Assembly (NCBI GenBank): GCA_964353175.1
Contig: CAYGUX010000010.1
Span: 7,995-71,994 of the forward strand
Reading direction: 5' to 3'
Source: an uncultured Bdellovibrionales bacterium
GTDB lineage: Bacteria; Bdellovibrionota_C; UBA2361; SZUA-149; DAOLCO01
DNA: 64,000 nt
Shown: positions 1 through 64,000 of the stretch, one piece after another
Position numbering within the stretch: the stretch's first letter is position 1
Layout: every line of letters begins with the position of its first letter
Notes under the pieces: generated by a model
Told to the model about the DNA's origin: nothing
The model's input: only the letters and a program-made list of their open reading frames with translations
The model's database searches: none
Position numbers and translations under genes: made by a program

Positions 1-1899
1 CATTATGATTTGAAGAAGATTATTAAAGTCGTGTGCGATACCACTAGCGAGTAAAGCTAAACTCTCAAGACGTTTAGTATTTGCGACTTCTTCAAGCCAT
101 TTTTTTTCTCTTTCTTCCGTCACTTTGCGCTCCGTAATATCTGTGGATACACCAAGAACTAAATAGCGTCCATCGTGCGGATTTAAAATTGGTTTTTTAA
201 CTGTCTGTAGATATCTTACATTACCGCTACTATCAGTAATTTTTTCTTCAGGAATATTAATTTCTTTTTTACCTAGAATTACCCTAGTATCATCTTCTCT
301 AAATTTTTTAACTTCTAAGGAATCGTAGTTGTAGTCAGAATCCTTTTTTCCAATCATCCCTTCAGGAGTTGTTCCATAAACCTTACTAACACTTTCATTG
401 GCTAGTACGAAAGTACCGTCTAGAGACTTTGCAAATATAAAGGCAGGATTTAAGTCTATAACACTTTTAAACAGTTTCTTTTGTTCTTTAAGATCGTTAA
501 TCGCTTTATATTGCGTAGTTATATCTAGTACTTGCAAGAGAAAGTAGGATTGTACAGTGTTAGTTGATTCAATATTGGAGATATCTGTATAAACCTGTAA
601 GTACTCCCCCGAAGGTAGTTCAATCCGTCTATTACCTTTAGAGGTGATGTCATCAAGGTTGGAATCTGTATTTAATAGAGTCTTGGGAATAATGTTATTT
701 ATCAATTGGTGTTGACCTTCTACGAGATTGCTTAGGCTCCTATTTATTCTAATAATCTCTCCAGACTTATTGAATACGGCCATCCCAATATTTGATCCAT
801 CGAATGCACCTTTAGCAAATGCAAGGCTTTCTCTCAGAATGCTTCTAGTCTCAGCGTGTTCAAGTATAATGCTAAAGGCAGTGCGTAATTGGTCTAAAGC
901 AAACACCGTATGCTCTTCAAGCTTATTACTGGGCTTAGAAAACTCTACAGCCAGTATAAAATTCATTGAAGAATTTTTATTCTGATGGTCGGATGCTATT
1001 ATCACTGCGGATGTATTTTCCTCAGAAAGTATTTTTTTTAGGATGGAGGGTAGTCCAATGGCTAATTTATTAGTATTTGGAATCCAGAGATATTTTGAGT
1101 GGAGGGCAATTTTATGTAGATTTTGCGATTGGAAGTAGTCAAGACTATCTTCGGGATTATAAGGATTAATAGGATAGTGAGTCGCATGTTCTTGATTTAA
1201 GATGAGAGCACTGATATTTATGTTTTTAATGAGATTTGAAAATGAACTTAGTGTTTTTTTAATTAGGGTATTTAAGGAAAGATATTCTGACTTCCTACAA
1301 AGAGCTGATACTTCCCTTAGTAATATTTCATTGTTAAACGCAGATTTCTTTTTAAGTTCAAGTGAGCTAAAGGTTTGGCATACCCATCTACTACAAAGAT
1401 CTGCAAATGGAATAAGAGAAAGATTATGTAATCGACTTAATTCGGAATTATTTCTACGATCAGCGAAACTTAAAACCCCAATCATTTGTCCATTATCCCA
1501 AAGACCCAAATTTATAATTGAGTTTATTTCTATTTTTTCAAGATATTCTTGATAGAAATTTTTTGTGAGAGGATTTTCTTGAGCATTATTGATGGAGAGT
1601 ACTCTATGGTGTTTGATGGCTTCAAAATATTCAGGGAATGCCGAGATTATAATTTGTTGATTAGATGAGAAAGACCCACTAAGTCTGCTATATAGGCTTT
1701 TGCAGGTTAAAATAGTGTCTGATGGATCGAATATCCAAACTCCACACCTGTCAACATCGTAAGTATTAACAAGGGAGTAGCATAGTTTTTCTAAGGTACT
1801 GTCAAGATCATTTATGTTGCTTACTTGTACTTTGGAAAACGTCATTAGAAGATCATCAAAGGTATGGCATGAGTCATCTGATCGATATGCTTCTAACAT
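1..1899 (-). CDS. Sensor histidine kinase, N-terminal portion (GAF / PAS / HisKA); 3' end runs off the window
   Basis: Absent from the ORF track because the frame is open at the window edge. A reverse-strand ATG at 1899 opens a frame with no stop down to base 1 (633 codons). It begins MLEAYRSDDSCHTFDDLL. The last codons read TEEREKKWLEEVANTKRLESLALLASGIAHDFNNLLQIIM, which is a HisKA H-box (GIAHDFNNLL). Confidence 0.8.
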   Translation of the reverse strand, partial: MLEAYRSDDSCHTFDDLLMTFSKVQVSNINDLDSTLEKLCYSLVNTYDVDRCGVWIFDPSDTILTCKSLYSRLSGSFSSNQQIIISAFPEYFEAIKHHRVLSINNAQENPLTKNFYQEYLEKIEINSIINLGLWDNGQMIGVLSFADRRNNSELSRLHNLSLIPFADLCSRWVCQTFSSLELKKKSAFNNEILLREVSALCRKSEYLSLNTLIKKTLSSFSNLIKNINISALILNQEHATHYPINPYNPEDSLDYFQSQNLHKIALHSKYLWIPNTNKLAIGLPSILKKILSEENTSAVIIASDHQNKNSSMNFILAVEFSKPSNKLEEHTVFALDQLRTAFSIILEHAETRSILRESLAFAKGAFDGSNIGMAVFNKSGEIIRINRSLSNLVEGQHQLINNIIPKTLLNTDSNLDDITSKGNRRIELPSGEYLQVYTDISNIESTNTVQSYFLLQVLDITTQYKAINDLKEQKKLFKSVIDLNPAFIFAKSLDGTFVLANESVSKVYGTTPEGMIGKKDSDYNYDSLEVKKFREDDTRVILGKKEINIPEEKITDSSGNVRYLQTVKKPILNPHDGRYLVLGVSTDITERKVTEEREKKWLEEVANTKRLESLALLASGIAHDFNNLLQIIM

Positions 1900-2338
1900 G
1901 TTAAGCTTCTCTATATTAGCGCACGCAATATCTTACTGAAATAAGTACTATTGTGTAGCTATTCATTTTTATAGGATTATTAAATTGTATAGGTCAATGG
2001 CGACTTAATCTAATAGATAATTAATGGGATTATATTTATTTTCATGTTGAGCTAATAAATTTTGAAAAAGAATTTTTATGTTGAATTTTTTAAGACTATG
2101 TTCTTCAACAGGTGGAAAAATGTTTAGAGAGTATTTGTTATAGCTAAGGCATTAAAAGCTTTATGTATATTTACTTTTTAGGATCTTCTGTTACTAAATA
2201 ATTGAAGGACTGGATTTTGTTTAGGCTAGTATATTTATGCTGAAATAGTTGATGTCTTGGGGTGCCATCAATAATAGGTTAGGTTAACCACTTGAAGTTT
2301 TAGCAAAAAGATGGCAATAAAGCCCCCGTAAAATGAAT

Positions 2339-2414
2339 GCTGGCGTGGCTCAATTGGTAGAGCAGCTGACTTGTAATCAGCAGGTTGTAGGTTCAAGTCC
2401 TATCGCCAGCTCCA
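2339..2414 (+). tRNA. tRNA-Thr (anticodon UGU), CCA encoded
   Basis: Hand-folded cloverleaf. Acceptor GCTGGCG/CGCCAGC, D stem GCTC/GAGC, anticodon stem GCTGA/TCAGC with loop CTTGTAA, T arm GTAGG-TTCAAGT-CCTAT, then discriminator T and CCA. Confidence 0.9.
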
Positions 2415-2511
2415 TTCTACCCTTTTTGCAAGATAGAGAATCTAAAGATGTAATGAGCTAATGGCTACCAGCTAAAATTGTCCAATACGAGCTGGGCAAA
2501 AAGGGTAGAAT
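2414..2511. repeat. Perfect 16-bp inverted repeat (ATTCTACCCTTTTTGC / GCAAAAAGGGTAGAAT) enclosing a 6-bp inner stem (CCAGCT / AGCTGG)
   Basis: Left arm 2414-2429 starts on the last base of the tRNA-Thr CCA. Right arm is 2496-2511. The inner stem is 2468-2473 / 2490-2495, and its right half is contiguous with the right arm. Confidence 0.7.
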
Positions 2512-2610
2512 CACTAAAAAATCTCCCACTAAAGTTCATCGATCATTTCAAAGCCAGTTGCGATGAATCTCGATATATCTTATTAACACTCAGTATTAAT
2601 CTACTAATAT

Positions 2611-2687
2611 GCGTCCTTAGCTCAGCTGGATAGAGCAACTGGCTTCGAACCAGTAGGTCAGGGGTTCGAGTCCCTTAGGGCGCACCA
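2611..2687 (+). tRNA. tRNA-Arg (anticodon UCG), CCA encoded
   Basis: Hand-folded cloverleaf. Acceptor GCGTCCT/AGGGCGC, D stem GCTC/GAGC, anticodon stem ACTGG/CCAGT with loop CTTCGAA, T arm AGGGG-TTCGAGT-CCCTT, then discriminator A and CCA. Confidence 0.9.
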
Positions 2688-2973
2688 GTAATATTTCAAT
2701 CATTTGGAACTTAGAGTTTCCCTTTATTCGAATTTAGCGGAATGGGCGCGGGTTCTCTATAAATTTATACCACTTATCTTTCCCCTAGTCTGCCGAGGCA
2801 CAATATCCCTTGAATCGAATATTTACTTCTTTGACCTTTTCATTGTAATGTTTTCATAATTGATATCGAGTAGAAGGTGTATTTCTCTGGCTAGGCATTT
2901 AGAGCCTTCTTGCTGTTCGTGCGTGGTTAGAAGAGTAGGTTTTTTAATTCTTTTTCCTGAAAGGGGAGCTAAG

Positions 2974-3678
2974 ATGAGTTCTAAAAAATCGAATTTATGG
3001 AACCCTTTTGACGGATTCGTTGTATGCGTTAGTAATCCATGGAAAATTGCTGAGTACAAACGAATTTTAGGGGTAGAATTTGAGTATAAAAAACGCTTTG
3101 TAACTAAATCCGGAAGTAGAAGTAGGAGAGATTGTTCGATTTCAAGTGATGTAGTTAGCATGCCATTGGTGAGTGAACTTTTGCATGATCGCACATCAAT
3201 TTGTGAGACTCACGAGTCCAAGGGGCAGTACGAAGATCTTGGACGAGTCGTTGCTCTTAAAAAAGCTCTGTGGTTTTATAAAATGGTAAATAGACCTCTT
3301 ATAGTAGAGGCTGTGCATCTATGTGTACCTGGGTTATCTGGATTCCCGGGCCATCTCACTGAGGAAATGGAAGGAAACAATGAGACCTTAGTTCAGATGG
3401 TAAAAGACGAAGTCTGTAATCGGGGAGGTAACAAGGCCGTTGCGATTGCCACGCTTCTGGCATTGAGTGGAGTTGAGCACGAAAATCCTTTAGGCGTTCA
3501 GGTTCGTCATGGAGTGGTAGATGGTACTATCGTCGTTCCAGATAGAAGTGGTACGGGCTTTGGATGGGATGAGATTTTTGTTCCTGACGGCTCTCCAGAT
3601 GGCAAAACATTTCAACAGCTTGGTAAATTTGATTTTATGGTGACAGTATTGGTGGCTAGGATGGTCGCTTATAATTAA
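2974..3678 (+). CDS. Divergent HAM1/RdgB-like nucleoside-triphosphate pyrophosphatase (putative)
   Basis: The C-terminal motif GFGWDEIFVPDG..KTFQQLG resembles the ITPase family GFGYDPIF..g.kTfAEm. I prefer the internal ATG at 2974 (MSSKKSNLW), preceded by AAGGGGA, over the track start at 2860. Confidence 0.5.
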   Translation: MSSKKSNLWNPFDGFVVCVSNPWKIAEYKRILGVEFEYKKRFVTKSGSRSRRDCSISSDVVSMPLVSELLHDRTSICETHESKGQYEDLGRVVALKKALWFYKMVNRPLIVEAVHLCVPGLSGFPGHLTEEMEGNNETLVQMVKDEVCNRGGNKAVAIATLLALSGVEHENPLGVQVRHGVVDGTIVVPDRSGTGFGWDEIFVPDGSPDGKTFQQLGKFDFMVTVLVARMVAYN

Positions 3679-4499
3679 GAGTTCTTTCTTACTGTTGAGG
3701 CTATTTGCCAAGATACCTTGTCTATAGTCGTGTTCTCAGGCCATACTTTAGCTTTTAGAAGCCTAGCATAAGCTTTTTTTAGGATGGCCTCTGGATATGT
3801 CTTAAATAGTTCTTTACTAACCTTTATTGCCACCTTTTCATTTCTAAGACAAACTTTTAGCCCTTTATTTATTGCCACCATAAATTTTTTAACTGCCTCA
3901 GGATTTTCTTCTAATAGATTCTTGGAATGTGTAATCCCTGTAAACGCAAAGTCTTTATAGTAGTCCGCTAACGAAAATACAGGTTTAATCCCATAAGATT
4001 CAGCTAAAGAAACCATGGGCTCTAATTCTAAAATTACATCAGCCTTGTTTGATGAAAGTAGTGTTTGTTGATTCCCTATAGGTGCTTCAATAATTTTTAG
4101 TGATTTGAGTAGTCTTTTGTTTTTCTCTTTCAAAGCTTTGATTAGTGAATAGGTGGTTGCAGGGGAGGGGAGTGAGCCAATTCTTAGGCCAACTAAATCC
4201 TCTAGACGAGTAATTTTTTTTATCGCAGGATTATGACTAATCCCCCAGATACCAATTCTATTTACTACGATGCCTGAGCAAAGGACTTTTTCATTTTCAA
4301 TACTAAATAGTGGATCGCTAATAGCAAAATCAACCTTACCTTTTAATACTGCTTTATAAACATCTTGGTCATTGCCACTATATATGGTTTGAACATCAAG
4401 CCCTCGCTTTTCAAAAATACCAGTATTTATGGCTATATAATATGGTAGATATAGTAAATGTGGATATCCCCAGTGGCCTACTTTGATTTCTAGATTCAA
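3675..4499 (-). CDS. NMT1/SsuA-type substrate-binding-protein homolog without a signal peptide
   Basis: The sequence LYLPYYIAINTGIFEKRGLDVQTIYSGNDQDVYKAVLKGKVDFAISDP is typical of nitrate/sulfonate/bicarbonate-family SBPs. It is a clear paralog of the 4844-5842 protein. TTG start. The upstream in-frame stop is 11 codons before it, so there is no room for a leader peptide. Confidence 0.7.
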   Translation of the reverse strand: MNLEIKVGHWGYPHLLYLPYYIAINTGIFEKRGLDVQTIYSGNDQDVYKAVLKGKVDFAISDPLFSIENEKVLCSGIVVNRIGIWGISHNPAIKKITRLEDLVGLRIGSLPSPATTYSLIKALKEKNKRLLKSLKIIEAPIGNQQTLLSSNKADVILELEPMVSLAESYGIKPVFSLADYYKDFAFTGITHSKNLLEENPEAVKKFMVAINKGLKVCLRNEKVAIKVSKELFKTYPEAILKKAYARLLKAKVWPENTTIDKVSWQIASTVRKNS

Positions 4500-4534
4500 T
4501 ATACAAACCCTAAACTTGACTAATTTGCGCTACT

Positions 4535-4843
4535 ATGTTAAATGTATCAAAAAAGATACATTTTGGCAATGGAAATATGGACATCTCAAAAAAAAATCAA
4601 CTCATAGAAGACTTCGTACAAATTAATTCTCCTGTTACCCTGAAACAGATGCTTTCATATCAAATTGAAAGAGAAATGGCTTATCAGGGTATTAGCAGGG
4701 TTAAAATGGCAAAACTTATGGAGACAAGTCGTGCGGTGATTAACAGGCTTTTAGATCCCTCACATTCTTCCGTTACCTTAAGCACTCTAGAGAAGGCTGG
4801 GAAAGTTTTAAACAAAAAATGGCATATATATTTGGAGGGTTAA
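4535..4843 (+). CDS. Small XRE-like helix-turn-helix protein
   Basis: GISRVKMAKLMETSRAVINRLLDPSHSSVTLSTLEKAGKVLNKK matches the HTH plus C-terminal pattern of small XRE/antitoxin-type DNA-binding proteins. The stop abuts the start of the next gene. Confidence 0.55.
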   Translation: MLNVSKKIHFGNGNMDISKKNQLIEDFVQINSPVTLKQMLSYQIEREMAYQGISRVKMAKLMETSRAVINRLLDPSHSSVTLSTLEKAGKVLNKKWHIYLEG

Positions 4844-5842
4844 ATGAGAGCAGTTTATTTTGTATTGGTATTTTCTATCCTAAGTTGCATCTCTTGTTCG
4901 AAGGACTCGAATTTAAATGAAAAACTTAAAAAAATACGGATAGCGCAATTCGGTAAGGCTAAGTTCTTACTTTATTTACCCCTATACGTCGCAATGGAAG
5001 AAGACCTTTTTAAGAAACGTGGGATTGATGTAGATTTAATTTTTGCTGGGAACGATGACCAAGTATTCGCGACGGTGATTAGTGGTGAAGCCGATTTCGG
5101 TGTTGGAGATCCCGTTTTTACCGCCTTAGCTTCGGAAAAGGGAATTAAAGCTAAGACAGTTGCCATGTTAATCACTAATTTAGGTCTAACGGGTTATACA
5201 AATAAGCTTGAGGTACCAGAAATTAGAGATCGAATTGATCTAAAAGGTCTTAGAGTCGCTTCTCTACCAGAGCCATCTACTACATTTACATTACTTAGCG
5301 AATTAAAGCGGAGTAATTTGGAACTTGATAGTATGAAGATTGTCCAAGGTGCTTTCGGTACTCATTTAGCAATGTTGGAGGCTGGGAAAGTTGATATTGC
5401 AATAGACTTAGAACCTACTGTCTCAGAAGTAGAAGAAAAAGGTTATCGAATAGTTTTTCCTCTGACTCCGTTTATAGAGAGGCAGGTAATTACGGGACTT
5501 ACTACAACTTCCGAAAATATAGACAACAATCCCGATGTTGTGCAAAGTGTTGTTGAAGCTTTACAGGAAGCTATAAGTTTAATGTTTTTAAATAGAGATG
5601 TTCCCTATCTTACAGCTAAGAAACTCTATCCGAGTCTTTCAGAAAAAGTTATCAGAAATGCTGTAGATCGTATGATGAATGATGCGATGTATCCAGAGTC
5701 CTTGGTGGTGGATGATATCCTTTGGCAAAGGACATTAAAAACGAGAATAGACAGTGGTGAGTTGAAAGAGATGCAGGCGATAGATGTTGCAGTGGATAAT
5801 ACGTTCGCAATAAGAGCGGTAGAAAGTCGTACGGACAATTAA
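4844..5842 (+). CDS. ABC transporter substrate-binding lipoprotein (NMT1/SsuA family)
   Basis: Lipobox SILSCISC, then the NMT1-like core LYLPLYVAMEEDLFKKRGIDVDLIFAGNDDQVFATVISGEADFGVGDP. It heads an SBP-ATPase-permease operon. Confidence 0.8.
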   Translation: MRAVYFVLVFSILSCISCSKDSNLNEKLKKIRIAQFGKAKFLLYLPLYVAMEEDLFKKRGIDVDLIFAGNDDQVFATVISGEADFGVGDPVFTALASEKGIKAKTVAMLITNLGLTGYTNKLEVPEIRDRIDLKGLRVASLPEPSTTFTLLSELKRSNLELDSMKIVQGAFGTHLAMLEAGKVDIAIDLEPTVSEVEEKGYRIVFPLTPFIERQVITGLTTTSENIDNNPDVVQSVVEALQEAISLMFLNRDVPYLTAKKLYPSLSEKVIRNAVDRMMNDAMYPESLVVDDILWQRTLKTRIDSGELKEMQAIDVAVDNTFAIRAVESRTDN

Positions 5843-5843
5843 G

Positions 5844-6542
5844 ATGATAGAAGTTTCCAATATAAGTTTCAGTTATGATTCCTATAAAGTATTAAGTAAT
5901 ATTGACTTTCAGTTAAAACCTGGGGAAACAACTTGTTTGCTTGGTAGAAGCGGCATTGGAAAGACCACCTTATTAAACATTCTGGTAGGACTTTCTGAAC
6001 CGAGTTTCGGTGTGGTTAGGGCTCCTTTTACCAGGCCTAGTAGTAGCGTCGCTTATCTCAATCAAAATGCTGGACTACTACCTTGGCGCACAGCGGAAGA
6101 AAATATAAATTTATCTGGTGAATTATTGAATATTGCATTAGATCCCGATCAAATCAAGGCATTGATAGATATATTAGGCCTAAGATCTCATTTAAGGAAG
6201 TATCCTGATCAACTCTCAGGTGGAGAGCTTCAGAGGTTTGCTCTGATTCAACGTCTTATTCTTTCGCCTAATCTACTAGTACTAGATGAACCTTTCGGAG
6301 CACTTGATATAATTCTTAGAAGAGAACTTTCATTATTAATTGGAGAAATTGTTAAAACTCGACAGATATACTCATTGGTTGTCACTCATCAACCAGAAGA
6401 TGCCCTTTTTTTGGCCAGCGAGATTCTTATTTTATCGAGGGAATTTCCAGAAAGTGGCGCCGTCATTTCAAAAAGGATGAAGAGGGAAGTTGATTTCAAT
6501 GAAAGTTCTTCATATCTGATGTTCGTAGAGGCAATGGCATGA
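5844..6542 (+). CDS. ABC transporter ATP-binding protein (SsuB/TauB-like)
   Basis: Walker A GRSGIGKT, ABC signature LSGGELQR, Walker B LLVLDEP. Confidence 0.9.
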   Translation: MIEVSNISFSYDSYKVLSNIDFQLKPGETTCLLGRSGIGKTTLLNILVGLSEPSFGVVRAPFTRPSSSVAYLNQNAGLLPWRTAEENINLSGELLNIALDPDQIKALIDILGLRSHLRKYPDQLSGGELQRFALIQRLILSPNLLVLDEPFGALDIILRRELSLLIGEIVKTRQIYSLVVTHQPEDALFLASEILILSREFPESGAVISKRMKREVDFNESSSYLMFVEAMA

Positions 6543-7291
6543 GTAATCGTGTAATCTTCATTAGAACTCTTGTACCTGGGATTGTCTTCTTGTTATTTTG
6601 GGAGGCTCTATCTTTTGAAGATTCATATAGACTGTTTTTTTATAGCGCCCCTTCTAAGGTGTTTCTTACTTTTTTGAGGGACGTTCAGAATATAGAGTTC
6701 TGGGTGAACATCTGGTACACATGTTTTGCTGCCGTGCTTGGGTTGTTTATTGGGACGATATTAGGTTCATTTTGTGGAGTGTGTTTTTGGATCAGGCCAG
6801 GATTAAAGAGAGTATTTAATCCATACTTAACTTTCCTTGGAGCTATTCCTATATTTGCTTTTGCTCCTATGTTGATTGTTTGGTTTGGTATTGGCATTTT
6901 GTCAAAAATAGTTATGGCCTCTCTTTCTGTTGTGTTAGTTTCACTCGTCCAGGCTTACGAAGGTGCGAGTTCCGTTGCCAAAACTCATTTAATCTTTGCC
7001 CGTACTTTAGGAGTAACTAATAGAAATGTGCTTAGATTTATAATATTGCCCGGTGCATTTAGGCATGTACTCTCGGGTCTAAAATTAAATATTGGTTTTT
7101 CAATTATGGGAACTTTTATAGCGGAATTTATAAGTTCAGAGCATGGCATAGGGCATTATATTCTGAAAGCAGGTGGGACGTACGACACTCCTCGAGTTTT
7201 TGTGGGGATCTTGACTCTAGGATTAATAAGTTTATTAGGGCAGGGCCTTATTGAATTGTTAGGCCCCAAGAACCGCAGTGTTATTAATTAA
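6539..7291 (+). CDS. ABC transporter permease (SsuC/TauC-like)
   Basis: Multi-pass hydrophobic protein with a BPD-type permease pattern. Its start overlaps the ATPase stop by 4 nt (ATGA). Confidence 0.85.
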   Translation: MSNRVIFIRTLVPGIVFLLFWEALSFEDSYRLFFYSAPSKVFLTFLRDVQNIEFWVNIWYTCFAAVLGLFIGTILGSFCGVCFWIRPGLKRVFNPYLTFLGAIPIFAFAPMLIVWFGIGILSKIVMASLSVVLVSLVQAYEGASSVAKTHLIFARTLGVTNRNVLRFIILPGAFRHVLSGLKLNIGFSIMGTFIAEFISSEHGIGHYILKAGGTYDTPRVFVGILTLGLISLLGQGLIELLGPKNRSVIN

Positions 7292-7302
7292 GTCTAGGTT
7301 CT

Positions 7303-8193
7303 TTAGAAATTTAAAAACATCGCACTCGCCACTAATGAAAATATCAGTAGTGTCTTACCAATACAGGTGAGCATTTTATTGAATTCAATGCCAGTTTGAA
7401 GACTATTGAATTTAAGCGAAAGATTAAAGAAAATTATTGCAGTAACTGATGTGAATACAACTAATTGCCAGTTTTTTATAAATTTTAGGTTGGTTATTAG
7501 TAGAGGAAATATTAAACATATTGCAAATAGGCTATTTGCAAAGGTTCTTCCGTAGATACTAACTAGGGTTTTTTTATTTGTACTTCTATCTTCTTCCAAG
7601 TCTCTCGTATTGTTTACCACTAAGAGTGCGCTTGCAATTCCTCCTAACATAAATCCAAAATATAATCCTAGTTGGGAGTAGTCTCCGGTAAGCATGTACT
7701 CTGTTCCGCATACCGCAATTGGCCCAAAAAAAATAAATACAAATATTTCACCAAGTCCATTATAGGCAAGAGGGTAGGGTCCTGCGGTGTAACAGTAGGC
7801 ACCAAGTATGGATAGAACTCCAATAATGAGAATTGGTATTCCTCCTTTAGTAACAATATACCAACCTAATATGAGTATGAGGATGGTGATAAAGTATATA
7901 GCCTTCGTCATGGCTCTATCGCTGATCATGCCACTTTGCAGTACTCTTTTTGGACCAATTCTTTTAGTTGTATCTTTGCCCTTTCTAAAGTCATATAAAT
8001 CATTAACATAGTTTGTTAATATTTGAATCAGGATAGCTGCCAATAGAATGGGGAAGGCAATACTTAGGTCAGGAAGTGTGTTAAGTCTCGTATAGGATAG
8101 ACTAAATCCTAGCAGGACTGGTGATATTGATGCAGTCAGGGTTTTGGGCCTAGATCCAATGACCAGCGCTTTAAGTATAGATGTCATGTTCAA
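7303..8193 (-). CDS. menA: 1,4-dihydroxy-2-naphthoate polyprenyltransferase (UbiA family)
   Basis: Polytopic membrane protein carrying the UbiA/MenA motif NYVNDLYDFRKGKD and a second Asp-rich region NNTRDLEEDR. Confidence 0.8.
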   Translation of the reverse strand: MNMTSILKALVIGSRPKTLTASISPVLLGFSLSYTRLNTLPDLSIAFPILLAAILIQILTNYVNDLYDFRKGKDTTKRIGPKRVLQSGMISDRAMTKAIYFITILILILGWYIVTKGGIPILIIGVLSILGAYCYTAGPYPLAYNGLGEIFVFIFFGPIAVCGTEYMLTGDYSQLGLYFGFMLGGIASALLVVNNTRDLEEDRSTNKKTLVSIYGRTFANSLFAICLIFPLLITNLKFIKNWQLVVFTSVTAIIFFNLSLKFNSLQTGIEFNKMLTCIGKTLLIFSLVASAMFLNF

Positions 8194-8200
8194 GTATTTG

Positions 8201-8245
8201 AAAAAGATAATGCTGTAATATGAGTGAGGCTCATATTACAGCATT
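8201..8245 (-). terminator. Rho-independent terminator closing the minus-strand arm of the T4SS-like locus
   Basis: Perfect 16-bp stem (8209-8224 / 8230-8245) with a 5-nt loop, followed on the minus strand by a U-rich stretch (plus-strand AAAAAG, 8201-8206). It lies 30 nt past the stop of the 175-aa gene. Confidence 0.65.
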
Positions 8246-8274
8246 CTATCTGGCTTCGCTACTGCAACTGTAAC

Positions 8275-8802
8275 TTAAGCATCAAATCGAGATACTTCGC
8301 TATCATCTACTACAATAGATCGTTTGCCCACACCATTTTGAGCACCAGAGATAATGTCACCGTATAGTGGAGAGCAGGACATAGTAAGAACTGCATTACA
8401 TGCAAGCTCTATGCAAAGAAGATCTCTTGGCCCAAGCTTAATCCTTCTTCTCTCTTCTTCGCTTCTACCTGAGATGATTCTAAGCCAGCAAACCTCTTCA
8501 CCTGTTAAAGCACCTTGTGCACCTTTAGGTTTGTCTCTATAGAGTCTGATAAGGATATCTCCACTATCGTCTTTCATGATTATACCTTCATCTAATGACT
8601 CAACGCCATATAGAAAAGCTCTTGATGTAGCCCATATCCCACCAACGGCCTGTATTGGAACCGCTATGTCACATGCTCCTAAAGAGTCTGGTTGTGGTTC
8701 ATTTTTTACCTTAGGGATGTAAACCAATCTTAAGCCAATTGGTTCAGGAATCAATTGTAGTGTTCCAAAAGACTTTGCTATTGTAAAATGCATTCCGCTC
8801 AT
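8275..8802 (-). CDS. Hypothetical cytoplasmic protein (175 aa), last gene of the coupling-protein operon
   Basis: Track ORF with no signal peptide or TM segment. It has a cysteine cluster CIELACNAVLTMSC. It sits 51 nt downstream of the T4CP gene. Confidence 0.55.
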   Translation of the reverse strand: MSGMHFTIAKSFGTLQLIPEPIGLRLVYIPKVKNEPQPDSLGACDIAVPIQAVGGIWATSRAFLYGVESLDEGIIMKDDSGDILIRLYRDKPKGAQGALTGEEVCWLRIISGRSEEERRRIKLGPRDLLCIELACNAVLTMSCSPLYGDIISGAQNGVGKRSIVVDDSEVSRFDA

Positions 8803-8853
8803 AGTTTTCCTTCTCCGTTTTGTTAAACCTAATATTTGCTATTTATAAAGCAT

Positions 8854-11184
8854 CTATTTCTTTTTATTTCTACTTTTGTCAATTCTATTAAAAGTTGGCT
8901 TAGTCACTTTTTCACTTACTTTATTTTTCACTGAATTAGGTGCGACTATAACTGTACCTCTAATATTTTTATTTCCTAGTCTCAATCCGCCTTCCTTAGC
9001 TTCTGATGGTGGAGTCTCTTGAGCAATATTCGACTTCTCTTTTTTTTGTTCATTTTCAGAACTTGCTATGTTATGCTCTTTTGTTTGCGAATTGTTATCT
9101 ATAATCTTGTCATCATCAGTTAGTTTTTCTTTTTGGACTTTGGGAGGTACTGCTAGAGTCATTCTTGATCTATTAAAGCCTTTAAAAGATTTTAGTAAGT
9201 TAAGCCTAAAACCACCTTCTTCTGGCTCGCTATTATCAGAGTCATTTTTTGACGTGGAATCATTTGTAGTTGTTGAATTGGAAGAACTCCCCTGGCCATT
9301 ACCATTTCCGCTAACGACGCCATCGGAATAGTCTGATTTCGCTCCTCTTTTCGCTTCTCCTTGCTCTATTGATAGAATGTGTTCATCTACCCACTCCGCC
9401 AATCCAATTTCATCGGCTTCCACAGCCTCGTACTTAGTTAGATACTCTCTTCCTTCCCAAGTTGAAGGTACGTCCGCATCAAACCATATTGCGCGACCTT
9501 TTCTTAACCTTCCATCGCCTTTATCGAACCACGCTAGACCTTTTTCTGCAGACATTTCGTGTTTCAATTCCTCCGCACTTACTAAATCAGTTTCATCTTC
9601 TGCAAATGTAACGCCATCTCTAAATCCATCTGCTGATCGTTTATTCAATTCTAAATGTTTAGTCAATTCTCTAGAGTTCAAACTGGATGACATTCCTGTA
9701 GCAAGTGTTTTTTTGGTGACATTAATCTTACCAATCCATTCGCACATATCTTCTGCAGTTTTATTATCTCCTATTCGCATAATAACTTTTAGATTTACGT
9801 TTGCAATTACTCGTTCATAGAATTGTTCACTTAAGCCCATGGATTGATCCATAAGACCACCTACTGACTGAGCTCCAAATAGTAAGGCAAATCTTCCTTT
9901 CCTTGCTAACTCAAATAGGTTCGCCCATGTTGGACCAAAAGTAGAGGCCCCCTCATCAATTATTACAAGATGAGGATCTTCTAAGTGATGCGATCTACTA
10001 GATGTGACTTCACCGATCGAAACTTCTAGATCTTCTCTAAATACTTTTACCATTCTAGCGGCACTTTCAGCTTCTTCTAGTCGTGGAAGCATGTAATAAA
10101 CTATTTTCCCTCTGAGAATGGCGTCAGTAAGTGATAGATCTGCTCTAGGGACACAGAACATTTCACCTGCGTCTGAATTGGCAATAGAGTGTAGCTCTGA
10201 AGCGATTCCTCTAAGGTTGTCGGTTAATCTTTGAGAGTCCAATGCTCCTTTTAGATTTCTATATGAGCTTGCTAAATGACCAAGTTCGATCATCGCTTGT
10301 TTAGATCCTTGTTCATGAAGAAGTTCTCTCATTCTTGGGTAGGCGTAGTTAAAGGCCGATAAGGCTACCGCGATGTCTCTAACTGACCATGCTAGCCCAA
10401 GACTTTCCATGGCTCTAACTACTCGATATACAGCGTCTGCAGCTAGTCTATCGTAATGCTTAGTTGTACTTTGATCAGAAGTCGGTGGTAGTCCACAACG
10501 TAGGACCTTTCTAGCTTTTACATCTGCCCTTTGAGTTGTGAATACAAAGTTATAGGCGCATACTGGGTCAAATGGATCTACAACTACGATATCCTCTATT
10601 CGGCCAGTAATGAGGGCCATCATAATTAAGTCAGCTAATGTACCTGGATCCCGCTTCGCATCAATAAAAGTAAATCCACTAGCACGTCCACGAGCTAGTT
10701 GTTGGAACATTAGGCCTTCAAGCCACAATGTTTTACCAACTCCTGTTTTTGCAAATACACAGCCGTGACTACAAATTTCGTCATCAGAAACCCAAATAGG
10801 CTTACCATTATCTAGTTCAAATCCTACTAGATATTTATCAATCATAGGTTTGCCCTTATCTCTGGTCTCTTTTAGGGCTTCATCAAAAGCTTTTCTATCA
10901 GGTGGCATACCTAATACGTCTCTACCACCTCTTCTTGTTGATTCTTCATGGCGTTCCCTCTCTAGCCATTCATGAAATCCTCTAATATAGGCTAATGAGA
11001 TAAATCCTAAAAATGGGAGAATTCCACCTATGATTAGAAATGAGAGTGGAGTAAGTCTATTTGCGAAGCCAGTTAGCGTAAAAAGACTTAAGGCTATTAT
11101 AAATGCCTTAACTAAGACACTAGCATTGTGTCTCCTTATCTCAAGCTGCAACCTGAAGTTCTCAATTATATAATCACGTGCCAT
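8854..11184 (-). CDS. Type IV coupling protein (TraD/VirD4/DotL family ATPase) with a long low-complexity C-terminal tail
   Basis: Two N-terminal TM segments, Walker A AKTGVGKT, then FIDAKRD (the xDxKGD-like motif of T4CPs), and Walker B HLVIIDEGAS. The last ~160 aa are S/N/K/E-rich. Confidence 0.85.
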   Translation of the reverse strand: MARDYIIENFRLQLEIRRHNASVLVKAFIIALSLFTLTGFANRLTPLSFLIIGGILPFLGFISLAYIRGFHEWLERERHEESTRRGGRDVLGMPPDRKAFDEALKETRDKGKPMIDKYLVGFELDNGKPIWVSDDEICSHGCVFAKTGVGKTLWLEGLMFQQLARGRASGFTFIDAKRDPGTLADLIMMALITGRIEDIVVVDPFDPVCAYNFVFTTQRADVKARKVLRCGLPPTSDQSTTKHYDRLAADAVYRVVRAMESLGLAWSVRDIAVALSAFNYAYPRMRELLHEQGSKQAMIELGHLASSYRNLKGALDSQRLTDNLRGIASELHSIANSDAGEMFCVPRADLSLTDAILRGKIVYYMLPRLEEAESAARMVKVFREDLEVSIGEVTSSRSHHLEDPHLVIIDEGASTFGPTWANLFELARKGRFALLFGAQSVGGLMDQSMGLSEQFYERVIANVNLKVIMRIGDNKTAEDMCEWIGKINVTKKTLATGMSSSLNSRELTKHLELNKRSADGFRDGVTFAEDETDLVSAEELKHEMSAEKGLAWFDKGDGRLRKGRAIWFDADVPSTWEGREYLTKYEAVEADEIGLAEWVDEHILSIEQGEAKRGAKSDYSDGVVSGNGNGQGSSSNSTTTNDSTSKNDSDNSEPEEGGFRLNLLKSFKGFNRSRMTLAVPPKVQKEKLTDDDKIIDNNSQTKEHNIASSENEQKKEKSNIAQETPPSEAKEGGLRLGNKNIRGTVIVAPNSVKNKVSEKVTKPTFNRIDKSRNKKK

Positions 11185-11193
11185 ATTTAACTG

Positions 11194-13344
11194 CTATCCC
11201 GTCGCTAGATTTTTTTTATCTACTTCTATTTCCTGAGGGGCTGGTTCCGCAGATGAAGTATCTAGTATGTTTTCATATTCAATTGTATCTACATGTATTT
11301 CAATATCGTCTTGTGAAGGTGAATTGCTGTAATAGGTTTTCTCCCATGTCTTTCCTAGTATCTCTACAAATCTTCTTTGTCTTAGAGGGACTAAGGCATC
11401 CATAAATAAAAACTTATCTTCTTTATTTATCTGTGATTGTTTTAGAATCGCATGAACGATACCGACGATAGGGACCGAATCATCGCCGATTCTTGTAGAG
11501 AGCCAATTGTTCTTAGTAAGCATCCTCCGAACAATTCTCCATTGCTCATTCAATTCCTTACCGTTAGGGAGCGAAAGTATCTTTTTAATTATTAAATTAT
11601 CTTCCTCTCCACTAGAAAATGCTTCCATAGCTTGTCTTTTAAAGCCAGGTAGTCTTGCGGCGGTACTAATCCTAGTTTGAAACTTTCTGGTGTGATCAAG
11701 AAGAGTTGAGATCCTAGACAAGCGATTCTTATGAAGTCCAGTTAATGCAGTCTCTATAAGTTTATCAAGAGGCAATAGAGTCACAGACTTATAGGCCAAG
11801 CCGATTTTTAATTTATGTTGATTGCCGTTACTTTTATTTGCTAGTTTTATTTCTTCTGTGAAGTTATTTCTGAAACGTACATGAATTTCTTCAATATGGG
11901 CATCCAGTTCTACAAGTTCCGCAGTTTCACTCTGTTTTACAGGTTCTGTATAAAGAATTTCTAAAAAGTCTCTGAGTGCTCTACTTTCAATTGGCATTCT
12001 AATAGGAAGAAATGCTCGAGAAAAATCTCCGTGCCTTCGACTGGAAATTATGGCTTGTCTAATTATAAGCTTTTGATCTCCATCGTATTCTTTATGGTAG
12101 TGAGTTAGGGAATGAATTACTGCTCTCGCTTGAAGATGTGGATACATCGAGATTTTGGAAAATACTTTTGCATGTCGTTTATATACTAAGCACTTACCTG
12201 CTTCTATAGCTAGATAGGCACTTGCAATCATCTGTGGTGATAACTCAGCAAGTGCAAATAGTTTTAACGGAGTTAGAGTTGTTACGAGAATTTTAGTTAC
12301 TGAGCCTGAGGAGCTAACTAGTTTATTAATAGCCTCTACATGTGCAGGATAGTTTTTATCTAGATCAAGTGGACTTAGATTGTTCTTTTTTAATGATTTT
12401 ACATAGTTTACAACTATATTATGTGCCTTTAATACTTGAGGTAAGGCGAGGCTTGTTCCATCTAGTAATGTTCCTTTTTCGGCTGTGTATAGTCCAGAAT
12501 GTGAAGCTCGCATAGTCGAGTCAAGGGAACTATCTAATTCGTCAGCTTGAATTGAATTTTCTTCTTCCACGAAATGGGGATAGTCTTTATGTGCTAGAAC
12601 AACTCTAACTAGATCAAGATTCGTTTGGCTATATGCAGAATATTCCTTTAGTATTATTGATAATTTACTTGATTCCGCATTTGTGATTTGTTCCATGGGT
12701 GGACATGCAAGACCGGGGCAAGATAGTTCTGTACCACTTATACTGTTATTGGGGTTGAATGGCCCATATATCCCTGAATAAAAAGGACCTTTGCCTCGGT
12801 CGCATACTCCAAGTATGGAGTCACTTGCCACCTTCTTGTTCCTATATTTAAATCCCCAATGACCAATGATGCCACCTAAAATCCAGTAAGGGAGGGCGAT
12901 CAATAGTAGGAAGCTAATTCTAAGTATCGCAGATACGATAACTCTACTTAGCCATGTGAAAATATCTGCAAAGGTAAAAGGGACATCGACGATGTCACTT
13001 GTTTTTGAAGGCTCTGATAAAAGGTTGAAGGTATTATCTAATTCTGATGCTAGTGCTATGTAAAGCTTACTCGCCCCTGGAACCATTACAAAAAGAGAAT
13101 CATCTAAAAATTTTGCTCTACTGAGAACTGTCTCACGAATGTTCTCAACCCATGGGTCTAATGCATGAACTTCTTCCGATCCATCTTCTGATGTATAGGT
13201 GACTGTGGGAAGAATAAAATATCGAGAGAGGAGAAGCCCTACGATGCATAGAATTACCAAACGTTTAACAGGCCAACGACCAGCCAGACTTTCATCAGTC
13301 TGTCTTCTCAAGTCAGATAGTCTTTGACCTAATTCGTAACCCAC
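11194..13344 (-). CDS. Large membrane-anchored protein of unknown function (716 aa), immediately upstream of the T4CP
   Basis: Track ORF with about three N-terminal TM segments (LVILCIVGLLLSRYFILPTV; VIVSAILRISFLLLIALPYWILGGIIGHWGF) and a ~540-aa soluble domain. Only 9 nt separate it from the T4CP start. Confidence 0.65.
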   Translation of the reverse strand: MGYELGQRLSDLRRQTDESLAGRWPVKRLVILCIVGLLLSRYFILPTVTYTSEDGSEEVHALDPWVENIRETVLSRAKFLDDSLFVMVPGASKLYIALASELDNTFNLLSEPSKTSDIVDVPFTFADIFTWLSRVIVSAILRISFLLLIALPYWILGGIIGHWGFKYRNKKVASDSILGVCDRGKGPFYSGIYGPFNPNNSISGTELSCPGLACPPMEQITNAESSKLSIILKEYSAYSQTNLDLVRVVLAHKDYPHFVEEENSIQADELDSSLDSTMRASHSGLYTAEKGTLLDGTSLALPQVLKAHNIVVNYVKSLKKNNLSPLDLDKNYPAHVEAINKLVSSSGSVTKILVTTLTPLKLFALAELSPQMIASAYLAIEAGKCLVYKRHAKVFSKISMYPHLQARAVIHSLTHYHKEYDGDQKLIIRQAIISSRRHGDFSRAFLPIRMPIESRALRDFLEILYTEPVKQSETAELVELDAHIEEIHVRFRNNFTEEIKLANKSNGNQHKLKIGLAYKSVTLLPLDKLIETALTGLHKNRLSRISTLLDHTRKFQTRISTAARLPGFKRQAMEAFSSGEEDNLIIKKILSLPNGKELNEQWRIVRRMLTKNNWLSTRIGDDSVPIVGIVHAILKQSQINKEDKFLFMDALVPLRQRRFVEILGKTWEKTYYSNSPSQDDIEIHVDTIEYENILDTSSAEPAPQEIEVDKKNLATG

Positions 13345-13870
13345 TTTACAAACCTTTTTCTGATTCTTTATTACACATCAATGTACTAAAGAGTGTTTCT
13401 ACTTAAAACTAGTAGTATAATGATTCTACTCATTTATGCAAGTACCTATGAGAAAGAACAGATATCTACTATTCACCTATAAACCTTTAACCTTAAGCAT
13501 AGCCAACGCGGGCCGATCTTTAGAGTCTTTTCTATTATGAATCATCAGAGGTATTTGGTCTCTTAGTGTTCCCATATTATGTTAGTAGGTTCTTTCATTC
13601 AAATTAATGAAGTTGAGATTGCTCCTTTGTGATTTTTGTCGAAATTTGCCTCTATCGCTACTTCTTTAATGTTTCTAGTGGCTTAGTGCCCTGATCTGAA
13701 ATAAGTCTTTAATATTTAACTGTTTACATCAATTGAGAAGCACACTTCTGTCAGTTCTTGAAATAACAATGAAGGACAAGATGTAAGAGGATTATAGAGT
13801 TGTCTAGTAGATCCATAAATATAGGTGGATTAAGTGGATGTTTTTATTAAATTGATGTGAGTGAGCTGGT

Positions 13871-14944
13871 ATGAAAAATAAAATAATGTTTTTAAGTGTA
13901 TGTTGCCTTTCTTTGTTAATAGGGGCTGGGGATGCAAGAGCAGAAGCACAATATGCTGGTAAACAAAGATCAACAGTAGCTAAGGCTCATATGAGTAGGG
14001 CTAGAACATTGCTTGTTGAAGCCTTAGAAGAATTTGAAGAGGCAAGGAAATATGCAAGGCCAGATTTACTTCTTGATTCTGAGGATTTTAGACTTCGAGT
14101 TATCTCCCTTACTGAACAGCTAAATAGAGTGATTGATCCTAGACCTAGGATTACAAGAGAGGGCGCTGTTTTTAGAGTTCCTCCTCGCCTTGTAAAAAGA
14201 GAAAAAGACAATCTACCGATAGTTTCTGACGGAGCTAAGAGCCGTAGTGATTTTGGCGAAAGAGATAGAATGGAGTCAAAACAACGTGAAAGAGCTAGGC
14301 TTTTTAACTCAGGATCTAATAAAGAGCCTATGAGAGTGGCTAAAAATAATACCTCTAAAACAAACATTCCACAGGAATTAGAAATCCCTAGCGAGCCTGA
14401 GTTGAACATTGATCATTCAGATCCAACTAAAAATAGAGGGCCATTAAATGAAAAAGCACTATTTACAGAAGAGCTTATGCCTCAAATCCAAGCTAATAAA
14501 GACAGAGAGGCAGCAAGGCAGCATGATTTGGAAAACAGAAAAGTTGAAATAGAAGAAGAACTTGTCGATCCAAAGTTAGATGGGAAAACCTCAGAAGATG
14601 TTGATATTATTGAGGAAGAGACTACTCCCTCTAAACAAGTAGCTCCGGTTGATTCAAATGTTGTCGAAGAAATTGATGATGAGGAATCTTTATTAAAAGA
14701 TGAACCAATAGAAAACCCAAGTGTAAAAGCACTTAGAGAGAATCTTCAGGCAGACTACGAGGATGAAGCAGGTAAAAAGGTTGTGAATGAAATACCTAAA
14801 CCTGAGGCTAACTTGGGAATCGATGGCCAAATTAGTGAGGACGATTTAGCGCCTGAGGAAGCAAGAAAACAGTTAAGTGAAGATGAAGAGTTAGCAAAAC
14901 GCTTAGAAGATACAGTTTATGACAGGATTAATTCAGGGAAATAG
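13871..14944 (+). CDS. Secreted, highly charged (E/D/K-rich) low-complexity protein; first gene of the plus-strand T4SS-like operon
   Basis: Signal peptide MKNKIMFLSVCCLSLLIGAGDARA. The C-terminal two thirds are acidic and low-complexity (EEELVDPKLDGKTSEDVDIIEEETTP...). Confidence 0.6.
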   Translation: MKNKIMFLSVCCLSLLIGAGDARAEAQYAGKQRSTVAKAHMSRARTLLVEALEEFEEARKYARPDLLLDSEDFRLRVISLTEQLNRVIDPRPRITREGAVFRVPPRLVKREKDNLPIVSDGAKSRSDFGERDRMESKQRERARLFNSGSNKEPMRVAKNNTSKTNIPQELEIPSEPELNIDHSDPTKNRGPLNEKALFTEELMPQIQANKDREAARQHDLENRKVEIEEELVDPKLDGKTSEDVDIIEEETTPSKQVAPVDSNVVEEIDDEESLLKDEPIENPSVKALRENLQADYEDEAGKKVVNEIPKPEANLGIDGQISEDDLAPEEARKQLSEDEELAKRLEDTVYDRINSGK

Positions 14945-14973
14945 ATTGTTTTATATAAGCATTAGGGGGACTT

Positions 14974-15393
14974 ATGAGAAGTGATGACGGAGAGGTGTTA
15001 CAGGGCTTGGATGAAAGTTGGTCGTTTATGGGGGCTAACGCAATGGAGTGGGGAAGTGCCCTGGCGGTATTCATGTTGATTAGTTTATTCGCCGATAGTG
15101 TAGCACGAGCAATGCCCTTCATGCTTGTTGGTGGAGTTATGACCGCAGTAACTTTAGCATCAATGAGAAAGAGCTTTCCTGATGAGGAAAGAGGGGTAAG
15201 AAATGCTGTGGCAACATATTTTGGTTTTCCTCCTCCGGGGATCCCTGCTCCATCAAAACTGCAACCAGTTTGGAGCGGAGCGCCTTTAAGAGAAATTCCT
15301 AAGAATTCGAGGTTTGTAAAAATTGGGTTATCTCAAATGTTTGATACTTTTGAGAGACAATATACGGATGCAGTGGAGCAAAAGAAGGATTAG
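14974..15393 (+). CDS. TraL/VirB3-like small inner-membrane protein
   Basis: LQGLDESWSFMG, followed by two TM segments and then a basic patch (MRKSFPDEERG), as in TraL/VirB3. It holds the first position of a TraL-E-K-B-V-C order. Preceded by a GGGGGA RBS. Confidence 0.5.
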   Translation: MRSDDGEVLQGLDESWSFMGANAMEWGSALAVFMLISLFADSVARAMPFMLVGGVMTAVTLASMRKSFPDEERGVRNAVATYFGFPPPGIPAPSKLQPVWSGAPLREIPKNSRFVKIGLSQMFDTFERQYTDAVEQKKD

Positions 15394-15427
15394 AGCCGAC
15401 TAGGGGGTAGGTTTTAAGAGGGGAAAC

Positions 15428-16153
15428 ATGAAATTAAATACAGTTAAGTCAGATATCAAACAATTAGAGAAGGTTGCAGGTCGCGCGGGTAGCGATACTA
15501 TTAGATTGTGGGAAGGATATAAGGAGCAAGCTTTCTTTTGGAGAGCCTTAGCCTTGATTCAAGTTCCTGCGACTACATTAGCGATAGCAGCAGCTTTAAT
15601 AATGTACTTTTTAGCAGATACTATTATTGAAGTACCTGAGCATCCGCAGCCAGGATTCTATTCTGTTAAGCAGCTTCCAGATAGTCAATTTATTAACGTT
15701 GGAACTGAAGTGATAAATTTAATATCAACTTATCAGCCTGCAATTGCTAGAAGGCAATTCAAGACAGCCCGTAAGTATCTATGGGAACCAGCCTTAAGTG
15801 AGTTTGAAAAGACTATGTTAGGTTCGGAGCTAAGCATGATTGAAGAAACTAGTAGATCTCAAATGTTTTATATTAACCCACAGTTAATAAATGTGGAGAG
15901 ATATCCAGATAGAGATACGGTAGTAGTGCGAGTTCCTGGTGTAAGACAAAAGCTAATAGGAGATAAGTTACTTAGCCCCGATGAGATGGTTTATTATGTA
16001 AAGATGACCACTATACCTAGGAACGTACACAATGAGTACGGGATTGTGATTACTGATATCCATTTAAGACGCGCTGATGAAAGAGTGCTTAAGAAAGAAG
16101 ATAAGAATATAGATATGGCTAAGCAAAAGCAGTCTAAAGCGGGAGGCAAGTAG
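15428..16153 (+). CDS. TraE/VirB8-like bitopic protein (resembles the ICE PFL_4704-type family)
   Basis: Single N-terminal TM (ALALIQVPATTLAIAAALIMYFL) and a periplasmic domain. Features recalled from ICE TraE-like proteins include HPQPGFY after the TM and NEYGIVITDIHL near the C-terminus. Gene order supports the call. Confidence 0.55.
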   Translation: MKLNTVKSDIKQLEKVAGRAGSDTIRLWEGYKEQAFFWRALALIQVPATTLAIAAALIMYFLADTIIEVPEHPQPGFYSVKQLPDSQFINVGTEVINLISTYQPAIARRQFKTARKYLWEPALSEFEKTMLGSELSMIEETSRSQMFYINPQLINVERYPDRDTVVVRVPGVRQKLIGDKLLSPDEMVYYVKMTTIPRNVHNEYGIVITDIHLRRADERVLKKEDKNIDMAKQKQSKAGGK

Positions 16154-16160
16154 TAGAGGT

Positions 16161-16982
16161 ATGAAAGATAATTTGAAAGTAAAATTTATGAATACTAAAC
16201 CGTATCAACTGATTTTAACGCTAGCAGCAGTATGTTTGTTCTACACAGGAAATGCTTTTGCAAGAGACATTAACTACACTGGCAATGAGCTTGCAGTCTA
16301 TGTGACTCCAGGTGAGCCTACTCAAGTTACCTTTCCTTCAAAGATATCTGGAGGTTTTAAAAGGAAACATACGAGTTTAGCCTTGGAGAGACAAGGAAAC
16401 TTTTTAGTAATATTCGCTCAACCTGAAATACCATATGAAGGTGAAGCGCTTCTAGTTCATTTAGATGATAAGAGATCTTATGCACTAAGAATTCTTCCTG
16501 CAGATGATGAGAATCCTAGAGATGAGTTTGTAAATATAAATGACTTAAGAGAAGGAAATGGGGATGAGAGTTCTGGTTCGCCTGATAATCGTTTTCCAAA
16601 CATAGGTTATGCACCTCCATCAGTAGTGCCAGGATTGATGCGTGAAATGGTGCTGGTGACTGAGTTTGGAAAGAAGAAGGGAGTTCGGGGATATAAACGT
16701 TCTAATACCTACACAGGGGAAACTATTTTGCACGATGGTACTATCTCAGCAAAGATTAAAGAAATGTTTTTAGGCTCAAATTTGTGGGGGTATATTATAG
16801 AAGTAGAAAACCTACTTGATACTACTTACAAGATTAATCCTGCCGCTTTTAGGCTCGATGGTACAAGAGCTATAATGGCCGAAAGATGGGAGCTAGCTGC
16901 TAAACCTTTGACTGCGGAGCAGGAATTGGCAAATGCACATAAGGCTAAAGTGTATGTAGTAACCAAGGCGTATAAGAGATAG
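16161..16982 (+). CDS. TraK/VirB9-like periplasmic/outer-membrane core protein
   Basis: Signal peptide ending NAFA. The segment VYVTPGEPTQVTFPSKISGGF...GNFLVIFAQP...EALLVHLDDKRSYALRILPAD follows the TraK/VirB9 N-domain beta pattern. Confidence 0.6.
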   Translation: MKDNLKVKFMNTKPYQLILTLAAVCLFYTGNAFARDINYTGNELAVYVTPGEPTQVTFPSKISGGFKRKHTSLALERQGNFLVIFAQPEIPYEGEALLVHLDDKRSYALRILPADDENPRDEFVNINDLREGNGDESSGSPDNRFPNIGYAPPSVVPGLMREMVLVTEFGKKKGVRGYKRSNTYTGETILHDGTISAKIKEMFLGSNLWGYIIEVENLLDTTYKINPAAFRLDGTRAIMAERWELAAKPLTAEQELANAHKAKVYVVTKAYKR

Positions 16983-17031
16983 TTGGTGGAAAATGGTAGC
17001 TGAGGTAAGGGAATTGGGAGTTTTATAGAAT

Positions 17032-18207
17032 ATGAAACAACAAATAGAAGATTTTAAATTACTAATTAAGAATGACAAGCGGATAATGGCGGCAGTTGCT
17101 TTCATTGTTGTATGTATCTTGTTTTTACTTTTGAGTAGTGATCAACGTCAAAGAAGTCCTGTGAGACCCAAAGGTGGTATCGGTGGACCAGTGAGTAAGC
17201 AAGGTTTGAGCCCTGAAGATCAGTTTACAGATTTAATCATTGCATTTAAGAATGATATTGAAACAGGTAAAAAGAATAGCGAAGATATGAAGGCTCAGTT
17301 AAATCGAACTGAAAAAGATGCTGAGACATTCAGACAAAAGACCGCTGGAATTTTTGAAACTCTTACAGATAAATTCGAGCAGGTACAGAGAGATCTAGAT
17401 CAATTAGCTCAGTCCATTAATAGAGGTGGAAATGACGTTGGGATTACACCTGATAGACCTGCGGAAGGTCCAGATGAGTTAGTACCTGAATGGTTTGATG
17501 AAAAAGAACCTGCTGGAAGACCTGAGCCTCCTAGGCCTTTAAGGGTTAGTGTTATTGCCCCAGGTGACTCTGTGCCAGTTCAATTATTAACGGGAGTGAA
17601 TGCTCCAACTGATGGAACACCATATCCAGTTGTTTTTAAGCTTGTAGGTGAAATTTCTGGTCCTGATGGTTCAGCTTTAGACTTAGGTGAAGGTAGGATT
17701 ATCGCAGCCGCTCAAGGATCAGAGTCTGATTCACGAGCTTTATATAGGCTAACGCAACTATCTCTTAAGCACCCTTCGGGCAGAAGGTCAGTGATTGAGG
17801 TGGATGGGTGGATTGTTGGTGAAGATGGGGTGAGAGGTATGCAGGGTAAACTTGAGGATAAGTTAGGACGATTAATAATGGCAACTGCGGTGATAAGTGG
17901 ATTGGCAGCTACGGGGCAAAGTCTTCAAAGAAATACTAACTTAAGGGGTGGGTTCTTTGGGAATAACGGTCAAAATAATCCTGGATTTACCTTGCAGAGT
18001 CAAGATGTGGAGTTTGCGGCGGCTTCAGCTTTAACAGATGCTTCGAATCGTTTAGGGCAGGTGCTTTTAAGGCGATATGAGTCACTTATACCGGTGGTTG
18101 AAGTACTGTCTGGAAGAGAGGCAGTGGCAATATTCTCTAGCCCCGCAGAGGTGGCTATATTGGACGAAGATAATATTACTAATGCAGCATACTCGGGTAC
18201 TGATTAA
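17032..18207 (+). CDS. TraB/VirB10-like protein
   Basis: N-terminal TM, a coiled/proline-rich linker, and a C-domain IAPGDSVPVQLLTGVNAPTDGTPYPVVFKLVGEISGPDGSALDLGEGRIIAAAQGSESDSRALYRL...GWIVGEDGVRGMQGKL that closely follows the F-type TraB (TrbI/VirB10) signature. Confidence 0.75.
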   Translation: MKQQIEDFKLLIKNDKRIMAAVAFIVVCILFLLLSSDQRQRSPVRPKGGIGGPVSKQGLSPEDQFTDLIIAFKNDIETGKKNSEDMKAQLNRTEKDAETFRQKTAGIFETLTDKFEQVQRDLDQLAQSINRGGNDVGITPDRPAEGPDELVPEWFDEKEPAGRPEPPRPLRVSVIAPGDSVPVQLLTGVNAPTDGTPYPVVFKLVGEISGPDGSALDLGEGRIIAAAQGSESDSRALYRLTQLSLKHPSGRRSVIEVDGWIVGEDGVRGMQGKLEDKLGRLIMATAVISGLAATGQSLQRNTNLRGGFFGNNGQNNPGFTLQSQDVEFAAASALTDASNRLGQVLLRRYESLIPVVEVLSGREAVAIFSSPAEVAILDEDNITNAAYSGTD

Positions 18208-18227
18208 TGGTTTTAATGGAGGGGCGT

Positions 18228-18734
18228 ATGAAAAATAGAATGTTAGTAACAGTATTCAGTGCGTTAGGGATTATGTCTCTTAATGCTTGTGCGACTACTG
18301 GTGATTTTGCGGATAATCTTAATCCCTATTCGGATGGAAATAAAGTTTCTACCGAATATGGAGGGGAAAGAAATACTAATGCATTAGGTGGTGGTAGCGG
18401 GGCTGGAAAGGAAGCCGATAATGCTAGACATGCCCTGGAAGTGCTAGGTACATATAGAAAGGCTCAAACCCCTGAACCTGCTTATCCGGTAATTCAACCA
18501 GCAGAAGTTCGTCTAATGTGGATCCCAGATCATTTAAATGCGGTAGGAGACTTGGTTCCTGCTCACTATTACTACCTAAGAGTGCTTCCTGATAGACCTG
18601 CGGTTACTGACGCATTTGAAATTGAGAGACAACTTGATTTGACTCGTAGTGGTAGCGCTTTGTCGTCTAGCGGAAACTTGGGAACCTCAGGTGATGGTGA
18701 ATCTACACCGTGGGTTTATAAAGAAGTTAAATAA
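18228..18734 (+). CDS. TraV-like outer-membrane lipoprotein
   Basis: Lipobox SLNAC, and the TraV-type motif RLMWIPDHLNAVGDLVPAHYYYLRV (compare family R-I-W-I-x-P-x-x-D...G-x-L-h...y-v-y). I chose the ATG at 18228, preceded by GGAGGGG, over the track start 18207. Confidence 0.6.
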   Translation: MKNRMLVTVFSALGIMSLNACATTGDFADNLNPYSDGNKVSTEYGGERNTNALGGGSGAGKEADNARHALEVLGTYRKAQTPEPAYPVIQPAEVRLMWIPDHLNAVGDLVPAHYYYLRVLPDRPAVTDAFEIERQLDLTRSGSALSSSGNLGTSGDGESTPWVYKEVK

Positions 18735-18751
18735 AAAATTGGGAGTGTGGG

Positions 18752-19225
18752 GTGAAAAATAATAGAACAGCAATTCTAGTAGCAGGGCTTTTCGGGGCGA
18801 CTACTTTGATGCAGGCTTGTAGCTCTACTCCAGTCTATAGGGTGGTTAAATATCAGCCAGCATTCAGGCAAGAGGCTCCACAGCCCGTATATAGTCGATT
18901 AATGTGGTCACATCTTCCAGAGCCGATCAAGCCTAGAACGAGAGCTGAAGCCCCACTTATGTTGCCAGAAGTATTCGTAGAATTAAAAAATGTAACTGTA
19001 GATGAAGCAGTTGAGGCAATAGCGCAGACTATGGGGTATCGCTGGGATAGTAGCGGAATTGCCTCAGGTTCTAGAATAAGTATTCACAGAGAGGGTACAG
19101 TCGAAGAGATAATTCTAGAAATTAAAGCTAAAACTAATCTACCTCTTGAGTTAGATCATGAGAATAGAGTGATTAGGTTAGCTGATAAGAGGTTATTACC
19201 ATCGCTACCAGGCCAAGCGAAGTAG
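18752..19225 (+). CDS. Lipoprotein with a secretin-N0/TcpQ-like domain (PilL/DotD-type)
   Basis: GTG start after GGGAG. Lipobox LMQAC. The C-domain VTVDEAVEAIAQTMGYRWDSSG...RISIHREGTVEEIILEIKAKTNLPLELDHENRVIRL matches the N0/TcpQ pattern seen in PilL and DotD/TraH lipoproteins. Confidence 0.5.
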   Translation: MKNNRTAILVAGLFGATTLMQACSSTPVYRVVKYQPAFRQEAPQPVYSRLMWSHLPEPIKPRTRAEAPLMLPEVFVELKNVTVDEAVEAIAQTMGYRWDSSGIASGSRISIHREGTVEEIILEIKAKTNLPLELDHENRVIRLADKRLLPSLPGQAK

Positions 19226-19262
19226 GAAGCTACTTTGGTAAAACTTTATTGGAGAAAGGTTT

Positions 19263-22016
19263 ATGAGCATTACTCGTTTAACGAGACAGAGATTATATCA
19301 AGATGAAGCTGTTTTTAATCAGTTGCTTCCCTATGTAAAGTGGGATTCGGAAAATGGTGTATTCGTTCATGGAGATGCTTCTTTTTGGTCAATTTGGCAA
19401 TTAAAACCAGTACTTTTAACCTCTATCTCTGATGCAGCTGCATTTCAGACTTGTAATGGAATCCAAGAAATTGTTGATTCCATGGATTGTCGAATTAGTT
19501 GCCAATTTAGTTGGGTAACGACCTTTGATGTTCAAGATATTTTAGATAGATGTTTGTATGACTATCCTTTACAAGGCGTCGCTGGGTGGATGGCAAGACG
19601 TTGGGTAAGACTTGTAAAGAACATGTCAAAGTCACAACAATACGAGAGAAGATGTAAACGCCTAAAATTAATCGTAGCTTTTCGATACGATCCACCATGG
19701 AAAGAAAAATCTCCGATTGAGGATCTTACAGATACATTCAAAACTTTGTTTCAAGGGCCACAAGGTCCAGAAGTAGATACTACAAGAATTGAAGAGTATA
19801 AGCGTTATTTAGAAAAATTTAGAGGTGAGATTGATGGTAAGGTTGCGCGCCTAGGGGATTTAGGAATGCATCCAAGCAGAATTGATGGCCAGGGCTTAAT
19901 TAATCTCCTTTATCCACTATTGAATAGAAGAAGTACTAAGGGTGGTAAGTTTAAAAGAGGTAGATTTAATAGTTGTGCAGTTCCAAAGTATGATCCAGAT
20001 GATATTTTATCAAATCAGATATCGAATACCATGGTATATCATCCAGAAGATGGATTTTTGCAGAAGGATGGTCGTTACTATCATACCGTAAGTATGATAA
20101 AACCTCCTAAGCAAGCTTTGCCTTTAATGACTATTCCTATTCAAAGCTTACCGATGGAGTCTATCTTTACGGTAACATATTCAAAAGATAGTCAAGAAGA
20201 TCAAATGAAGCGTTTGGATAGATTAGATCAAACTCTAGGACTCAGAGAGTTCGGAGCGAGAGGAAGAGCAAATCAGAAAGTGCTTCATCAAATTAATACT
20301 ATTCGTAAGGCGAGAGAAGAACTATATTCAAATAGATCTCAAGTTGTTCGAGTAGGAGCCCATCACGTACAAATTACTAATACACTTGATGAAGCTAGAA
20401 GAGCTTCAAGTGAAGTTTTGGCGATGTTCCCTGCACTGAATGGTGCGCGAGCGATGAGTCATATGATTAGTGATTTAGGTGTATTTTTAAATGCTCTGCC
20501 TGGAGCGTACGATCCATCTACAGATGGTCCAGGGTGGACATCGATGATCACTTCTTCAAGAGCGGTGAGATTATTTCCTGTTTGGGGTAACTGGTCAGGT
20601 AGCGAGAGTTCTTTATTTGTACTACCTAGTTTATGGAATAGAGAGCTAGTTCATTTTGATTTATATGACTCTAACGTAGCTCCTAACGTTATCATGAGTG
20701 GTGTATCGGGGGCTGGGAAGAGTTATTTACTATGTTACTTCTTGATTACTCTAAATCGAGGTCATTATGCTGAAAAGTCAGATGGTACCAAGGAAGTAAG
20801 GGAACCAATTACATTCGTATTTGATAAAGGGATGCCTAATCTTCCTTGCGGATTTGAGAGAGTTGCAAAGTTATTCGGAGGTCGAATCTATCAAGCAACT
20901 CCAGCAAGAGCTCCAGCAATGAATTTCTTGGCTCGCTTAGGAGAGATGGATCCAGATAGAACAAACGAAGACTTCAAAGATTTGTTTGATATATGTGTGG
21001 ATATTATCGCTGATATGGGTAGCGAAAAGGATAAGGTCTTAAGTCGAATTCAAAGAAACGAAATCATTGAATCTTTAATGGAATCTCATTATAGATACCG
21101 TCATGGAGATAGAGAAAGAGAGTTTCTACTAAGAGATGCTGTGAAGGTTTTAAAAGAACCACCGCGTCCGAACGAAACAGAAGCACACTTTCATATGAGA
21201 CAAGAGTTAGCAATTCTTATGAGAGAGTACTACGGTGACGGAACCTATGCTAGATTCTTTGATAGAGCTGGAAGACTTGAACTAAAAGAAAGATTTATCG
21301 TATTCGATCTAAAAGGTCTCAGCAGAAATCCAGATCTACAAAGAGTATTTTTGAAAGTAGCAATGATCTGGGCGGATGAGGTTATGAATACACCTCATGA
21401 GTTGGATACTCGAAAACTACTAGTTTTCGATGAGGCACATGACTTAATAGGTAAAACTGCATCAGGAGTTGTTGAGGCTGCATTTAGACTATATCGAAAA
21501 CGTAAAGGTATTGTAATCGCAGCGTCACAATCTGGAGAAGATTTCTATGCAGGAGAAGGCGGGCAAGCAATTGTTCAAAACTCTTCCCATAAAATATTTT
21601 TAAGACAGGATCCTTCTAAGTTCCATGTGACTGCACAGGCTTTTAATTTAAATCCTCAGCAAGCTGAAACGATAACACGGTTACATACTATTAAGGGTGT
21701 GGAATCGCAATTCTTCTTATTGTCAGATATTGGAGAGGCGGCTTTAGTATTGCCAGCAGAGCCATCGTTTTATTGGGTATCTACGAATAATGGTGATGAT
21801 AATCAGTTGTTCTCCGCACTATTAGAAGAAACTGATGGGGATTTCGTTGCGGCTCTAAAGAGAGCAGTAGAAATTGCGCCATTTGGAGCTAAAGATCTTA
21901 TTAAGAGAAGGAAAATGTTGGAGGAACATTATCAAGCTCTAAGAGATCAAGGGGATGTGTTGGCTCCAAAAGCTGGTAGAGCATTGGATTTAAAATCAGG
22001 ATTAAAAGCAGCCTAG
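19263..22016 (+). CDS. TraC/VirB4-family T4SS ATPase (917 aa)
   Basis: Walker A GVSGAGKS and Walker B LLVFDEAHD, with a size and N-terminal region typical of TraC-type VirB4 proteins. Confidence 0.85.
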   Translation: MSITRLTRQRLYQDEAVFNQLLPYVKWDSENGVFVHGDASFWSIWQLKPVLLTSISDAAAFQTCNGIQEIVDSMDCRISCQFSWVTTFDVQDILDRCLYDYPLQGVAGWMARRWVRLVKNMSKSQQYERRCKRLKLIVAFRYDPPWKEKSPIEDLTDTFKTLFQGPQGPEVDTTRIEEYKRYLEKFRGEIDGKVARLGDLGMHPSRIDGQGLINLLYPLLNRRSTKGGKFKRGRFNSCAVPKYDPDDILSNQISNTMVYHPEDGFLQKDGRYYHTVSMIKPPKQALPLMTIPIQSLPMESIFTVTYSKDSQEDQMKRLDRLDQTLGLREFGARGRANQKVLHQINTIRKAREELYSNRSQVVRVGAHHVQITNTLDEARRASSEVLAMFPALNGARAMSHMISDLGVFLNALPGAYDPSTDGPGWTSMITSSRAVRLFPVWGNWSGSESSLFVLPSLWNRELVHFDLYDSNVAPNVIMSGVSGAGKSYLLCYFLITLNRGHYAEKSDGTKEVREPITFVFDKGMPNLPCGFERVAKLFGGRIYQATPARAPAMNFLARLGEMDPDRTNEDFKDLFDICVDIIADMGSEKDKVLSRIQRNEIIESLMESHYRYRHGDREREFLLRDAVKVLKEPPRPNETEAHFHMRQELAILMREYYGDGTYARFFDRAGRLELKERFIVFDLKGLSRNPDLQRVFLKVAMIWADEVMNTPHELDTRKLLVFDEAHDLIGKTASGVVEAAFRLYRKRKGIVIAASQSGEDFYAGEGGQAIVQNSSHKIFLRQDPSKFHVTAQAFNLNPQQAETITRLHTIKGVESQFFLLSDIGEAALVLPAEPSFYWVSTNNGDDNQLFSALLEETDGDFVAALKRAVEIAPFGAKDLIKRRKMLEEHYQALRDQGDVLAPKAGRALDLKSGLKAA

Positions 22017-22023
22017 GAATAAT

Positions 22024-22350
22024 ATGAATGTACGAAATGTTGTTAAAATAAGTTCTTCTTTACTATTACTTTCGGTAAACGCATGTTCATTATTATGGAG
22101 TAGTGAACCAGAAAGCAGAACAGTTGTTGTCGAATCTTATCGAACTAGTCTTGATGCAGAACCTGTCCCGGGAACAGTAATTGGGCCATGGGCTGAATCG
22201 ATGTATCAGGATGTAAATGTGCCGGGAGCTATTGATAAAAGAGGTGTTTATTATCGAATGCCTCATAAGACCATTGTAGAGATTCGTGCTGAGAAATATC
22301 AAAGAGCGCAGTATTCTGATCCTGATGGTCTATATAGGGAGAGAGAGTAG
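22024..22350 (+). CDS. Small lipoprotein (108 aa), paralog A
   Basis: Lipobox LSVNAC. Shares the pattern PVP.G ... W.E ... D..(V/G)PG ... YY ... (E/A)IR with the next ORF. Confidence 0.55.
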   Translation: MNVRNVVKISSSLLLLSVNACSLLWSSEPESRTVVVESYRTSLDAEPVPGTVIGPWAESMYQDVNVPGAIDKRGVYYRMPHKTIVEIRAEKYQRAQYSDPDGLYRERE

Positions 22351-22352
22351 TT

Positions 22353-22676
22353 ATGAATATGATCAAGATTTCTTTGGCTTCATTACTTTTAGGGGGTTTC
22401 TTAACGTCCTGTTCTAATAGTATGATTGCTGGAGAAGAGGATGTGCAGACTATTTATGTGGGGTACAATGATAAGGCTCCAGTTCCTCCTGGTGTGTTGC
22501 GTTATTGCTGGGAAGAACCAGTGGTGGAATTCCAAGACAATGGGCCAGGCTTAAATAGTGATAAAACGTATTATCAACCTGAGTTTGTGGCAATAAGAAT
22601 GGTGAAGCAGGGTAGGTGGAGACCATGCACTACTCAAGCTAGTGAAATTAGGGGAGAAACGAAAAATGAACGCTAA
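22353..22676 (+). CDS. Small lipoprotein (107 aa), paralog B
   Basis: Lipobox FLTSC. Shares the same motif pattern as 22024-22350, and starts 2 nt after its stop. Confidence 0.55.
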   Translation: MNMIKISLASLLLGGFLTSCSNSMIAGEEDVQTIYVGYNDKAPVPPGVLRYCWEEPVVEFQDNGPGLNSDKTYYQPEFVAIRMVKQGRWRPCTTQASEIRGETKNER

Positions 22677-23142
22677 AAAAGTTCTGAGTCTAATATTATG
22701 TTCTTCTGCTTTTACTAAAAGAAATTTATCTTCCTTGGGATTAGTCGCATTTTTCTTTTTTGTGTATGTTTTAGCAGGAGGGAAGATTGATACAGCTATT
22801 CCTAGTCCCAGTAAGATCGGAGGATTTGGTGATGGTGTTTCTCAGAATCCCTTGGGCTTAATGAGAGCTGAATCTCATACTGTTTCTAACGAAGTACTAG
22901 GTATAGAATCCACTGAGGCAAGAGCCGCTAGACAAGGTGCATTACATTCTCGGGGAAGAATTTTTGATCAAGACGAGAGAAAATCCTTGGAGGAACAAGA
23001 TATTGATCATAGTCGATTAGTTGATGGCTCAGCTTCTATGAAACCATCTAGAAAAGAGCAGAAAGCTATAGATCGATCTACTAGAAAGGAAGTTGATCCT
23101 TTGTTAGCAATAGAAGAGCGATTAAATCGTCTTGGTAAATAG
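22666..23142 (+). CDS. Membrane-anchored hypothetical protein
   Basis: I prefer the ATG at 22666 (MNAKKVLSL), preceded by GGGGAG, over the track start 22642. One TM (LGLVAFFFFVYVLAG) and a charged C-terminus. It overlaps the previous stop by 11 nt. Confidence 0.5.
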   Translation: MNAKKVLSLILCSSAFTKRNLSSLGLVAFFFFVYVLAGGKIDTAIPSPSKIGGFGDGVSQNPLGLMRAESHTVSNEVLGIESTEARAARQGALHSRGRIFDQDERKSLEEQDIDHSRLVDGSASMKPSRKEQKAIDRSTRKEVDPLLAIEERLNRLGK

Positions 23143-23169
23143 TAGCCCTAGATTTATAAAGGTAGATAA

Positions 23170-23877
23170 ATGTCTAAATCGGATAGTGGAGACTTTGATG
23201 ATGTTGACTTTGATTCACTTGGTAGTGGACTAGGAGAATCAAATTATCCTTTAGATGAAGTTTTTGGTAATGGCTCATCAATAGACCAAGCAAAGGAGCT
23301 CGGTGCTAAAGTCACCGGCATAGATGATGGTGATAGTTCCGTTCGGTACCATTTTTTTCCTACTTGGAGAAGTCAGATTATTAATCAGCTTTGGTTTTTC
23401 CTAAGTTCTTTTGGAGCAATCTGGGTTTCTAAAACTATTCCGGAGTGGACTATTATTGTAGGAGAGCTTTTTAGTACTAGCTCTACTCGATATAATTTAC
23501 ATCTACCTATTCTCGTATTGGTCCCAGGATTTTTTCTTTCTAAGATTCTAATTCATATTTATAACTCGGTTTATATTATAGATGAAAGTGGCATTGAGGC
23601 ACAGGTTGGGCTTGTTTCATTCAATTTACGGCAACCAAGGCTTAGGTGGGAGGATATTAGAGGAATAGAACCTTCTCAGAATATTTGGGAGCGTTTAGTG
23701 AATATTGGAACGGTGAAAATCGGAAGCGCGATGACGCAAGAGGCTGAAATTGTTATGGAAGGGATTGCAAATCCTAGAGCTGTTCAACTTTTAGTTAATT
23801 CAGAGAGAGCTAAAAGATTAGAAGAAATGAAGCAATCTGGTTCAAGTTACCGACAAGGGGTTGTAGGGGGAGACTAA
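23170..23877 (+). CDS. Membrane protein with a bacterial PH (bPH_2 / YdbS-YdbT-like) domain
   Basis: Acidic N-terminus, two TM segments, then YIIDESGIEAQVGLVSFNLRQPRLRWEDIRGIEPSQNIWERLVNIGTVKIGSA...MEGIANPRAVQLLV, the typical bPH_2 pattern. Confidence 0.6.
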   Translation: MSKSDSGDFDDVDFDSLGSGLGESNYPLDEVFGNGSSIDQAKELGAKVTGIDDGDSSVRYHFFPTWRSQIINQLWFFLSSFGAIWVSKTIPEWTIIVGELFSTSSTRYNLHLPILVLVPGFFLSKILIHIYNSVYIIDESGIEAQVGLVSFNLRQPRLRWEDIRGIEPSQNIWERLVNIGTVKIGSAMTQEAEIVMEGIANPRAVQLLVNSERAKRLEEMKQSGSSYRQGVVGGD

Positions 23878-23930
23878 AATTTCTTAATCTCCTTACCTGA
23901 TTTTAGGTACTTAGGGGATTTAAGGAATTT

Positions 23931-25307
23931 GTGACTATTCAAGCTAAATTTTATAGAAATCATTTTAGATCATATTTAACAGGTCTAAGCTGTGGACTTC
24001 TTCTATTGTCTACACCTATATCAATTGCCTATGCTGAAAAAGCAGCAAATAAGAAAGATTCTAGAGCAAATTTAAATAGCGAAACCAAGAAAGAAGAAAT
24101 TCAAGAAAAGAAAAGTGTGTTCGTTGTTTCTGGCGGAGAAACTAAAACTTATAGCAATCTATCAGAAGTTATAGAAGAGAATAATGCGCTAAAAGAGCAA
24201 AGACAAATTCTCTTAGATCATTCACGATTGTTAAGAGATAAATACAAAAAGTTATATGAATATTGTTCTACTGGTGCCAATAACTGCTCAGGGCTAAGGG
24301 GTGAGAGGAATGACGAGGTTGTTCCTAGCGCGGAAGTTCAAAACCTAAAGCAGCAAATGTCTACATTAGAATCTAGTAATAAAGTCCTAGAAGCAAGTTT
24401 AAAGAAAGCTAAAAGTGAAATTCAGGATAAGGCTAGCGAGCTAGCGAGTTTAAAGAAGGAGAGCTTAAATCATTCTGCGTCCAATGATGAGCTTCTTATG
24501 AAGAGTTCAAAAGAGTTAGAAGAAAGCAGAAAGCTGATCGCGGATAAAGATGCTGAGATAGTACGCCGTAGCGAAGAGTATGCAAAGCTTCAGGTTGAAT
24601 TGGAAAATAAGTCTAAAGGAGAAAAGGCCTGCTTAGATCAGATTGAAACATCAAGTAATATTCTTCTAAAGATCCCTGAACTGGAAGCTGAGATTGTAAA
24701 TTTAAGAAATCAACTTTTACTAAAGAAAACTACCGCAGAGTTGTTGGGTGTAAAGGTGGGGAATACCTCTAATGCTCACGATGTTGTTGGGTCGTTAAAT
24801 TCTTCAACTCAAGTTCTGTCAAAACAAGTAGAATCACGATCTGCAATTGAATCAGTACAGTTTGCTTCTGATGTGGCAATAGTAGAAGTAGTAGGAAGTA
24901 AGGTAAGCTTAAGAGTAGGACCAGGAACGAATCACTCTTCTTTAATGGATGTTCAGAAGGGGACTAGGCTAACAGTCGAAGCTAAAGAAGGGGATTGGTT
25001 AAGAGTAAATGCCCCAACTGGGGGTAGAGCATACATCGATTCTAACTACGTAAGGTCATTTGATAAGAATGGAGTGCTACTTAGTGAAGCTAAGTCTTCG
25101 GAGCCAATATTTGATCCTACGAGGGACTTGTCAGTGAATATTGATGCTCCCGAGCCTAAGAAGCCAATTATTCCACAAAAGGCCCCTAAAAAGGTTAGCA
25201 AAAACAAGGCTGATAAGGAGGTGGAACCATTTGGAGAGCAAGCTAGCGCGGAGTCCGTCGCAATGGAAAAGCTTCTGCAAGCTATGAGTCAGCCTGAAAA
25301 GAAATAG
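23931..25307 (+). CDS. Secreted coiled-coil protein with a C-terminal SH3b domain
   Basis: GTG start, a signal peptide ending IAYA, ~200 aa of heptad-like E/K/L-rich sequence, then the SH3_3 pattern VSLRVGPGTNHSSLMDVQKGTRLTVEAKEGDWLRVNAPTGGRAYIDSNYV. Confidence 0.65.
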   Translation: MTIQAKFYRNHFRSYLTGLSCGLLLLSTPISIAYAEKAANKKDSRANLNSETKKEEIQEKKSVFVVSGGETKTYSNLSEVIEENNALKEQRQILLDHSRLLRDKYKKLYEYCSTGANNCSGLRGERNDEVVPSAEVQNLKQQMSTLESSNKVLEASLKKAKSEIQDKASELASLKKESLNHSASNDELLMKSSKELEESRKLIADKDAEIVRRSEEYAKLQVELENKSKGEKACLDQIETSSNILLKIPELEAEIVNLRNQLLLKKTTAELLGVKVGNTSNAHDVVGSLNSSTQVLSKQVESRSAIESVQFASDVAIVEVVGSKVSLRVGPGTNHSSLMDVQKGTRLTVEAKEGDWLRVNAPTGGRAYIDSNYVRSFDKNGVLLSEAKSSEPIFDPTRDLSVNIDAPEPKKPIIPQKAPKKVSKNKADKEVEPFGEQASAESVAMEKLLQAMSQPEKK

Positions 25308-25320
25308 TCATAATATAACC

Positions 25321-25833
25321 ATGGATAGCCATAAATTAAATAGACTTAAATATCTCACGACCTTAGTCTTATTTTTAACTTTTTTACCTGAAACTATTGC
25401 TGAGAGCCTACTTACAAGTACATCAGGTATTGTTTTTCCGCTTCTAGCACCAAGAATATCTAGTGGATATGGCTATAGAAGCCATCCAATAAAAAAGGCA
25501 CGCAAACATCATAATGGTGTCGATCTTGCTGCACCTGAAAAAAGTCATGTAAGAGCAATTACAGACGGTATGGTCGTATATGCCGGAAACTTAGGTGGAT
25601 ATGGAAAGGTGGTTACTATAAAGCACCAGGATGATCACATCTCATTGTATGGGCACTTAAGTTCAATCGAGGTAGTTGTGGGACAATTGGTAACAGCAGG
25701 TGCATTGGTAGGTAGAGTTGGAAGTACCGGAAATGTAACTGGCCCGCATCTCCACTTTGAGTGGAGGAAGGGAAGGAAATCTATAAATCCATTAAAAGTA
25801 TTTCCTGATTTAGCAAAAGAGCCAGTAGGATAA
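25321..25833 (+). CDS. M23 family (LytM-type) peptidoglycan metalloendopeptidase
   Basis: HNGVDLAAP ... ISLYGHLS ... GSTGNVTGPHLHFE, the canonical HxxxD / HxH M23 motifs, with an N-terminal signal/anchor. Confidence 0.85.
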   Translation: MDSHKLNRLKYLTTLVLFLTFLPETIAESLLTSTSGIVFPLLAPRISSGYGYRSHPIKKARKHHNGVDLAAPEKSHVRAITDGMVVYAGNLGGYGKVVTIKHQDDHISLYGHLSSIEVVVGQLVTAGALVGRVGSTGNVTGPHLHFEWRKGRKSINPLKVFPDLAKEPVG

Positions 25834-25839
25834 TTAAAA

Positions 25840-26268
25840 CTAGGCAGATAATTTTGCAAGGTACTTAACTATCCTTATCATGCTCATAAGGCCTACACCT
25901 TTTCCCATAGAAAGATCCTTCCCAAAAATGTCATAGACAATCTCTTCAGGAATTTGGCTGACTTCATTTGGCCTGCATCCGTCTAATCCTTGTTTCAATA
26001 TCGCAGCTAATGCCTTTGCAGAAACTCCATGTGGATTTTCAACTGCAAAATAAATTTGAATTGTTCCGTCCTCATTTAGCTCGTGAAATACATAAGCATC
26101 GGATTCGCAGGCAGGAACTTTATTCTCTGAAGGATAAGGAGAACTTGCTATGCGTTTCGGAACTTCTTCAAAGCTTTCTCCGAATTCAATTAGATAGTCC
26201 ATCCTTGTCTGGAAATCTTCTATCGCCTTAAGTTCATCTAAAATAGAACTTAGTTTGTTAGGGATCAT
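25840..26268 (-). CDS. sufE: SufE-type sulfur acceptor protein
   Basis: DYLIEFGESFEEVP ... KVPACESDAYVF fits the SufE/CsdE family around the active-site Cys. Confidence 0.75.
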   Translation of the reverse strand: MIPNKLSSILDELKAIEDFQTRMDYLIEFGESFEEVPKRIASSPYPSENKVPACESDAYVFHELNEDGTIQIYFAVENPHGVSAKALAAILKQGLDGCRPNEVSQIPEEIVYDIFGKDLSMGKGVGLMSMIRIVKYLAKLSA

Positions 26269-27135
26269 CTAAGGCCTTTCAACTGGGACATTTACTAAAT
26301 TTCCCCACTCAGTCCAGCTACCATCATAGTTTCTGACATTTGAGAATCCCAGTAAATATTTAAGAACAAACCAAGTGTGACTACTTCTTTCACCAATTCT
26401 ACAATAAGCAATAACAGTATCACTTGGTTTTAGGCCGATCTCTTCTTGATAAATTACCTTAAGTTCCTCATAGGTTTTAAAAGTCCCATCATCTTGGTTA
26501 ATGGCTCTCGCCCAAGGAACGCTCTTAGCTCCAGGGATATGTCCGCCCCGAAGTGCTCCTTCATTAGGATATCCTTCCATATGTAGTTTCTTGCCGGTAA
26601 ATTCATCTGGACTTCTTACATCTACAAGCTTACCTTTATTGGCGATATGTTTAAGTACATCATCTCTAAACGCTCTTTCAGTTTGATCATCTCTCATCGG
26701 GGCAGAGTAACTAGAGTTTTCAAAAGTTGGTTTTTCCTTTGTTAAAGGTAAGCCTTCTTTCTCCCATTTGAGTTTTCCGCCATCCATTACTTTGACATTC
26801 TTATGTCCATAAAGGGTGAATATCCATAAAGCATAGCAAGCCCACCAATTGTTTTTATCTCCGTAGAATACAACTGTAGTATCTGCATCTATTCCATTCT
26901 TAGAAAGTAGGGCTTGGAAAGCATCTTGATCTAGGTAGTCTCTGACTATAGGTTGATTTAAGTCCTTAACCCAATCAATCTCAACTGCATTAGGAATATG
27001 TCCAGATGAATAAAGAAGTTGATCCTCGTTCGATTCAACTATTCTCACATTGGAGTTTTTATGATTATTTAGAACCCACTCAGTGGAAACTAACATGCTT
27101 GGATTAGAGTATCCTCTTTGTTCAATATCTGACAT
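26269..27135 (-). CDS. Two-domain rhodanese (thiosulfate/3-mercaptopyruvate sulfurtransferase)
   Basis: Tandem rhodanese architecture with the active-site loop [11 protein letters not shown]. Its TAG stop is directly followed by the sufE ATG. Confidence 0.8.
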
Positions 27136-27269
27136 TCTACAATCCTAATAAGTTTAATTTGTTTTGTGCGCAATCTAGCAATAATTGGATAAAAATCAAT
27201 AGTTTTGCTCATGCAGCTACTCTAGGTTATAGTTTGGAAGATTTTTAAAAGCAAAAGAGGAACCAAATT

Positions 27270-27815
27270 ATGGCTAGAACACCTTCTGTAATGATCCCAC
27301 TAGGAACAGAGATTCCTAAGTTTAACTTACCTGACACGATTAGTGGGGAATCGGCCTCTTCAGATAGCCTTTTTAAAGACAAAGGCTTACTTGTAATGTT
27401 TATCTGTAATCATTGTCCATTTGTGCTTCATATTGAGTCAGAGCTGGTTAAGTTAGGATTAGAGCTTCCTAATCAAGGTGTTGGAGTAGTAGCAATTAGC
27501 TCCAATGATGTTCTTAAGTATCCTCAAGACGGGCCTCTTGAAATGGCAAAGAAGGATTATTCATTTCCCTATTTATATGATGAGTCTCAGGACGTTGCTA
27601 AAGCTTTTGATGCTGCATGTACCCCAGACTTCTTTTTATACAATTCGGATAAAAAACTTGTATATAGAGGCCAATTAGATAGCTCACGGCCTGGAAGCGA
27701 GATTCCAGTTACGGGAGAGGATCTAAGAAGAGCAGTAAGTCTATTGGTAGCCGGTGAGAATATTGATGATAATCAAACTCCAAGCTTGGGCTGTAATATT
27801 AAGTGGAAGGAGTAA
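27270..27815 (+). CDS. Thioredoxin-fold protein (AhpC/TSA-redoxin-like)
   Basis: CxxC centre FICNHCPFV and a redoxin-like length and pattern. Confidence 0.65.
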   Translation: MARTPSVMIPLGTEIPKFNLPDTISGESASSDSLFKDKGLLVMFICNHCPFVLHIESELVKLGLELPNQGVGVVAISSNDVLKYPQDGPLEMAKKDYSFPYLYDESQDVAKAFDAACTPDFFLYNSDKKLVYRGQLDSSRPGSEIPVTGEDLRRAVSLLVAGENIDDNQTPSLGCNIKWKE

Positions 27816-27822
27816 ACGGGGA

Positions 27823-28506
27823 GTGAGTAGGGGGTTTATTTTTCTACTTTCTTTTTTTTATTTTACTTGTCATAGCATCTTGTTAGCAGACGAGCCGGAG
27901 ATTCTATCTCCTGTGGCACTGCCACATGTCGAAAGCCAGTATTTAAGATTTGATTCCCCTCAGATTGGTATCTTGAGTGGGGGAGACTTAATTAATGAGT
28001 CCGAGAAGGCTTATCTGTCTTCAGAGATTAGGATTCAGTTGTTAAAGATTTATCGAATCCTTGGTTTAAAACTGAAACCCTATAATCATCTTTTTAATAT
28101 CCGGATTTTATCAGAGTCAGAACTTGCTAGCCTTGCAAATCTCGAAGGTGCGAATGCCTTGACAATAGACGGGATAATGAATTTTACCCCTGCGAGAATG
28201 CGTAGCGACCTTATCCGGCATGAAGTGTTACATGCAATTGTATATTCGAAGGTAAAAGATCAATTACCATGGTGGATTGAGGAAGGATTGGCTCAGCTAT
28301 TGTCAGGAGAGGAAAGGTCAATTAAAAGTCAAGGGCAGGGGACTAAGGTAGAGAGAAAGTACCATCAGGCACGCATAAGAGTATCTAATCTGGTTGAAAG
28401 ATGTGGCTTTAAGGCTTTTGGAACTTATTTGAATTTAATTCAAGATGAGAACTCTCCCCAATATTCCTATAATAAGGTCTTTAATGAGTTATGTCGATCT
28501 TCATAG
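27823..28506 (+). CDS. Putative secreted zinc metalloprotease-like protein (HExxH)
   Basis: HEVLHAIV followed by WWIEEGLAQ (HExxH ... E, peptidase-MA-like). I chose the in-frame GTG at 27823, which gives a hydrophobic N-terminus and avoids the 62-nt overlap implied by the track start 27754. The start is uncertain. Confidence 0.45.
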   Translation: MSRGFIFLLSFFYFTCHSILLADEPEILSPVALPHVESQYLRFDSPQIGILSGGDLINESEKAYLSSEIRIQLLKIYRILGLKLKPYNHLFNIRILSESELASLANLEGANALTIDGIMNFTPARMRSDLIRHEVLHAIVYSKVKDQLPWWIEEGLAQLLSGEERSIKSQGQGTKVERKYHQARIRVSNLVERCGFKAFGTYLNLIQDENSPQYSYNKVFNELCRSS

Positions 28507-28519
28507 CTTTTAAAATAGA

Positions 28520-29098
28520 CTATAAATCATCATCTCTGATATCAATAAAAAATATTCCAGTAATTGCATCTAATAATTCAACTGGATCTATTCCTATCTC
28601 AAGTCCAATAAGTAGCGCTTGAAATTCTGCAGAAATTTCAGTACTAGAATTTTTCCTTGATTCCTTTTCTCTATTAGTGGAAGTATTGTTAACTCCGTCA
28701 AGTAAACTAAGTGAACCTCCAGCTACTGCTTCCGCGCCTATTGGTAGAGGAATTGTACGATCTTCCCTTGGTCCAGGTAATCCAATAAATATATCACTAT
28801 GTGCCCCTACAAAAGCACTAACAGGCCGTGTGACTTGCGCGCCTACGCTAAGACCAGGCCCAACTCTTACTTTAGCTTTGACGATATCAAGAATGTCAAA
28901 TAGTCTATTGGGAATATAGAGTAGGATTGAGTGAAAAACCGAATGGCCTTCGTCTTCTTCTAGAGAATCTTTATTTTCAGAACTGCTTAGATCATTTTTT
29001 GGGTTTAGTAGGTCTGACTCCACTACTTGGCTATGGGCGTAGTTGCAGTTAACAACATATAAAAGAGTTAGTGTAAGGAGATATGTTAGCTTTTTCAT
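28520..29098 (-). CDS. Secreted hypothetical protein
   Basis: Track ORF with signal peptide MKKLTYLLTLTLLYVVNCNYAHS. No motif recognised. Confidence 0.45.
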   Translation of the reverse strand: MKKLTYLLTLTLLYVVNCNYAHSQVVESDLLNPKNDLSSSENKDSLEEDEGHSVFHSILLYIPNRLFDILDIVKAKVRVGPGLSVGAQVTRPVSAFVGAHSDIFIGLPGPREDRTIPLPIGAEAVAGGSLSLLDGVNNTSTNREKESRKNSSTEISAEFQALLIGLEIGIDPVELLDAITGIFFIDIRDDDL

Positions 29099-29233
29099 TG
29101 AATTATAGTGGCCATGTTATTCTAATCTTCGCAAGGGGAAGTTTTTTTAAATAAGTAATTTGAAGTAAATATTTGTGGTTTTATGTTTTAATTCAGTTTA
29201 CTATTGGTCTCATAATAATTTAATTTTTCCCCT

Positions 29234-29941
29234 ATGAATACTCGAAATATCTTTATACGGTTTAATCCTTCTTATTGTCTTTTTGTTTTTATCCTATTTG
29301 CTTCATGTAAGAGTGGCGGTGTCAGCGAAAATTCTCAAGAAAAGTTTAGATTGATTAATGCCGCGCCTAAAGCTTCCGCGATTGATTTTGAGCTAGGTAA
29401 TAATGAGGTGATCATTGAAGAAATTGCCTATGGAGACTCTAGTGGTTTTATCGAAGCCCCAGAGGGAACAGATGTTGCCATTAAAATTAAATCTGACTTA
29501 AGAGTATTGCCAGTTTTGGAGAATATTTTAGATATTGCTTCTAATAGTATCACTACTTCTTTTTTCATCGGCGAAGTGAATGCTTATGAATTAGTAACTA
29601 TTACTGAAGAATTTCCTACTAATACAAATGGTAAGGTGTCTTTTAGAGTTGCTAACATGTCTCCAACTGAAGCTTCCGTCGATATTTATTTAGTCGTGAT
29701 AGGAACAGACATTGAAGATACTCAACCAATAGCTACTGAGGTTGCCTCCGGGAGTGTTGGTGATTTCGTTCAATTTGATCCTGGATTTTATGCCATCGTA
29801 TACACTCGGGCAGGAACTACTACGGTAGTTAGGGAGGTCGCAGGCTTTAATTTCGTCGCGAACCGCGGATATACCCATGTTTTGCTTGATAAGTTTCAAG
29901 GCGGTACACCTCTAACTTCCCGAATTATAACGGATTTTTAA
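29234..29941 (+). CDS. Lipoprotein with two DUF4397-like repeats
   Basis: Lipobox LFASC. The repeated pattern FRLINAAPKASAIDFELG / FRVANMSPTEASVDIYLV is typical of DUF4397. Confidence 0.5.
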   Translation: MNTRNIFIRFNPSYCLFVFILFASCKSGGVSENSQEKFRLINAAPKASAIDFELGNNEVIIEEIAYGDSSGFIEAPEGTDVAIKIKSDLRVLPVLENILDIASNSITTSFFIGEVNAYELVTITEEFPTNTNGKVSFRVANMSPTEASVDIYLVVIGTDIEDTQPIATEVASGSVGDFVQFDPGFYAIVYTRAGTTTVVREVAGFNFVANRGYTHVLLDKFQGGTPLTSRIITDF

Positions 29942-30284
29942 AAAGAATTAAATTCTCTTTCTTTTTAATAGATAATCTTAGATTTAAGTGGTATAGTGAG
30001 CAGGTTGATAGACCTTTTTGGTACCGAAGACTTGATCTAGCTTTCCTAGTCCCTAGTCTCCGCGCGAATTTAAAAAGAGTTTGATCACCTTAACTTATAA
30101 TAGAGTTAAGTTTGTGGGTAATGATTTAGAGAGTCGAGAGTAAGGAAACGCGCTGGAGATAATGTAGTCAATGGAATAGGAAAAAAGTTGTGGCTTTGTA
30201 GCCAGGGCTTACTTTGCTGTTCCCGAGATTTCATCTTGTCATAACCTTTATTAAATTAGAGAAAAGACGATATTGGAGAGAATA

Positions 30285-30674
30285 GTGAATATATACGTAG
30301 GTAACCTACCATACTCAGTGACAGATGATAAATTAGTTGAATTATTTTCAAAATTTGGAAATGTTTCAACTGCAAGAGTTGTACAAGATCAGTTCAGTGG
30401 ACGATCTAAAGGCTTTGGATTTGTCGAAATGGATTCAGCTGAAGACGGAAATAAAGCAATTGCAGAACTTAACGAAACTGAGCTTGACGGAAGATCAATA
30501 GTAGTTAACGAAGCACGCCCTAGAGAAGACAAAGGTGGAGCTGGTGGACCAAGAAGAGGTGGACCAGGTGGAAACCGTGGCGGTAACGGCGGCGGAAATG
30601 GCGGCGGATTCAGAGGTGGTAGAGATAGAGACCGTGGAGATCGCGGTGATAGAGGCGGTAGAGGTAACTACTAA
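30285..30674 (+). CDS. RRM-type RNA-binding protein with an RGG/Gly-rich tail
   Basis: RNP2 IYVGNL and RNP1 KGFGFVEM, with a C-terminal GGPRRGGPGGNRGGNGGGNGGGFRGGRDRDRGDRGDRGGRG tail. I prefer the GTG at 30285, after GGAGAG, because MNIYVGNL is the usual N-terminus. The track start is TTG at 30273. Confidence 0.85.
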   Translation: MNIYVGNLPYSVTDDKLVELFSKFGNVSTARVVQDQFSGRSKGFGFVEMDSAEDGNKAIAELNETELDGRSIVVNEARPREDKGGAGGPRRGGPGGNRGGNGGGNGGGFRGGRDRDRGDRGDRGGRGNY

Positions 30675-30703
30675 TTGTAGTTATTAGCTACTAGCTATTA
30701 GAA

Positions 30704-30730
30704 GGGGCTCTTTATTGAGCCCCTTTTTTA
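30704..30730 (+). terminator. Rho-independent terminator after the RRM gene
   Basis: GGGGCTC-TTTATT-GAGCCCC hairpin followed by TTTTTTA. Confidence 0.75.
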
Positions 30731-30868
30731 TTGTACTTAACAACAGCCCCCGCCATTATTCTCGAATTCTTAGCTATCCTAATGGATAGGAAATTAATAT
30801 TGACTGGTCAAAGTGGCTTAAAACTTGTAGATTCCATGCCATATTCACGTAAAAAGTTGGAGAGTTCA

Positions 30869-31453
30869 ATGAAAAGTTTTTTATCTAGTCTAGTTTCATG
30901 TTTAGGAGTGATCGGCGCGACTGCAAGTAGTGTGGTGGCGGGAACTCTTACAGCAACAATTCATACTAATAAAGGTGATATTGACGTTGAATTTTTTGAT
31001 GCAGAAGCTCCTGTGACTGTAGCCAACTTTTTAAATCTCGCTAAACGTGGATATTATGATGGGATAAGCTTTCATAGAGTAATTCCTAATTTTATGATTC
31101 AGGGCGGTGACCCAGATGGTATGGGTACAGGTGGCCCAGGATATAGTTTTAAGGATGAATTTACTCCAAGCTTACGTCACTCCTCTCCAGGGATATTGTC
31201 AATGGCGAACAGAGGGCCTGGAACTAATGGTTCTCAGTTTTTTATAACTCACGTAGCAACACCGCATCTTGATGGGAAGCATACTGTTTTTGGAAAAGTC
31301 TCCAAAGGTCAAAATATCGTAGATAGCATTGTTCAAGGCGATACAATCGAAAGTATTGTTATCCATGGTGACACGGCACCATTGTTTACTAAAGAAGCTA
31401 GTGAGATTGAAGGTTGGAATGCTATCTTAGACACTAAGTATCCAGCTAAGTAA
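30869..31453 (+). CDS. Periplasmic cyclophilin-type peptidyl-prolyl isomerase
   Basis: [15 protein letters not shown] ... [13 protein letters not shown] at 30869 after GGAGAG gives a signal peptide [21 protein letters not shown]. The track start at 30731 lies inside the upstream terminator. Confidence 0.85.
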
Positions 31454-31459
31454 AGTTTT

Positions 31460-32464
31460 GTGCTAAACATACTTGTATCAAAAATGAGGGAGAGAGTTTC
31501 AATAGCTTTCTCCCTTTTTTTTATTGTACTAACTCCCTCCTTCCTTTTTGCGGAGGAAGGAAATATTGGGATTCTATCTGATGTGAGAATCCTTGGAGAT
31601 TTGCTGATTCCCACAATTGGGAAAAACTTCGATTTACAGCCTTTTATAACTAGGACAAGTTTTAAAGATCTTTCAAGTGTCGATTGTAGTCTAACGAATG
31701 CTCATAATAAGATTAGGAATGAATTCGAAGTAGATGGTGAATCGTATATATGTAGTTATAAGTATGAAAGTAGCCTTAGTGATCGATTAAGGCTTTCAGC
31801 TAATATCTCAGGCGTTCATACTGGTGAGGGGATTTTTGATTCCTCAATTACTGCTTGGCACGAATTTTTTGGCTTCCCTAATGGGCATCGGAATGGAAGT
31901 TCCAATAATCAGCATCAGGTTAGGGGAAGTCAAGAAGATGGAGATAATTTTAATTTAGATAAAGAGGGCATTGGGCTGATAGATCCTCAGATTTATTTAA
32001 GTTATCTTTTGGGCGGGGTAGAGTCGGATGGAGCCTTATATTTAAATGCCGGTTTAAGTATCCCTCTACAATTAAGCCAGTTTTCAACTAAAACACCTAA
32101 TTTCCTTTTAGGATTGAATTATAGTAAAAAGTTTTTAAACAGTACTTTTGGAATGGGAAGTGATCTGAGTATTCGAACTGATCTAAGTGATCTTGGGATA
32201 AATTATAATCCTATCTCAGTCGGAGCGTATGCAAGTTGGGTTTATGGCTTGAGTGATTCTTTTTCATTTGTAAGCAGTACCTTCGCACAGACTCCAGGGA
32301 TCACGGATATTGAAAGCTATCCCAAAGCTTTGTGGTATGTTGATATTGGTTTTAGGACTGACTTGTTTTTTGATACTCCTTTTGAGATTTTAATCAGAGA
32401 GAATTTATATACAGCGAGATCTACAGCAGATATTTCTTTGATCCTTAGAGTCCTTAGTTTTTAA
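31460..32464 (+). CDS. Putative outer-membrane/secreted protein of unknown function
   Basis: Track ORF with a hydrophobic leader (IAFSLFFIVLTPSFLFA). It has an alternating beta-like pattern and ends in F (LRVLSF), as many OM barrels do. The start is ambiguous (GTG 31460 or ATG 31484). Confidence 0.45.
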   Translation: MLNILVSKMRERVSIAFSLFFIVLTPSFLFAEEGNIGILSDVRILGDLLIPTIGKNFDLQPFITRTSFKDLSSVDCSLTNAHNKIRNEFEVDGESYICSYKYESSLSDRLRLSANISGVHTGEGIFDSSITAWHEFFGFPNGHRNGSSNNQHQVRGSQEDGDNFNLDKEGIGLIDPQIYLSYLLGGVESDGALYLNAGLSIPLQLSQFSTKTPNFLLGLNYSKKFLNSTFGMGSDLSIRTDLSDLGINYNPISVGAYASWVYGLSDSFSFVSSTFAQTPGITDIESYPKALWYVDIGFRTDLFFDTPFEILIRENLYTARSTADISLILRVLSF

Positions 32465-32502
32465 AGAATTTAGATAAAGCCCAAGATAGATGGAAGATTG
32501 AG

Positions 32503-32679
32503 ATGGTAGAGCAATTAACTAAATGCAGTGTATGCAAGCAAGCCTTAGTAGGGGAAGACTCTGCAAAGTATTACCCATTCTGCAGTAAGCATTGTCAGAA
32601 TAAAGATCTAGGGAATTGGGTGTTTGAAAATTATCGAGTCCCTAGTAGTGAGAGGGTTTTGGAGGAAGGGGAGGAGTAG
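32503..32679 (+). CDS. yacG: YacG-like zinc-finger DNA gyrase inhibitor (58 aa)
   Basis: Not in the track because it is under 60 aa. Translation MVEQLTKCSVCKQALVGEDSAKYYPFCSKHCQNKDLGNWVFENYRVPSSERVLEEGEE carries the C-x2-C ... PFCS-x2-C ... DLG-x-W signature of YacG. Confidence 0.7.
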   Translation: MVEQLTKCSVCKQALVGEDSAKYYPFCSKHCQNKDLGNWVFENYRVPSSERVLEEGEE

Positions 32680-32891
32680 CCCCGCCCTGTCCGTTTTCAC
32701 AAAAATTGTTTTAAGCCTGTTAAAGTTGGTTTGAAACCCATGCTCTGAGGAGGGTGCAAGTTTTTGAAAACTCTAGTAAAAGTAAATTTATGCTCAATAT
32801 TGGACAGGGGTGCTAGATTCAGGTCTTGGAATCTGAAATTCTAACTTAGGTTTAGCGATAACTAATTAGAATTAATTTTTGATTTATTCCT

Positions 32892-34430
32892 TTGGAAATA
32901 TTGGATAGAAATAGACCTCATTCAAGTGGTGAACATGGCAATGCTATATTCTATGTATTGTTTGTCCTGCCAATAGTCATGGTCTTACTGATGATCGTAG
33001 TTGATCTTAGTAATTGGCAATCCCTACGGGAAGAAGCTCGGCGTCATGCTGATAGAATTGTATTAGAAACAGCTCAGTATCTTCCATACGAAACAAATGC
33101 TAGAAAGGTTCTAGAAGCTCAAGCTAATTTCTTTAACTCTGCAAATGGATTAAATTTGCAAGTCTCCTCAACTGCCGAAGATATAGCCTCCTCAGTTGGA
33201 CCATCTAGTATTGATTTAACAATCTCGGGTAAACTGGAATCGGGCTTTGATGCATTCCTAGAAACCTTTAGTCATCAAGGAACTGTTTTTACTATTAGTG
33301 AGAAAGCTTCGGCGAGACTTTTGCCAACTGACCTAACACTCATTTTATCAGATAGTGTAAATCTTAGACCGCCTGCACCTACCTTATGGGGTAATCCAAT
33401 TGATTGGCCACGATCAGAATACTTTAATTTTGTACTTCCTCCGACAGTCTCTATAAGTCCATCCCCTGCAGCTCCCCTAGCTTGGCCTAACTGGTGGAGT
33501 ATGAATGAATATACTCCAGATAAATACATGAGATTTGCAACTGAACTTTGTTATAACCCTGTTGTAACCCCTCTTAAATTAGCCTCATTACTTGCAGTTG
33601 ATGCACTAAGCGCGGGTAAACAAAATCGTATATCGGTCTATATGACTCCCGGGGATATCCCCAGTAACGTTGTTGGTGGCTCTGGTTATACCGTATTGCA
33701 AAACCTAAAGTATGTGGATGAGACTAATGTTGCTCCAATTTGGTCCAACTACTTTGAGCCAGATATTGCACATTCCGATGAGGCTTGTTTGCTATATTCA
33801 CATGCAGATGCGGAAAATCTTAGATATCGTATCCCGGATAGTAAGACCTTAATGCCTACCAACTCTACCGCTTGTCCTCAAGTTGTTTTAAATGGGCTTT
33901 ACGCTGATCCAAGAGGGCATTACCCTAATCCTTATAGCTCATACCTATCGACCTGTTTTAAGGAGGGTGGAATGACTCTAAGAGAGGCTATTTATTATCA
34001 TGGAGTACGTCGGAATCAGCATGATGTGGGAGCAGTAAATATTTCTCGAAGCATTCTACATGCATTAACAAGCCTAGTGGAGGAAGAAAAAATTAATGCA
34101 GACAATAGTGTTAAAAAGCGAGGAGGGCTAGCTAAGAGCTCCGCTAAAATTGTAATATTAATTAGCGAAGTTCTACCATCCCTGAGTAGTAGTGAGTTTA
34201 ATGAGGTATTAAATATTATCAGGTCGGTTAGTACTATAAAGCTTTATTTAATAGGCTATAGCCCTTTAGAGTTATCGGCTTCTCTACAATTAGATTTGAG
34301 TCAGCGAGAACAGGAATTTTTAAAGTTAAATTTACCTAGACTGCTCGTTGAGCACAGCACTCCTGATGATATTCAGGAAGTAATCGGCTCCATCTTGGCT
34401 AACGAGAAGAAAGTAGTGTTATCATCATGA
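32892..34430 (+). CDS. TadG-like pseudopilin-type protein (512 aa)
   Basis: The N-terminus GEHGNAIFYVLFVLPIVMVLLMIVVDLSNW...ARRHADRIV matches the TadE/TadG N-terminal (Tad_N) pattern. The large C-domain may be a degenerate vWA fold. TTG start. Confidence 0.6.
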   Translation: MEILDRNRPHSSGEHGNAIFYVLFVLPIVMVLLMIVVDLSNWQSLREEARRHADRIVLETAQYLPYETNARKVLEAQANFFNSANGLNLQVSSTAEDIASSVGPSSIDLTISGKLESGFDAFLETFSHQGTVFTISEKASARLLPTDLTLILSDSVNLRPPAPTLWGNPIDWPRSEYFNFVLPPTVSISPSPAAPLAWPNWWSMNEYTPDKYMRFATELCYNPVVTPLKLASLLAVDALSAGKQNRISVYMTPGDIPSNVVGGSGYTVLQNLKYVDETNVAPIWSNYFEPDIAHSDEACLLYSHADAENLRYRIPDSKTLMPTNSTACPQVVLNGLYADPRGHYPNPYSSYLSTCFKEGGMTLREAIYYHGVRRNQHDVGAVNISRSILHALTSLVEEEKINADNSVKKRGGLAKSSAKIVILISEVLPSLSSSEFNEVLNIIRSVSTIKLYLIGYSPLELSASLQLDLSQREQEFLKLNLPRLLVEHSTPDDIQEVIGSILANEKKVVLSS

Positions 34431-35140
34431 TTCAATCAACCTCTAATATGGGCGAGAAAGGAGATGGTATTTTTGAGATGCTTCTATTTATGCCTCTTGC
34501 TTTATTGATACTGTTTGTCGGGGTAGATGTTGGTCTGTCACGATTAGATTATGCTTTGGTCGTAGATGCTGTGAGGGAGGGGATTCATAAACAGGACGGA
34601 ATAGATAGTAAGATCTATCGTCTGGACCATGGTTTTGTCGCGATCGATAAATTTATTGTAGCTAGTACTGCTACAAAAATAGCAGATAGGATAGCAAAAT
34701 CTGTTTCCGATAAAAGGGTCTCTCTAGGATCTAAGGATGGGAAAGATCAGATTAAAGTAAAAGTTATCCCACTTGTATTGGATGTTGATTCAAATTCTGG
34801 TGAGGTTGTAGGTTATCAGAGAGAGCAGGAAGTTGTAAGTGGTTTTGGAAATCCTAGTCTTAATTATAAAGGCTCCTCAGGTAATGAAACTATCGAGATA
34901 GAAAATCAGTTTATCTATAGCCAGATTAAAGAGTCTGATAGTCGGAGTGGATTTGCTATCTTAAGGCCTTCATTTAGTGCTCTAGATTATCAAAATAATG
35001 ATTCCTACCTAGCTTCACAAGTAGCATTTATGGTCTCAGTTGATGTCATTTCACCTTCTATTAATCCGATATGGTTAAACGCAACTTTAGGAAGTGACTT
35101 AGGTTATAAAATTATGGAACTACAAATAATTAGGAATTAA
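34427..35140 (+). CDS. TadE-like protein (237 aa)
   Basis: GDGIFEMLLFMPLALLILFVGVDVGLS is a TadE-like N-terminal segment. ATGA overlap with the preceding gene. Confidence 0.6.
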   Translation: MIQSTSNMGEKGDGIFEMLLFMPLALLILFVGVDVGLSRLDYALVVDAVREGIHKQDGIDSKIYRLDHGFVAIDKFIVASTATKIADRIAKSVSDKRVSLGSKDGKDQIKVKVIPLVLDVDSNSGEVVGYQREQEVVSGFGNPSLNYKGSSGNETIEIENQFIYSQIKESDSRSGFAILRPSFSALDYQNNDSYLASQVAFMVSVDVISPSINPIWLNATLGSDLGYKIMELQIIRN

Positions 35141-35147
35141 TTACACC

Positions 35148-37799
35148 ATGGCCTTCCTTTTAAATCGTAGTAAGAGAGTCACTGGACATCAGAGAGGTAG
35201 TGCTAGTCTTTCACTACTATTTTCAACTATTGGAGGTGCGGTATTCTTATTCTCTTTCTATAATCTGACTGAATATACCGCTGCAAGATCAGGAGCTGAG
35301 CAAGCAGCTAGGAGGGCTGCTAGGTGCCTTTCTCCATCTGATCCAGAATGTAAGACATCTAGTGCAAATGGCATTTCTGGTTCTGTAATCGCTGATTGGT
35401 ATGGGTATAAAGCTAGTATTGGAGCAAGTAGTGCGATTGCCGATGTATATAGATATACTGGATCCGTTTCAGAAGAGCGATATTCAGCTGAATACTCCTC
35501 TTACGAGGTAAACACGGCAAGGCATCAGGTTGTTTGGGATGAAGTGGAGATAAGGCCTAGTAGATTTGTGGGTTTACTCAATAGTTATGCAAATCTTAAG
35601 GCTGATATCACAGTCTATGTTCAGCCAACCTTAGGAGGGGCAGAAAAAGAATGTAGAATTAATGGTGTAGTTGACTTACCCGCTGGGATTGAGTTTGATT
35701 CCAGTACCTACTTTGATCAACGTTGGTGTGAGGGTGTGGTAGTAGGTGGTCAGTTAGCACCTGGGTCGAAAATAGAGCAGGCAGCGGGTTGTGAGAATAT
35801 TACCGATGGTAGTTGGCGTCTATCAGCCGGAGCAAGCCGGGGCAATTCCTATTGTGCGCTTACTATCCCAAAGCCCAGAGTCGATGGAGATTCTCCTTGG
35901 TTATTACTCGGAGGAGAGGCGGTTTGTGATAATTCTGATAAGGCACCTTCAGAGGACATTGCCCAGAATTTTGAAGAATTAAATCAACAATATAACTCAA
36001 AAGGTTTCGGTAATCCTCAGCCTGGCGATAACAATCTCAGACCCTTTCCCATCACTCCTTCAAGGCAGTTTTTAGTCGTGGAGACATATAGTTGCAATCC
36101 ATCTGAAGTGCTAGAAAATTTATCTACAAATGTAAAATCCAGTGCATCATTGGTAGCAAACTTTGCTGGTTCAGAGATGCTTGATCTACCAAGGTTTAGA
36201 AACCTTCCTCCCCAACTAAGAGAAGACTTTCTTAGCAATAAGTTAGACTTACAAGATCAAAATAGCTTTATTTATGAAGGTCTCAAGGGGGTAAACTTAA
36301 TTGCGGAGCAAGATTGGACTTATTTCAAATGGTCTAGGGAGGCCGATGGGCTGAGGCGTTTAGATCGGGAGGTTTGTCTTTGGTTGCCATGGGAGGAGGC
36401 CGTTAAGAAGTGGCCTGAGCTAGCAGGTAAATATGATTCCAGGGTGTCTAAGAGGTATCGAGAGACTGCAGAAGGAAGGTTATACTATCAATCTGGTAAT
36501 TCCATCGAGCCAGAAGTTGATTCTAAAACCTTTGCTAAGGCACCTACTTGTCTAAATCCTATTCCAGTAGCAGTAGAGCCTTTTACTTGTGCTAATCGGG
36601 AGATATTAGGCCAAGCAGGTTCATTCAAGGACTGTCAAGGTTTCAATTCAAAAGTAGAGAACTTGGAAGCTACATATAATTCGAATCTAAGTCTGGTAAG
36701 TGATTCAATGAAGGTCTCGAAGCAACTAAATATTGAAGATTTCCTAGAAGGCTTTTCGTTGAAGGTAGAGCCGAGGTTTGGAGGTACGATAGTCGAGCCT
36801 AGATGGGAATTCTCATGGTCTTCTAATTCGTTTAGAGGTAAGGCAATTTTAGCTCCTTCTTCCTTGCGAGCTAGAAATGGAATAAACCCGAAACAGCTAC
36901 CAATGGACTTAGAGGTCTCTCAACTGAAGTTTAGAGATGCTCATATAAGGGATTCAACAAGACTTGAACTACTTAAAAATATTCAATCTAATGAGGGCAA
37001 TGTTGAGGGTGATGTGAATGGTGAACCAATAGAGCCAGTGAATATAATGAAGGTAGGTGAGAGTGTGCTTAATGTGGGTGGAGCATGGCCCTTCGTTGCA
37101 GATGAAGAAGGAAGGCCAGCACCTCAAGTAAGGCCTTATGTTGGGAGTAGGGGGACAGGGTCTGTTTATGACTATGATTTGGATTGTAAACCAGAAAAAG
37201 AATGTAGCGGCTCGCCTAACTTTAGTTCGATTGATGATGCGTTACGCTATTACGCTAATAACTCACCAAGCTTGGCTGGCAAGGGGGATATAGTCGATCC
37301 CAATATAGATATTGCGTTTACAGAGGAATATGCTGGGACCGTTACTATGTCGATTGATCAGGCGAGTGGGTTTCCAAGTTGTACGTCTTTTCTAACCACG
37401 TGTGGGAATGGGGCCGTGGGAGTGGGGGTCTCATTAGGGAAAGGTAGCGCAGCACCTATTGAATGTGCCACTGGCAAGTACGTAAATTGTTATCCAAGAT
37501 ATTTACAAGGCGAAGTAGGGCAACAGAATTATCAAACTAGCACTAATTATCAACTTGCAAAGGATAAGGCCGTGAGTGAGGTGCAAAAGCTATTGCCTCT
37601 TGCTGTAGAGTGCGTAGATGTAAATCAGCCTAATTGTGTTACTGTCAATATAGAAGAGGCGGATGGGGAGGTGTTGGTGGAAGTAGATTTTGTTGCTCCG
37701 CTTTCCTATCCATTTAATACTGTCCTAGGAACTGAGACTTTACTGGTAAGGGGTTCTTCAAGAGAATTATTAGAATCTGCTAGGTTTAGGCAAAAATAA
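35148..37799 (+). CDS. Very large TadE/TadG-like, cysteine-rich extracellular protein (883 aa)
   Basis: N-terminus GSASLSLLFSTIGGAVFLFSFYNLTEYTAARSGAEQAARRAAR (TadE-like), followed by ~830 aa containing more than 20 cysteines, mostly in close pairs. Confidence 0.6.
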   Translation: MAFLLNRSKRVTGHQRGSASLSLLFSTIGGAVFLFSFYNLTEYTAARSGAEQAARRAARCLSPSDPECKTSSANGISGSVIADWYGYKASIGASSAIADVYRYTGSVSEERYSAEYSSYEVNTARHQVVWDEVEIRPSRFVGLLNSYANLKADITVYVQPTLGGAEKECRINGVVDLPAGIEFDSSTYFDQRWCEGVVVGGQLAPGSKIEQAAGCENITDGSWRLSAGASRGNSYCALTIPKPRVDGDSPWLLLGGEAVCDNSDKAPSEDIAQNFEELNQQYNSKGFGNPQPGDNNLRPFPITPSRQFLVVETYSCNPSEVLENLSTNVKSSASLVANFAGSEMLDLPRFRNLPPQLREDFLSNKLDLQDQNSFIYEGLKGVNLIAEQDWTYFKWSREADGLRRLDREVCLWLPWEEAVKKWPELAGKYDSRVSKRYRETAEGRLYYQSGNSIEPEVDSKTFAKAPTCLNPIPVAVEPFTCANREILGQAGSFKDCQGFNSKVENLEATYNSNLSLVSDSMKVSKQLNIEDFLEGFSLKVEPRFGGTIVEPRWEFSWSSNSFRGKAILAPSSLRARNGINPKQLPMDLEVSQLKFRDAHIRDSTRLELLKNIQSNEGNVEGDVNGEPIEPVNIMKVGESVLNVGGAWPFVADEEGRPAPQVRPYVGSRGTGSVYDYDLDCKPEKECSGSPNFSSIDDALRYYANNSPSLAGKGDIVDPNIDIAFTEEYAGTVTMSIDQASGFPSCTSFLTTCGNGAVGVGVSLGKGSAAPIECATGKYVNCYPRYLQGEVGQQNYQTSTNYQLAKDKAVSEVQKLLPLAVECVDVNQPNCVTVNIEEADGEVLVEVDFVAPLSYPFNTVLGTETLLVRGSSRELLESARFRQK

Positions 37800-37867
37800 C
37801 TCTTTCCTATTTTAACTAAAGACTCTATTCTTCTGCCAATTAATTATTGGTGAAATAGGGCTTTCTT

Positions 37868-39211
37868 ATGGTTATCATTGGCAGAACTTATAGTATCTTT
37901 TTTTCCTTATTTATAACTTTCATTTGTCCATCCGTAGCGTTCGCTGAGTCTGCAGAAGGCATTAAATCAGGCGACGTAGCTTGGATGTTGTCAGCTACTG
38001 CATTGGTTTTGTTAATGACACCTGGGCTTTCATTTTTCTATGGAGGAATGGTTCATAAGAAAAATGTTATTTCTACCATGCTACAGAGTTTTATTTGTAT
38101 GGGCTTGATCAGTATCCTATGGGTTGTTTTTGGTTTTAGTTTAGCTTTCGGAGATAGTCTCGGAGGTTTTATTGGAGATCCGAGAACCTATTTTATGCTT
38201 AAGGGTGTAGGCGGATTAGCTGATCCAAGATTTTCTGCAACCATACCCTTGGCGTTATATGCCCTGTTTCAGCTGAAATTTGCGATAATTACTCCTGCAC
38301 TTGTATCAGGCTCTTTTGCAGAACGAGTAAAGTTTTCAGCCTATCTTCTTTTCTGTGCCTTATTTAGTATTCTTGTGTATTCACCAATTGCGCATTGGAC
38401 ATGGCATCCCGAGGGATTTTTAAGATTGTGGGGCGTATTAGATTTTGCGGGCGGTACGGTCGTTCACATGTCCGCAGGAATGGCCGCTTTAGCGGGTGCG
38501 ATGTATCTTGGGAGAAGAAAAGTTCACATAGAAAGAAAGGAACATATCCCAGCAAATGTTCCCTTTGTTTTGTTGGGAACTGGGATGCTTTGGTTTGGTT
38601 GGTTTGGATTTAATGCAGGTTCCGCTTTGGGAGCCAATGAGGCTGCTGTGATGGCCTTTTTAACTACTAATACAGCTTCTGCCGCGGCCATGTTGACTTG
38701 GCTATTGGTGGATAAAATTCGGGGTAAGAAGCCTTCTGGCTTAGGAGCTTGCATTGGTGCGGTCGTGGGCTTAGTTGCGATTACTCCGGCGGCTGGTTTT
38801 GTTAGTGTCGGGTCTAGTATGTGGATAGGAGCGATTGCGGCGCTTGTTTCAAACTTTGCAGTAAGTTTTCGTGATAAAACTACTATTGATGATACCTTAG
38901 ATGTATTTCCTTGTCATGGATTAGGAGGAATATCGGGAATGATTCTAACAGGAGTTTTTGCTGAGAATGTGGGCTTAATTGCTGGGGAAACTACGGTTTT
39001 TTACTATCATTTGCTGGCGGTCTTGATAGTTTCTACATATAGTTTTATTGTATCAATATTGATTTATAAATTAGTCAGTTTAGTTACAGTCCTTAGAGTT
39101 AGTGAAGAAGATGAGGATATTGGTCTTGATTTATCTCAGCATGGGGAGTCAATAAGCACGAAAAAGGAAGATAGAAACCCGAAAATGGCCTATCGGAGCT
39201 TAAATTTATAA
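37868..39211 (+). CDS. amt: Ammonium transporter (Amt family)
   Basis: Signal-like N-terminus and 11 TM helices, with Amt motifs GDVAWMLSATALVLLMTPGLSFFYGG and DFAGGTVVHMSAG. Confidence 0.9.
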   Translation: MVIIGRTYSIFFSLFITFICPSVAFAESAEGIKSGDVAWMLSATALVLLMTPGLSFFYGGMVHKKNVISTMLQSFICMGLISILWVVFGFSLAFGDSLGGFIGDPRTYFMLKGVGGLADPRFSATIPLALYALFQLKFAIITPALVSGSFAERVKFSAYLLFCALFSILVYSPIAHWTWHPEGFLRLWGVLDFAGGTVVHMSAGMAALAGAMYLGRRKVHIERKEHIPANVPFVLLGTGMLWFGWFGFNAGSALGANEAAVMAFLTTNTASAAAMLTWLLVDKIRGKKPSGLGACIGAVVGLVAITPAAGFVSVGSSMWIGAIAALVSNFAVSFRDKTTIDDTLDVFPCHGLGGISGMILTGVFAENVGLIAGETTVFYYHLLAVLIVSTYSFIVSILIYKLVSLVTVLRVSEEDEDIGLDLSQHGESISTKKEDRNPKMAYRSLNL

Positions 39212-39280
39212 AAAAAAGATGTAAACCCCCTAGATTTAATTATTTTATACTGATATATACGCGCCCGACCTTGGGTATTC

Positions 39281-39309
39281 TTGCAATACAAGGCATCTGT
39301 ATTTAATAT
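39281..39309 (+). promoter_or_regulatory. Candidate sigma70-type promoter of the S10 operon
   Basis: TTGCAA (39281-39286), a 17-nt spacer, then TAATAT (39304-39309), about 110 nt upstream of rpsJ. This is a sequence match only. Confidence 0.35.
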
Positions 39310-39419
39310 AATACTAAAAGATTTCAAAGGGTTACTAGGCTAAATAGGCCTTTTATTATTTAATTGATTTAACGTTTAGCTGTATATATTGCAGCTAATG
39401 GGTGATTTAGGAGACAGCT

Positions 39420-39728
39420 ATGATAGGTAGTCAGAGAATTAGAATCAGACTTTGTGGTTATGATCATAAGGTATTGGATTCAGCAGTTCTTGAAATAGTT
39501 CAAGTTGTTAGGCGTACAGGCGGTAAGGTTGCTGGCCCTATTCCTTTGCCTACAAGAATTGAGAAGTTCACAGTGAACAGATCACCTCACGTGGATAAGA
39601 AGTCTAGAGATCAGTTTGAAATAAGATCTCACAAGAGACTTATAGATATATTGGAACCAACTCAACAGACAATTGATGATCTAGGTAAGCTAGAGTTGTC
39701 AGCTGGTATTGAAGTTGAAATTAAATAA
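39420..39728 (+). CDS. rpsJ: 30S ribosomal protein S10
   Basis: [14 protein letters not shown]...GPIPLPT...[18 protein letters not shown]; first gene of the S10 operon. Confidence 0.97.
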
Positions 39729-39742
39729 AGTTCGGAGCATTT

Positions 39743-40393
39743 ATGAAGTCTAAGAAGGCAATGTACGGTAGGAAAGTTGGAATGACGCAGATCTTCACTG
39801 AAAAGGGAGAATGTGTTCCGGTTACAGCTATTGAATTAGTTCCTAATGTAGTTTATCAAGTTAAGTCACAAGAGAAGGAAGGCTATAAGTCTATCCAAGT
39901 TGGTTTCGGAACTCAAAAGGTACAGAGACTTACAAAAGCTAAACTTGGACACGTAAGTAAAGCTGAAAAAGGTATTCCAAGATTCTTGAAAGAAATCAGA
40001 CTTGATAAATATTTTTCTGATAGAGAGTTTAACATCGGTGATGAAATATCATTAGACGGACTTTTCACTAAAGGCCAAAAGATCGATGTTGTTGGTGTCT
40101 CTTTAGGTAAGGGTTACCAAGGTGTAGTTAAGCGTCACGGTATGAAGGGTGCGCAAACTATGACACACGGTACTCACGAAAGATTTAGACACGTAGGGTC
40201 TATTGGTAATAGAAAGTTTCCTGGTCGAGTATTCAAGAATAAAAGAATGCCTGGTCACATGGGTAACACTCAAGTGATGGTTCAAGGCTTAGAAGTGATT
40301 GACGTACTTGTTGATAAGAATATGCTTCTTGTTAGAGGTGGTATTCCAGGAGTCAAAGATGCAACTCTATTTATAAGAGACGCGAATAAGTAA
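39743..40393 (+). CDS. rplC: 50S ribosomal protein L3
   Basis: GRKVGMTQIF ... GKGYQGVVKRHG. The start may be the internal ATG seven codons in. Confidence 0.95.
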   Translation: MKSKKAMYGRKVGMTQIFTEKGECVPVTAIELVPNVVYQVKSQEKEGYKSIQVGFGTQKVQRLTKAKLGHVSKAEKGIPRFLKEIRLDKYFSDREFNIGDEISLDGLFTKGQKIDVVGVSLGKGYQGVVKRHGMKGAQTMTHGTHERFRHVGSIGNRKFPGRVFKNKRMPGHMGNTQVMVQGLEVIDVLVDKNMLLVRGGIPGVKDATLFIRDANK

Positions 40394-40435
40394 ATTAGGA
40401 TTTCCAGACCGGAATAGAGATATTGGATTAATTTT

Positions 40436-41074
40436 ATGGCAGATACATTAGAAATTAAATTGTTTGATAACACTGGCAAAGAAGTAGGTGTTAAGGCAGT
40501 TAGTTCAGATATTTTTGGAACACGAGTAAGGACAGGACTTATTCATGAAGTTATCCGTTGGCAACGTGCTAAATGGAGGGCTGGTACACATTCAGTTCAG
40601 ACTAGAGCTGAAGCGAGAGGTGGTGGGAGAAAGCCAACAAGTCAAAAAGGTATGGGTAAAGCAAGAACAGGATCTAACACTTCCCCAGTATGGGTAGGTG
40701 GTGGTGTTGCTCACGGACCAAAAGTTAGAAGCTATGAATTTTCTTTAAATAAAAAGTTTAAAGCCAAAGTTCTTTGTGGAGTTCTTTCTGAAAGATTAAA
40801 AGAAGGTAAATGTATTGCTGTTACTTCTTTCGGAATCGATGCAATTAAAACAAAGGATGCAGTAAGCGTACTTAAGAATCTTGGCTTAAATGGCAAGAAG
40901 TCAGTAGTTATTACTGGATCTAATGACTCAGTTTTAGATAAGAGTATTCGTAACATTGATAGGATCATACCTTTGAATGCAATCGGTTTAAATACTTATG
41001 ATGTGGTTAATTCTGAATACATCTTGTTCACGGAACAAGGGTTATCTGAATTTGAATCAAGAATGGCTAATTAA
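40436..41074 (+). CDS. rplD: 50S ribosomal protein L4
   Basis: RAGTHSVQTRAEARGGGRKPTSQKGMGKARTGS; operon position. Confidence 0.95.
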   Translation: MADTLEIKLFDNTGKEVGVKAVSSDIFGTRVRTGLIHEVIRWQRAKWRAGTHSVQTRAEARGGGRKPTSQKGMGKARTGSNTSPVWVGGGVAHGPKVRSYEFSLNKKFKAKVLCGVLSERLKEGKCIAVTSFGIDAIKTKDAVSVLKNLGLNGKKSVVITGSNDSVLDKSIRNIDRIIPLNAIGLNTYDVVNSEYILFTEQGLSEFESRMAN

Positions 41075-41085
41075 GGGATCAAGTT

Positions 41086-41394
41086 ATGGGAAGCATAGTA
41101 GATAGCGCAAATAAGATTTTAAAAGCACCAATCCTTACTGAGAAAGCAACAGGCGTTGGTACTCTAGGTAAAGGCTTTGTCTTAGAAGTTAGTCCAAAGG
41201 CTAATAAATTTGAGATTAAAAAAGCTGTTGAAGAAGTTTTTGGTGTTACAGTTGATAAAGTAAGAACAATGAACTGCACTAAGAGACTAAAGAGAAAATC
41301 AAAGAGTCAATTGATGAACTCTAAAGGTCGTTGGAAAAAGGCATATATATCTTTGAAAGAAGGTAATGCATTAGACATTATTGAAGGCTTATAA
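41086..41394 (+). CDS. rplW: 50S ribosomal protein L23
   Basis: ILKAPILTEKAT...FEIKKAVEEVFGVTVDKVRTMN. Confidence 0.95.
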   Translation: MGSIVDSANKILKAPILTEKATGVGTLGKGFVLEVSPKANKFEIKKAVEEVFGVTVDKVRTMNCTKRLKRKSKSQLMNSKGRWKKAYISLKEGNALDIIEGL

Positions 41395-41422
41395 GGTATC
41401 TGGAAAGGATTGAGGATTAGAC

Positions 41423-42250
41423 ATGGGACTTAAAACATTTAGACCAATTACACCTTCTCAAAGGCAAAAGGTTTCTCTAGATTTTAGTGAAATAACTAAA
41501 TCAACACCTGAGAAATCTCTTTTAGCTAAGAGAAACAGAATTGATGGTAGAAACTCAAACGGTAGAATCACTGTTAGAAGAAGAGGTGGTGGACATAAGA
41601 GAAAATACCGTATTATCGATTTTAAAAGAGACAAGGTGGCAATTCCAGCAAAAGTTGTTGGCATCGAGTATGATCCAAATAGATCTGCTAGAATTGCTTT
41701 GTTGCAGTATGCTGATGGTGAGAAGAGATATATCATCGCACCGGAGGGATTAGTAACTGGACAAAATGTTGTTTCAGGCCCACAAGCTGATATCAAGGTA
41801 GGAAATGCCTTACCATTAGCTGATATTCCAGTTGGTGAAGTTGTACATAACATTGAGTTACGTCCAGGTGGTGGAGCGAAGCTTTGCAGAAGTGCTGGCG
41901 GTAAAGCTCAAGTGATGGCTAAAGATAGTAAGTATGCTCAGTTAAGATTAACTTCTGGCGAGCAAAGAATGATATTAGTTACATGTATGGCAACTATCGG
42001 ATTAGTTGGTAACTCAGATCACTCAAATACAAATTCTGGTAAAGCAGGAAGAAGTCGTTGGTTAGGTCTAAGACCTAAAGTTAGAGGAGTCGCAATGAAC
42101 CCAATCGATCACCCACATGGTGGTGGTGAAGGTAAAACTTCTGGAGGAAGACATCCAGTCAGTCCATGGGGTACACCTGCTAAAGGTAAGAAAACTAGAA
42201 AGAATAAGAGAACTGATAAGTTCATTATTCGTGGAAGGAAAAAGAAATAA
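41423..42250 (+). CDS. rplB: 50S ribosomal protein L2
   Basis: [19 protein letters not shown] ... [13 protein letters not shown]. Confidence 0.97.
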
Positions 42251-42261
42251 GAGGTTAATTT

Positions 42262-42525
42262 ATGGCACGATCAATTAGAAAAGGTCCTTTTATAGATCTT
42301 AGTTTACTAAAATGGGTAAAGCGCGCTAAAGAAGGTGCACATAAAGGCCCAATTAAGACTTGGTCAAGAAGATCAACTATTTCTCCCGATATGGTAGGAC
42401 TTACGTTCGCCGTTCATAACGGGAAAAAGTTTTTACCAGTATTTGTAAGTGAAAATATGGTTGGTCATAAGTTGGGTGAGTTTTCGGCGACAAGAACTTT
42501 CTCTAAGCATTCTGGGGAAAAATAG
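42262..42525 (+). CDS. rpsS: 30S ribosomal protein S19
   Basis: [12 protein letters not shown] ... [23 protein letters not shown]. Confidence 0.97.
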
Positions 42526-42553
42526 GAATTTTTATTTTATAGTTGGATAGATT

Positions 42554-42910
42554 ATGGGTCACGTAGAAGAAGCGTTCATTTCAAAAGCGGTACTAACAAA
42601 CTTCAGAGTTTCACCTCAGAAGGCGAGATTAGTAGTTGATTTAGTAAGAGGTAAAAAAGTTGACTTTGCATTGTCAGTTCTTGCTACTTCTACCAAAAAG
42701 TCAGCACCAGTGCTTGGAAAATTAATATTGTCCGCTGTAGCTAACGCTAAAAACGAACATTCAGATCTTGATATAGATGATCTTTTTGTTAAGAGAATTT
42801 GGGTATGTGAGGGGAGGAAATTGATGCGGTCTATGCCTAGGGCAAGAGGGTCAGCATCTCCAATTAGAAAAAGATCAAGCACTATAACAGTGCTTTTGGA
42901 TGAGAAATAA
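42554..42910 (+). CDS. rplV: 50S ribosomal protein L22
   Basis: RVSPQKARLVVDLVRGKKV; operon position. Confidence 0.95.
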   Translation: MGHVEEAFISKAVLTNFRVSPQKARLVVDLVRGKKVDFALSVLATSTKKSAPVLGKLILSAVANAKNEHSDLDIDDLFVKRIWVCEGRKLMRSMPRARGSASPIRKRSSTITVLLDEK

Positions 42911-42951
42911 TTAAAAGTCTAAGAATATAATAAGGTAATTTAAGGTACTCT

Positions 42952-43605
42952 ATGGGTCAGAAAGTTCATCCGTTTGGATTTAGGTTGGGAGTCACAGAAA
43001 CTTGGTTATCCAAGTGGTACAGAGGCAAAGGCTATGCAGAGCAGCTTCAACAAGACTTCTTTCTTAGAGAATATGTAGCTAAGAAATTAAAAGGTGCTGG
43101 AGTCTCAACTATCGTAATTGAGAGAGCTGCTAATAGAGTTAAGATTAATGTTAGAACTGCTAGACCAGGATTGGTTATTGGTAGAGATGGCAAAAACATC
43201 GAAGACCTAAGATTAGAGTTAAAGAAGATTGTTGGTCGTGATGTAACATTAAACCCAATCGAGATCAGAAAGCCTGATTTAGATGCTCAGCTTGTCGCTG
43301 AGAATGTTGCTAATCAGTTGATTCGAAGAGTCGCTTTTAGAAGAGCAATGAAAGATTCAATTCAAAGATCTATGAGAATGGGCGCTGAAGGAATCAAGAT
43401 TGCTGTATCTGGTCGACTAGGTGGGACAGATATCGCGAGAACTGAGTGGTCAAGAGAAGGTAGAGTTCCTCTACATACTCTTAGAGCTAAAATTCAGTAC
43501 GGATTTTCAGAAGCACTAACTACCTATGGTATCATTGGTGTTAAATGCTGGATATTCTTAGGTGAGTTAGAAGATATTGATTCACCGCAAGGTCCAACAG
43601 TTTAA
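42952..43605 (+). CDS. rpsC: 30S ribosomal protein S3
   Basis: [14 protein letters not shown] ... [13 protein letters not shown]. Confidence 0.97.
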
Positions 43606-43677
43606 AGCTGTTAATTATTAGATTAGGTATCGCGAAAGCGATTATATTATTGTTGATTTAAGTAGAGAGTAAGAATT

Positions 43678-44106
43678 ATGCTTTCCCCAAAAAGAGTAAA
43701 ACACCGAAAGCAGATGAAACAGTCTTCGCGTCTTTATGGCACTGAGACTAGAGGTACTACTGTCGCATTTGGTGATTTCGGATTGATGTCTTTAGAAGGT
43801 CGTTGGATAACGAATAGACAGATTGAAGCTGCCCGTATTGCGATGAATAGAAGGCTTAAAAGAGGTGGAAGAATCTGGATTAGAATTTTCCCAGATAAGC
43901 CGCTTACTAAAAAACCTGCCGAAGTGAGAATGGGTAAAGGTAAAGGCTCTCCTGAGTATTGGGTTGCTGAGGTACGTGCTGGAAGAATTATGTATGAAAT
44001 TAAGGGTGTTGATGAAGCAACAGCGAGAGAAGCGCTATTATTAGCGAGTGCTAAGTTGCCAGTTAAGACTAAGTTTGTAGTTAGGCATGCTAATACAATT
44101 TTGTAG
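43678..44106 (+). CDS. rplP: 50S ribosomal protein L16
   Basis: [12 protein letters not shown] ... [14 protein letters not shown]. Confidence 0.97.
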
Positions 44107-44135
44107 AACGCAGTTTGTTTTGTTAAGAGGAATTT

Positions 44136-44339
44136 ATGAAGTCTAAAGAGTATATTAAGCAAATCAGAGAGTTGGATAAAGTCGGTGCTTTAGAAGCACT
44201 TAAGGCAGCAGAAAAAGAACTTCTAAATTTAAATTTTAGAAAGGCAGTTTCAGGCATTCCAAAAAGTTCTGAACTTAAAGCTACAAGAAACAAAATAGCT
44301 AGAATACAAACAATACTTAATGAAAAAAGAGCACAGTAG
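44136..44339 (+). CDS. rpmC: 50S ribosomal protein L29
   Basis: Size, position and the pattern ELLNLNFRKA...IARIQTILNEK. Confidence 0.9.
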   Translation: MKSKEYIKQIRELDKVGALEALKAAEKELLNLNFRKAVSGIPKSSELKATRNKIARIQTILNEKRAQ

Positions 44340-44367
44340 TCAGAACGACAGCTTTTAGGAATATATT

Positions 44368-44646
44368 ATGAAGAAAGACGAACAAGAAATATCAGTTAGA
44401 GGGATCAAGAAGGTCCAGGAAGGTGTTGTAGTAAGTAATAAGGGTGCTAAGACAATTGTTGTAGCCGTTCAGACTTATAAAAAACATGCTCAGTACGGTA
44501 AGTATGTTCAAAAGACCAAGAAATACATGGCTCATGATGAAAATAATGAGTGTGGAGTTGGCGATAAGGTGATGATTAAGGAAAGTAGGCCACTTAGTAA
44601 AATGAAGAACTGGAGACTTACCAAAGTCGTACAGAAGGCCGCTTAA
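44368..44646 (+). CDS. rpsQ: 30S ribosomal protein S17
   Basis: GVVVSNKGAKTIVVAV...KKYMAHDENNECGVGDKVMIKESRPLSK. Confidence 0.95.
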   Translation: MKKDEQEISVRGIKKVQEGVVVSNKGAKTIVVAVQTYKKHAQYGKYVQKTKKYMAHDENNECGVGDKVMIKESRPLSKMKNWRLTKVVQKAA

Positions 44647-44690
44647 ATTTTTGAGTAAAGATATATTTTAGAGTAATCCCAAGGGGTGTT

Positions 44691-45059
44691 ATGATTCAGC
44701 AAGAAACGGTACTCGATGTAGCAGATAATTCTGGTGCTAAACGAGTTAAATGTATTAAAGTGTTAGGTGGTTCAAAGAGAAGATTTGCCAGCGTTGGTGA
44801 TGTCATTGTCGTAGCAATTAAAGTTGCTATGCCAAACTCTAAGGTCAAGAAGGGCGATGTTCATAAGGCAGTAGTTGTAAGAACTACTAAAGAAGTTGCT
44901 CGTGCTGATGGATCTTTTATTAAATTTGATGTAAATTCAGCGGTATTAATTAATGCTCAGAAAGAGCCTATCGGGAACCGTATATTCGGGCCAGTTGCTA
45001 GGGAACTTCGGGGTAAAGATTTTATGAAAATCATTTCATTAGCTCCGGAGGTGCTATAA
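44691..45059 (+). CDS. rplN: 50S ribosomal protein L14
   Basis: [27 protein letters not shown]. Confidence 0.97.
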
Positions 45060-45062
45060 ATT

Positions 45063-45458
45063 ATGAAAAGAACAGTTGTTTCCAAAGATATTTCTAAGAC
45101 GCCATTCAAGTTTCAAACCTTATTAAAGGTCGGAGATCCAGTTATGGTGATGTCTGGTGGTAATAAAGTAAAAGGCAAAGCTCTTAAAGGCCAAGTGTCT
45201 GAGCTGAAGTCTATTAGACCTAAGACAAGTAGAGTTATTGTTGATGGCTTAAACTTGGTTAAAAGACACAAAAGAGCCGCTAATACTCAAGAGACAAGTA
45301 GCATAGTAACAAAAGAAGGTTCTTTGCACATCTCAAACATTATGTACTACAGCAGTGCACATAAGAGACCTTTCAGGCTTAAAGCTCAAGTACAGACAGA
45401 TGGTACAAAAGTTAGAGGCTTTATTAACCCAGAGACAAAAGCTTTCGAGGCTATTTAG
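45063..45458 (+). CDS. rplX: 50S ribosomal protein L24 (with N-terminal extension)
   Basis: [18 protein letters not shown] ... [12 protein letters not shown]; operon position. Confidence 0.9.
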
Positions 45459-45493
45459 TATCTAAATTAAGAAGACATAGGGAGTAAGCCAAA

Positions 45494-46048
45494 ATGGCTA
45501 GATTAGAGGAAATATACAAGACTGAGATTACTGCAAAGCTTAAAGAGAAGTTTAGCTATAGCAATGCAATGCAGATCCCTAAGCTTGAGAAGATTGTTCT
45601 CAACATGGGAATCGGTGAAGCAGTACAGAATCCTAAGTTAATCGATACAGCAGTAGCAGATCTTACCGCTATTACAGGTCAGAAGCCAGTAATAAGAAGA
45701 GCTAAAAAAGCGATTGCAAATTTCAAATTAAGAGAAGGCCTTCCTATCGGTGTAAGCGTTACATTGAGAAAGAAAAAAATGTACGAGTTTCTTGATAGAC
45801 TTGTAACAGTGGCTTTGCCTAGAGTAAGAGATTTTAGAGGAATACCTGCTACTAGTTTCGACGGTAGAGGAAATTACTCTTTTGGACTTAATGAGCAAAT
45901 CATTTTTCCAGAGATAGACATTGAAAAGACTGTTCTACGTGGATTTAGTGTTGTCTGTGTAACTACAGCGAAGACCAATGAAGAGGGTAAAGCTCTACTT
46001 GAAGAGTTTGGAATGCCATTTAGAAAAAAGACTAAGGAAAATGCGTAG
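45494..46048 (+). CDS. rplE: 50S ribosomal protein L5
   Basis: [15 protein letters not shown] ... [21 protein letters not shown] ... DFRG. Confidence 0.97.
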
Positions 46049-46056
46049 GTAATATT

Positions 46057-46455
46057 ATGGTAACAGATCAAATTGCAGATTTATTGACTCGTATTAGGAA
46101 TGCTCAAGGAGCTAGGCATAAGACTTTACGCATGCCTGCATCCAAGGAGAAGCACAGAATTCTATCCTTGATGGTAAGCGAGGGTTTCCTTGAAAACGTT
46201 TCAGAAGAAAAGTCTTTAACTGGTAAGCCAGAGCTAGGTGTGGTTCTTAAGTATGATAAGTACGGAGCACCAGTTATTAATGAAATTAAGAGAATAAGTA
46301 CTCCAGGAAGAAGAACTTATGTAGGTGCTGAGTCAATTCCAAAAGTAAGAGGCGGATTAGGGATAGTTATCGTTTCTACTTCAAAAGGTGTATTGACTGA
46401 TAGAGAAGCTCGCAAGGTTGGTGTTGGTGGCGAGTTAGTTTGTTCTATTTATTAG
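46057..46455 (+). CDS. rpsH: 30S ribosomal protein S8
   Basis: DQIADLLTRIRNA ... GLGIVIVSTSKGVLTD. Confidence 0.97.
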   Translation: MVTDQIADLLTRIRNAQGARHKTLRMPASKEKHRILSLMVSEGFLENVSEEKSLTGKPELGVVLKYDKYGAPVINEIKRISTPGRRTYVGAESIPKVRGGLGIVIVSTSKGVLTDREARKVGVGGELVCSIY

Positions 46456-46491
46456 AGAATAAAGTTTTTTAAAACGAATTGGAGAAATAAT

Positions 46492-47043
46492 ATGTCTAGG
46501 GTTGGAAAATTACCAATTGAAATTCCTGGGTCTGTAACAGCCACTATAGCAGGGCAACTTTTAGAAGTTAAAGGCCCTAAAGGTAAGTTATCTAGGGAAA
46601 TTAGACCAGAAATTAAAGCCGTTATTGATGGCGCTAATTTAACATTTGAAGTATTAACTAAAAGTGGTCAAGCAAGCGCATTTCATGGTTTAGAAAGATC
46701 ATTAGCGGCTAATATGGTTAAAGGTGTTTCAGACGGCTTTGTTAAAGAACTTTCTTTAATCGGAACTGGTTATAGAGCGGAACAAGCTGGGCCTAATGTT
46801 TTAACATTAGCACTTGGTTATTCTCACACTATTGATTTTGCGGTTCCTACAGGAATTACAGCTACAGTTGTAAAAGAAGGTAGAGAAGTATTCATTCGGT
46901 TAGAGTCATCAGATAAGCAATTGCTAGGTCAAGTAGCCTCTCAAATTAGAGCCTTAAGACCACCTGAGCCTTACAAAGGTAAAGGCGTTAGATATAGAGA
47001 CGAAGTAGTTAAGTTAAAAGCTGGTAAAGCTGGTAAGAAGTAA
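46492..47043 (+). CDS. rplF: 50S ribosomal protein L6
   Basis: MSRVGKLPIEIP ... GTGYRAE ... PEPYKGKGVRY. Confidence 0.97.
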   Translation: MSRVGKLPIEIPGSVTATIAGQLLEVKGPKGKLSREIRPEIKAVIDGANLTFEVLTKSGQASAFHGLERSLAANMVKGVSDGFVKELSLIGTGYRAEQAGPNVLTLALGYSHTIDFAVPTGITATVVKEGREVFIRLESSDKQLLGQVASQIRALRPPEPYKGKGVRYRDEVVKLKAGKAGKK

Positions 47044-47061
47044 TTAAGTAAAAGGCTGATT

Positions 47062-47424
47062 ATGGCAGATTTAAAGAAAAAACACGCATCAAGAATAAGA
47101 CGTAAAATAAGAGTTCGTAAACAAATCAAGGGCACTTCAGAGAAGCCAAGATTATGTGTATTTAGAAGTCTTAAGTACACTTATGCACAATTAATCTCAG
47201 ATGAAGATGGAACTGTATTGGCAGCAGCGTCAACTAGAAACTTAAGTGTTGAAGGTGGATCAGCAGGATCAAAAGCAGGAGCAAAGACATTGGGATTAGA
47301 GCTTGCAAAAAAAGCATTAACTAAAAACATTAAGAATGTAGTGTTTGATAGAAATGGATACGTTTACCACGGAAGAGTAGCTTCAGTGGCAGATGGCGCT
47401 AGAGAAGGCGGATTGCAGTTCTAA
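47062..47424 (+). CDS. rplR: 50S ribosomal protein L18
   Basis: PRLCVFRSLKYTYAQLI ... VFDRNGYVYHGRV. Confidence 0.95.
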   Translation: MADLKKKHASRIRRKIRVRKQIKGTSEKPRLCVFRSLKYTYAQLISDEDGTVLAAASTRNLSVEGGSAGSKAGAKTLGLELAKKALTKNIKNVVFDRNGYVYHGRVASVADGAREGGLQF

Positions 47425-47472
47425 GTCGTATATTTATTATTTTAAGGTAGAGAAACAGGAGTAAAGAGACAA

Positions 47473-48018
47473 ATGGGAGCTAGATACCCAAGACCAACTC
47501 GAAGAAAAGCAACTGTACAAGATTGCGGTGAATTAACTGAAAAGGTAGTCTCTATTAGCCGTGTAGCTAAAGTGGTGAAAGGTGGAAGACGCTTTAGTTT
47601 TAGTGCGCTTGTAGCCGTAGGTGATGGTAGAGGACATGTAGGATACGGATTAGGTAAAGCTAATGAAGTTCCTGATGCTATCAGAAAGGCCACTGAAAGT
47701 GCTAAGAAGAATTTGATCAACGTTCACCTAGTAGGTACGACTATCCCTTTTGGAGTTATGGGAGAGGGTGGAGCTGCAAGAGTGATGTTAAAGCCAGCTA
47801 GTCCAGGAACAGGAGTTATCGCTGGATCTGTTGTAAGAAGTATCATGGAGCTTGTTGGCGTAAATGATATTTTGACTAAGAGCTTAGGTTCACAGAATCC
47901 TCATAACGTTTTGTCGGCAGTAATTAATGGTCTTTTACAATTAGAAGATCCATCAGAGATGGCATACACTAGAGGTAAAACTCTTGATGAACTTGGTTAT
48001 CAAGTTTTCGGTGCGTAA
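47473..48018 (+). CDS. rpsE: 30S ribosomal protein S5
   Basis: [44 protein letters not shown]. Confidence 0.97.
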
Positions 48019-48057
48019 TAATTTTTAGGTAGTTTTAAAGAAAGTATTGGAGAGAAT

Positions 48058-48273
48058 ATGGCTAAAAAATCAAATGGATTTTCCTATAAGTTAGGAGACA
48101 CATTGAATGTTAAGCAAATTAGAAGTGCGATAGCTAGACCTAAAGATCAAAGACTGACGTTACAGACTATGGGCTTGGGACGGATTGGGCATTCTCATAA
48201 ATTTTCCTTAGATGCATCGCTTATGGGTAAGTTAAAAAAAGTTTGGCATCTCATTAGTGTTGAGAAAGTTTAG
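48058..48273 (+). CDS. rpmD: 50S ribosomal protein L30
   Basis: LNVKQIRSAIARPKDQRLTLQTMGLGRIG; operon position. Confidence 0.9.
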   Translation: MAKKSNGFSYKLGDTLNVKQIRSAIARPKDQRLTLQTMGLGRIGHSHKFSLDASLMGKLKKVWHLISVEKV

Positions 48274-48302
48274 AGCGTTTAAAGATTTAATAAGGTAAAA
48301 TT

Positions 48303-48812
48303 ATGGCTACAAATCAATCAGAAACTAGATCAAGTATGAATCTTAGTGGACTTGCTCCAACTAAGGGATCTAAGCATAGAAGAAAAAGAATTGGCTTTGG
48401 CGAAGGCAGTGGTTTAGGAAAGACTTGCGGAAAGGGAAACAAGGGGCACAGAGCTAGATCTGGGTATAAATCAAGTCCAGGATTTGAAGGTGGTCAAATG
48501 CCACTTCATAGACGTTTGCCAAAAGTTGGATTTACATCAAGAAAGAAGGTAGCTGGAACAAATGTTTTCTCACTAGTATCACTTGAAGTTTTAAATTCTC
48601 TAGCTGAAAGAACTGCTGATTCAGTAATTTCTTTAGAAGTTTTAAAAAGCGAAGGCTATTTAAAATCATCTAAACCTAGAGTTAAAATTCTTGGTAAAGG
48701 CGAAGTAACTAAGAAAATCATAGTGGAAGCACATGCTGTAAGTGAAGGCGCTAAACTTGCTATTGAGAAAGCTGGCGGAGAAGTTCGAGTCGTCAGTTTC
48801 TATAAAGAGTAA
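48303..48812 (+). CDS. rplO: 50S ribosomal protein L15
   Basis: KRIGFGEGSGLGKTCGKGNKG ... GGQMPLHRRLPK. Confidence 0.95.
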   Translation: MATNQSETRSSMNLSGLAPTKGSKHRRKRIGFGEGSGLGKTCGKGNKGHRARSGYKSSPGFEGGQMPLHRRLPKVGFTSRKKVAGTNVFSLVSLEVLNSLAERTADSVISLEVLKSEGYLKSSKPRVKILGKGEVTKKIIVEAHAVSEGAKLAIEKAGGEVRVVSFYKE

Positions 48813-48833
48813 GATTTTTAATTCTTTGTAAAT

Positions 48834-48866
48834 AAAAAGGGCTCAATTTGGGCCCTTTTTATTTTT
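48834..48866 (+). terminator. Terminator/attenuator-like hairpin between rplO and secY
   Basis: AAAAAGGGC (48834-48842) pairs with GCCCTTTTT (48852-48860), and a T-run continues to 48866. Confidence 0.6.
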
Positions 48867-48949
48867 CAGTGTCCTATTCAATGGCGTAATTTCAACTTTC
48901 AAGCTATAACCATCTTCAATTATTTAATTATTTAACTCGGAGAAACTAA

Positions 48950-50293
48950 GTGATACCTGGTATTCAAAACGCAGCTAAGATTCCTGAACTTAGAAAAAGA
49001 GCATTATATACTCTCGGCATGTTAATAATCTATCGTATAGGTGTTTTTGTACCTGTACCTGGGATAGATGCGGAACAGTTCAGAAGAAAGTTCCAAGATG
49101 CTTCCGCAACAGTTTTTGGAATGGTTAATATGTTTTCTGGAGGAGCTATTGAAAACTTTTCAATACTCGCTTTAGGAATTATGCCATACATTAGCGTGTC
49201 CATCATAATGCAACTTCTTACAAGCACATCTAAGTATTTGGAAGATCTGTCTAAAGAAGGCGCTCATGGGAAAAAAATTATTACAAGGTACACTAGAATT
49301 GGAACCATCATATTAGCCTTGATCCAAGGTAGTGTGATTAGTGCGGGACTTCAGTCTCAAGGATTGGTGAGCACTCCAGGTACGATGTTCGTGATTAAGT
49401 CTGCTATTACATTGGCTGCTGGAACTGCTTTTATTATGTGGTTGGGTGAGCAGATTACAGAAAGAGGTATTGGTAACGGTGCTAGTTTAATTATCTCTGC
49501 CGGGATCATAGCTAGAATGCCATCAACATTATTTCAAACTTTAGAGTTAATGGGTGAAGGTGGTATCGAGCCAGCCTCTCTTTTATTGGTGTTCTTATTT
49601 GGAATTGGCACTGTCCTTTTTATAGTTTATGTTGAAAGATGTCAGAGGCAAATACCAGTTCAGTATCCAAAGCGAGTTGCTGGTGGCCGAATGATGACTC
49701 AATCGGCAGCGCAACACATGCCGTTAAAACTTAATACTGCTGGGGTAATACCCCCGATTTTCGCATCTGCTTTTTTACTATTCCCAGCTACGATCGCTCA
49801 AGTTGGAGATGCAAAATGGATGGAAGCATATTTAGCCTATTTATCACCAGGGTCATTTTCCTATGAGTTGATATTTGCAGGTTTAATCATGTTCTTCGGA
49901 TACTTTTATACCGCGCTTATGTTTGATCCAGCACAGATTTCAGAGAACTTAAAAAAGAATGGTGGTTTTATTCCAACGGTTAGACCAGGAAAGGATACCA
50001 CTGAATTCTTAATGAGAGTTTTAAATAGATTGACATTATGGGGATCTATTTATTTAGCTATTATCTGTATTGCACCGCAAGTGTTTTATAGTGAGATGGG
50101 AGCTACTGGATTTTCTTATTTTTTTGGTGGGACTGCTATATTGATTGTAGTTGGTGTTACCATGGACACAATGTCTCAAATTCAGTCTCATATGTTTGCT
50201 AAGAGTTATGAGTCTTTTCTGGATAAAGGCAGTAAGAAGGTACGCGGCGCTGCCAGTGCAAGCCAAGTCGGTGGTAGATTAATTAGAAGGTAG
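48950..50293 (+). CDS. secY: Preprotein translocase subunit SecY
   Basis: GTG start after GGAG. 10-TM protein with IPGIDA ... ALGIMPYISVSIIMQLL ... WLGEQITERGIGNGASLII. Confidence 0.97.
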   Translation: MIPGIQNAAKIPELRKRALYTLGMLIIYRIGVFVPVPGIDAEQFRRKFQDASATVFGMVNMFSGGAIENFSILALGIMPYISVSIIMQLLTSTSKYLEDLSKEGAHGKKIITRYTRIGTIILALIQGSVISAGLQSQGLVSTPGTMFVIKSAITLAAGTAFIMWLGEQITERGIGNGASLIISAGIIARMPSTLFQTLELMGEGGIEPASLLLVFLFGIGTVLFIVYVERCQRQIPVQYPKRVAGGRMMTQSAAQHMPLKLNTAGVIPPIFASAFLLFPATIAQVGDAKWMEAYLAYLSPGSFSYELIFAGLIMFFGYFYTALMFDPAQISENLKKNGGFIPTVRPGKDTTEFLMRVLNRLTLWGSIYLAIICIAPQVFYSEMGATGFSYFFGGTAILIVVGVTMDTMSQIQSHMFAKSYESFLDKGSKKVRGAASASQVGGRLIRR

Positions 50294-50300
50294 ATAACAG

Positions 50301-50864
50301 ATGAGAGCTATATATATCTTTTTAGGTCCTCCAGGGGCGGGTAAGGGGACTCAAGCTAAAAAGTTTTCTGCAGACCAAGGCATAGCGCATATTAGTACAG
50401 GTGATATGCTAAGAGCGTCCATGCAAGCTGGAACAGAGCAGGGGAATCAGATAAAGGCAATTGTTGATTCTGGTAATCTAGTTTCTGATGATGTTGTGAT
50501 CGATCTAATTAGAGATAGAATATCTAAAGCTGACTGTGAAAATGGATTTCTTTTGGATGGTTTCCCAAGAACGGTCCCTCAGGCACAAGCTTTAAAACAA
50601 TTATTATTAGAATCTGATGAGAAGTTAGCTTCAGCAATATTGTTTGAAGTTGATGAAATTGAATTATTAGCAAGGCTATCTGGGCGTAGGGATGCAGAGC
50701 AAAGAGCAGATGATGCTGAAGAAACTCAAAGAAAACGTATCGACGTCTATCATGCGCAAACAGCGCCATTAATTGCTTACTATTCAGAGATTGGCAAACT
50801 AAAAAGAATAGATTCTAATGGAACAGTAGAAGAAGTGTACGAGAAACTTCGAGAAGTAATATAA
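50301..50864 (+). CDS. adk: Adenylate kinase (short-LID type)
   Basis: GPPGAGKGTQA ... GFLLDGFPRT. The LID segment is short and has no Cys4 motif. Confidence 0.95.
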   Translation: MRAIYIFLGPPGAGKGTQAKKFSADQGIAHISTGDMLRASMQAGTEQGNQIKAIVDSGNLVSDDVVIDLIRDRISKADCENGFLLDGFPRTVPQAQALKQLLLESDEKLASAILFEVDEIELLARLSGRRDAEQRADDAEETQRKRIDVYHAQTAPLIAYYSEIGKLKRIDSNGTVEEVYEKLREVI

Positions 50865-50873
50865 ATAATTATT

Positions 50874-51644
50874 ATGGCTATTACTTTAAAAAATAGTGAC
50901 GAGATTGCTCTAATGAGGAAAGCTAATCTCGTAGTTTATGAGATTCACGAAGAGTTGAAAAGTTTAATGAAAGTAGGTGTGACTACTTTGGAAATTGATA
51001 CAGTCGCTAAAAACCTTTGTACTAAGTACAAAGTTAAACCAGCTTTTTTAAATTACCCATCTTCTACCAAGGGTGTAAAAGATTTTCCTGGAGTGGTATG
51101 TGCCTCTCCCAATGATGTTATCGTTCACGGAATTCCAGATGCTACACCATTGCGTGATGGCGATATTTTGAGCGTTGATTTTGGTTGTTGTTATGAAGGT
51201 TTTTACGGTGATTCCGCGAGGACTTATGCAATAGGCAGTGTCACTTCAGACGTTCAAATGTTGCTAGATACAACTGAACAAAGTTTAGAAGAAGCCATAA
51301 AGATGTGTGTAGCCGGTGGTAGAATTGGTGATATCTCTCATGCGGTACAATCTACGGTAGAAAAAAAAGGCTTGGGAGTAGTTAGAGAGTTTGTCGGGCA
51401 TGGCATTGGGCGTAAAATGCATGAACCCCCGCACATTCCTAATTATGGATTAAAGGGTCAGGGTAGGGTATTGAAGTCTGGAATGGTCCTAGCAATCGAG
51501 CCAATGATTACTTTAGGTGATTATCAGGTAAAAATACGTTCAGATGGATGGACAGCCGCGACTAAGGATGGTAGTTACTCGGCCCATTTCGAACATACGG
51601 TAGCAATTACAGATAAAGGCCCTTACGTATTATCACGGCCTTGA
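50874..51644 (+). CDS. map: Methionine aminopeptidase type I
   Basis: VCASPNDVIVHGIP ... DGDILSVDFG ... GHGIGRKMHEPP ... LAIEPM ... AHFEHT. Confidence 0.95.
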   Translation: MAITLKNSDEIALMRKANLVVYEIHEELKSLMKVGVTTLEIDTVAKNLCTKYKVKPAFLNYPSSTKGVKDFPGVVCASPNDVIVHGIPDATPLRDGDILSVDFGCCYEGFYGDSARTYAIGSVTSDVQMLLDTTEQSLEEAIKMCVAGGRIGDISHAVQSTVEKKGLGVVREFVGHGIGRKMHEPPHIPNYGLKGQGRVLKSGMVLAIEPMITLGDYQVKIRSDGWTAATKDGSYSAHFEHTVAITDKGPYVLSRP

Positions 51645-51739
51645 TTTTTCTTGTGTAAGCGTAATTGCTAGAGATTAGTGTTGTTTTTGAGTTTTATGGT
51701 ATAATCGGGCCAATTAATTGGCATTTTTGAAGGAGATTT

Positions 51740-51856
51740 ATGAAAGTTAGAGCCTCAGTAAAGAAGATTTGTGAGTATTGTAAGGTACTTAAGAGAAAAG
51801 GTAGAGTATATGTGATCTGCACAAGAAGTGCTAAACACAAACAAAGACAAGGATAA
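51740..51856 (+). CDS. rpmJ: 50S ribosomal protein L36 (38 aa)
   Basis: Not in the track because it is under 60 aa. [38 protein letters not shown], preceded by AGGAG. Confidence 0.95.
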
Positions 51857-52129
51857 TTAGACTATTATTTAGTTTAAAAGTTTCTGTTCTTGGGTTTTTT
51901 ATTGGTTATTTAATTAAACTTTAGACTTAAAAGCACTATTTTTAAGTCAGGAGCTTGATTTTATTTTGGTTTTTATATATTTCGCCTGTGAATAATTCAG
52001 TAAATCTCACTTAAATAATAGTGGAGACCTGAAATTTATTTGGTGTAATTAGGGGCTTAATGCTCTTTAGAGACTGTAATGAATATTACAGTTTAGTTTG
52101 AAATGTTTTCGTATTTTTGGAATTAATTC

Positions 52130-52513
52130 ATGGCTCGTATTGCTGGTATCGATCTTCCTAGGAATAAAAGAGTAGATATTGCTCTTACCTATATTGTTGG
52201 AATTGGAAAAACTACATCTGCATTAGTTTTAAAAGAAGCTGATATTGATCCTGCTGTTAGAACAGACGCACTTAGTGAAGACCAAGTGGGGACAATCAGA
52301 AAAATCATTGAAAATAAATATCCTGTTGAAGGGGATATTCGAAGACAAACTGGTGCGAACATCAAGAGATTGATGGATCTTGGTACCTACAGAGGACTAA
52401 GACATAGAAAAGGGCTACCAGTAAGAGGTCAGAGAACAAATACGAATTCTAGAACAAGGAAAGGTCCTAGAAGAGGAACAGTTCCTGGTAAAAAAATTGC
52501 AACTAAGAAGTAA
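52130..52513 (+). CDS. rpsM: 30S ribosomal protein S13
   Basis: [15 protein letters not shown] ... [17 protein letters not shown]. Confidence 0.97.
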
Positions 52514-52545
52514 GATTTCAAAATAGTAAAGTAAATTGATATAAT

Positions 52546-52947
52546 ATGGCAACAGATAAGAAAGCAGCTGCAGGAAAGAAGAAGAAAACTAAGTCTAAGA
52601 ATGTACCTATTGGGATAGCTCATATTCAGGCGACATTTAATAACACAGTAGTCACTATTACAGATCCTTCTGGTGGTGTGTTATCTTGGTCAAGTTCTGG
52701 ATGCCACGGATTTAAAGGTTCTAGAAAGTCAACACCATTTGCTGCCCAAGTAACAGCGCAGAAAGCCGCTGAAGTTGCTATGGAACATGGATTGAGAACA
52801 GCAGCTGTGATTATTCGCGGACCTGGTTCAGGAAGAGAGTCTGCTTTAAGAGCGCTACAAAGTACAGGAATTGCGATTACTTCCATAAAGGATTTAACTC
52901 CAATTCCTCATAATGGTTGTAGGCCAAAGAAGAGAAGAAGAGTTTAG
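52546..52947 (+). CDS. rpsK: 30S ribosomal protein S11
   Basis: [18 protein letters not shown] ... [14 protein letters not shown]. Confidence 0.97.
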
Positions 52948-53020
52948 TATTAGTTTCGATTGGAACAAATTTTATTTAATTTCAAAATTATTGCCTTAAG
53001 ATAGATAAATTAGGATTGAT

Positions 53021-53647
53021 ATGGCTAGATATTGTGGATCAGTTTGTAGATTGTGTAGAAGAGAAGGAGAGAAGTTATTTCTCAAAGGAGATCGATGCTA
53101 CACAAATAAATGTGCTATTGAGCGAAGAGAAGGACAACCTGGTCAGCACAGTAGAGCTAGAGGTAAGTTCTCAGAATACAAAATTCAGTTAAGAGAGAAG
53201 CAAAAGATTAAACGCATGTATGGGTTGCTAGAGAAGCAGTTCAGAGGCGTATTCCATCTTGCAGATAGAATGAAGGGAGTCACAGGAACTAACCTCCTTA
53301 GACTTTTAGAAAGCCGTTTAGACAATATGGTTTATCGTTCTGGCTTTGCTAGTTCAAGAAGCCAAGCTAGACAATTTGTTACACATGGTTTGTTCCTTGT
53401 AAATGGTAAGAAGGTAGATATCCCTTCTTATAAAGTTGCACCAGGTGATGTGCTTTCAATCAGAGAAAAATCTAAGAACGGGGTTAAGATTCAAGAATCT
53501 TTAAACGGAACAGAGATTAGAAAGATTCCTGATTGGATAGAGCTTAATAAGGCTGAGTTGCAAGCAGTTGTTCGTGATTTGCCAACTAGAGATCAGTTGA
53601 CTCATCCGATGAAAGAGCAGTTAGTAGTAGAATTATACTCTAAATAG
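53021..53647 (+). CDS. rpsD: 30S ribosomal protein S4
   Basis: MARYCGSVCRLCRREGEKLFLKGDRC ... RLDNMVYRSGFA. Confidence 0.97.
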   Translation: MARYCGSVCRLCRREGEKLFLKGDRCYTNKCAIERREGQPGQHSRARGKFSEYKIQLREKQKIKRMYGLLEKQFRGVFHLADRMKGVTGTNLLRLLESRLDNMVYRSGFASSRSQARQFVTHGLFLVNGKKVDIPSYKVAPGDVLSIREKSKNGVKIQESLNGTEIRKIPDWIELNKAELQAVVRDLPTRDQLTHPMKEQLVVELYSK

Positions 53648-53791
53648 CGGTTAGGATTGGTTCGTAAGGGCCAGTTATATTAGAATTTAGTTTTCGCATT
53701 TATTTTTTTAGGATAAATAGCGAGGAAGTCATAGAAATTATTGCTAATATTTTTTAGTAGATTATTGAGATCATAAATTTAGGAAAATAAT

Positions 53792-54820
53792 ATGTTTAAG
53801 CATTTACTTAAGGACCTTATCAAGCCAAGAAGAGTTGAGAGTGAGGATGTTAGTGAAAGGTATGGTAAGTTTATCGCAGGCCCATTAGAGAGAGGTTATG
53901 GGACTACCATCGGTAATAGTCTTCGAAGAATATTGTTATCTTCTTTACCAGGAGCGTCAATTACTTCTTTAAGAATTGAAGGCGTTAAGCATGAGTTTTC
54001 TACAATCCCAGGTTGTACTGAGGATGTTACAGAGATTATCTTAAATCTAAAAGAAGTTGTGATGGATTTAGGTGATAAAGATGTCGCTAGTTTGAGAATC
54101 GATGCAAAAGGTCCATGTGAAGTAACTGCTGGAATGATTCAAGGTGAAGGGTTTGTAGAGTTTCTAAATCCAGATCTTCATATTGCTTCATTAAATGAAG
54201 AAGGCCATTTAAAGATCGAGTTAGATGCTAAAGTTGGTAGAGGATACGTCGCTGCTGAATATTTAAAGACAGAAGATGCAGCAATCGGAACAATCTTTAT
54301 CGATGCATTTTATTCTCCTGTAAGAAAAGTAAATTATGTAGTTACTAACTCTCGTGTTGGTCAGACTACTGATTATGATAAATTATCTTTAGAAGTGTGG
54401 ACTGACGGAAGCGTCACTCCAGAAGACGCTATCAGAGGTTCAGCAATGATCCTTAGAGATCAATTAAATATTTTTGCTGGTGACGAAGAAGTTATCCATG
54501 AAGTGAAAGAAGAAGTGAAGGAAGAAGGTCCAAAGCTTAATGAGAACTTGTTCAGAAGAATCGATGAACTTGAACTTTCAGTAAGATCTTCTAACTGTTT
54601 AGAGAATGCTGATATTAAATATATTGGTGAACTTGTACTTCGATCTGAGAATGAAATGCTTAGAACTAAGAATTTCGGAAGAAAGAGTTTAAACGAGATT
54701 AAAGAAATTTTAGGCGACATGGGCTTAGGTCTTGGGATCCGAATTGAAGGCTTTCCATCGAGAGCAGAACTTGATCGTATGAATGATCAGGCAGGAACTA
54801 GTGCCAGCTCTTTTGAATAG
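53792..54820 (+). CDS. rpoA: DNA-directed RNA polymerase subunit alpha
   Basis: GYGTTIGNSLRRILLSS ... C-terminal domain LELSVRSSNCLENADIKYIGELV. Confidence 0.97.
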   Translation: MFKHLLKDLIKPRRVESEDVSERYGKFIAGPLERGYGTTIGNSLRRILLSSLPGASITSLRIEGVKHEFSTIPGCTEDVTEIILNLKEVVMDLGDKDVASLRIDAKGPCEVTAGMIQGEGFVEFLNPDLHIASLNEEGHLKIELDAKVGRGYVAAEYLKTEDAAIGTIFIDAFYSPVRKVNYVVTNSRVGQTTDYDKLSLEVWTDGSVTPEDAIRGSAMILRDQLNIFAGDEEVIHEVKEEVKEEGPKLNENLFRRIDELELSVRSSNCLENADIKYIGELVLRSENEMLRTKNFGRKSLNEIKEILGDMGLGLGIRIEGFPSRAELDRMNDQAGTSASSFE

Positions 54821-54858
54821 TAAATAATTAGAAATATTGAAGTACACTTGGTGATTTT

Positions 54859-55350
54859 ATGAGACATCAGAACGCATTTAGGAAGTTAAATAGAACAGCC
54901 TCTCACAGAAGAGCAATGTTCAGAAATCTTGCAACGTCTTTGGTTATACATGACAGAATCGAAACAACTCTTCCAAAGGCCAAAGAGTTGAAAAGAATTG
55001 CTGATAAGTTAATTACTTTAGGCAAGACAGATTCTCTAGCTAATAGAAGAAAGGCAATGGCTTACTTAATGCCAATTAATAAAGAAGCTAAGGGTAATGC
55101 TTTAAAGTGGACAGCAGTTCATAAGCTATTTACTGAATTGGCTCCTCAGTTTCAAGAGAGAGCGGGTGGATATACTAGAGTCTTAAGAACTAGAATTCGT
55201 CCAGGTGACGCAACTCAAATGGCATTGATTGCTTTTGTTGAAGGTGGAGTTGTAGAAACTAAGGGCGCAGAAAAGAAGAAAAGAACTAGAAGAGTAGCTA
55301 AAATCGATACGCCTGCAAAAGAAGAAGTAGCAACACAAGAAGTTCAATAA
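54859..55350 (+). CDS. rplQ: 50S ribosomal protein L17
   Basis: MRHQNAFRKLNRTASHRRAMFRNLATSL. Confidence 0.95.
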   Translation: MRHQNAFRKLNRTASHRRAMFRNLATSLVIHDRIETTLPKAKELKRIADKLITLGKTDSLANRRKAMAYLMPINKEAKGNALKWTAVHKLFTELAPQFQERAGGYTRVLRTRIRPGDATQMALIAFVEGGVVETKGAEKKKRTRRVAKIDTPAKEEVATQEVQ

Positions 55351-55370
55351 TCTAGAGGTAACTCCACGCT

Positions 55371-56138
55371 ATGGGACTATTATCCGGCAAGAAAGGACTG
55401 ATACTTGGGCTAGCAAATAACAAGAGCATCGCGTGGGGTATTGCGCAAAGTGCTGCACAAGAAGGAGCTACTTTAGGCTTTACTTATCTTAATGAAGCAT
55501 TAGAGAAAAGAGTTAGACCACTAGCAGAGTCCGTAGGATCTGAACTAATTGAAAAATGCGATGTTCAATTAGATGAAGATATTGATGCCTTAGTAAAAAG
55601 CGTAGAAGAAAAATGGGGCCAAATCGATTTCTTGGTTCATTCTGTAGCCTATGCAAGTGGCGATGATTTAAAGGGACCATTTCATAAAACTAGTAGAGCA
55701 GGCTTTGGCCTAGCAATGGATGTGAGCGCATATTCGCTTGTTTCAGTTACTGGTAAGTTCGCACATCTTTTTAAGAACGGCGGTAGTATCGTTACTATGA
55801 GTTATTTTGGAGCTGAAAAGGTAGTTCCTCATTATAGAGTAATGGGTGTCGCTAAAGCAGCATTAGAGGCCTGTGTTAGAGAATTAGCGGTTGATTTAGG
55901 CCCAGCAGGTATCAGAGTTAATTGTATTTCAGCGGGGCCAATTAGAACCTTGGCTGCTTCTGGTATTTCAGATTTCAGAGAGCTTTTGAACCATTTTGAA
56001 GCAAGAGCACCAATGAAGCGATTGATTACAATTGAAGACGTAGGTTCATCCTCGCTTTATTTCCTTTCTGACTTGTCTAAGGGAGTCACAGGAGAGGTTC
56101 ATTATGTCGATGGTGGCTTTAACGTTACTGCAGCTTAA
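55371..56138 (+). CDS. fabI: Enoyl-ACP reductase (NADH), FabI type
   Basis: GKKGLILGLANNKSIAWGIA ... the Y-x6-K region (VPHYRVMGVAKAALE) ... ISAGPIRTLAASGI. Confidence 0.9.
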   Translation: MGLLSGKKGLILGLANNKSIAWGIAQSAAQEGATLGFTYLNEALEKRVRPLAESVGSELIEKCDVQLDEDIDALVKSVEEKWGQIDFLVHSVAYASGDDLKGPFHKTSRAGFGLAMDVSAYSLVSVTGKFAHLFKNGGSIVTMSYFGAEKVVPHYRVMGVAKAALEACVRELAVDLGPAGIRVNCISAGPIRTLAASGISDFRELLNHFEARAPMKRLITIEDVGSSSLYFLSDLSKGVTGEVHYVDGGFNVTAA

Positions 56139-56265
56139 GTTCAGTTTAATTAAATTTTTAACTTTTTAGCCCTTGGTGTTTGAAGGTAAAATAACTAGAC
56201 TCTAAGATTGATTTTTGCCTTTTTGGAGGTATGGGTTCTACAATTCGATTAGAAACACTCTCAAT

Positions 56266-57699
56266 ATGGCTGAAATGGAAAGTAGAGATTCACATGAAAT
56301 AGAAGTTGAAAATAAATCTAATGCTGGCTCCGAATTGTTAAAAAGATTTAATAGTTTATATTCTGGATCCAAGGCTGACTCTACTTTATTTTTTTTCTTA
56401 AATTTAAATTTTATTTTTACTATACTTAGATTCCACGATTTTAGTGGAATGGGGTTTTTAGGCACTATTCGTTTGCCTGCATTGATTTCAATGATTTGTA
56501 TCTTTTTATCTATCCCTAAATTATCTCAAGTTAAAATTGTCCAGTTTAGGATCATGTTAGGTTTGCTTTTTTTTGAATTATGTAGAGGTGTCACTGGGTA
56601 TTTAATTATTCAATCTTTAGTTCTAAATGATGGCTGGCAAATGCACATTCTTGGGGATCTTTGTTTAACTGTCTTTTCTGTTGTGCTTCCTATAGTTGCA
56701 ATATGCAAAAATGGTCTGAGATTGAGAAAGATATTGAGTTTTTTACTGTATGCGGGGATGTTACTTGGGATTTGGTCTATTACTCATTCTGGACATGGCC
56801 CTGGTGGATACCTGGGAGATGAGAATGATAATTGTTTAGTATTAGTCTATCTCTTACCTATTCCATTTTTCTTATATACTCAGAGTAGAAATTTTGTTTA
56901 TAAAATATTTTGTATATTCTCTGGACTTATAGTTGTGCTTGGGGCTATTTTTACAAACTCGAGAGGTGGTTTTTTAGGGTTGATTGCAGTTATATTTTTT
57001 CAATTTCTTTTGTCTAGAAATAAGATAAAGTGGATAGCAAGTGCGGTGTTAGTTTGTTTGCTTAGTCTTCCTTTCATTCCGGATCAATATTGGAAAGAAG
57101 TTTATTCAATTGGTACTGATAGTAATTCTAGTGATGGTACTATCAGAGAGAGGTTAGATACTTGGGGATATATTACTCGTATGTGGTTAGACCCAAGTAA
57201 TACAGTTTTTGGTACTGGTTTAGAGAATGGGAAGTGGAATCTTTATATGTATGAAGATGCTGAGTCTGGCCATACTAAAAAGAGCTTAGCTGGGAGAGCT
57301 GCGCATTGTTTATATTTCCAAGTATTAGGTGACTTAGGTATATGGGGTGTACTGGTATTTGGCGGTATTATATTGAATTCCATAAAACAATTGAGGTTAG
57401 TTAGGAGGGAAGCTAAAAATGCTTTTAAATTACTACATTCTCAGCAATTAATTGCAAAGCTAGATGGCTCTGCGGATATTGCCTCATTATTGAGAAAGGA
57501 AATTACTTTTTTAGATGGCATTTCCTCCGCTATACTATGTTCTTGGTTAGGAGCTTTGACTGCAGCAGTAGGAATCTCGGTAGCATATTATCCAACAATA
57601 TGGTTTTTGTCAGGATTAAGTATGGCTATATATTTATATTGGTTACTGATTCGTGATAATCTTTTAACTAATTTAATAGCTAAAAGTACGAGGAATTAG
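56266..57699 (+). CDS. O-antigen ligase-like (Wzy_C) polytopic membrane protein
   Basis: About 10 TM segments and the TNSRGGFLGLIAV motif typical of O-antigen ligase/polymerase family proteins. The start is uncertain (ATG 56266 or the track TTG at 56215). Confidence 0.65.
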   Translation: MAEMESRDSHEIEVENKSNAGSELLKRFNSLYSGSKADSTLFFFLNLNFIFTILRFHDFSGMGFLGTIRLPALISMICIFLSIPKLSQVKIVQFRIMLGLLFFELCRGVTGYLIIQSLVLNDGWQMHILGDLCLTVFSVVLPIVAICKNGLRLRKILSFLLYAGMLLGIWSITHSGHGPGGYLGDENDNCLVLVYLLPIPFFLYTQSRNFVYKIFCIFSGLIVVLGAIFTNSRGGFLGLIAVIFFQFLLSRNKIKWIASAVLVCLLSLPFIPDQYWKEVYSIGTDSNSSDGTIRERLDTWGYITRMWLDPSNTVFGTGLENGKWNLYMYEDAESGHTKKSLAGRAAHCLYFQVLGDLGIWGVLVFGGIILNSIKQLRLVRREAKNAFKLLHSQQLIAKLDGSADIASLLRKEITFLDGISSAILCSWLGALTAAVGISVAYYPTIWFLSGLSMAIYLYWLLIRDNLLTNLIAKSTRN

Positions 57700-57708
57700 G
57701 TCCAAGAT

Positions 57709-58980
57709 ATGAAGAAAGCATTTGCAATTGTAGTTGGAGGTGGCCCAGCTCCTGGGATTAATGGGGTAATTAGTGCGGTTACGATCGAGGCTATTAATGC
57801 TGGCCATAGAGTATTCGGAATCATGCACGGTTTTAAAAGAATTGCTAGTGGCGATAGAAGCTGTATCAAGGAACTTACAATAAGTGATGTAGCATGGTTG
57901 CACAGGGAGGGAGGTTCACTTTTAGCGACCTCAAGGAGTAACCCTCGTGCCTATCCTGATATGATGCAAAACATAAAGTCTTTGCTTGAAGAAAACAATA
58001 TCGGATATCTCGTGACTATTGGAGGAGATGGAACTGCTGCTTGCGCTAATGCAATAGCACTTTCTTTAGGTGATGGTTTAAAGATTACCCATGTACCTAA
58101 AACCATAGATAACGATTTACCTTTACCTGCAGAATATAGTACTTTTGGATTTCAGACTGCTAGGGAAGCAGGTACTGAGATTGTGAAAACTCTGATGGTG
58201 GACGGTAAGACAACTAGTAGATGGTATCTGGTAGTCGCAATGGGAAGAAAAGCCGGACATCTTGCTTTAGGTGTGGGAGTCTCAGCTGGTGCGACATTAA
58301 GCCTTATTCCTGAAGAGTTCTCTGGGAAGAAAGTCAATCTAAAAACTATTTCAGATATACTAGTTGGGTCTATATTAAAGCGATACCTTCAAGGGAAACC
58401 TTATGGCGTTGCAGTTTTGGCTGAAGGTTTAGCAGCCTGCGTTGATCCAGAAACTTTGCCGGAATTAATTGATGCTGAAAAAGATATTTTTGGAAATATT
58501 CGTTTTGCAGAGTTTGATTTTGGAGATTTTCTAAAGAGAGACATTCGAAGGACTTTGGCGGAATTTGGATTAAAGGAGTTACTGGCCATTCCTAAAAATG
58601 TTGGGTATGAACTCAGGTGTCGTCCCCCGAACCCTTTCGATCAAGAATATACTAGAATGCTCGGTTATGGGGCTGTAAAATTTTTGCTTGAAGGTGGTGA
58701 TAAGGCGATGATCGCGAGAGTAGGTGCTAGTCTCCATGCAATTCGATTTGATAGCTTCATTTCACCAGAGACCGGCAAGGCCCAAGTCAGAATGGTTGAC
58801 AGAGATAGTGATTTTTATAGGATGGCTAGAAGTTATCAGATACGACTAACTAAAAAAGACATTTCAAATCCTGAATTTGTCACTGCATGTGCTGAGTTAA
58901 TTAATAAAACCCCAGAATATGTGGTTGAAAGATTTGAACCAGTAGCTAGTGAATGGGGAGAATTTGAGAAATGGATATGA
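57709..58980 (+). CDS. 6-phosphofructokinase (PfkA superfamily, long form)
   Basis: GGGPAPGINGVI ... IGGDGT ... PKTIDNDL ... MGRKAGHLA. The ATP versus PPi phosphoryl donor cannot be decided from the sequence alone. Confidence 0.85.
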   Translation: MKKAFAIVVGGGPAPGINGVISAVTIEAINAGHRVFGIMHGFKRIASGDRSCIKELTISDVAWLHREGGSLLATSRSNPRAYPDMMQNIKSLLEENNIGYLVTIGGDGTAACANAIALSLGDGLKITHVPKTIDNDLPLPAEYSTFGFQTAREAGTEIVKTLMVDGKTTSRWYLVVAMGRKAGHLALGVGVSAGATLSLIPEEFSGKKVNLKTISDILVGSILKRYLQGKPYGVAVLAEGLAACVDPETLPELIDAEKDIFGNIRFAEFDFGDFLKRDIRRTLAEFGLKELLAIPKNVGYELRCRPPNPFDQEYTRMLGYGAVKFLLEGGDKAMIARVGASLHAIRFDSFISPETGKAQVRMVDRDSDFYRMARSYQIRLTKKDISNPEFVTACAELINKTPEYVVERFEPVASEWGEFEKWI

Positions 58981-59330
58981 TTGAACATTTAGAGACTGTG
59001 TTAGAGAAGTTAAGAACAGCTTTTAATTATAAAGATGATTCAGAAGAAGTATTTCTTTCTTATGTTGATACATATCTATTTGCTTTAGAGGAATGGCAGA
59101 AGGCTAGTGCTGAAGAGGTTCAAGAACCGCAAGTAAAAAATTTCCCTGGATTTAAAGAATTGGTAAGTGAACTAAGAGTTAAACATCAAGAATTGATGGA
59201 TATAACTACTAAATCTAGAGATGAAGTTCAAGATGAACTAGTAGGGATCAAAAGTAGAGCCAAGGCCATCCGGAAGTATATTGACGTATTGCCAGAAAGG
59301 GTGAGTGTTACTAGAGGTAAGAAGGGTTAA
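58971..59330 (+). CDS. Hypothetical helical protein (119 aa)
   Basis: Track ORF that overlaps the pfk stop by 10 nt. No motif recognised. Confidence 0.4.
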   Translation: MDMIEHLETVLEKLRTAFNYKDDSEEVFLSYVDTYLFALEEWQKASAEEVQEPQVKNFPGFKELVSELRVKHQELMDITTKSRDEVQDELVGIKSRAKAIRKYIDVLPERVSVTRGKKG

Positions 59331-59474
59331 TACTTACCTGACTGGAGTATTCGCTCTCTCTATTTAACAATCTCTAGTGATAAGATCATAGTAATACATC
59401 CATTGTTCTCAGATGTCCTTAGGGGCCTACTGAAAAATGAAATAGTTGGTATTTCGCAACACCTCCCTGGATAT

Positions 59475-60035
59475 CTATTCGATGCTATACAACTTTTTAA
59501 ATCCATCAATCTCATCACAGAAAGCACTTGGATTTGTACTCATTAAGTCTGATTTCTCTCCTATTAGCGTGTGGTATTCCTTAGAGATAGCATCAACTTC
59601 TTGACCCTCGGCTTTCATTGAAGAAAGTTTTTGAAGAAGAGTATTCATCTTAATGCTTGCATCTGCTAAGGAACATTTCCCACCTCTACTTTTCCCTCCA
59701 TCCTTTTTGAGATCCTTCATTGTAAGCATACCTTTGGAAGCTTCTTCTATATTGATGCCCCATTTTTTTGCGATTTCGGAATAAATACTACATGCTTCGT
59801 TGTATTTGCCATCACCAAGAAATACTCCTACGGCAGCTAGTTCTTGATTTAGTACTACTTGTTTGCGTCTAGCATCATGACTAGGACCAACTTCTTTAAG
59901 CATACGATCACTTGCCCTGTTCATGGCCATCATACGGTTCATGGCTTGATCTTTAGTGCATTTTTCAGCATATGCCGTATTTAAGCTACTAAAAAGTAGG
60001 GAAGATATGATTAGAACATTTCGTAGTATATTCAT
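59475..60035 (-). CDS. Secreted hypothetical protein (186 aa)
   Basis: Signal peptide MNILRNVLIISSLLFSSLNTAYA. Helical and Met/Lys-rich. No motif recognised. Confidence 0.5.
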   Translation of the reverse strand: MNILRNVLIISSLLFSSLNTAYAEKCTKDQAMNRMMAMNRASDRMLKEVGPSHDARRKQVVLNQELAAVGVFLGDGKYNEACSIYSEIAKKWGINIEEASKGMLTMKDLKKDGGKSRGGKCSLADASIKMNTLLQKLSSMKAEGQEVDAISKEYHTLIGEKSDLMSTNPSAFCDEIDGFKKLYSIE

Positions 60036-60143
60036 GCTTGTTTTTCGCCTTAAAGTTATAAAATTTAAAGTTATTGCTTGTGAATATCGATATCGGTATG
60101 GCAGTTAGTAAACTTAATGCAAACCATAGGGGATAATTATATA

Positions 60144-60944
60144 ATGAAAACTAAGTTGATACTAATAGTTTTAATTTTCTTAAGTGCATGCACTGCACGT
60201 GTTGATCAAAATTCCGTTCGAGCTTCAGTGAATATCCCTACTGCCGCAAAGGTTGATAAGGTTGAAGTAGGTTATGATGCTAAAATGCCTAAAATTTATC
60301 TAACGATTGAGCCTATAACAGTTAAGATAGCGCCAAGAGAAACCAATGTTAAATTAAGTTACGGTGAGGCCGAAAAAGAAGGCACTAAGGATATAATAGC
60401 TGAGAAGAAAAGATTATCTCTAAGTGTTAAGTACTATCAAGAATATTTTCTTAACAGGCAAAGACAAATAACCACGCAGTTGGCATCGTCTCTAGGAGGA
60501 GTTGGTAATTTTAAGCTTGTTGACTATGATATTGCCAAAGAGAAAAACTATACTGGTATAAATAAAGAGCCGAATGATCTAGGAATTTATCTTGTAAGAG
60601 CCAGCATCACGGAGGCTAATGATCAAGTTCTATATAGGCAGGATAAATCTAGAATCCCAGGAATCTATAAAGATAAAGAAGTAGAAGTTCAAGGAATGGT
60701 TGGGCTTGATATTCAAGTTATTAATCCAAGTACTGGAGAGGTCGTTCAAGCCTTTCCAACACAAGGTTCTTATACGACTAAAGATGTCTCTGTGTCAGGC
60801 GGTTTTATCGCAGATTTTGGATCTTCACGTGAAATTGTAAAAAGTTCTATCGATCAAGCGCTTCGGGTAGCTTTAAATAATGCGGCTTTGGATCTTCATG
60901 CGAAGTTCTCAGGCAGGGGATCGTATGAAAGTGAGTATGAATAG
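60144..60944 (+). CDS. CsgG-family-like lipoprotein
   Basis: Lipobox FLSAC. QITTQLASSLGGVGNFKLVDYD ... YLVRASITEAND ... VGLDIQVINPSTGEVVQAFPTQGS ... IDQALRVALNNAALDL follows the CsgG/LpoB-type pattern. I prefer the ATG at 60144 (MKTKLIL) over the track start 60117. Confidence 0.55.
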   Translation: MKTKLILIVLIFLSACTARVDQNSVRASVNIPTAAKVDKVEVGYDAKMPKIYLTIEPITVKIAPRETNVKLSYGEAEKEGTKDIIAEKKRLSLSVKYYQEYFLNRQRQITTQLASSLGGVGNFKLVDYDIAKEKNYTGINKEPNDLGIYLVRASITEANDQVLYRQDKSRIPGIYKDKEVEVQGMVGLDIQVINPSTGEVVQAFPTQGSYTTKDVSVSGGFIADFGSSREIVKSSIDQALRVALNNAALDLHAKFSGRGSYESEYE

Positions 60945-61512
60945 TACTTATATGAAATATGTCGCACTAGCTTTTGTTTTTCTAAATTTGCCTAGCGCGA
61001 TTGGCCAGACAATCGATGTTAGCCATATTCAGGGATATGTTACTGAGTCCAGATTGGGTTGGCAGTACGAAGTTGAGTTGGATTGTGAGTCAGCTGAGAG
61101 TTCCTTCCTACATTCTCAAGATATAAAGAGCATATTAATAGAGCAATTAAAAGTTAAGGATATAGTAGAAAGTAGTGATTCACTCTACTCTTTGAAATTG
61201 GCAATTACAGATCATTCCTGCAATAAAAATGGAGAGAATGACGAGTTCGTAAGCCCATTAGCTTTATATCGGAACGAAACTACATATGCCGTAGTAATCC
61301 TTAAGGTCCTTTTTGAAATTCAGGAAAAATCAACTGATAGAATATTATACTCTCAAGAAGTCGTAGTCTTAGGTAATAATGAAGAGGAAGAAGGTAATTT
61401 ATTTTGGTATATGTTTGATTTGGAAAAGAAAGAGGTTAGCCTTAAGTCAGCATGGGGAAGAGTAGTAGAGGAAGTTGTTAATAAAACTAAGAAAGTTCTA
61501 AACAATGTATAA
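60925..61512 (+). CDS. Secreted protein, possible divergent CsgG-fold paralog
   Basis: ATG at 60925 after GGGGA gives a signal peptide (YVALAFVFLNLPSAIG). IKSILIEQLKVKDIV ... YSLKLAITDHS ... VILKVLFEIQEKSTDRILYSQ loosely repeats the neighbours' pattern. Confidence 0.4.
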   Translation: MKVSMNSTYMKYVALAFVFLNLPSAIGQTIDVSHIQGYVTESRLGWQYEVELDCESAESSFLHSQDIKSILIEQLKVKDIVESSDSLYSLKLAITDHSCNKNGENDEFVSPLALYRNETTYAVVILKVLFEIQEKSTDRILYSQEVVVLGNNEEEEGNLFWYMFDLEKKEVSLKSAWGRVVEEVVNKTKKVLNNV

Positions 61513-62233
61513 AATACTACCCTTGTTTATTGTAAGCTTAATGACACTCTGTTCATGTGGTAGAGAAACTATAATTACTCCAAGTGATCTAATAGTTCAG
61601 AGTGAAAAATTCGTATCAAGACAGGATGAAAGGCCTAAGGTAAGTGTTCCTGGTCTTTATAAACCAGTAGTGCCAGGCTTCTATCTCAATACAAGTTTTG
61701 ATGTTACTGATACTGTGAGCGAGCTGGCTATATTGGAGCTAAGAAAGATTTTATTTCGGACTGGAAACTACAGTGTGTACTCATCCCATGAGGTAGCACA
61801 GCATGATTATACGATTAAAGTCCGCTGCACTGAGTTGGTATATGACACTGCCAACCTTACAGGCGACAAAAAGATACCAACTACTCAGGCAGCAAGTATT
61901 ATCACAATCGTAGGTACCAACTTGGCTACAGCAGCACCATTTTTAGGGCCACTAGGTGGACTAATCGGAGGATTTGGGCCGCTAACCGGCATAGGATTAG
62001 GGTCAGCACATCGGGAGATGAATAGTATGCTAACTCTAGATATACAGTTGATAGATAAAGATGGGGCAATTCTCTATTCTAAGCCATACAGCGCAGGATT
62101 CGGGGTTAAGGTAGCGGAAAGAGGTAGCATCATCTCATCTAACTCAAAAGCGGTAGCCTCAAGTTCAGCTCAAGAAGCTGTAATTGCTGCATTACAGGTC
62201 GCACTCGAAGATATAAAAGCCAAGACAAATTAA
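61505..62233 (+). CDS. CsgG-family-like lipoprotein, second copy
   Basis: Lipobox LCSC. LAILELRKILFRTGNYSVYS ... YTIKVRCTELVYD ... a Gly-rich loop ... MLTLDIQLIDKDGAILYSKPYSAG ... AQEAVIAALQVALEDI. Confidence 0.5.
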   Translation: MYKILPLFIVSLMTLCSCGRETIITPSDLIVQSEKFVSRQDERPKVSVPGLYKPVVPGFYLNTSFDVTDTVSELAILELRKILFRTGNYSVYSSHEVAQHDYTIKVRCTELVYDTANLTGDKKIPTTQAASIITIVGTNLATAAPFLGPLGGLIGGFGPLTGIGLGSAHREMNSMLTLDIQLIDKDGAILYSKPYSAGFGVKVAERGSIISSNSKAVASSSAQEAVIAALQVALEDIKAKTN

Positions 62234-62331
62234 TAGAATTTCTCAATTATTTAGCTCCTGCTTAAGTTTGTCATACGACCTACCGAAACTACTCTAGATA
62301 TTAATGAAATAGATTAGTGGGTAGTTAAGAG

Positions 62332-63201
62332 ATGTTTAAAGCAATTAAAAAAGTTATTTTTATCGCGACTTGTATTTTAAGCCTCAGCTTAGTGGCATGT
62401 AGCAGAAATAATTTAAAACCTGGTGAAATACCTAATCCACCTGAAAAAGTTGAATCATCAAAGGTTATCGGTAGTATAAATGCCGTAGTCGGTCGAGCTC
62501 AAAATGAAGGTTCTAACCTAGAAAAAAGCGGGCCTAGATATGATAGAATTAAAAGAATAATGGACCGAATTAGTCAGGCCGCTGGCATGGGACCTTACCC
62601 ATACCCAGTCTATGTAGCTGTTAATGACGACCCTAGCACAGCAAATGCTTTTATCTATAATGGGAATACCGTAGTAGTCTATAGCCAGCTCATAGATAAA
62701 GTAAAATCAGATCACGAACTAGCAGCAATCATGGCCCATGAAACAGGACACATGCTTGGAAAACATCATGAAGATGACGGAGCAAAAGATAGAGCAGAGA
62801 ACGTAGGTATTTTTAGTAAAGTTTTGGGTTACACCGCAGCTATTTTTGTAGCTGGAGTTACCGGAAGTGGTAGCCTTGGAAATATGGTTGGGAATGGCGC
62901 GTATAAAGGTTCTGCCTATGTAGGTAATGGAGCATTTGTAAAAGCATATAGCAGAGATAAAGAACGAGAAGCTGATACCATTGGTTTAGTCTTGATGGCT
63001 AAAGCGGGGTACAATCCAAAAGCCGCTGTCAACTTTTGGAAGAACGCGGATCAAATTTTCCCTGCGACTGATAGGAGTGCCTTTCAAAGTACTCACCCCA
63101 GCCATGAGGATAGAGCAAGTGAATTAGAAGAGCATCTAGATATTGCGATGCAATACTATAAGCCAAAAAATGGTTCTAAAGCGATGGCAAGCTCAAGATA
63201 G
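62332..63201 (+). CDS. M48-family zinc metalloprotease lipoprotein
   Basis: Lipobox SLVAC. HETGHMLGKHH (HExxH) and a downstream EREAD. Confidence 0.75.
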   Translation: MFKAIKKVIFIATCILSLSLVACSRNNLKPGEIPNPPEKVESSKVIGSINAVVGRAQNEGSNLEKSGPRYDRIKRIMDRISQAAGMGPYPYPVYVAVNDDPSTANAFIYNGNTVVVYSQLIDKVKSDHELAAIMAHETGHMLGKHHEDDGAKDRAENVGIFSKVLGYTAAIFVAGVTGSGSLGNMVGNGAYKGSAYVGNGAFVKAYSRDKEREADTIGLVLMAKAGYNPKAAVNFWKNADQIFPATDRSAFQSTHPSHEDRASELEEHLDIAMQYYKPKNGSKAMASSR

Positions 63202-63895
63202 ACCTCATAAAAATGTTAGGCTCTGATGGCTAGATCGGCTATCAGGGCAAAATTCTAAGCGGCTTCTGTTTTATATAGGACTACTGAGTTTAATTACACC
63301 AGCTAAGTTCTTTTTTCGACTACTATTGGTGATATCAATAGTAGCAATTCAATTATCAATGATTGTTTATGTTCTTGTAGTATTGACTACTTAATACAGT
63401 GGGGGTAAACAGTAGGAACATTCAAATCCGGGTAGATGAAAATTCATTGGCAACATGTTGAAGTCCAATTTCAGCAAGTTGTCGATGGAAGAGATTTAAG
63501 GTTCTAAGTGAGGTTCAGTTTGGTTTTTTGTACAGCCTTATAAGATAATTTATCTGAGTGAGCCTTCGAAATGTAGATGATTGTTTTCGAAGATTTTATT
63601 GCCCCTTTCTTAGTGATTAGAGTTGAAAGAAACGTTCGGCGCTTTAAGTATTAGTATCTAGTATTTAAAGCTCCGAACGCTTCAGTTCTCAGACCTCTTT
63701 TTAGAAAGGAGGTGAACGATCTTTTCTTTTAATTAGGAAGGAGGAATTATGCGGCGAGTTTAGCAACACTTGACTATCCCCGATGGGAGAATCCGGGTAA
63801 AGATTCTCATGACGTGAGTTTAACATAGTCAGTTTAACTGACGCATTGCAAGCTGGAAATCTTGCAAAACAATTGTTTTTTGTTGTCTTTCACCT

Positions 63896-64000
63896 TCAAG
63901 TAACTTCGTCTTCCGTTTTGATGGCCTCGAACGCAATATGCAGTTCGTCCATGACAAATTTTGGAACGAGATTAAAGATGGTGAAAGTGTGAATGGTTCG
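63896..64000 (-). CDS. C-terminal 34 codons of an unidentified minus-strand ORF entering from the right window edge
   Basis: The reverse frame is open from base 64000 and reads RTIHTFTIFNLVPKFVMDELHIAFEAIKTEDEVT, then TGA (63896-63898). It is too short to assign, or even to be sure it is coding. Confidence 0.3.
   Translation of the reverse strand, partial: RTIHTFTIFNLVPKFVMDELHIAFEAIKTEDEVT

Follow-up and report, generated by a model that had tools for sequence, protein, structure and literature searches.

A predicted type IV secretion system, distantly related to the F type, in the chromosomes of an uncultured Bdellovibrionota-labelled clade

A chromosomal locus with two divergent gene arms

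Within the 64-kb window (the whole stretch of DNA that was analysed), 17 intact genes make up a locus that probably specifies a working chromosomal type IV secretion system (T4SS) passed on by vertical descent. It would represent a new subtype, distantly related to the F type, and belong to the core features of an uncultured clade with the label Bdellovibrionota. TraB/VirB10, TraC/VirB4 and the type IV coupling protein (T4CP) exceeded their Pfam thresholds, and on these matches the locus is a real T4SS. The TraE, TraK, TraV and DotD/N0-like assignments come from weak matches that recur across family members.

The genes form a minus arm of three and a plus arm of 14 (13871-25833), not the 18 and 15 counted in an earlier sequence-only reading, whose own list names 14 for the plus arm. 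The architecture and coordinates were otherwise as that reading had described them, with divergent arrays around a 526-bp control region (13345..13870), a terminator, uninterrupted ORFs and intact Walker motifs. The widest gap in the plus arm is 53 nt, and genes overlap at two junctions. The minus arm ends at a terminator-like hairpin of the intrinsic type (8209..8245, minus strand), a 16-bp stem followed by a T-run. The control region carries ACATCAAT three times, with two of the copies lying within a 17-nt inverted repeat adjoining each start; this arrangement is not conserved in relatives, and comparison of the intergenic region across relatives gave no conserved oriT-like motif. Housekeeping neighbours had been proposed, and menA (7303-8193; TIGR00751, 153 bits vs cutoff 102) and a rhodanese/sulfurtransferase gene (26269-27135) were confirmed, while the SufE/CsdE-like gene (25840-26268) gave a weak match (E ~1e-4). 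The GC content of the locus (39.2 %) shows no compositional anomaly against the remainder of the window (38.0 %).

The plus arm encodes a predicted envelope-spanning core and a VirB4-type ATPase

The first plus-arm gene (13871..14944) encodes a secreted protein that has a signal peptide. Its helical N-terminal region (~100 aa) is conserved, and its acidic tail is variable. The protein occurs in 66-69 loci with a median length of ~150 aa and has no Pfam match. It is followed by a 139-aa protein with two transmembrane (TM) segments (14974..15393) in the TraL/VirB3 slot, where it was placed by position and topology alone; the slot is filled in 70 loci, and the TraL HMM matched 0 of 23 members. 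Thus, of the TraL/E/K/B/V/C series proposed earlier, B and C passed their thresholds, E, K and V were weak but recurrent, and TraL found no match.

The TraE/VirB8-like bitopic inner-membrane protein (15428..16153) matched Pfam TraE at 1.1e-3 and TIGR02761 at 8.8e-4. In a pooled Pfam scan of 139 sequences, which included 23 TraE-slot, 23 DotD-slot and 14 bPH-slot proteins, TraE was matched 13 times (best 3.8e-7). Next comes a TraK/VirB9-like protein (16161..16982; TIGR02756, 1e-3), a periplasmic part of the core complex that carries a signal peptide; in its family TraK_C was detected in 22 of 27 members (best 1.6e-5) and TraK_N in seven of the 27. The bitopic TraB/VirB10 protein (17032..18207) has a coiled-coil linker and a TrbI domain (59 bits, GA 35), and its family profile matches the TraB chains of PDB entries 7spb and 7okn (E=4e-12). 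The TraV/VirB7-like outer-membrane lipoprotein (18207..18734, lipobox LNAC) belongs to a family in which 30 of 31 members match Pfam TraV (best 2.3e-5). For the neighbouring lipoprotein (18752..19225, lipobox-like MQAC), the proposed N0/TcpQ-like identity was borne out as a weak DotD/N0-domain likeness: STN scored 0.07 in the window protein, and the pooled scan, with its 23 slot proteins, gave five DotD matches (best 5e-3) and two STN matches.

The TraC/VirB4 ATPase (19263..22016) scored above GA for Pfam TraC_F_IV and P-loop_TraG and retains Walker A (GVSGAGKS) and Walker B (LLVFDEAHD). Its top VirB4 model was the F-type TraC model TIGR02746 (6e-53, under its equivalog cutoff). These sequence matches point to an inner-membrane platform of the TraC/VirB4 ATPase, the TraE/VirB8-like protein and the small two-TM protein, and to an envelope-spanning core of the TraK/VirB9-like, TraB/VirB10 and TraV/VirB7-like proteins, to which the DotD/N0-like lipoprotein and one or two mini-lipoproteins would be added.

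The 108-aa and 107-aa mini-lipoproteins (22024..22350, lipobox VNAC; 22353..22676) are indeed paralogues, being 33 % identical (E=5e-4), and distant relatives have a single copy. The basic single-TM protein of 166 aa that follows (22642..23142) is replaced in distant relatives by a different TM protein of ~125-147 aa.

A cell-wall module and a pilin carried by part of the family

The last three plus-arm genes bear out the domain assignments made earlier and would form a dedicated cell-wall module. They encode a membrane protein with a bacterial PH domain (23170..23877; bPH_2, 1.9e-3; 14 matches in the pooled scan with 14 slot proteins present, best 1.5e-10), a secreted coiled-coil protein with a C-terminal SH3b domain of peptidoglycan-binding type (23931..25307; SH3_3, 38 bits, GA 27) and a secreted LytM-type M23 metallopeptidase (25321..25833; Peptidase_M23, 115 bits) whose catalytic motifs HxxxD (HNGVD) and HxH (HLH) are intact. 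The SH3b gene is present in 57-59 loci and the M23 gene in 49-50, and in the closest relative (L004) the M23 gene does not follow the SH3b gene.

The locus had been described as pilin-free. This is true of the window, where an HMM built from relatives' pilins matched no stop-to-stop ORF in the 64 kb, and of its closest relatives. It does not extend to the family, which cannot be called pilus-less because in ~35 related loci the M23 gene is followed immediately by a gene for a TrbC/VirB2-type pilin (17 of 34 members match Pfam TrbC, the best at 2.9e-5). The pilin appears to be part of the system in many relatives and is absent here. The adjacency of the M23 and pilin genes to the locus varies among relatives; this variation, like the unlinked arms of some genomes, counts against the main reading of the locus.

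The protein scan of the window covered the 17 locus proteins, three flanking proteins and 20 further non-ribosomal proteins; the other ORFs of the window are mostly those of the ribosomal-protein operon. In agreement with the sequence-only reading, no integrase, relaxase or TraW/U/N/F/H/G was matched among them, and no att-like direct repeats flank the locus. In the solved T4SS structure, VirB6 contributes to the inner-membrane complex and stalk. Neither the locus nor the relatives' fetched stretches showed a polytopic channel protein like VirB6/TraG, which, together with the missing pilin of the window, weighs against a functional secretion machine. These absences cover the locus and the fetched stretches, and the lacking components may sit elsewhere in the genome.

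The minus arm pairs a coupling protein with two system-specific proteins

The VirD4/TraD-family T4CP (8854..11184, minus strand, 776 aa) has two N-terminal TM helices, a low-complexity C-terminal tail and intact Walker A (AKTGVGKT) and Walker B (LVIIDEGAS) motifs. It matched TraG-D_C with 27 bits (GA 22) and TIGR03743 SXT_TraD at 1e-17, well under the model cutoff. Identity within the clade is 55-76 %, except for one outlier locus (L002, 22 %), and the closest conjugative-plasmid T4CPs, on MPF_F plasmids, are ~27-28 % identical.

The T4CP start lies 9 nt from the stop of a 716-aa membrane-anchored, system-specific protein (11194..13344, minus strand). It has hydrophobic segments at residues 26-49 and 128-163 and a large, mostly helical, Arg-rich C-terminal domain, which we infer to be cytoplasmic; Arg is enriched at conserved positions. 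The window protein matched nothing in Pfam or NCBIfam, 0 of 35 family members matched Pfam, and neither a PDB sequence match nor a plasmid homologue was found. A search of 1.84 billion representatives returned 259 matches, every one from the same family. Foldseek searches of PDB and BFVD with its AF2 model (pLDDT 79.7) gave nothing significant, the only matches being faint ones of HD/phosphohydrolase type. As a candidate relaxase the protein was unrecognisable, with no Pfam or NCBIfam signal and same-family matches throughout.

The third gene (8275..8802, minus strand; the database gene call begins at Met4) encodes a very highly conserved soluble protein of 175 aa, 55-74 % identical across the clade loci, with 64 invariant columns in 35 homologues. 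None of its 583 homologue clusters contains a Pfam domain. The AF2 model (pLDDT 82.8) predicts a Whirly/PUR-like (beta4-alpha) x2 fold; Foldseek matched it to WHY2 (4kop; E=9e-4, prob 1.0, TM 0.55-0.61) and further to PUR-alpha, MRP1/2 and SsgB. Domains of the sPC4/Whirly superfamily are mostly single-stranded nucleic-acid binders (PMC12065111). SsgB also has the Whirly fold yet binds no nucleic acid. From its modelled fold, the 175-aa protein is a candidate partner of the T4CP, either for binding single-stranded nucleic acid or as an adaptor. The suggestion that the minus arm mirrors the traI-traD-traJ module of SXT or PFGI-1/ICEclc elements is not supported: nothing marks the 716-aa protein as a relaxase, the soluble 175-aa protein is predicted to be of Whirly/PUR fold, and the TIGR037xx ICE models scored far under their cutoffs.

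The two arms might also be separate entities, the T4CP arm being an independent ATPase module, for example for defence or DNA handling, beside a T4SS-derived envelope structure. In several genomes the two arms are not linked, among PADLOC models mad8 matches the T4CP (3e-13), and an orphan T4CP of 61 % identity stands alone on the Leptolyngbya plasmid pLBX. Against this, ~40 loci have the two arms side by side and divergently oriented, the distance matrices of the T4CP, 175-aa and 716-aa proteins follow that of TraC (r=0.89-0.95), PADLOC matched neither the 716-aa nor the 175-aa protein, and a T4CP with a VirB4 is the canonical T4SS pair. We consider separate arms very improbable.

The locus is probably inherited with its hosts

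A TraB relative is encoded in at least 121 species-representative genomes. In the 80 of them that were examined, the remaining genes, their order and their orientation are the same wherever the fetched DNA reaches. All genomes with the locus are MAGs labelled Bdellovibrionota, Bdellovibrionales, Oligoflexia or "Deltaproteobacteria". Synteny between menA and sufE, put forward as a check, held for the order of the locus itself; the flanks are housekeeping genes that differ between genomes, with a menA flank in two relatives. Against these two, TraC of the window is 89-90 % identical and MenA only 44-50 %. Locus GC follows flank GC over 32.5-60.4 % (r=0.987, 55 genomes), and pairwise distances of the T4CP, 175-aa protein, 716-aa protein, TraB, TraK and TraE follow those of TraC (r=0.89-0.97). 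TraC is 53-93 % identical within the clade but ~25 % at most (21-25 %) to plasmid TraC. Clade-wide synteny, GC tracking, co-evolution of the arms and this gap in TraC identity rule out a decaying ICE and strongly support the earlier proposal of a domesticated two-ATPase TraK/B/V machine with a cell-wall module.

That the locus is one cluster of a split ICE of SXT style, with relaxase, integrase, pilin and TraW/U/N/F/H/G elsewhere in the genome, is close to refuted. The unlinked arms, the varying positions of the pilin and M23 genes and the confinement of our searches to the window and the fetched stretches of relatives would fit such an element. It is opposed by the presence of the locus in so many species with differing housekeeping flanks, by locus GC that equals host GC across a 28-point range, by the contrast of TraC with MenA in the same genome pairs, by the absence of an integrase, att repeat or tRNA-adjacent junction and by ICE-specific TIGR037xx scores well under cutoff. 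Given its lineage-wide, chromosomal presence, the locus resembles a host-owned machine for injection or export, of a kind so far undescribed, more than it does a mobile element; we found no published description of such a system.

Proposed mechanism and cargo

In the mechanism that we propose for this T4SS, the cell-wall module would stand in for the VirB1 lytic transglycosylase and open the sacculus locally, and the three-part coupling module of T4CP, 716-aa protein and Whirly/PUR-fold 175-aa protein would feed in the substrates. A macromolecule would then be exported contact-dependently into another cell, either prey or partner, with predation assumed from the taxonomic label. Processing of the cargo would fall to a factor that is not a canonical relaxase. 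A single-stranded nucleic-acid-protein complex is slightly more likely as cargo than a pure protein effector because the T4CP is of conjugative type and has a Whirly-fold partner, and the DNA reading is weakened because neither a relaxase nor a conserved oriT-like motif was found.

These two absences suit another, possible but clearly less probable explanation, a protein-effector translocator that serves as a predation or host-interaction weapon, like the X-T4SS of Xanthomonadales or Dot/Icm, and moves no nucleic acid. The 716-aa and 175-aa proteins would then be subunits of the coupling complex with an adaptor or chaperone role, comparable to DotM and IcmS/W. Known effector T4SSs are likewise lineage-wide, chromosomal and vertically inherited, a DotD-like lipoprotein is present, the taxonomic label suggests a predatory phylum, and the membrane-anchored, Arg-rich 716-aa protein recalls DotM by analogy. 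However, no effector genes, XVIPCD-like domains or immunity pairs were seen beside the loci, Foldseek listed no structures of DotM, IcmS/W or type III chaperones for the two models, and the predicted 175-aa fold is of a single-stranded nucleic-acid-binding type.

We regard as unlikely a system that releases ssDNA into the medium, as the gonococcal genetic island (GGI) of Neisseria gonorrhoeae does, or takes DNA up, as Helicobacter ComB does, without cell-to-cell injection. An F-related chromosomal core with its own peptidoglycan hydrolase resembles the GGI, a Whirly/PUR-fold partner is at hand and part of the clade can dispense with the pilin. Nevertheless, GGI export requires a relaxase (TraI) and oriT, which were undetected here, and ComB-type uptake systems have no T4CP, which is here among the most conserved parts. 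Contact-dependent export by a host-owned T4SS remains our preferred reading.

Comparison with known systems

Of the kinship to conjugative elements proposed earlier, the F-type affinity stood, and the locus failed the MPF_F signature set. With F, pED208 and the SXT/R391 traLEKBV/traC modules the locus shares the traE-K-B-V...traC order and a small TM protein in the traL slot; its top-scoring models are all F-type (TIGR02746, TraK_Ftype, TraE_TIGR and PRK13729 TraB), its TraB profile matches the TraB of 7spb and 7okn, and the nearest plasmid T4CP is on an MPF_F plasmid. In contrast to these systems, it has no TraW, TraU, TraN, TraF, TraH, TraG or TrbC, no TraA-type pilin (that of relatives being TrbC/VirB2-type) and no relaxase. 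Its T4CP partners are novel, it adds DotD-like and mini-lipoproteins, it has a bPH/SH3b/M23 wall module in place of a lytic transglycosylase, and it is chromosomal and vertically inherited, with only distant similarity to plasmid TraC.

The GGI encodes a chromosomal F-like T4SS that exports ssDNA without a mating partner, and it likewise has a T4CP and dedicated peptidoglycan hydrolases. It is, however, a strain-variable, horizontally acquired island with the full TraW/U/N/F/H/G set, TraI and oriT, none of which was found at the present locus. Dot/Icm (type IVB) has a similar N0-domain lipoprotein, DotD, and a T4CP with dedicated system-specific partners, whereas the present locus is without DotC/H/G/F/O/B homologues and the folds of its T4CP partners are unrelated to DotM, DotN and IcmS/W in Foldseek. 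The bacteria-killing X-T4SS of Xanthomonadales is chromosomal, clade-conserved and used in contact-dependent attack, for which a T4SS has also been proposed in the predator Vampirovibrio chlorellavorus. Both share the chromosomal location, clade-wide conservation and T4CP with the present locus, but they are VirB/P-type systems with VirB6, VirB11 and XVIPCD-domain effectors, and here neither VirB6 nor effectors were recognisable. The rvh T4SS of Rickettsiales is P-type (VirB/D4), has duplicated components and belongs to obligate intracellular hosts, whereas the present system is F-related, has other accessory genes and comes from environmental MAGs. Still, both are chromosomal and conserved through a whole lineage, with canonical parts absent and genes scattered or split, and both are thought to have been exapted from conjugation.

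The locus comprises two intact divergent arms in an ordinary chromosomal setting

The ORF listing confirmed that the locus at 8201-25833 consists of two divergent gene arrays with a 526-bp gap between them (13345-13870), and every ORF in it was intact, as the sequence-only reading had stated. That reading had counted 18 genes with 15 in the plus arm; our count was 17 and 14, and the plus-arm genes it enumerated also number 14. Junctions in the plus arm (13871-25833) were as tight as described, with two overlaps and a largest gap of 53 nt. The minus arm encodes a 716-aa protein (11194-13344), a 776-aa type IV coupling protein (T4CP; 8854-11184) and a 175-aa protein (8275-8802), and it ends in the proposed terminator, a hairpin with a 16-bp stem and a T-run (8245..8209). 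The expected neighbours menA on the left and a rhodanese gene on the right were found, while the supposed sufE on the right turned out to be a weak SufE/CsdE-like gene. The remaining window is ordinary chromosome, with genes for an ABC transporter, a peroxiredoxin, a cyclophilin, an ammonium transporter and PFK, and an S10/spc/alpha ribosomal-protein region recognised from its position and the sizes of its genes. On the left, two tRNAs are found 5.5 kb from the locus, with the ABC transporter and menA in between. GC content is about 38% over the window and shows no compositional break across 8201-25833 (39.2% in the locus vs 38.0% in the rest).

Several sequence features of the window were recorded alongside. 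Three copies of ACATCAAT occur in the divergent control region (window 13374-13390, 13726-13734 and 13843-13859), two of which, one about 30 nt ahead of each arm's first start codon, make up an inverted repeat of 17 nt (88% complementary); this repeat may be an operator pair. The triplet is window-specific, and the arrangement was not kept in the intergenic regions of 39 relatives. The idea that this region holds a conserved oriT or regulatory motif was rejected, no k-mer being common to the 40 loci. An exact 16-nt direct repeat, CCTGATAGACCTGCGG, lies within the TraB and TraV genes (window 17449-17464 and 18588-18603) and is probably due to chance. Outside the locus, a block of three genes (window 32892-37799) encodes proteins of 512, 237 and 883 aa. 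The N-terminus of the first matches TadE/G weakly and below threshold, and Pfam finds no domain in the 237-aa and 883-aa proteins; the block could be a Tad/Flp-pilus-associated module.

The envelope core and ATPases are nearest to F-type systems

The TraB/VirB10 core protein matched Pfam TrbI at 59 bits (GA 35), and a four-sequence TraB family profile picked out TraB chains in PDB 7spb and 7okn (E=4e-12). TraC/VirB4 matched TraC_F_IV at 34 bits (GA 28.1) and P-loop_TraG at 37.4 bits (GA 25.8), and the coupling protein, which has two N-terminal transmembrane (TM) segments, matched TraG-D_C at 27 bits (GA 22). Sequence inspection showed the Walker A and B motifs of both ATPases to be intact, as claimed. 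Since TraE, TraK, TraV and the N0 lipoprotein were sub-threshold in the window proteins, we scanned family members from related loci. In the TraK slot, TraK_C was matched in 22/27 members (best 1.6e-5) and TraK_N in 7/27, and in the TraV slot Pfam TraV was matched in 30/31 members (best 2.3e-5), all below curated cutoffs. The remaining slots were scanned as a single pool of 139 sequences. TraE matched 13 members of this pool, which held 23 TraE-slot proteins, at 3.8e-7 at best and again below the curated cutoff; DotD matched five and STN two, with 23 N0-lipoprotein-slot proteins in the pool, and bPH_2 matched 14, the number of bPH-slot proteins that the pool held. Position, signal peptides, lipoboxes and TM topology were consistent with TraK, TraV and TraE roles. 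The Tra assignments of the sequence-only reading are thus supported above Pfam thresholds for TraB, TraC and T4CP, and putative for TraE, TraK and TraV, where weak, sub-threshold matches recur in the family.

The TraL assignment did not receive such support: none of 23 members matched TraL, and what fits is its place ahead of TraE and a topology of two TM segments. When the family alignments of TraL and TraE were compared by hhalign with individual plasmid proteins, even TraE gave no informative result against its plasmid counterpart, and the comparison therefore says nothing on TraL. Among PDB sequences, TraB alone was matched; family-profile hmmsearch for TraK, TraV, TraE and TraL and single-sequence phmmer for TraC gave no meaningful match. 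Assignment of the wall-module proteins SH3b and M23 is solid, and the M23 peptidase retains its HxxxD and HxH motifs. The two mini-lipoproteins are indeed paralogues (33% identity, E=5e-4). A VirB6/TraG-like channel protein is absent from the locus as claimed, every locus protein having at most 2-3 predicted TM segments, and clustering of all locus ORFs revealed no conserved polytopic VirB6-like protein in the loci of relatives.

Ranking of VirB4 models placed the F-type TIGR02746 best by far (6e-53), followed by VirB4_CagE (4e-33) and the PFGI-1-type traC (4e-11). The best-matching F-type models nevertheless scored far below their cutoffs: 180 vs 567 for TIGR02746, 19 vs 109 for TIGR02761, 19 vs 124 for TIGR02756 and 22.5 vs 504 for PRK13729. 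[quoted passage not shown] The closest plasmid TraC proteins were 21-25% identical, and the closest T4CPs of conjugative plasmids, about 27-28% identical, belong to plasmids with F-type mating-pair formation (MPF_F), such as Aromatoleum EbN1 plasmid 1. TraW, TraU, TrbC and TraN are annotated beside the T4CP of that plasmid, and the MPF_F signature genes TraW, TraU, TraN, TraF, TraH, TraG and TrbC are all annotated around the nearest plasmid T4CP, in contrast to the present locus. None of these seven had a Pfam or NCBIfam match among the locus proteins or the scanned window proteins. [quoted passage not shown]

Most of the family carries a VirB2-type pilin gene

A pilin had been reported missing, which proved true of the 64-kb window but not of the family. 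Clustering of all locus ORFs revealed, immediately 3' of M23 in about 35 loci fetched from related genomes, a conserved gene encoding about 130-140 aa, for example at L001:17086-17505, L002:16484-16873 and L003:15662-16123, with about 32 others. The encoded TrbC/VirB2-type pilins have a long leader ending in Ala-x-Ala and a mature part of two hydrophobic helices around a Tyr-Arg/Lys motif. Pfam TrbC/VirB2 was matched in 17/34 members (best 2.9e-5), and the family therefore normally has a VirB2-type rather than a TraA-type pilin. A pilin hidden in the window was rejected, as all stop-to-stop ORFs were negative both in the pilin HMM search (--max) and when scanned for pilin architecture. The closest relatives (L005, L006, L010, L011, L013, L017, L018 and L020) likewise had no pilin within the fetched DNA; a 68-aa two-helix ORF in L010 was discarded as a candidate because it is homologue-less everywhere and probably spurious. 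Separately, L002 (20636-22615) and 21 other loci share, a few kb downstream from the pilin gene, a conserved minus-strand gene for a protein of about 660-770 aa in which Pfam finds no domain. This protein has no homologue in the window and may be a mere syntenic neighbour.

The gene set recurs in at least 121 species and has probably been inherited vertically

Full-length TraC homologues of 61-89% identity number in the hundreds, in metagenome-assembled genomes (MAGs) named Oligoflexia, Deltaproteobacteria, SAR324 and Dadabacteria. Searching one genome per GTDB species with the TraB alignment confirmed at least 121 species genomes as relatives. The 80 listed of these 121 are all MAGs, mostly labelled Bdellovibrionota or Bdellovibrionales, and the MAG names of relatives point to lakes, ponds, rivers, wastewater and other habitats. 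When the 17 proteins were compared with the relatives' loci by tblastn, the complete gene set, its order and its orientation were kept as far as contigs reach, with identities of 53-93% for TraC, 55-74% for the 175-aa protein, 33-85% for TraB and 22-51% for the 716-aa protein. T4CP identity was 55-76% across loci with a single exception, L002 (22%).

The flanks vary among genomes and are all housekeeping genes, including those for SAICAR synthase and a sigma factor, fatty-acid desaturase, GcpE, trmFO and E2/lipoyl synthase. Synteny with menA was restricted to the closest relatives (L004, L008 and one further genome). TraC is far more conserved than MenA, since TraC of L004 and L008 is 89-90% identical to that of the window and MenA 44-50%. 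Furthermore, locus GC ranges from 32.5 to 60.4% and tracks flanking GC (r=0.987, 55 genomes), and the pairwise distance matrices of T4CP, the 175-aa and 716-aa proteins, TraB, TraK and TraE correlate with that of TraC (r=0.89-0.97, 27 genomes). Kept synteny, varied flanks, the TraC/MenA difference, GC tracking and matrix correlation together indicate long vertical residence, co-inheritance of the arms and strong purifying selection.

The same results dispose of the readings as a decaying remnant and as an ICE. As had been claimed, no relaxase domain was found in the locus proteins or scanned window proteins (Pfam/NCBIfam), no integrase among the scanned window proteins, and no att-like direct repeats around the locus. 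A decaying ICE remnant or a split ICE was rejected on synteny, GC tracking, housekeeping flanks and the lack of an integrase and att sites in the window as scanned. A host-owned T4SS, as first suggested, accounts for one gene set in at least 121 species, with GC that matches the host and co-inherited arms.

The two arms are non-adjacent in L005, L006, L023, L054 and others. In L086 (GCA_035324615.1, 10001-16199) the 716-aa/T4CP/175-aa arm lies unlinked beside menA (UbiA family), with E2 and lipoyl synthase genes upstream, and in a different genome (L006, 1-7000) the plus arm, also unlinked, adjoins trmFO. The 3' end of the operon is plastic, since in L004, the closest relative, the SH3b gene is followed by other ORFs and not by M23. 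At that place (18328-21176) are a 111-aa ORF and two overlapping minus-strand ORFs of 92 and 93 aa, which might be a toxin-antitoxin pair.

The coupling arm encodes a T4CP and two uncharacterised candidate partners

In the 716-aa protein, two hydrophobic segments (26-49 and 128-163) precede a large, mostly helical C-terminal domain that has many invariant Arg and is probably cytoplasmic by the positive-inside rule. The window protein had no match in Pfam, NCBIfam or PDB sequences and no plasmid homologue, and none of 35 homologues had a Pfam match. Its profile found 259 proteins among 1.84 billion representatives; the 150 of these that were listed were full-length members or fragments of the same family, with no bridge to another family. 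The AlphaFold2 (AF2) model, predicted with database homologues, had a pLDDT of 79.7, and Foldseek found nothing significant in PDB and BFVD. The faint names it returned were of HD/phosphohydrolase type (YhaM, prob 0.66; PDE4D; a Pandoravirus phosphohydrolase) and were not counted as evidence. A MOBH/TraI-like relaxase was rejected because domain, PDB and plasmid matches were lacking and the listed profile matches were to its own family, and a VirB6 because there are only 2-3 TM segments. With domain, profile, plasmid and Foldseek searches empty, we regard the protein as system-specific and not a recognisable relaxase.

Conservation of the 175-aa protein is remarkable: 64 columns are invariant across 35 sequences, among them the stretches 'KLYRDKPKG' and 'EERRRIKLGPRD'. 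Its AF2 model (pLDDT 82.8) shows a (beta4-alpha)x2 fold with the secondary-structure order of Whirly/PUR proteins. Foldseek matched it to Arabidopsis WHY2 (E=9e-4, TM 0.55-0.61), human PUR-alpha and trypanosome MRP1/2 (all three at prob 0.98-1.0), and the protein is accordingly predicted to have a Whirly/PUR (sPC4-like) fold. Most members of the sPC4/Whirly superfamily bind single-stranded nucleic acids (PMC12065111); SsgB, a weaker Foldseek match, has the same fold without nucleic-acid binding.

The Whirly fold and the conjugative-type T4CP incline us slightly towards a single-stranded nucleic acid-protein cargo. A protein effector is nearly as likely, as there is no relaxase and no conserved oriT-like motif in 40 intergenic regions.

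Two further observations concern the T4CP. The window protein (8854-11184) matched PADLOC 'mad8', a component of the MADS defence system, at 3e-13, which probably reflects the common TraG/VirD4-like P-loop domain rather than a defence role; since this was the only PADLOC result, a defence-system identity of the minus arm was rejected. In addition, the linear megaplasmid pLBX of the cyanobacterium Leptolyngbya boryana (L084, NZ_AP014640.1) carries an orphan T4CP gene (19785-21854) beside a protelomerase gene. Its product is 61% identical to the window T4CP and stands at roughly the same distance from every clade T4CP (50-63%), which could be due to ancient relatedness or to transfer between the clade and cyanobacteria. 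No other system gene lies nearby, so pLBX does not represent a second full system.

Discussion

The genes make up the parts list of a T4SS that spans the envelope. It has two ATPases and a TraK/TraB/TraV-type core, to which further lipoproteins and a wall-hydrolase module are added; most of the family also has a pilin. In the machine we propose, the M23/SH3b/bPH module would take the place of VirB1, the T4CP would form one coupling complex with the 716-aa and 175-aa proteins, and a macromolecule would be passed to another cell. There is a real chance that a VirB4 phylogeny would make the system a new MPF type. A more far-reaching proposal, which we consider rather unlikely when taken as a whole, is that it represents an unrecognised T4SS class, core and vertically inherited in the whole uncultured predatory clade since its origin, in which a new coupling complex of T4CP, membrane-anchored 716-aa protein and Whirly-fold protein would allow nucleoprotein or single-stranded nucleic acid to be injected into prey or partners in the absence of a canonical relaxase. 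The predatory lifestyle of the clade is assumed here from the phylum label only. If the proposal is true, the system would be a host-owned DNA or RNA delivery pathway independent of a relaxase.

Full-text searches found no description linking Bdellovibrionota or Oligoflexia with T4SS, TraC or VirB4, and a comprehensive T4SS review from 2025 leaves Bdellovibrio and Deltaproteobacteria unmentioned (PMC12857230). New among the parts are the M23/SH3b/bPH wall module and a pair of putative T4CP partners that are system-specific or uncharacterised; one of the pair has the predicted fold of a single-stranded nucleic-acid binder. If the system is the attack or exchange device of the clade, it would offer a molecular handle on the lifestyle of bacteria without a cultured member and also a test case for the minimal requirements of a Gram-negative T4SS.

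To our knowledge, T4SSs that were turned into host organelles are few, namely Dot/Icm, rvh, Cag, X-T4SS and ComB, and each of them opened a field. The present candidate is a fixed component of at least 121 species in a clade that is uncultured and widespread in the environment, and its locus has no VirB6 channel, relaxase or F-type pilus-assembly set. Its closest conceptual parallels are lineage-fixed, exapted T4SSs such as the rvh system of Rickettsiales (PMC2653234).
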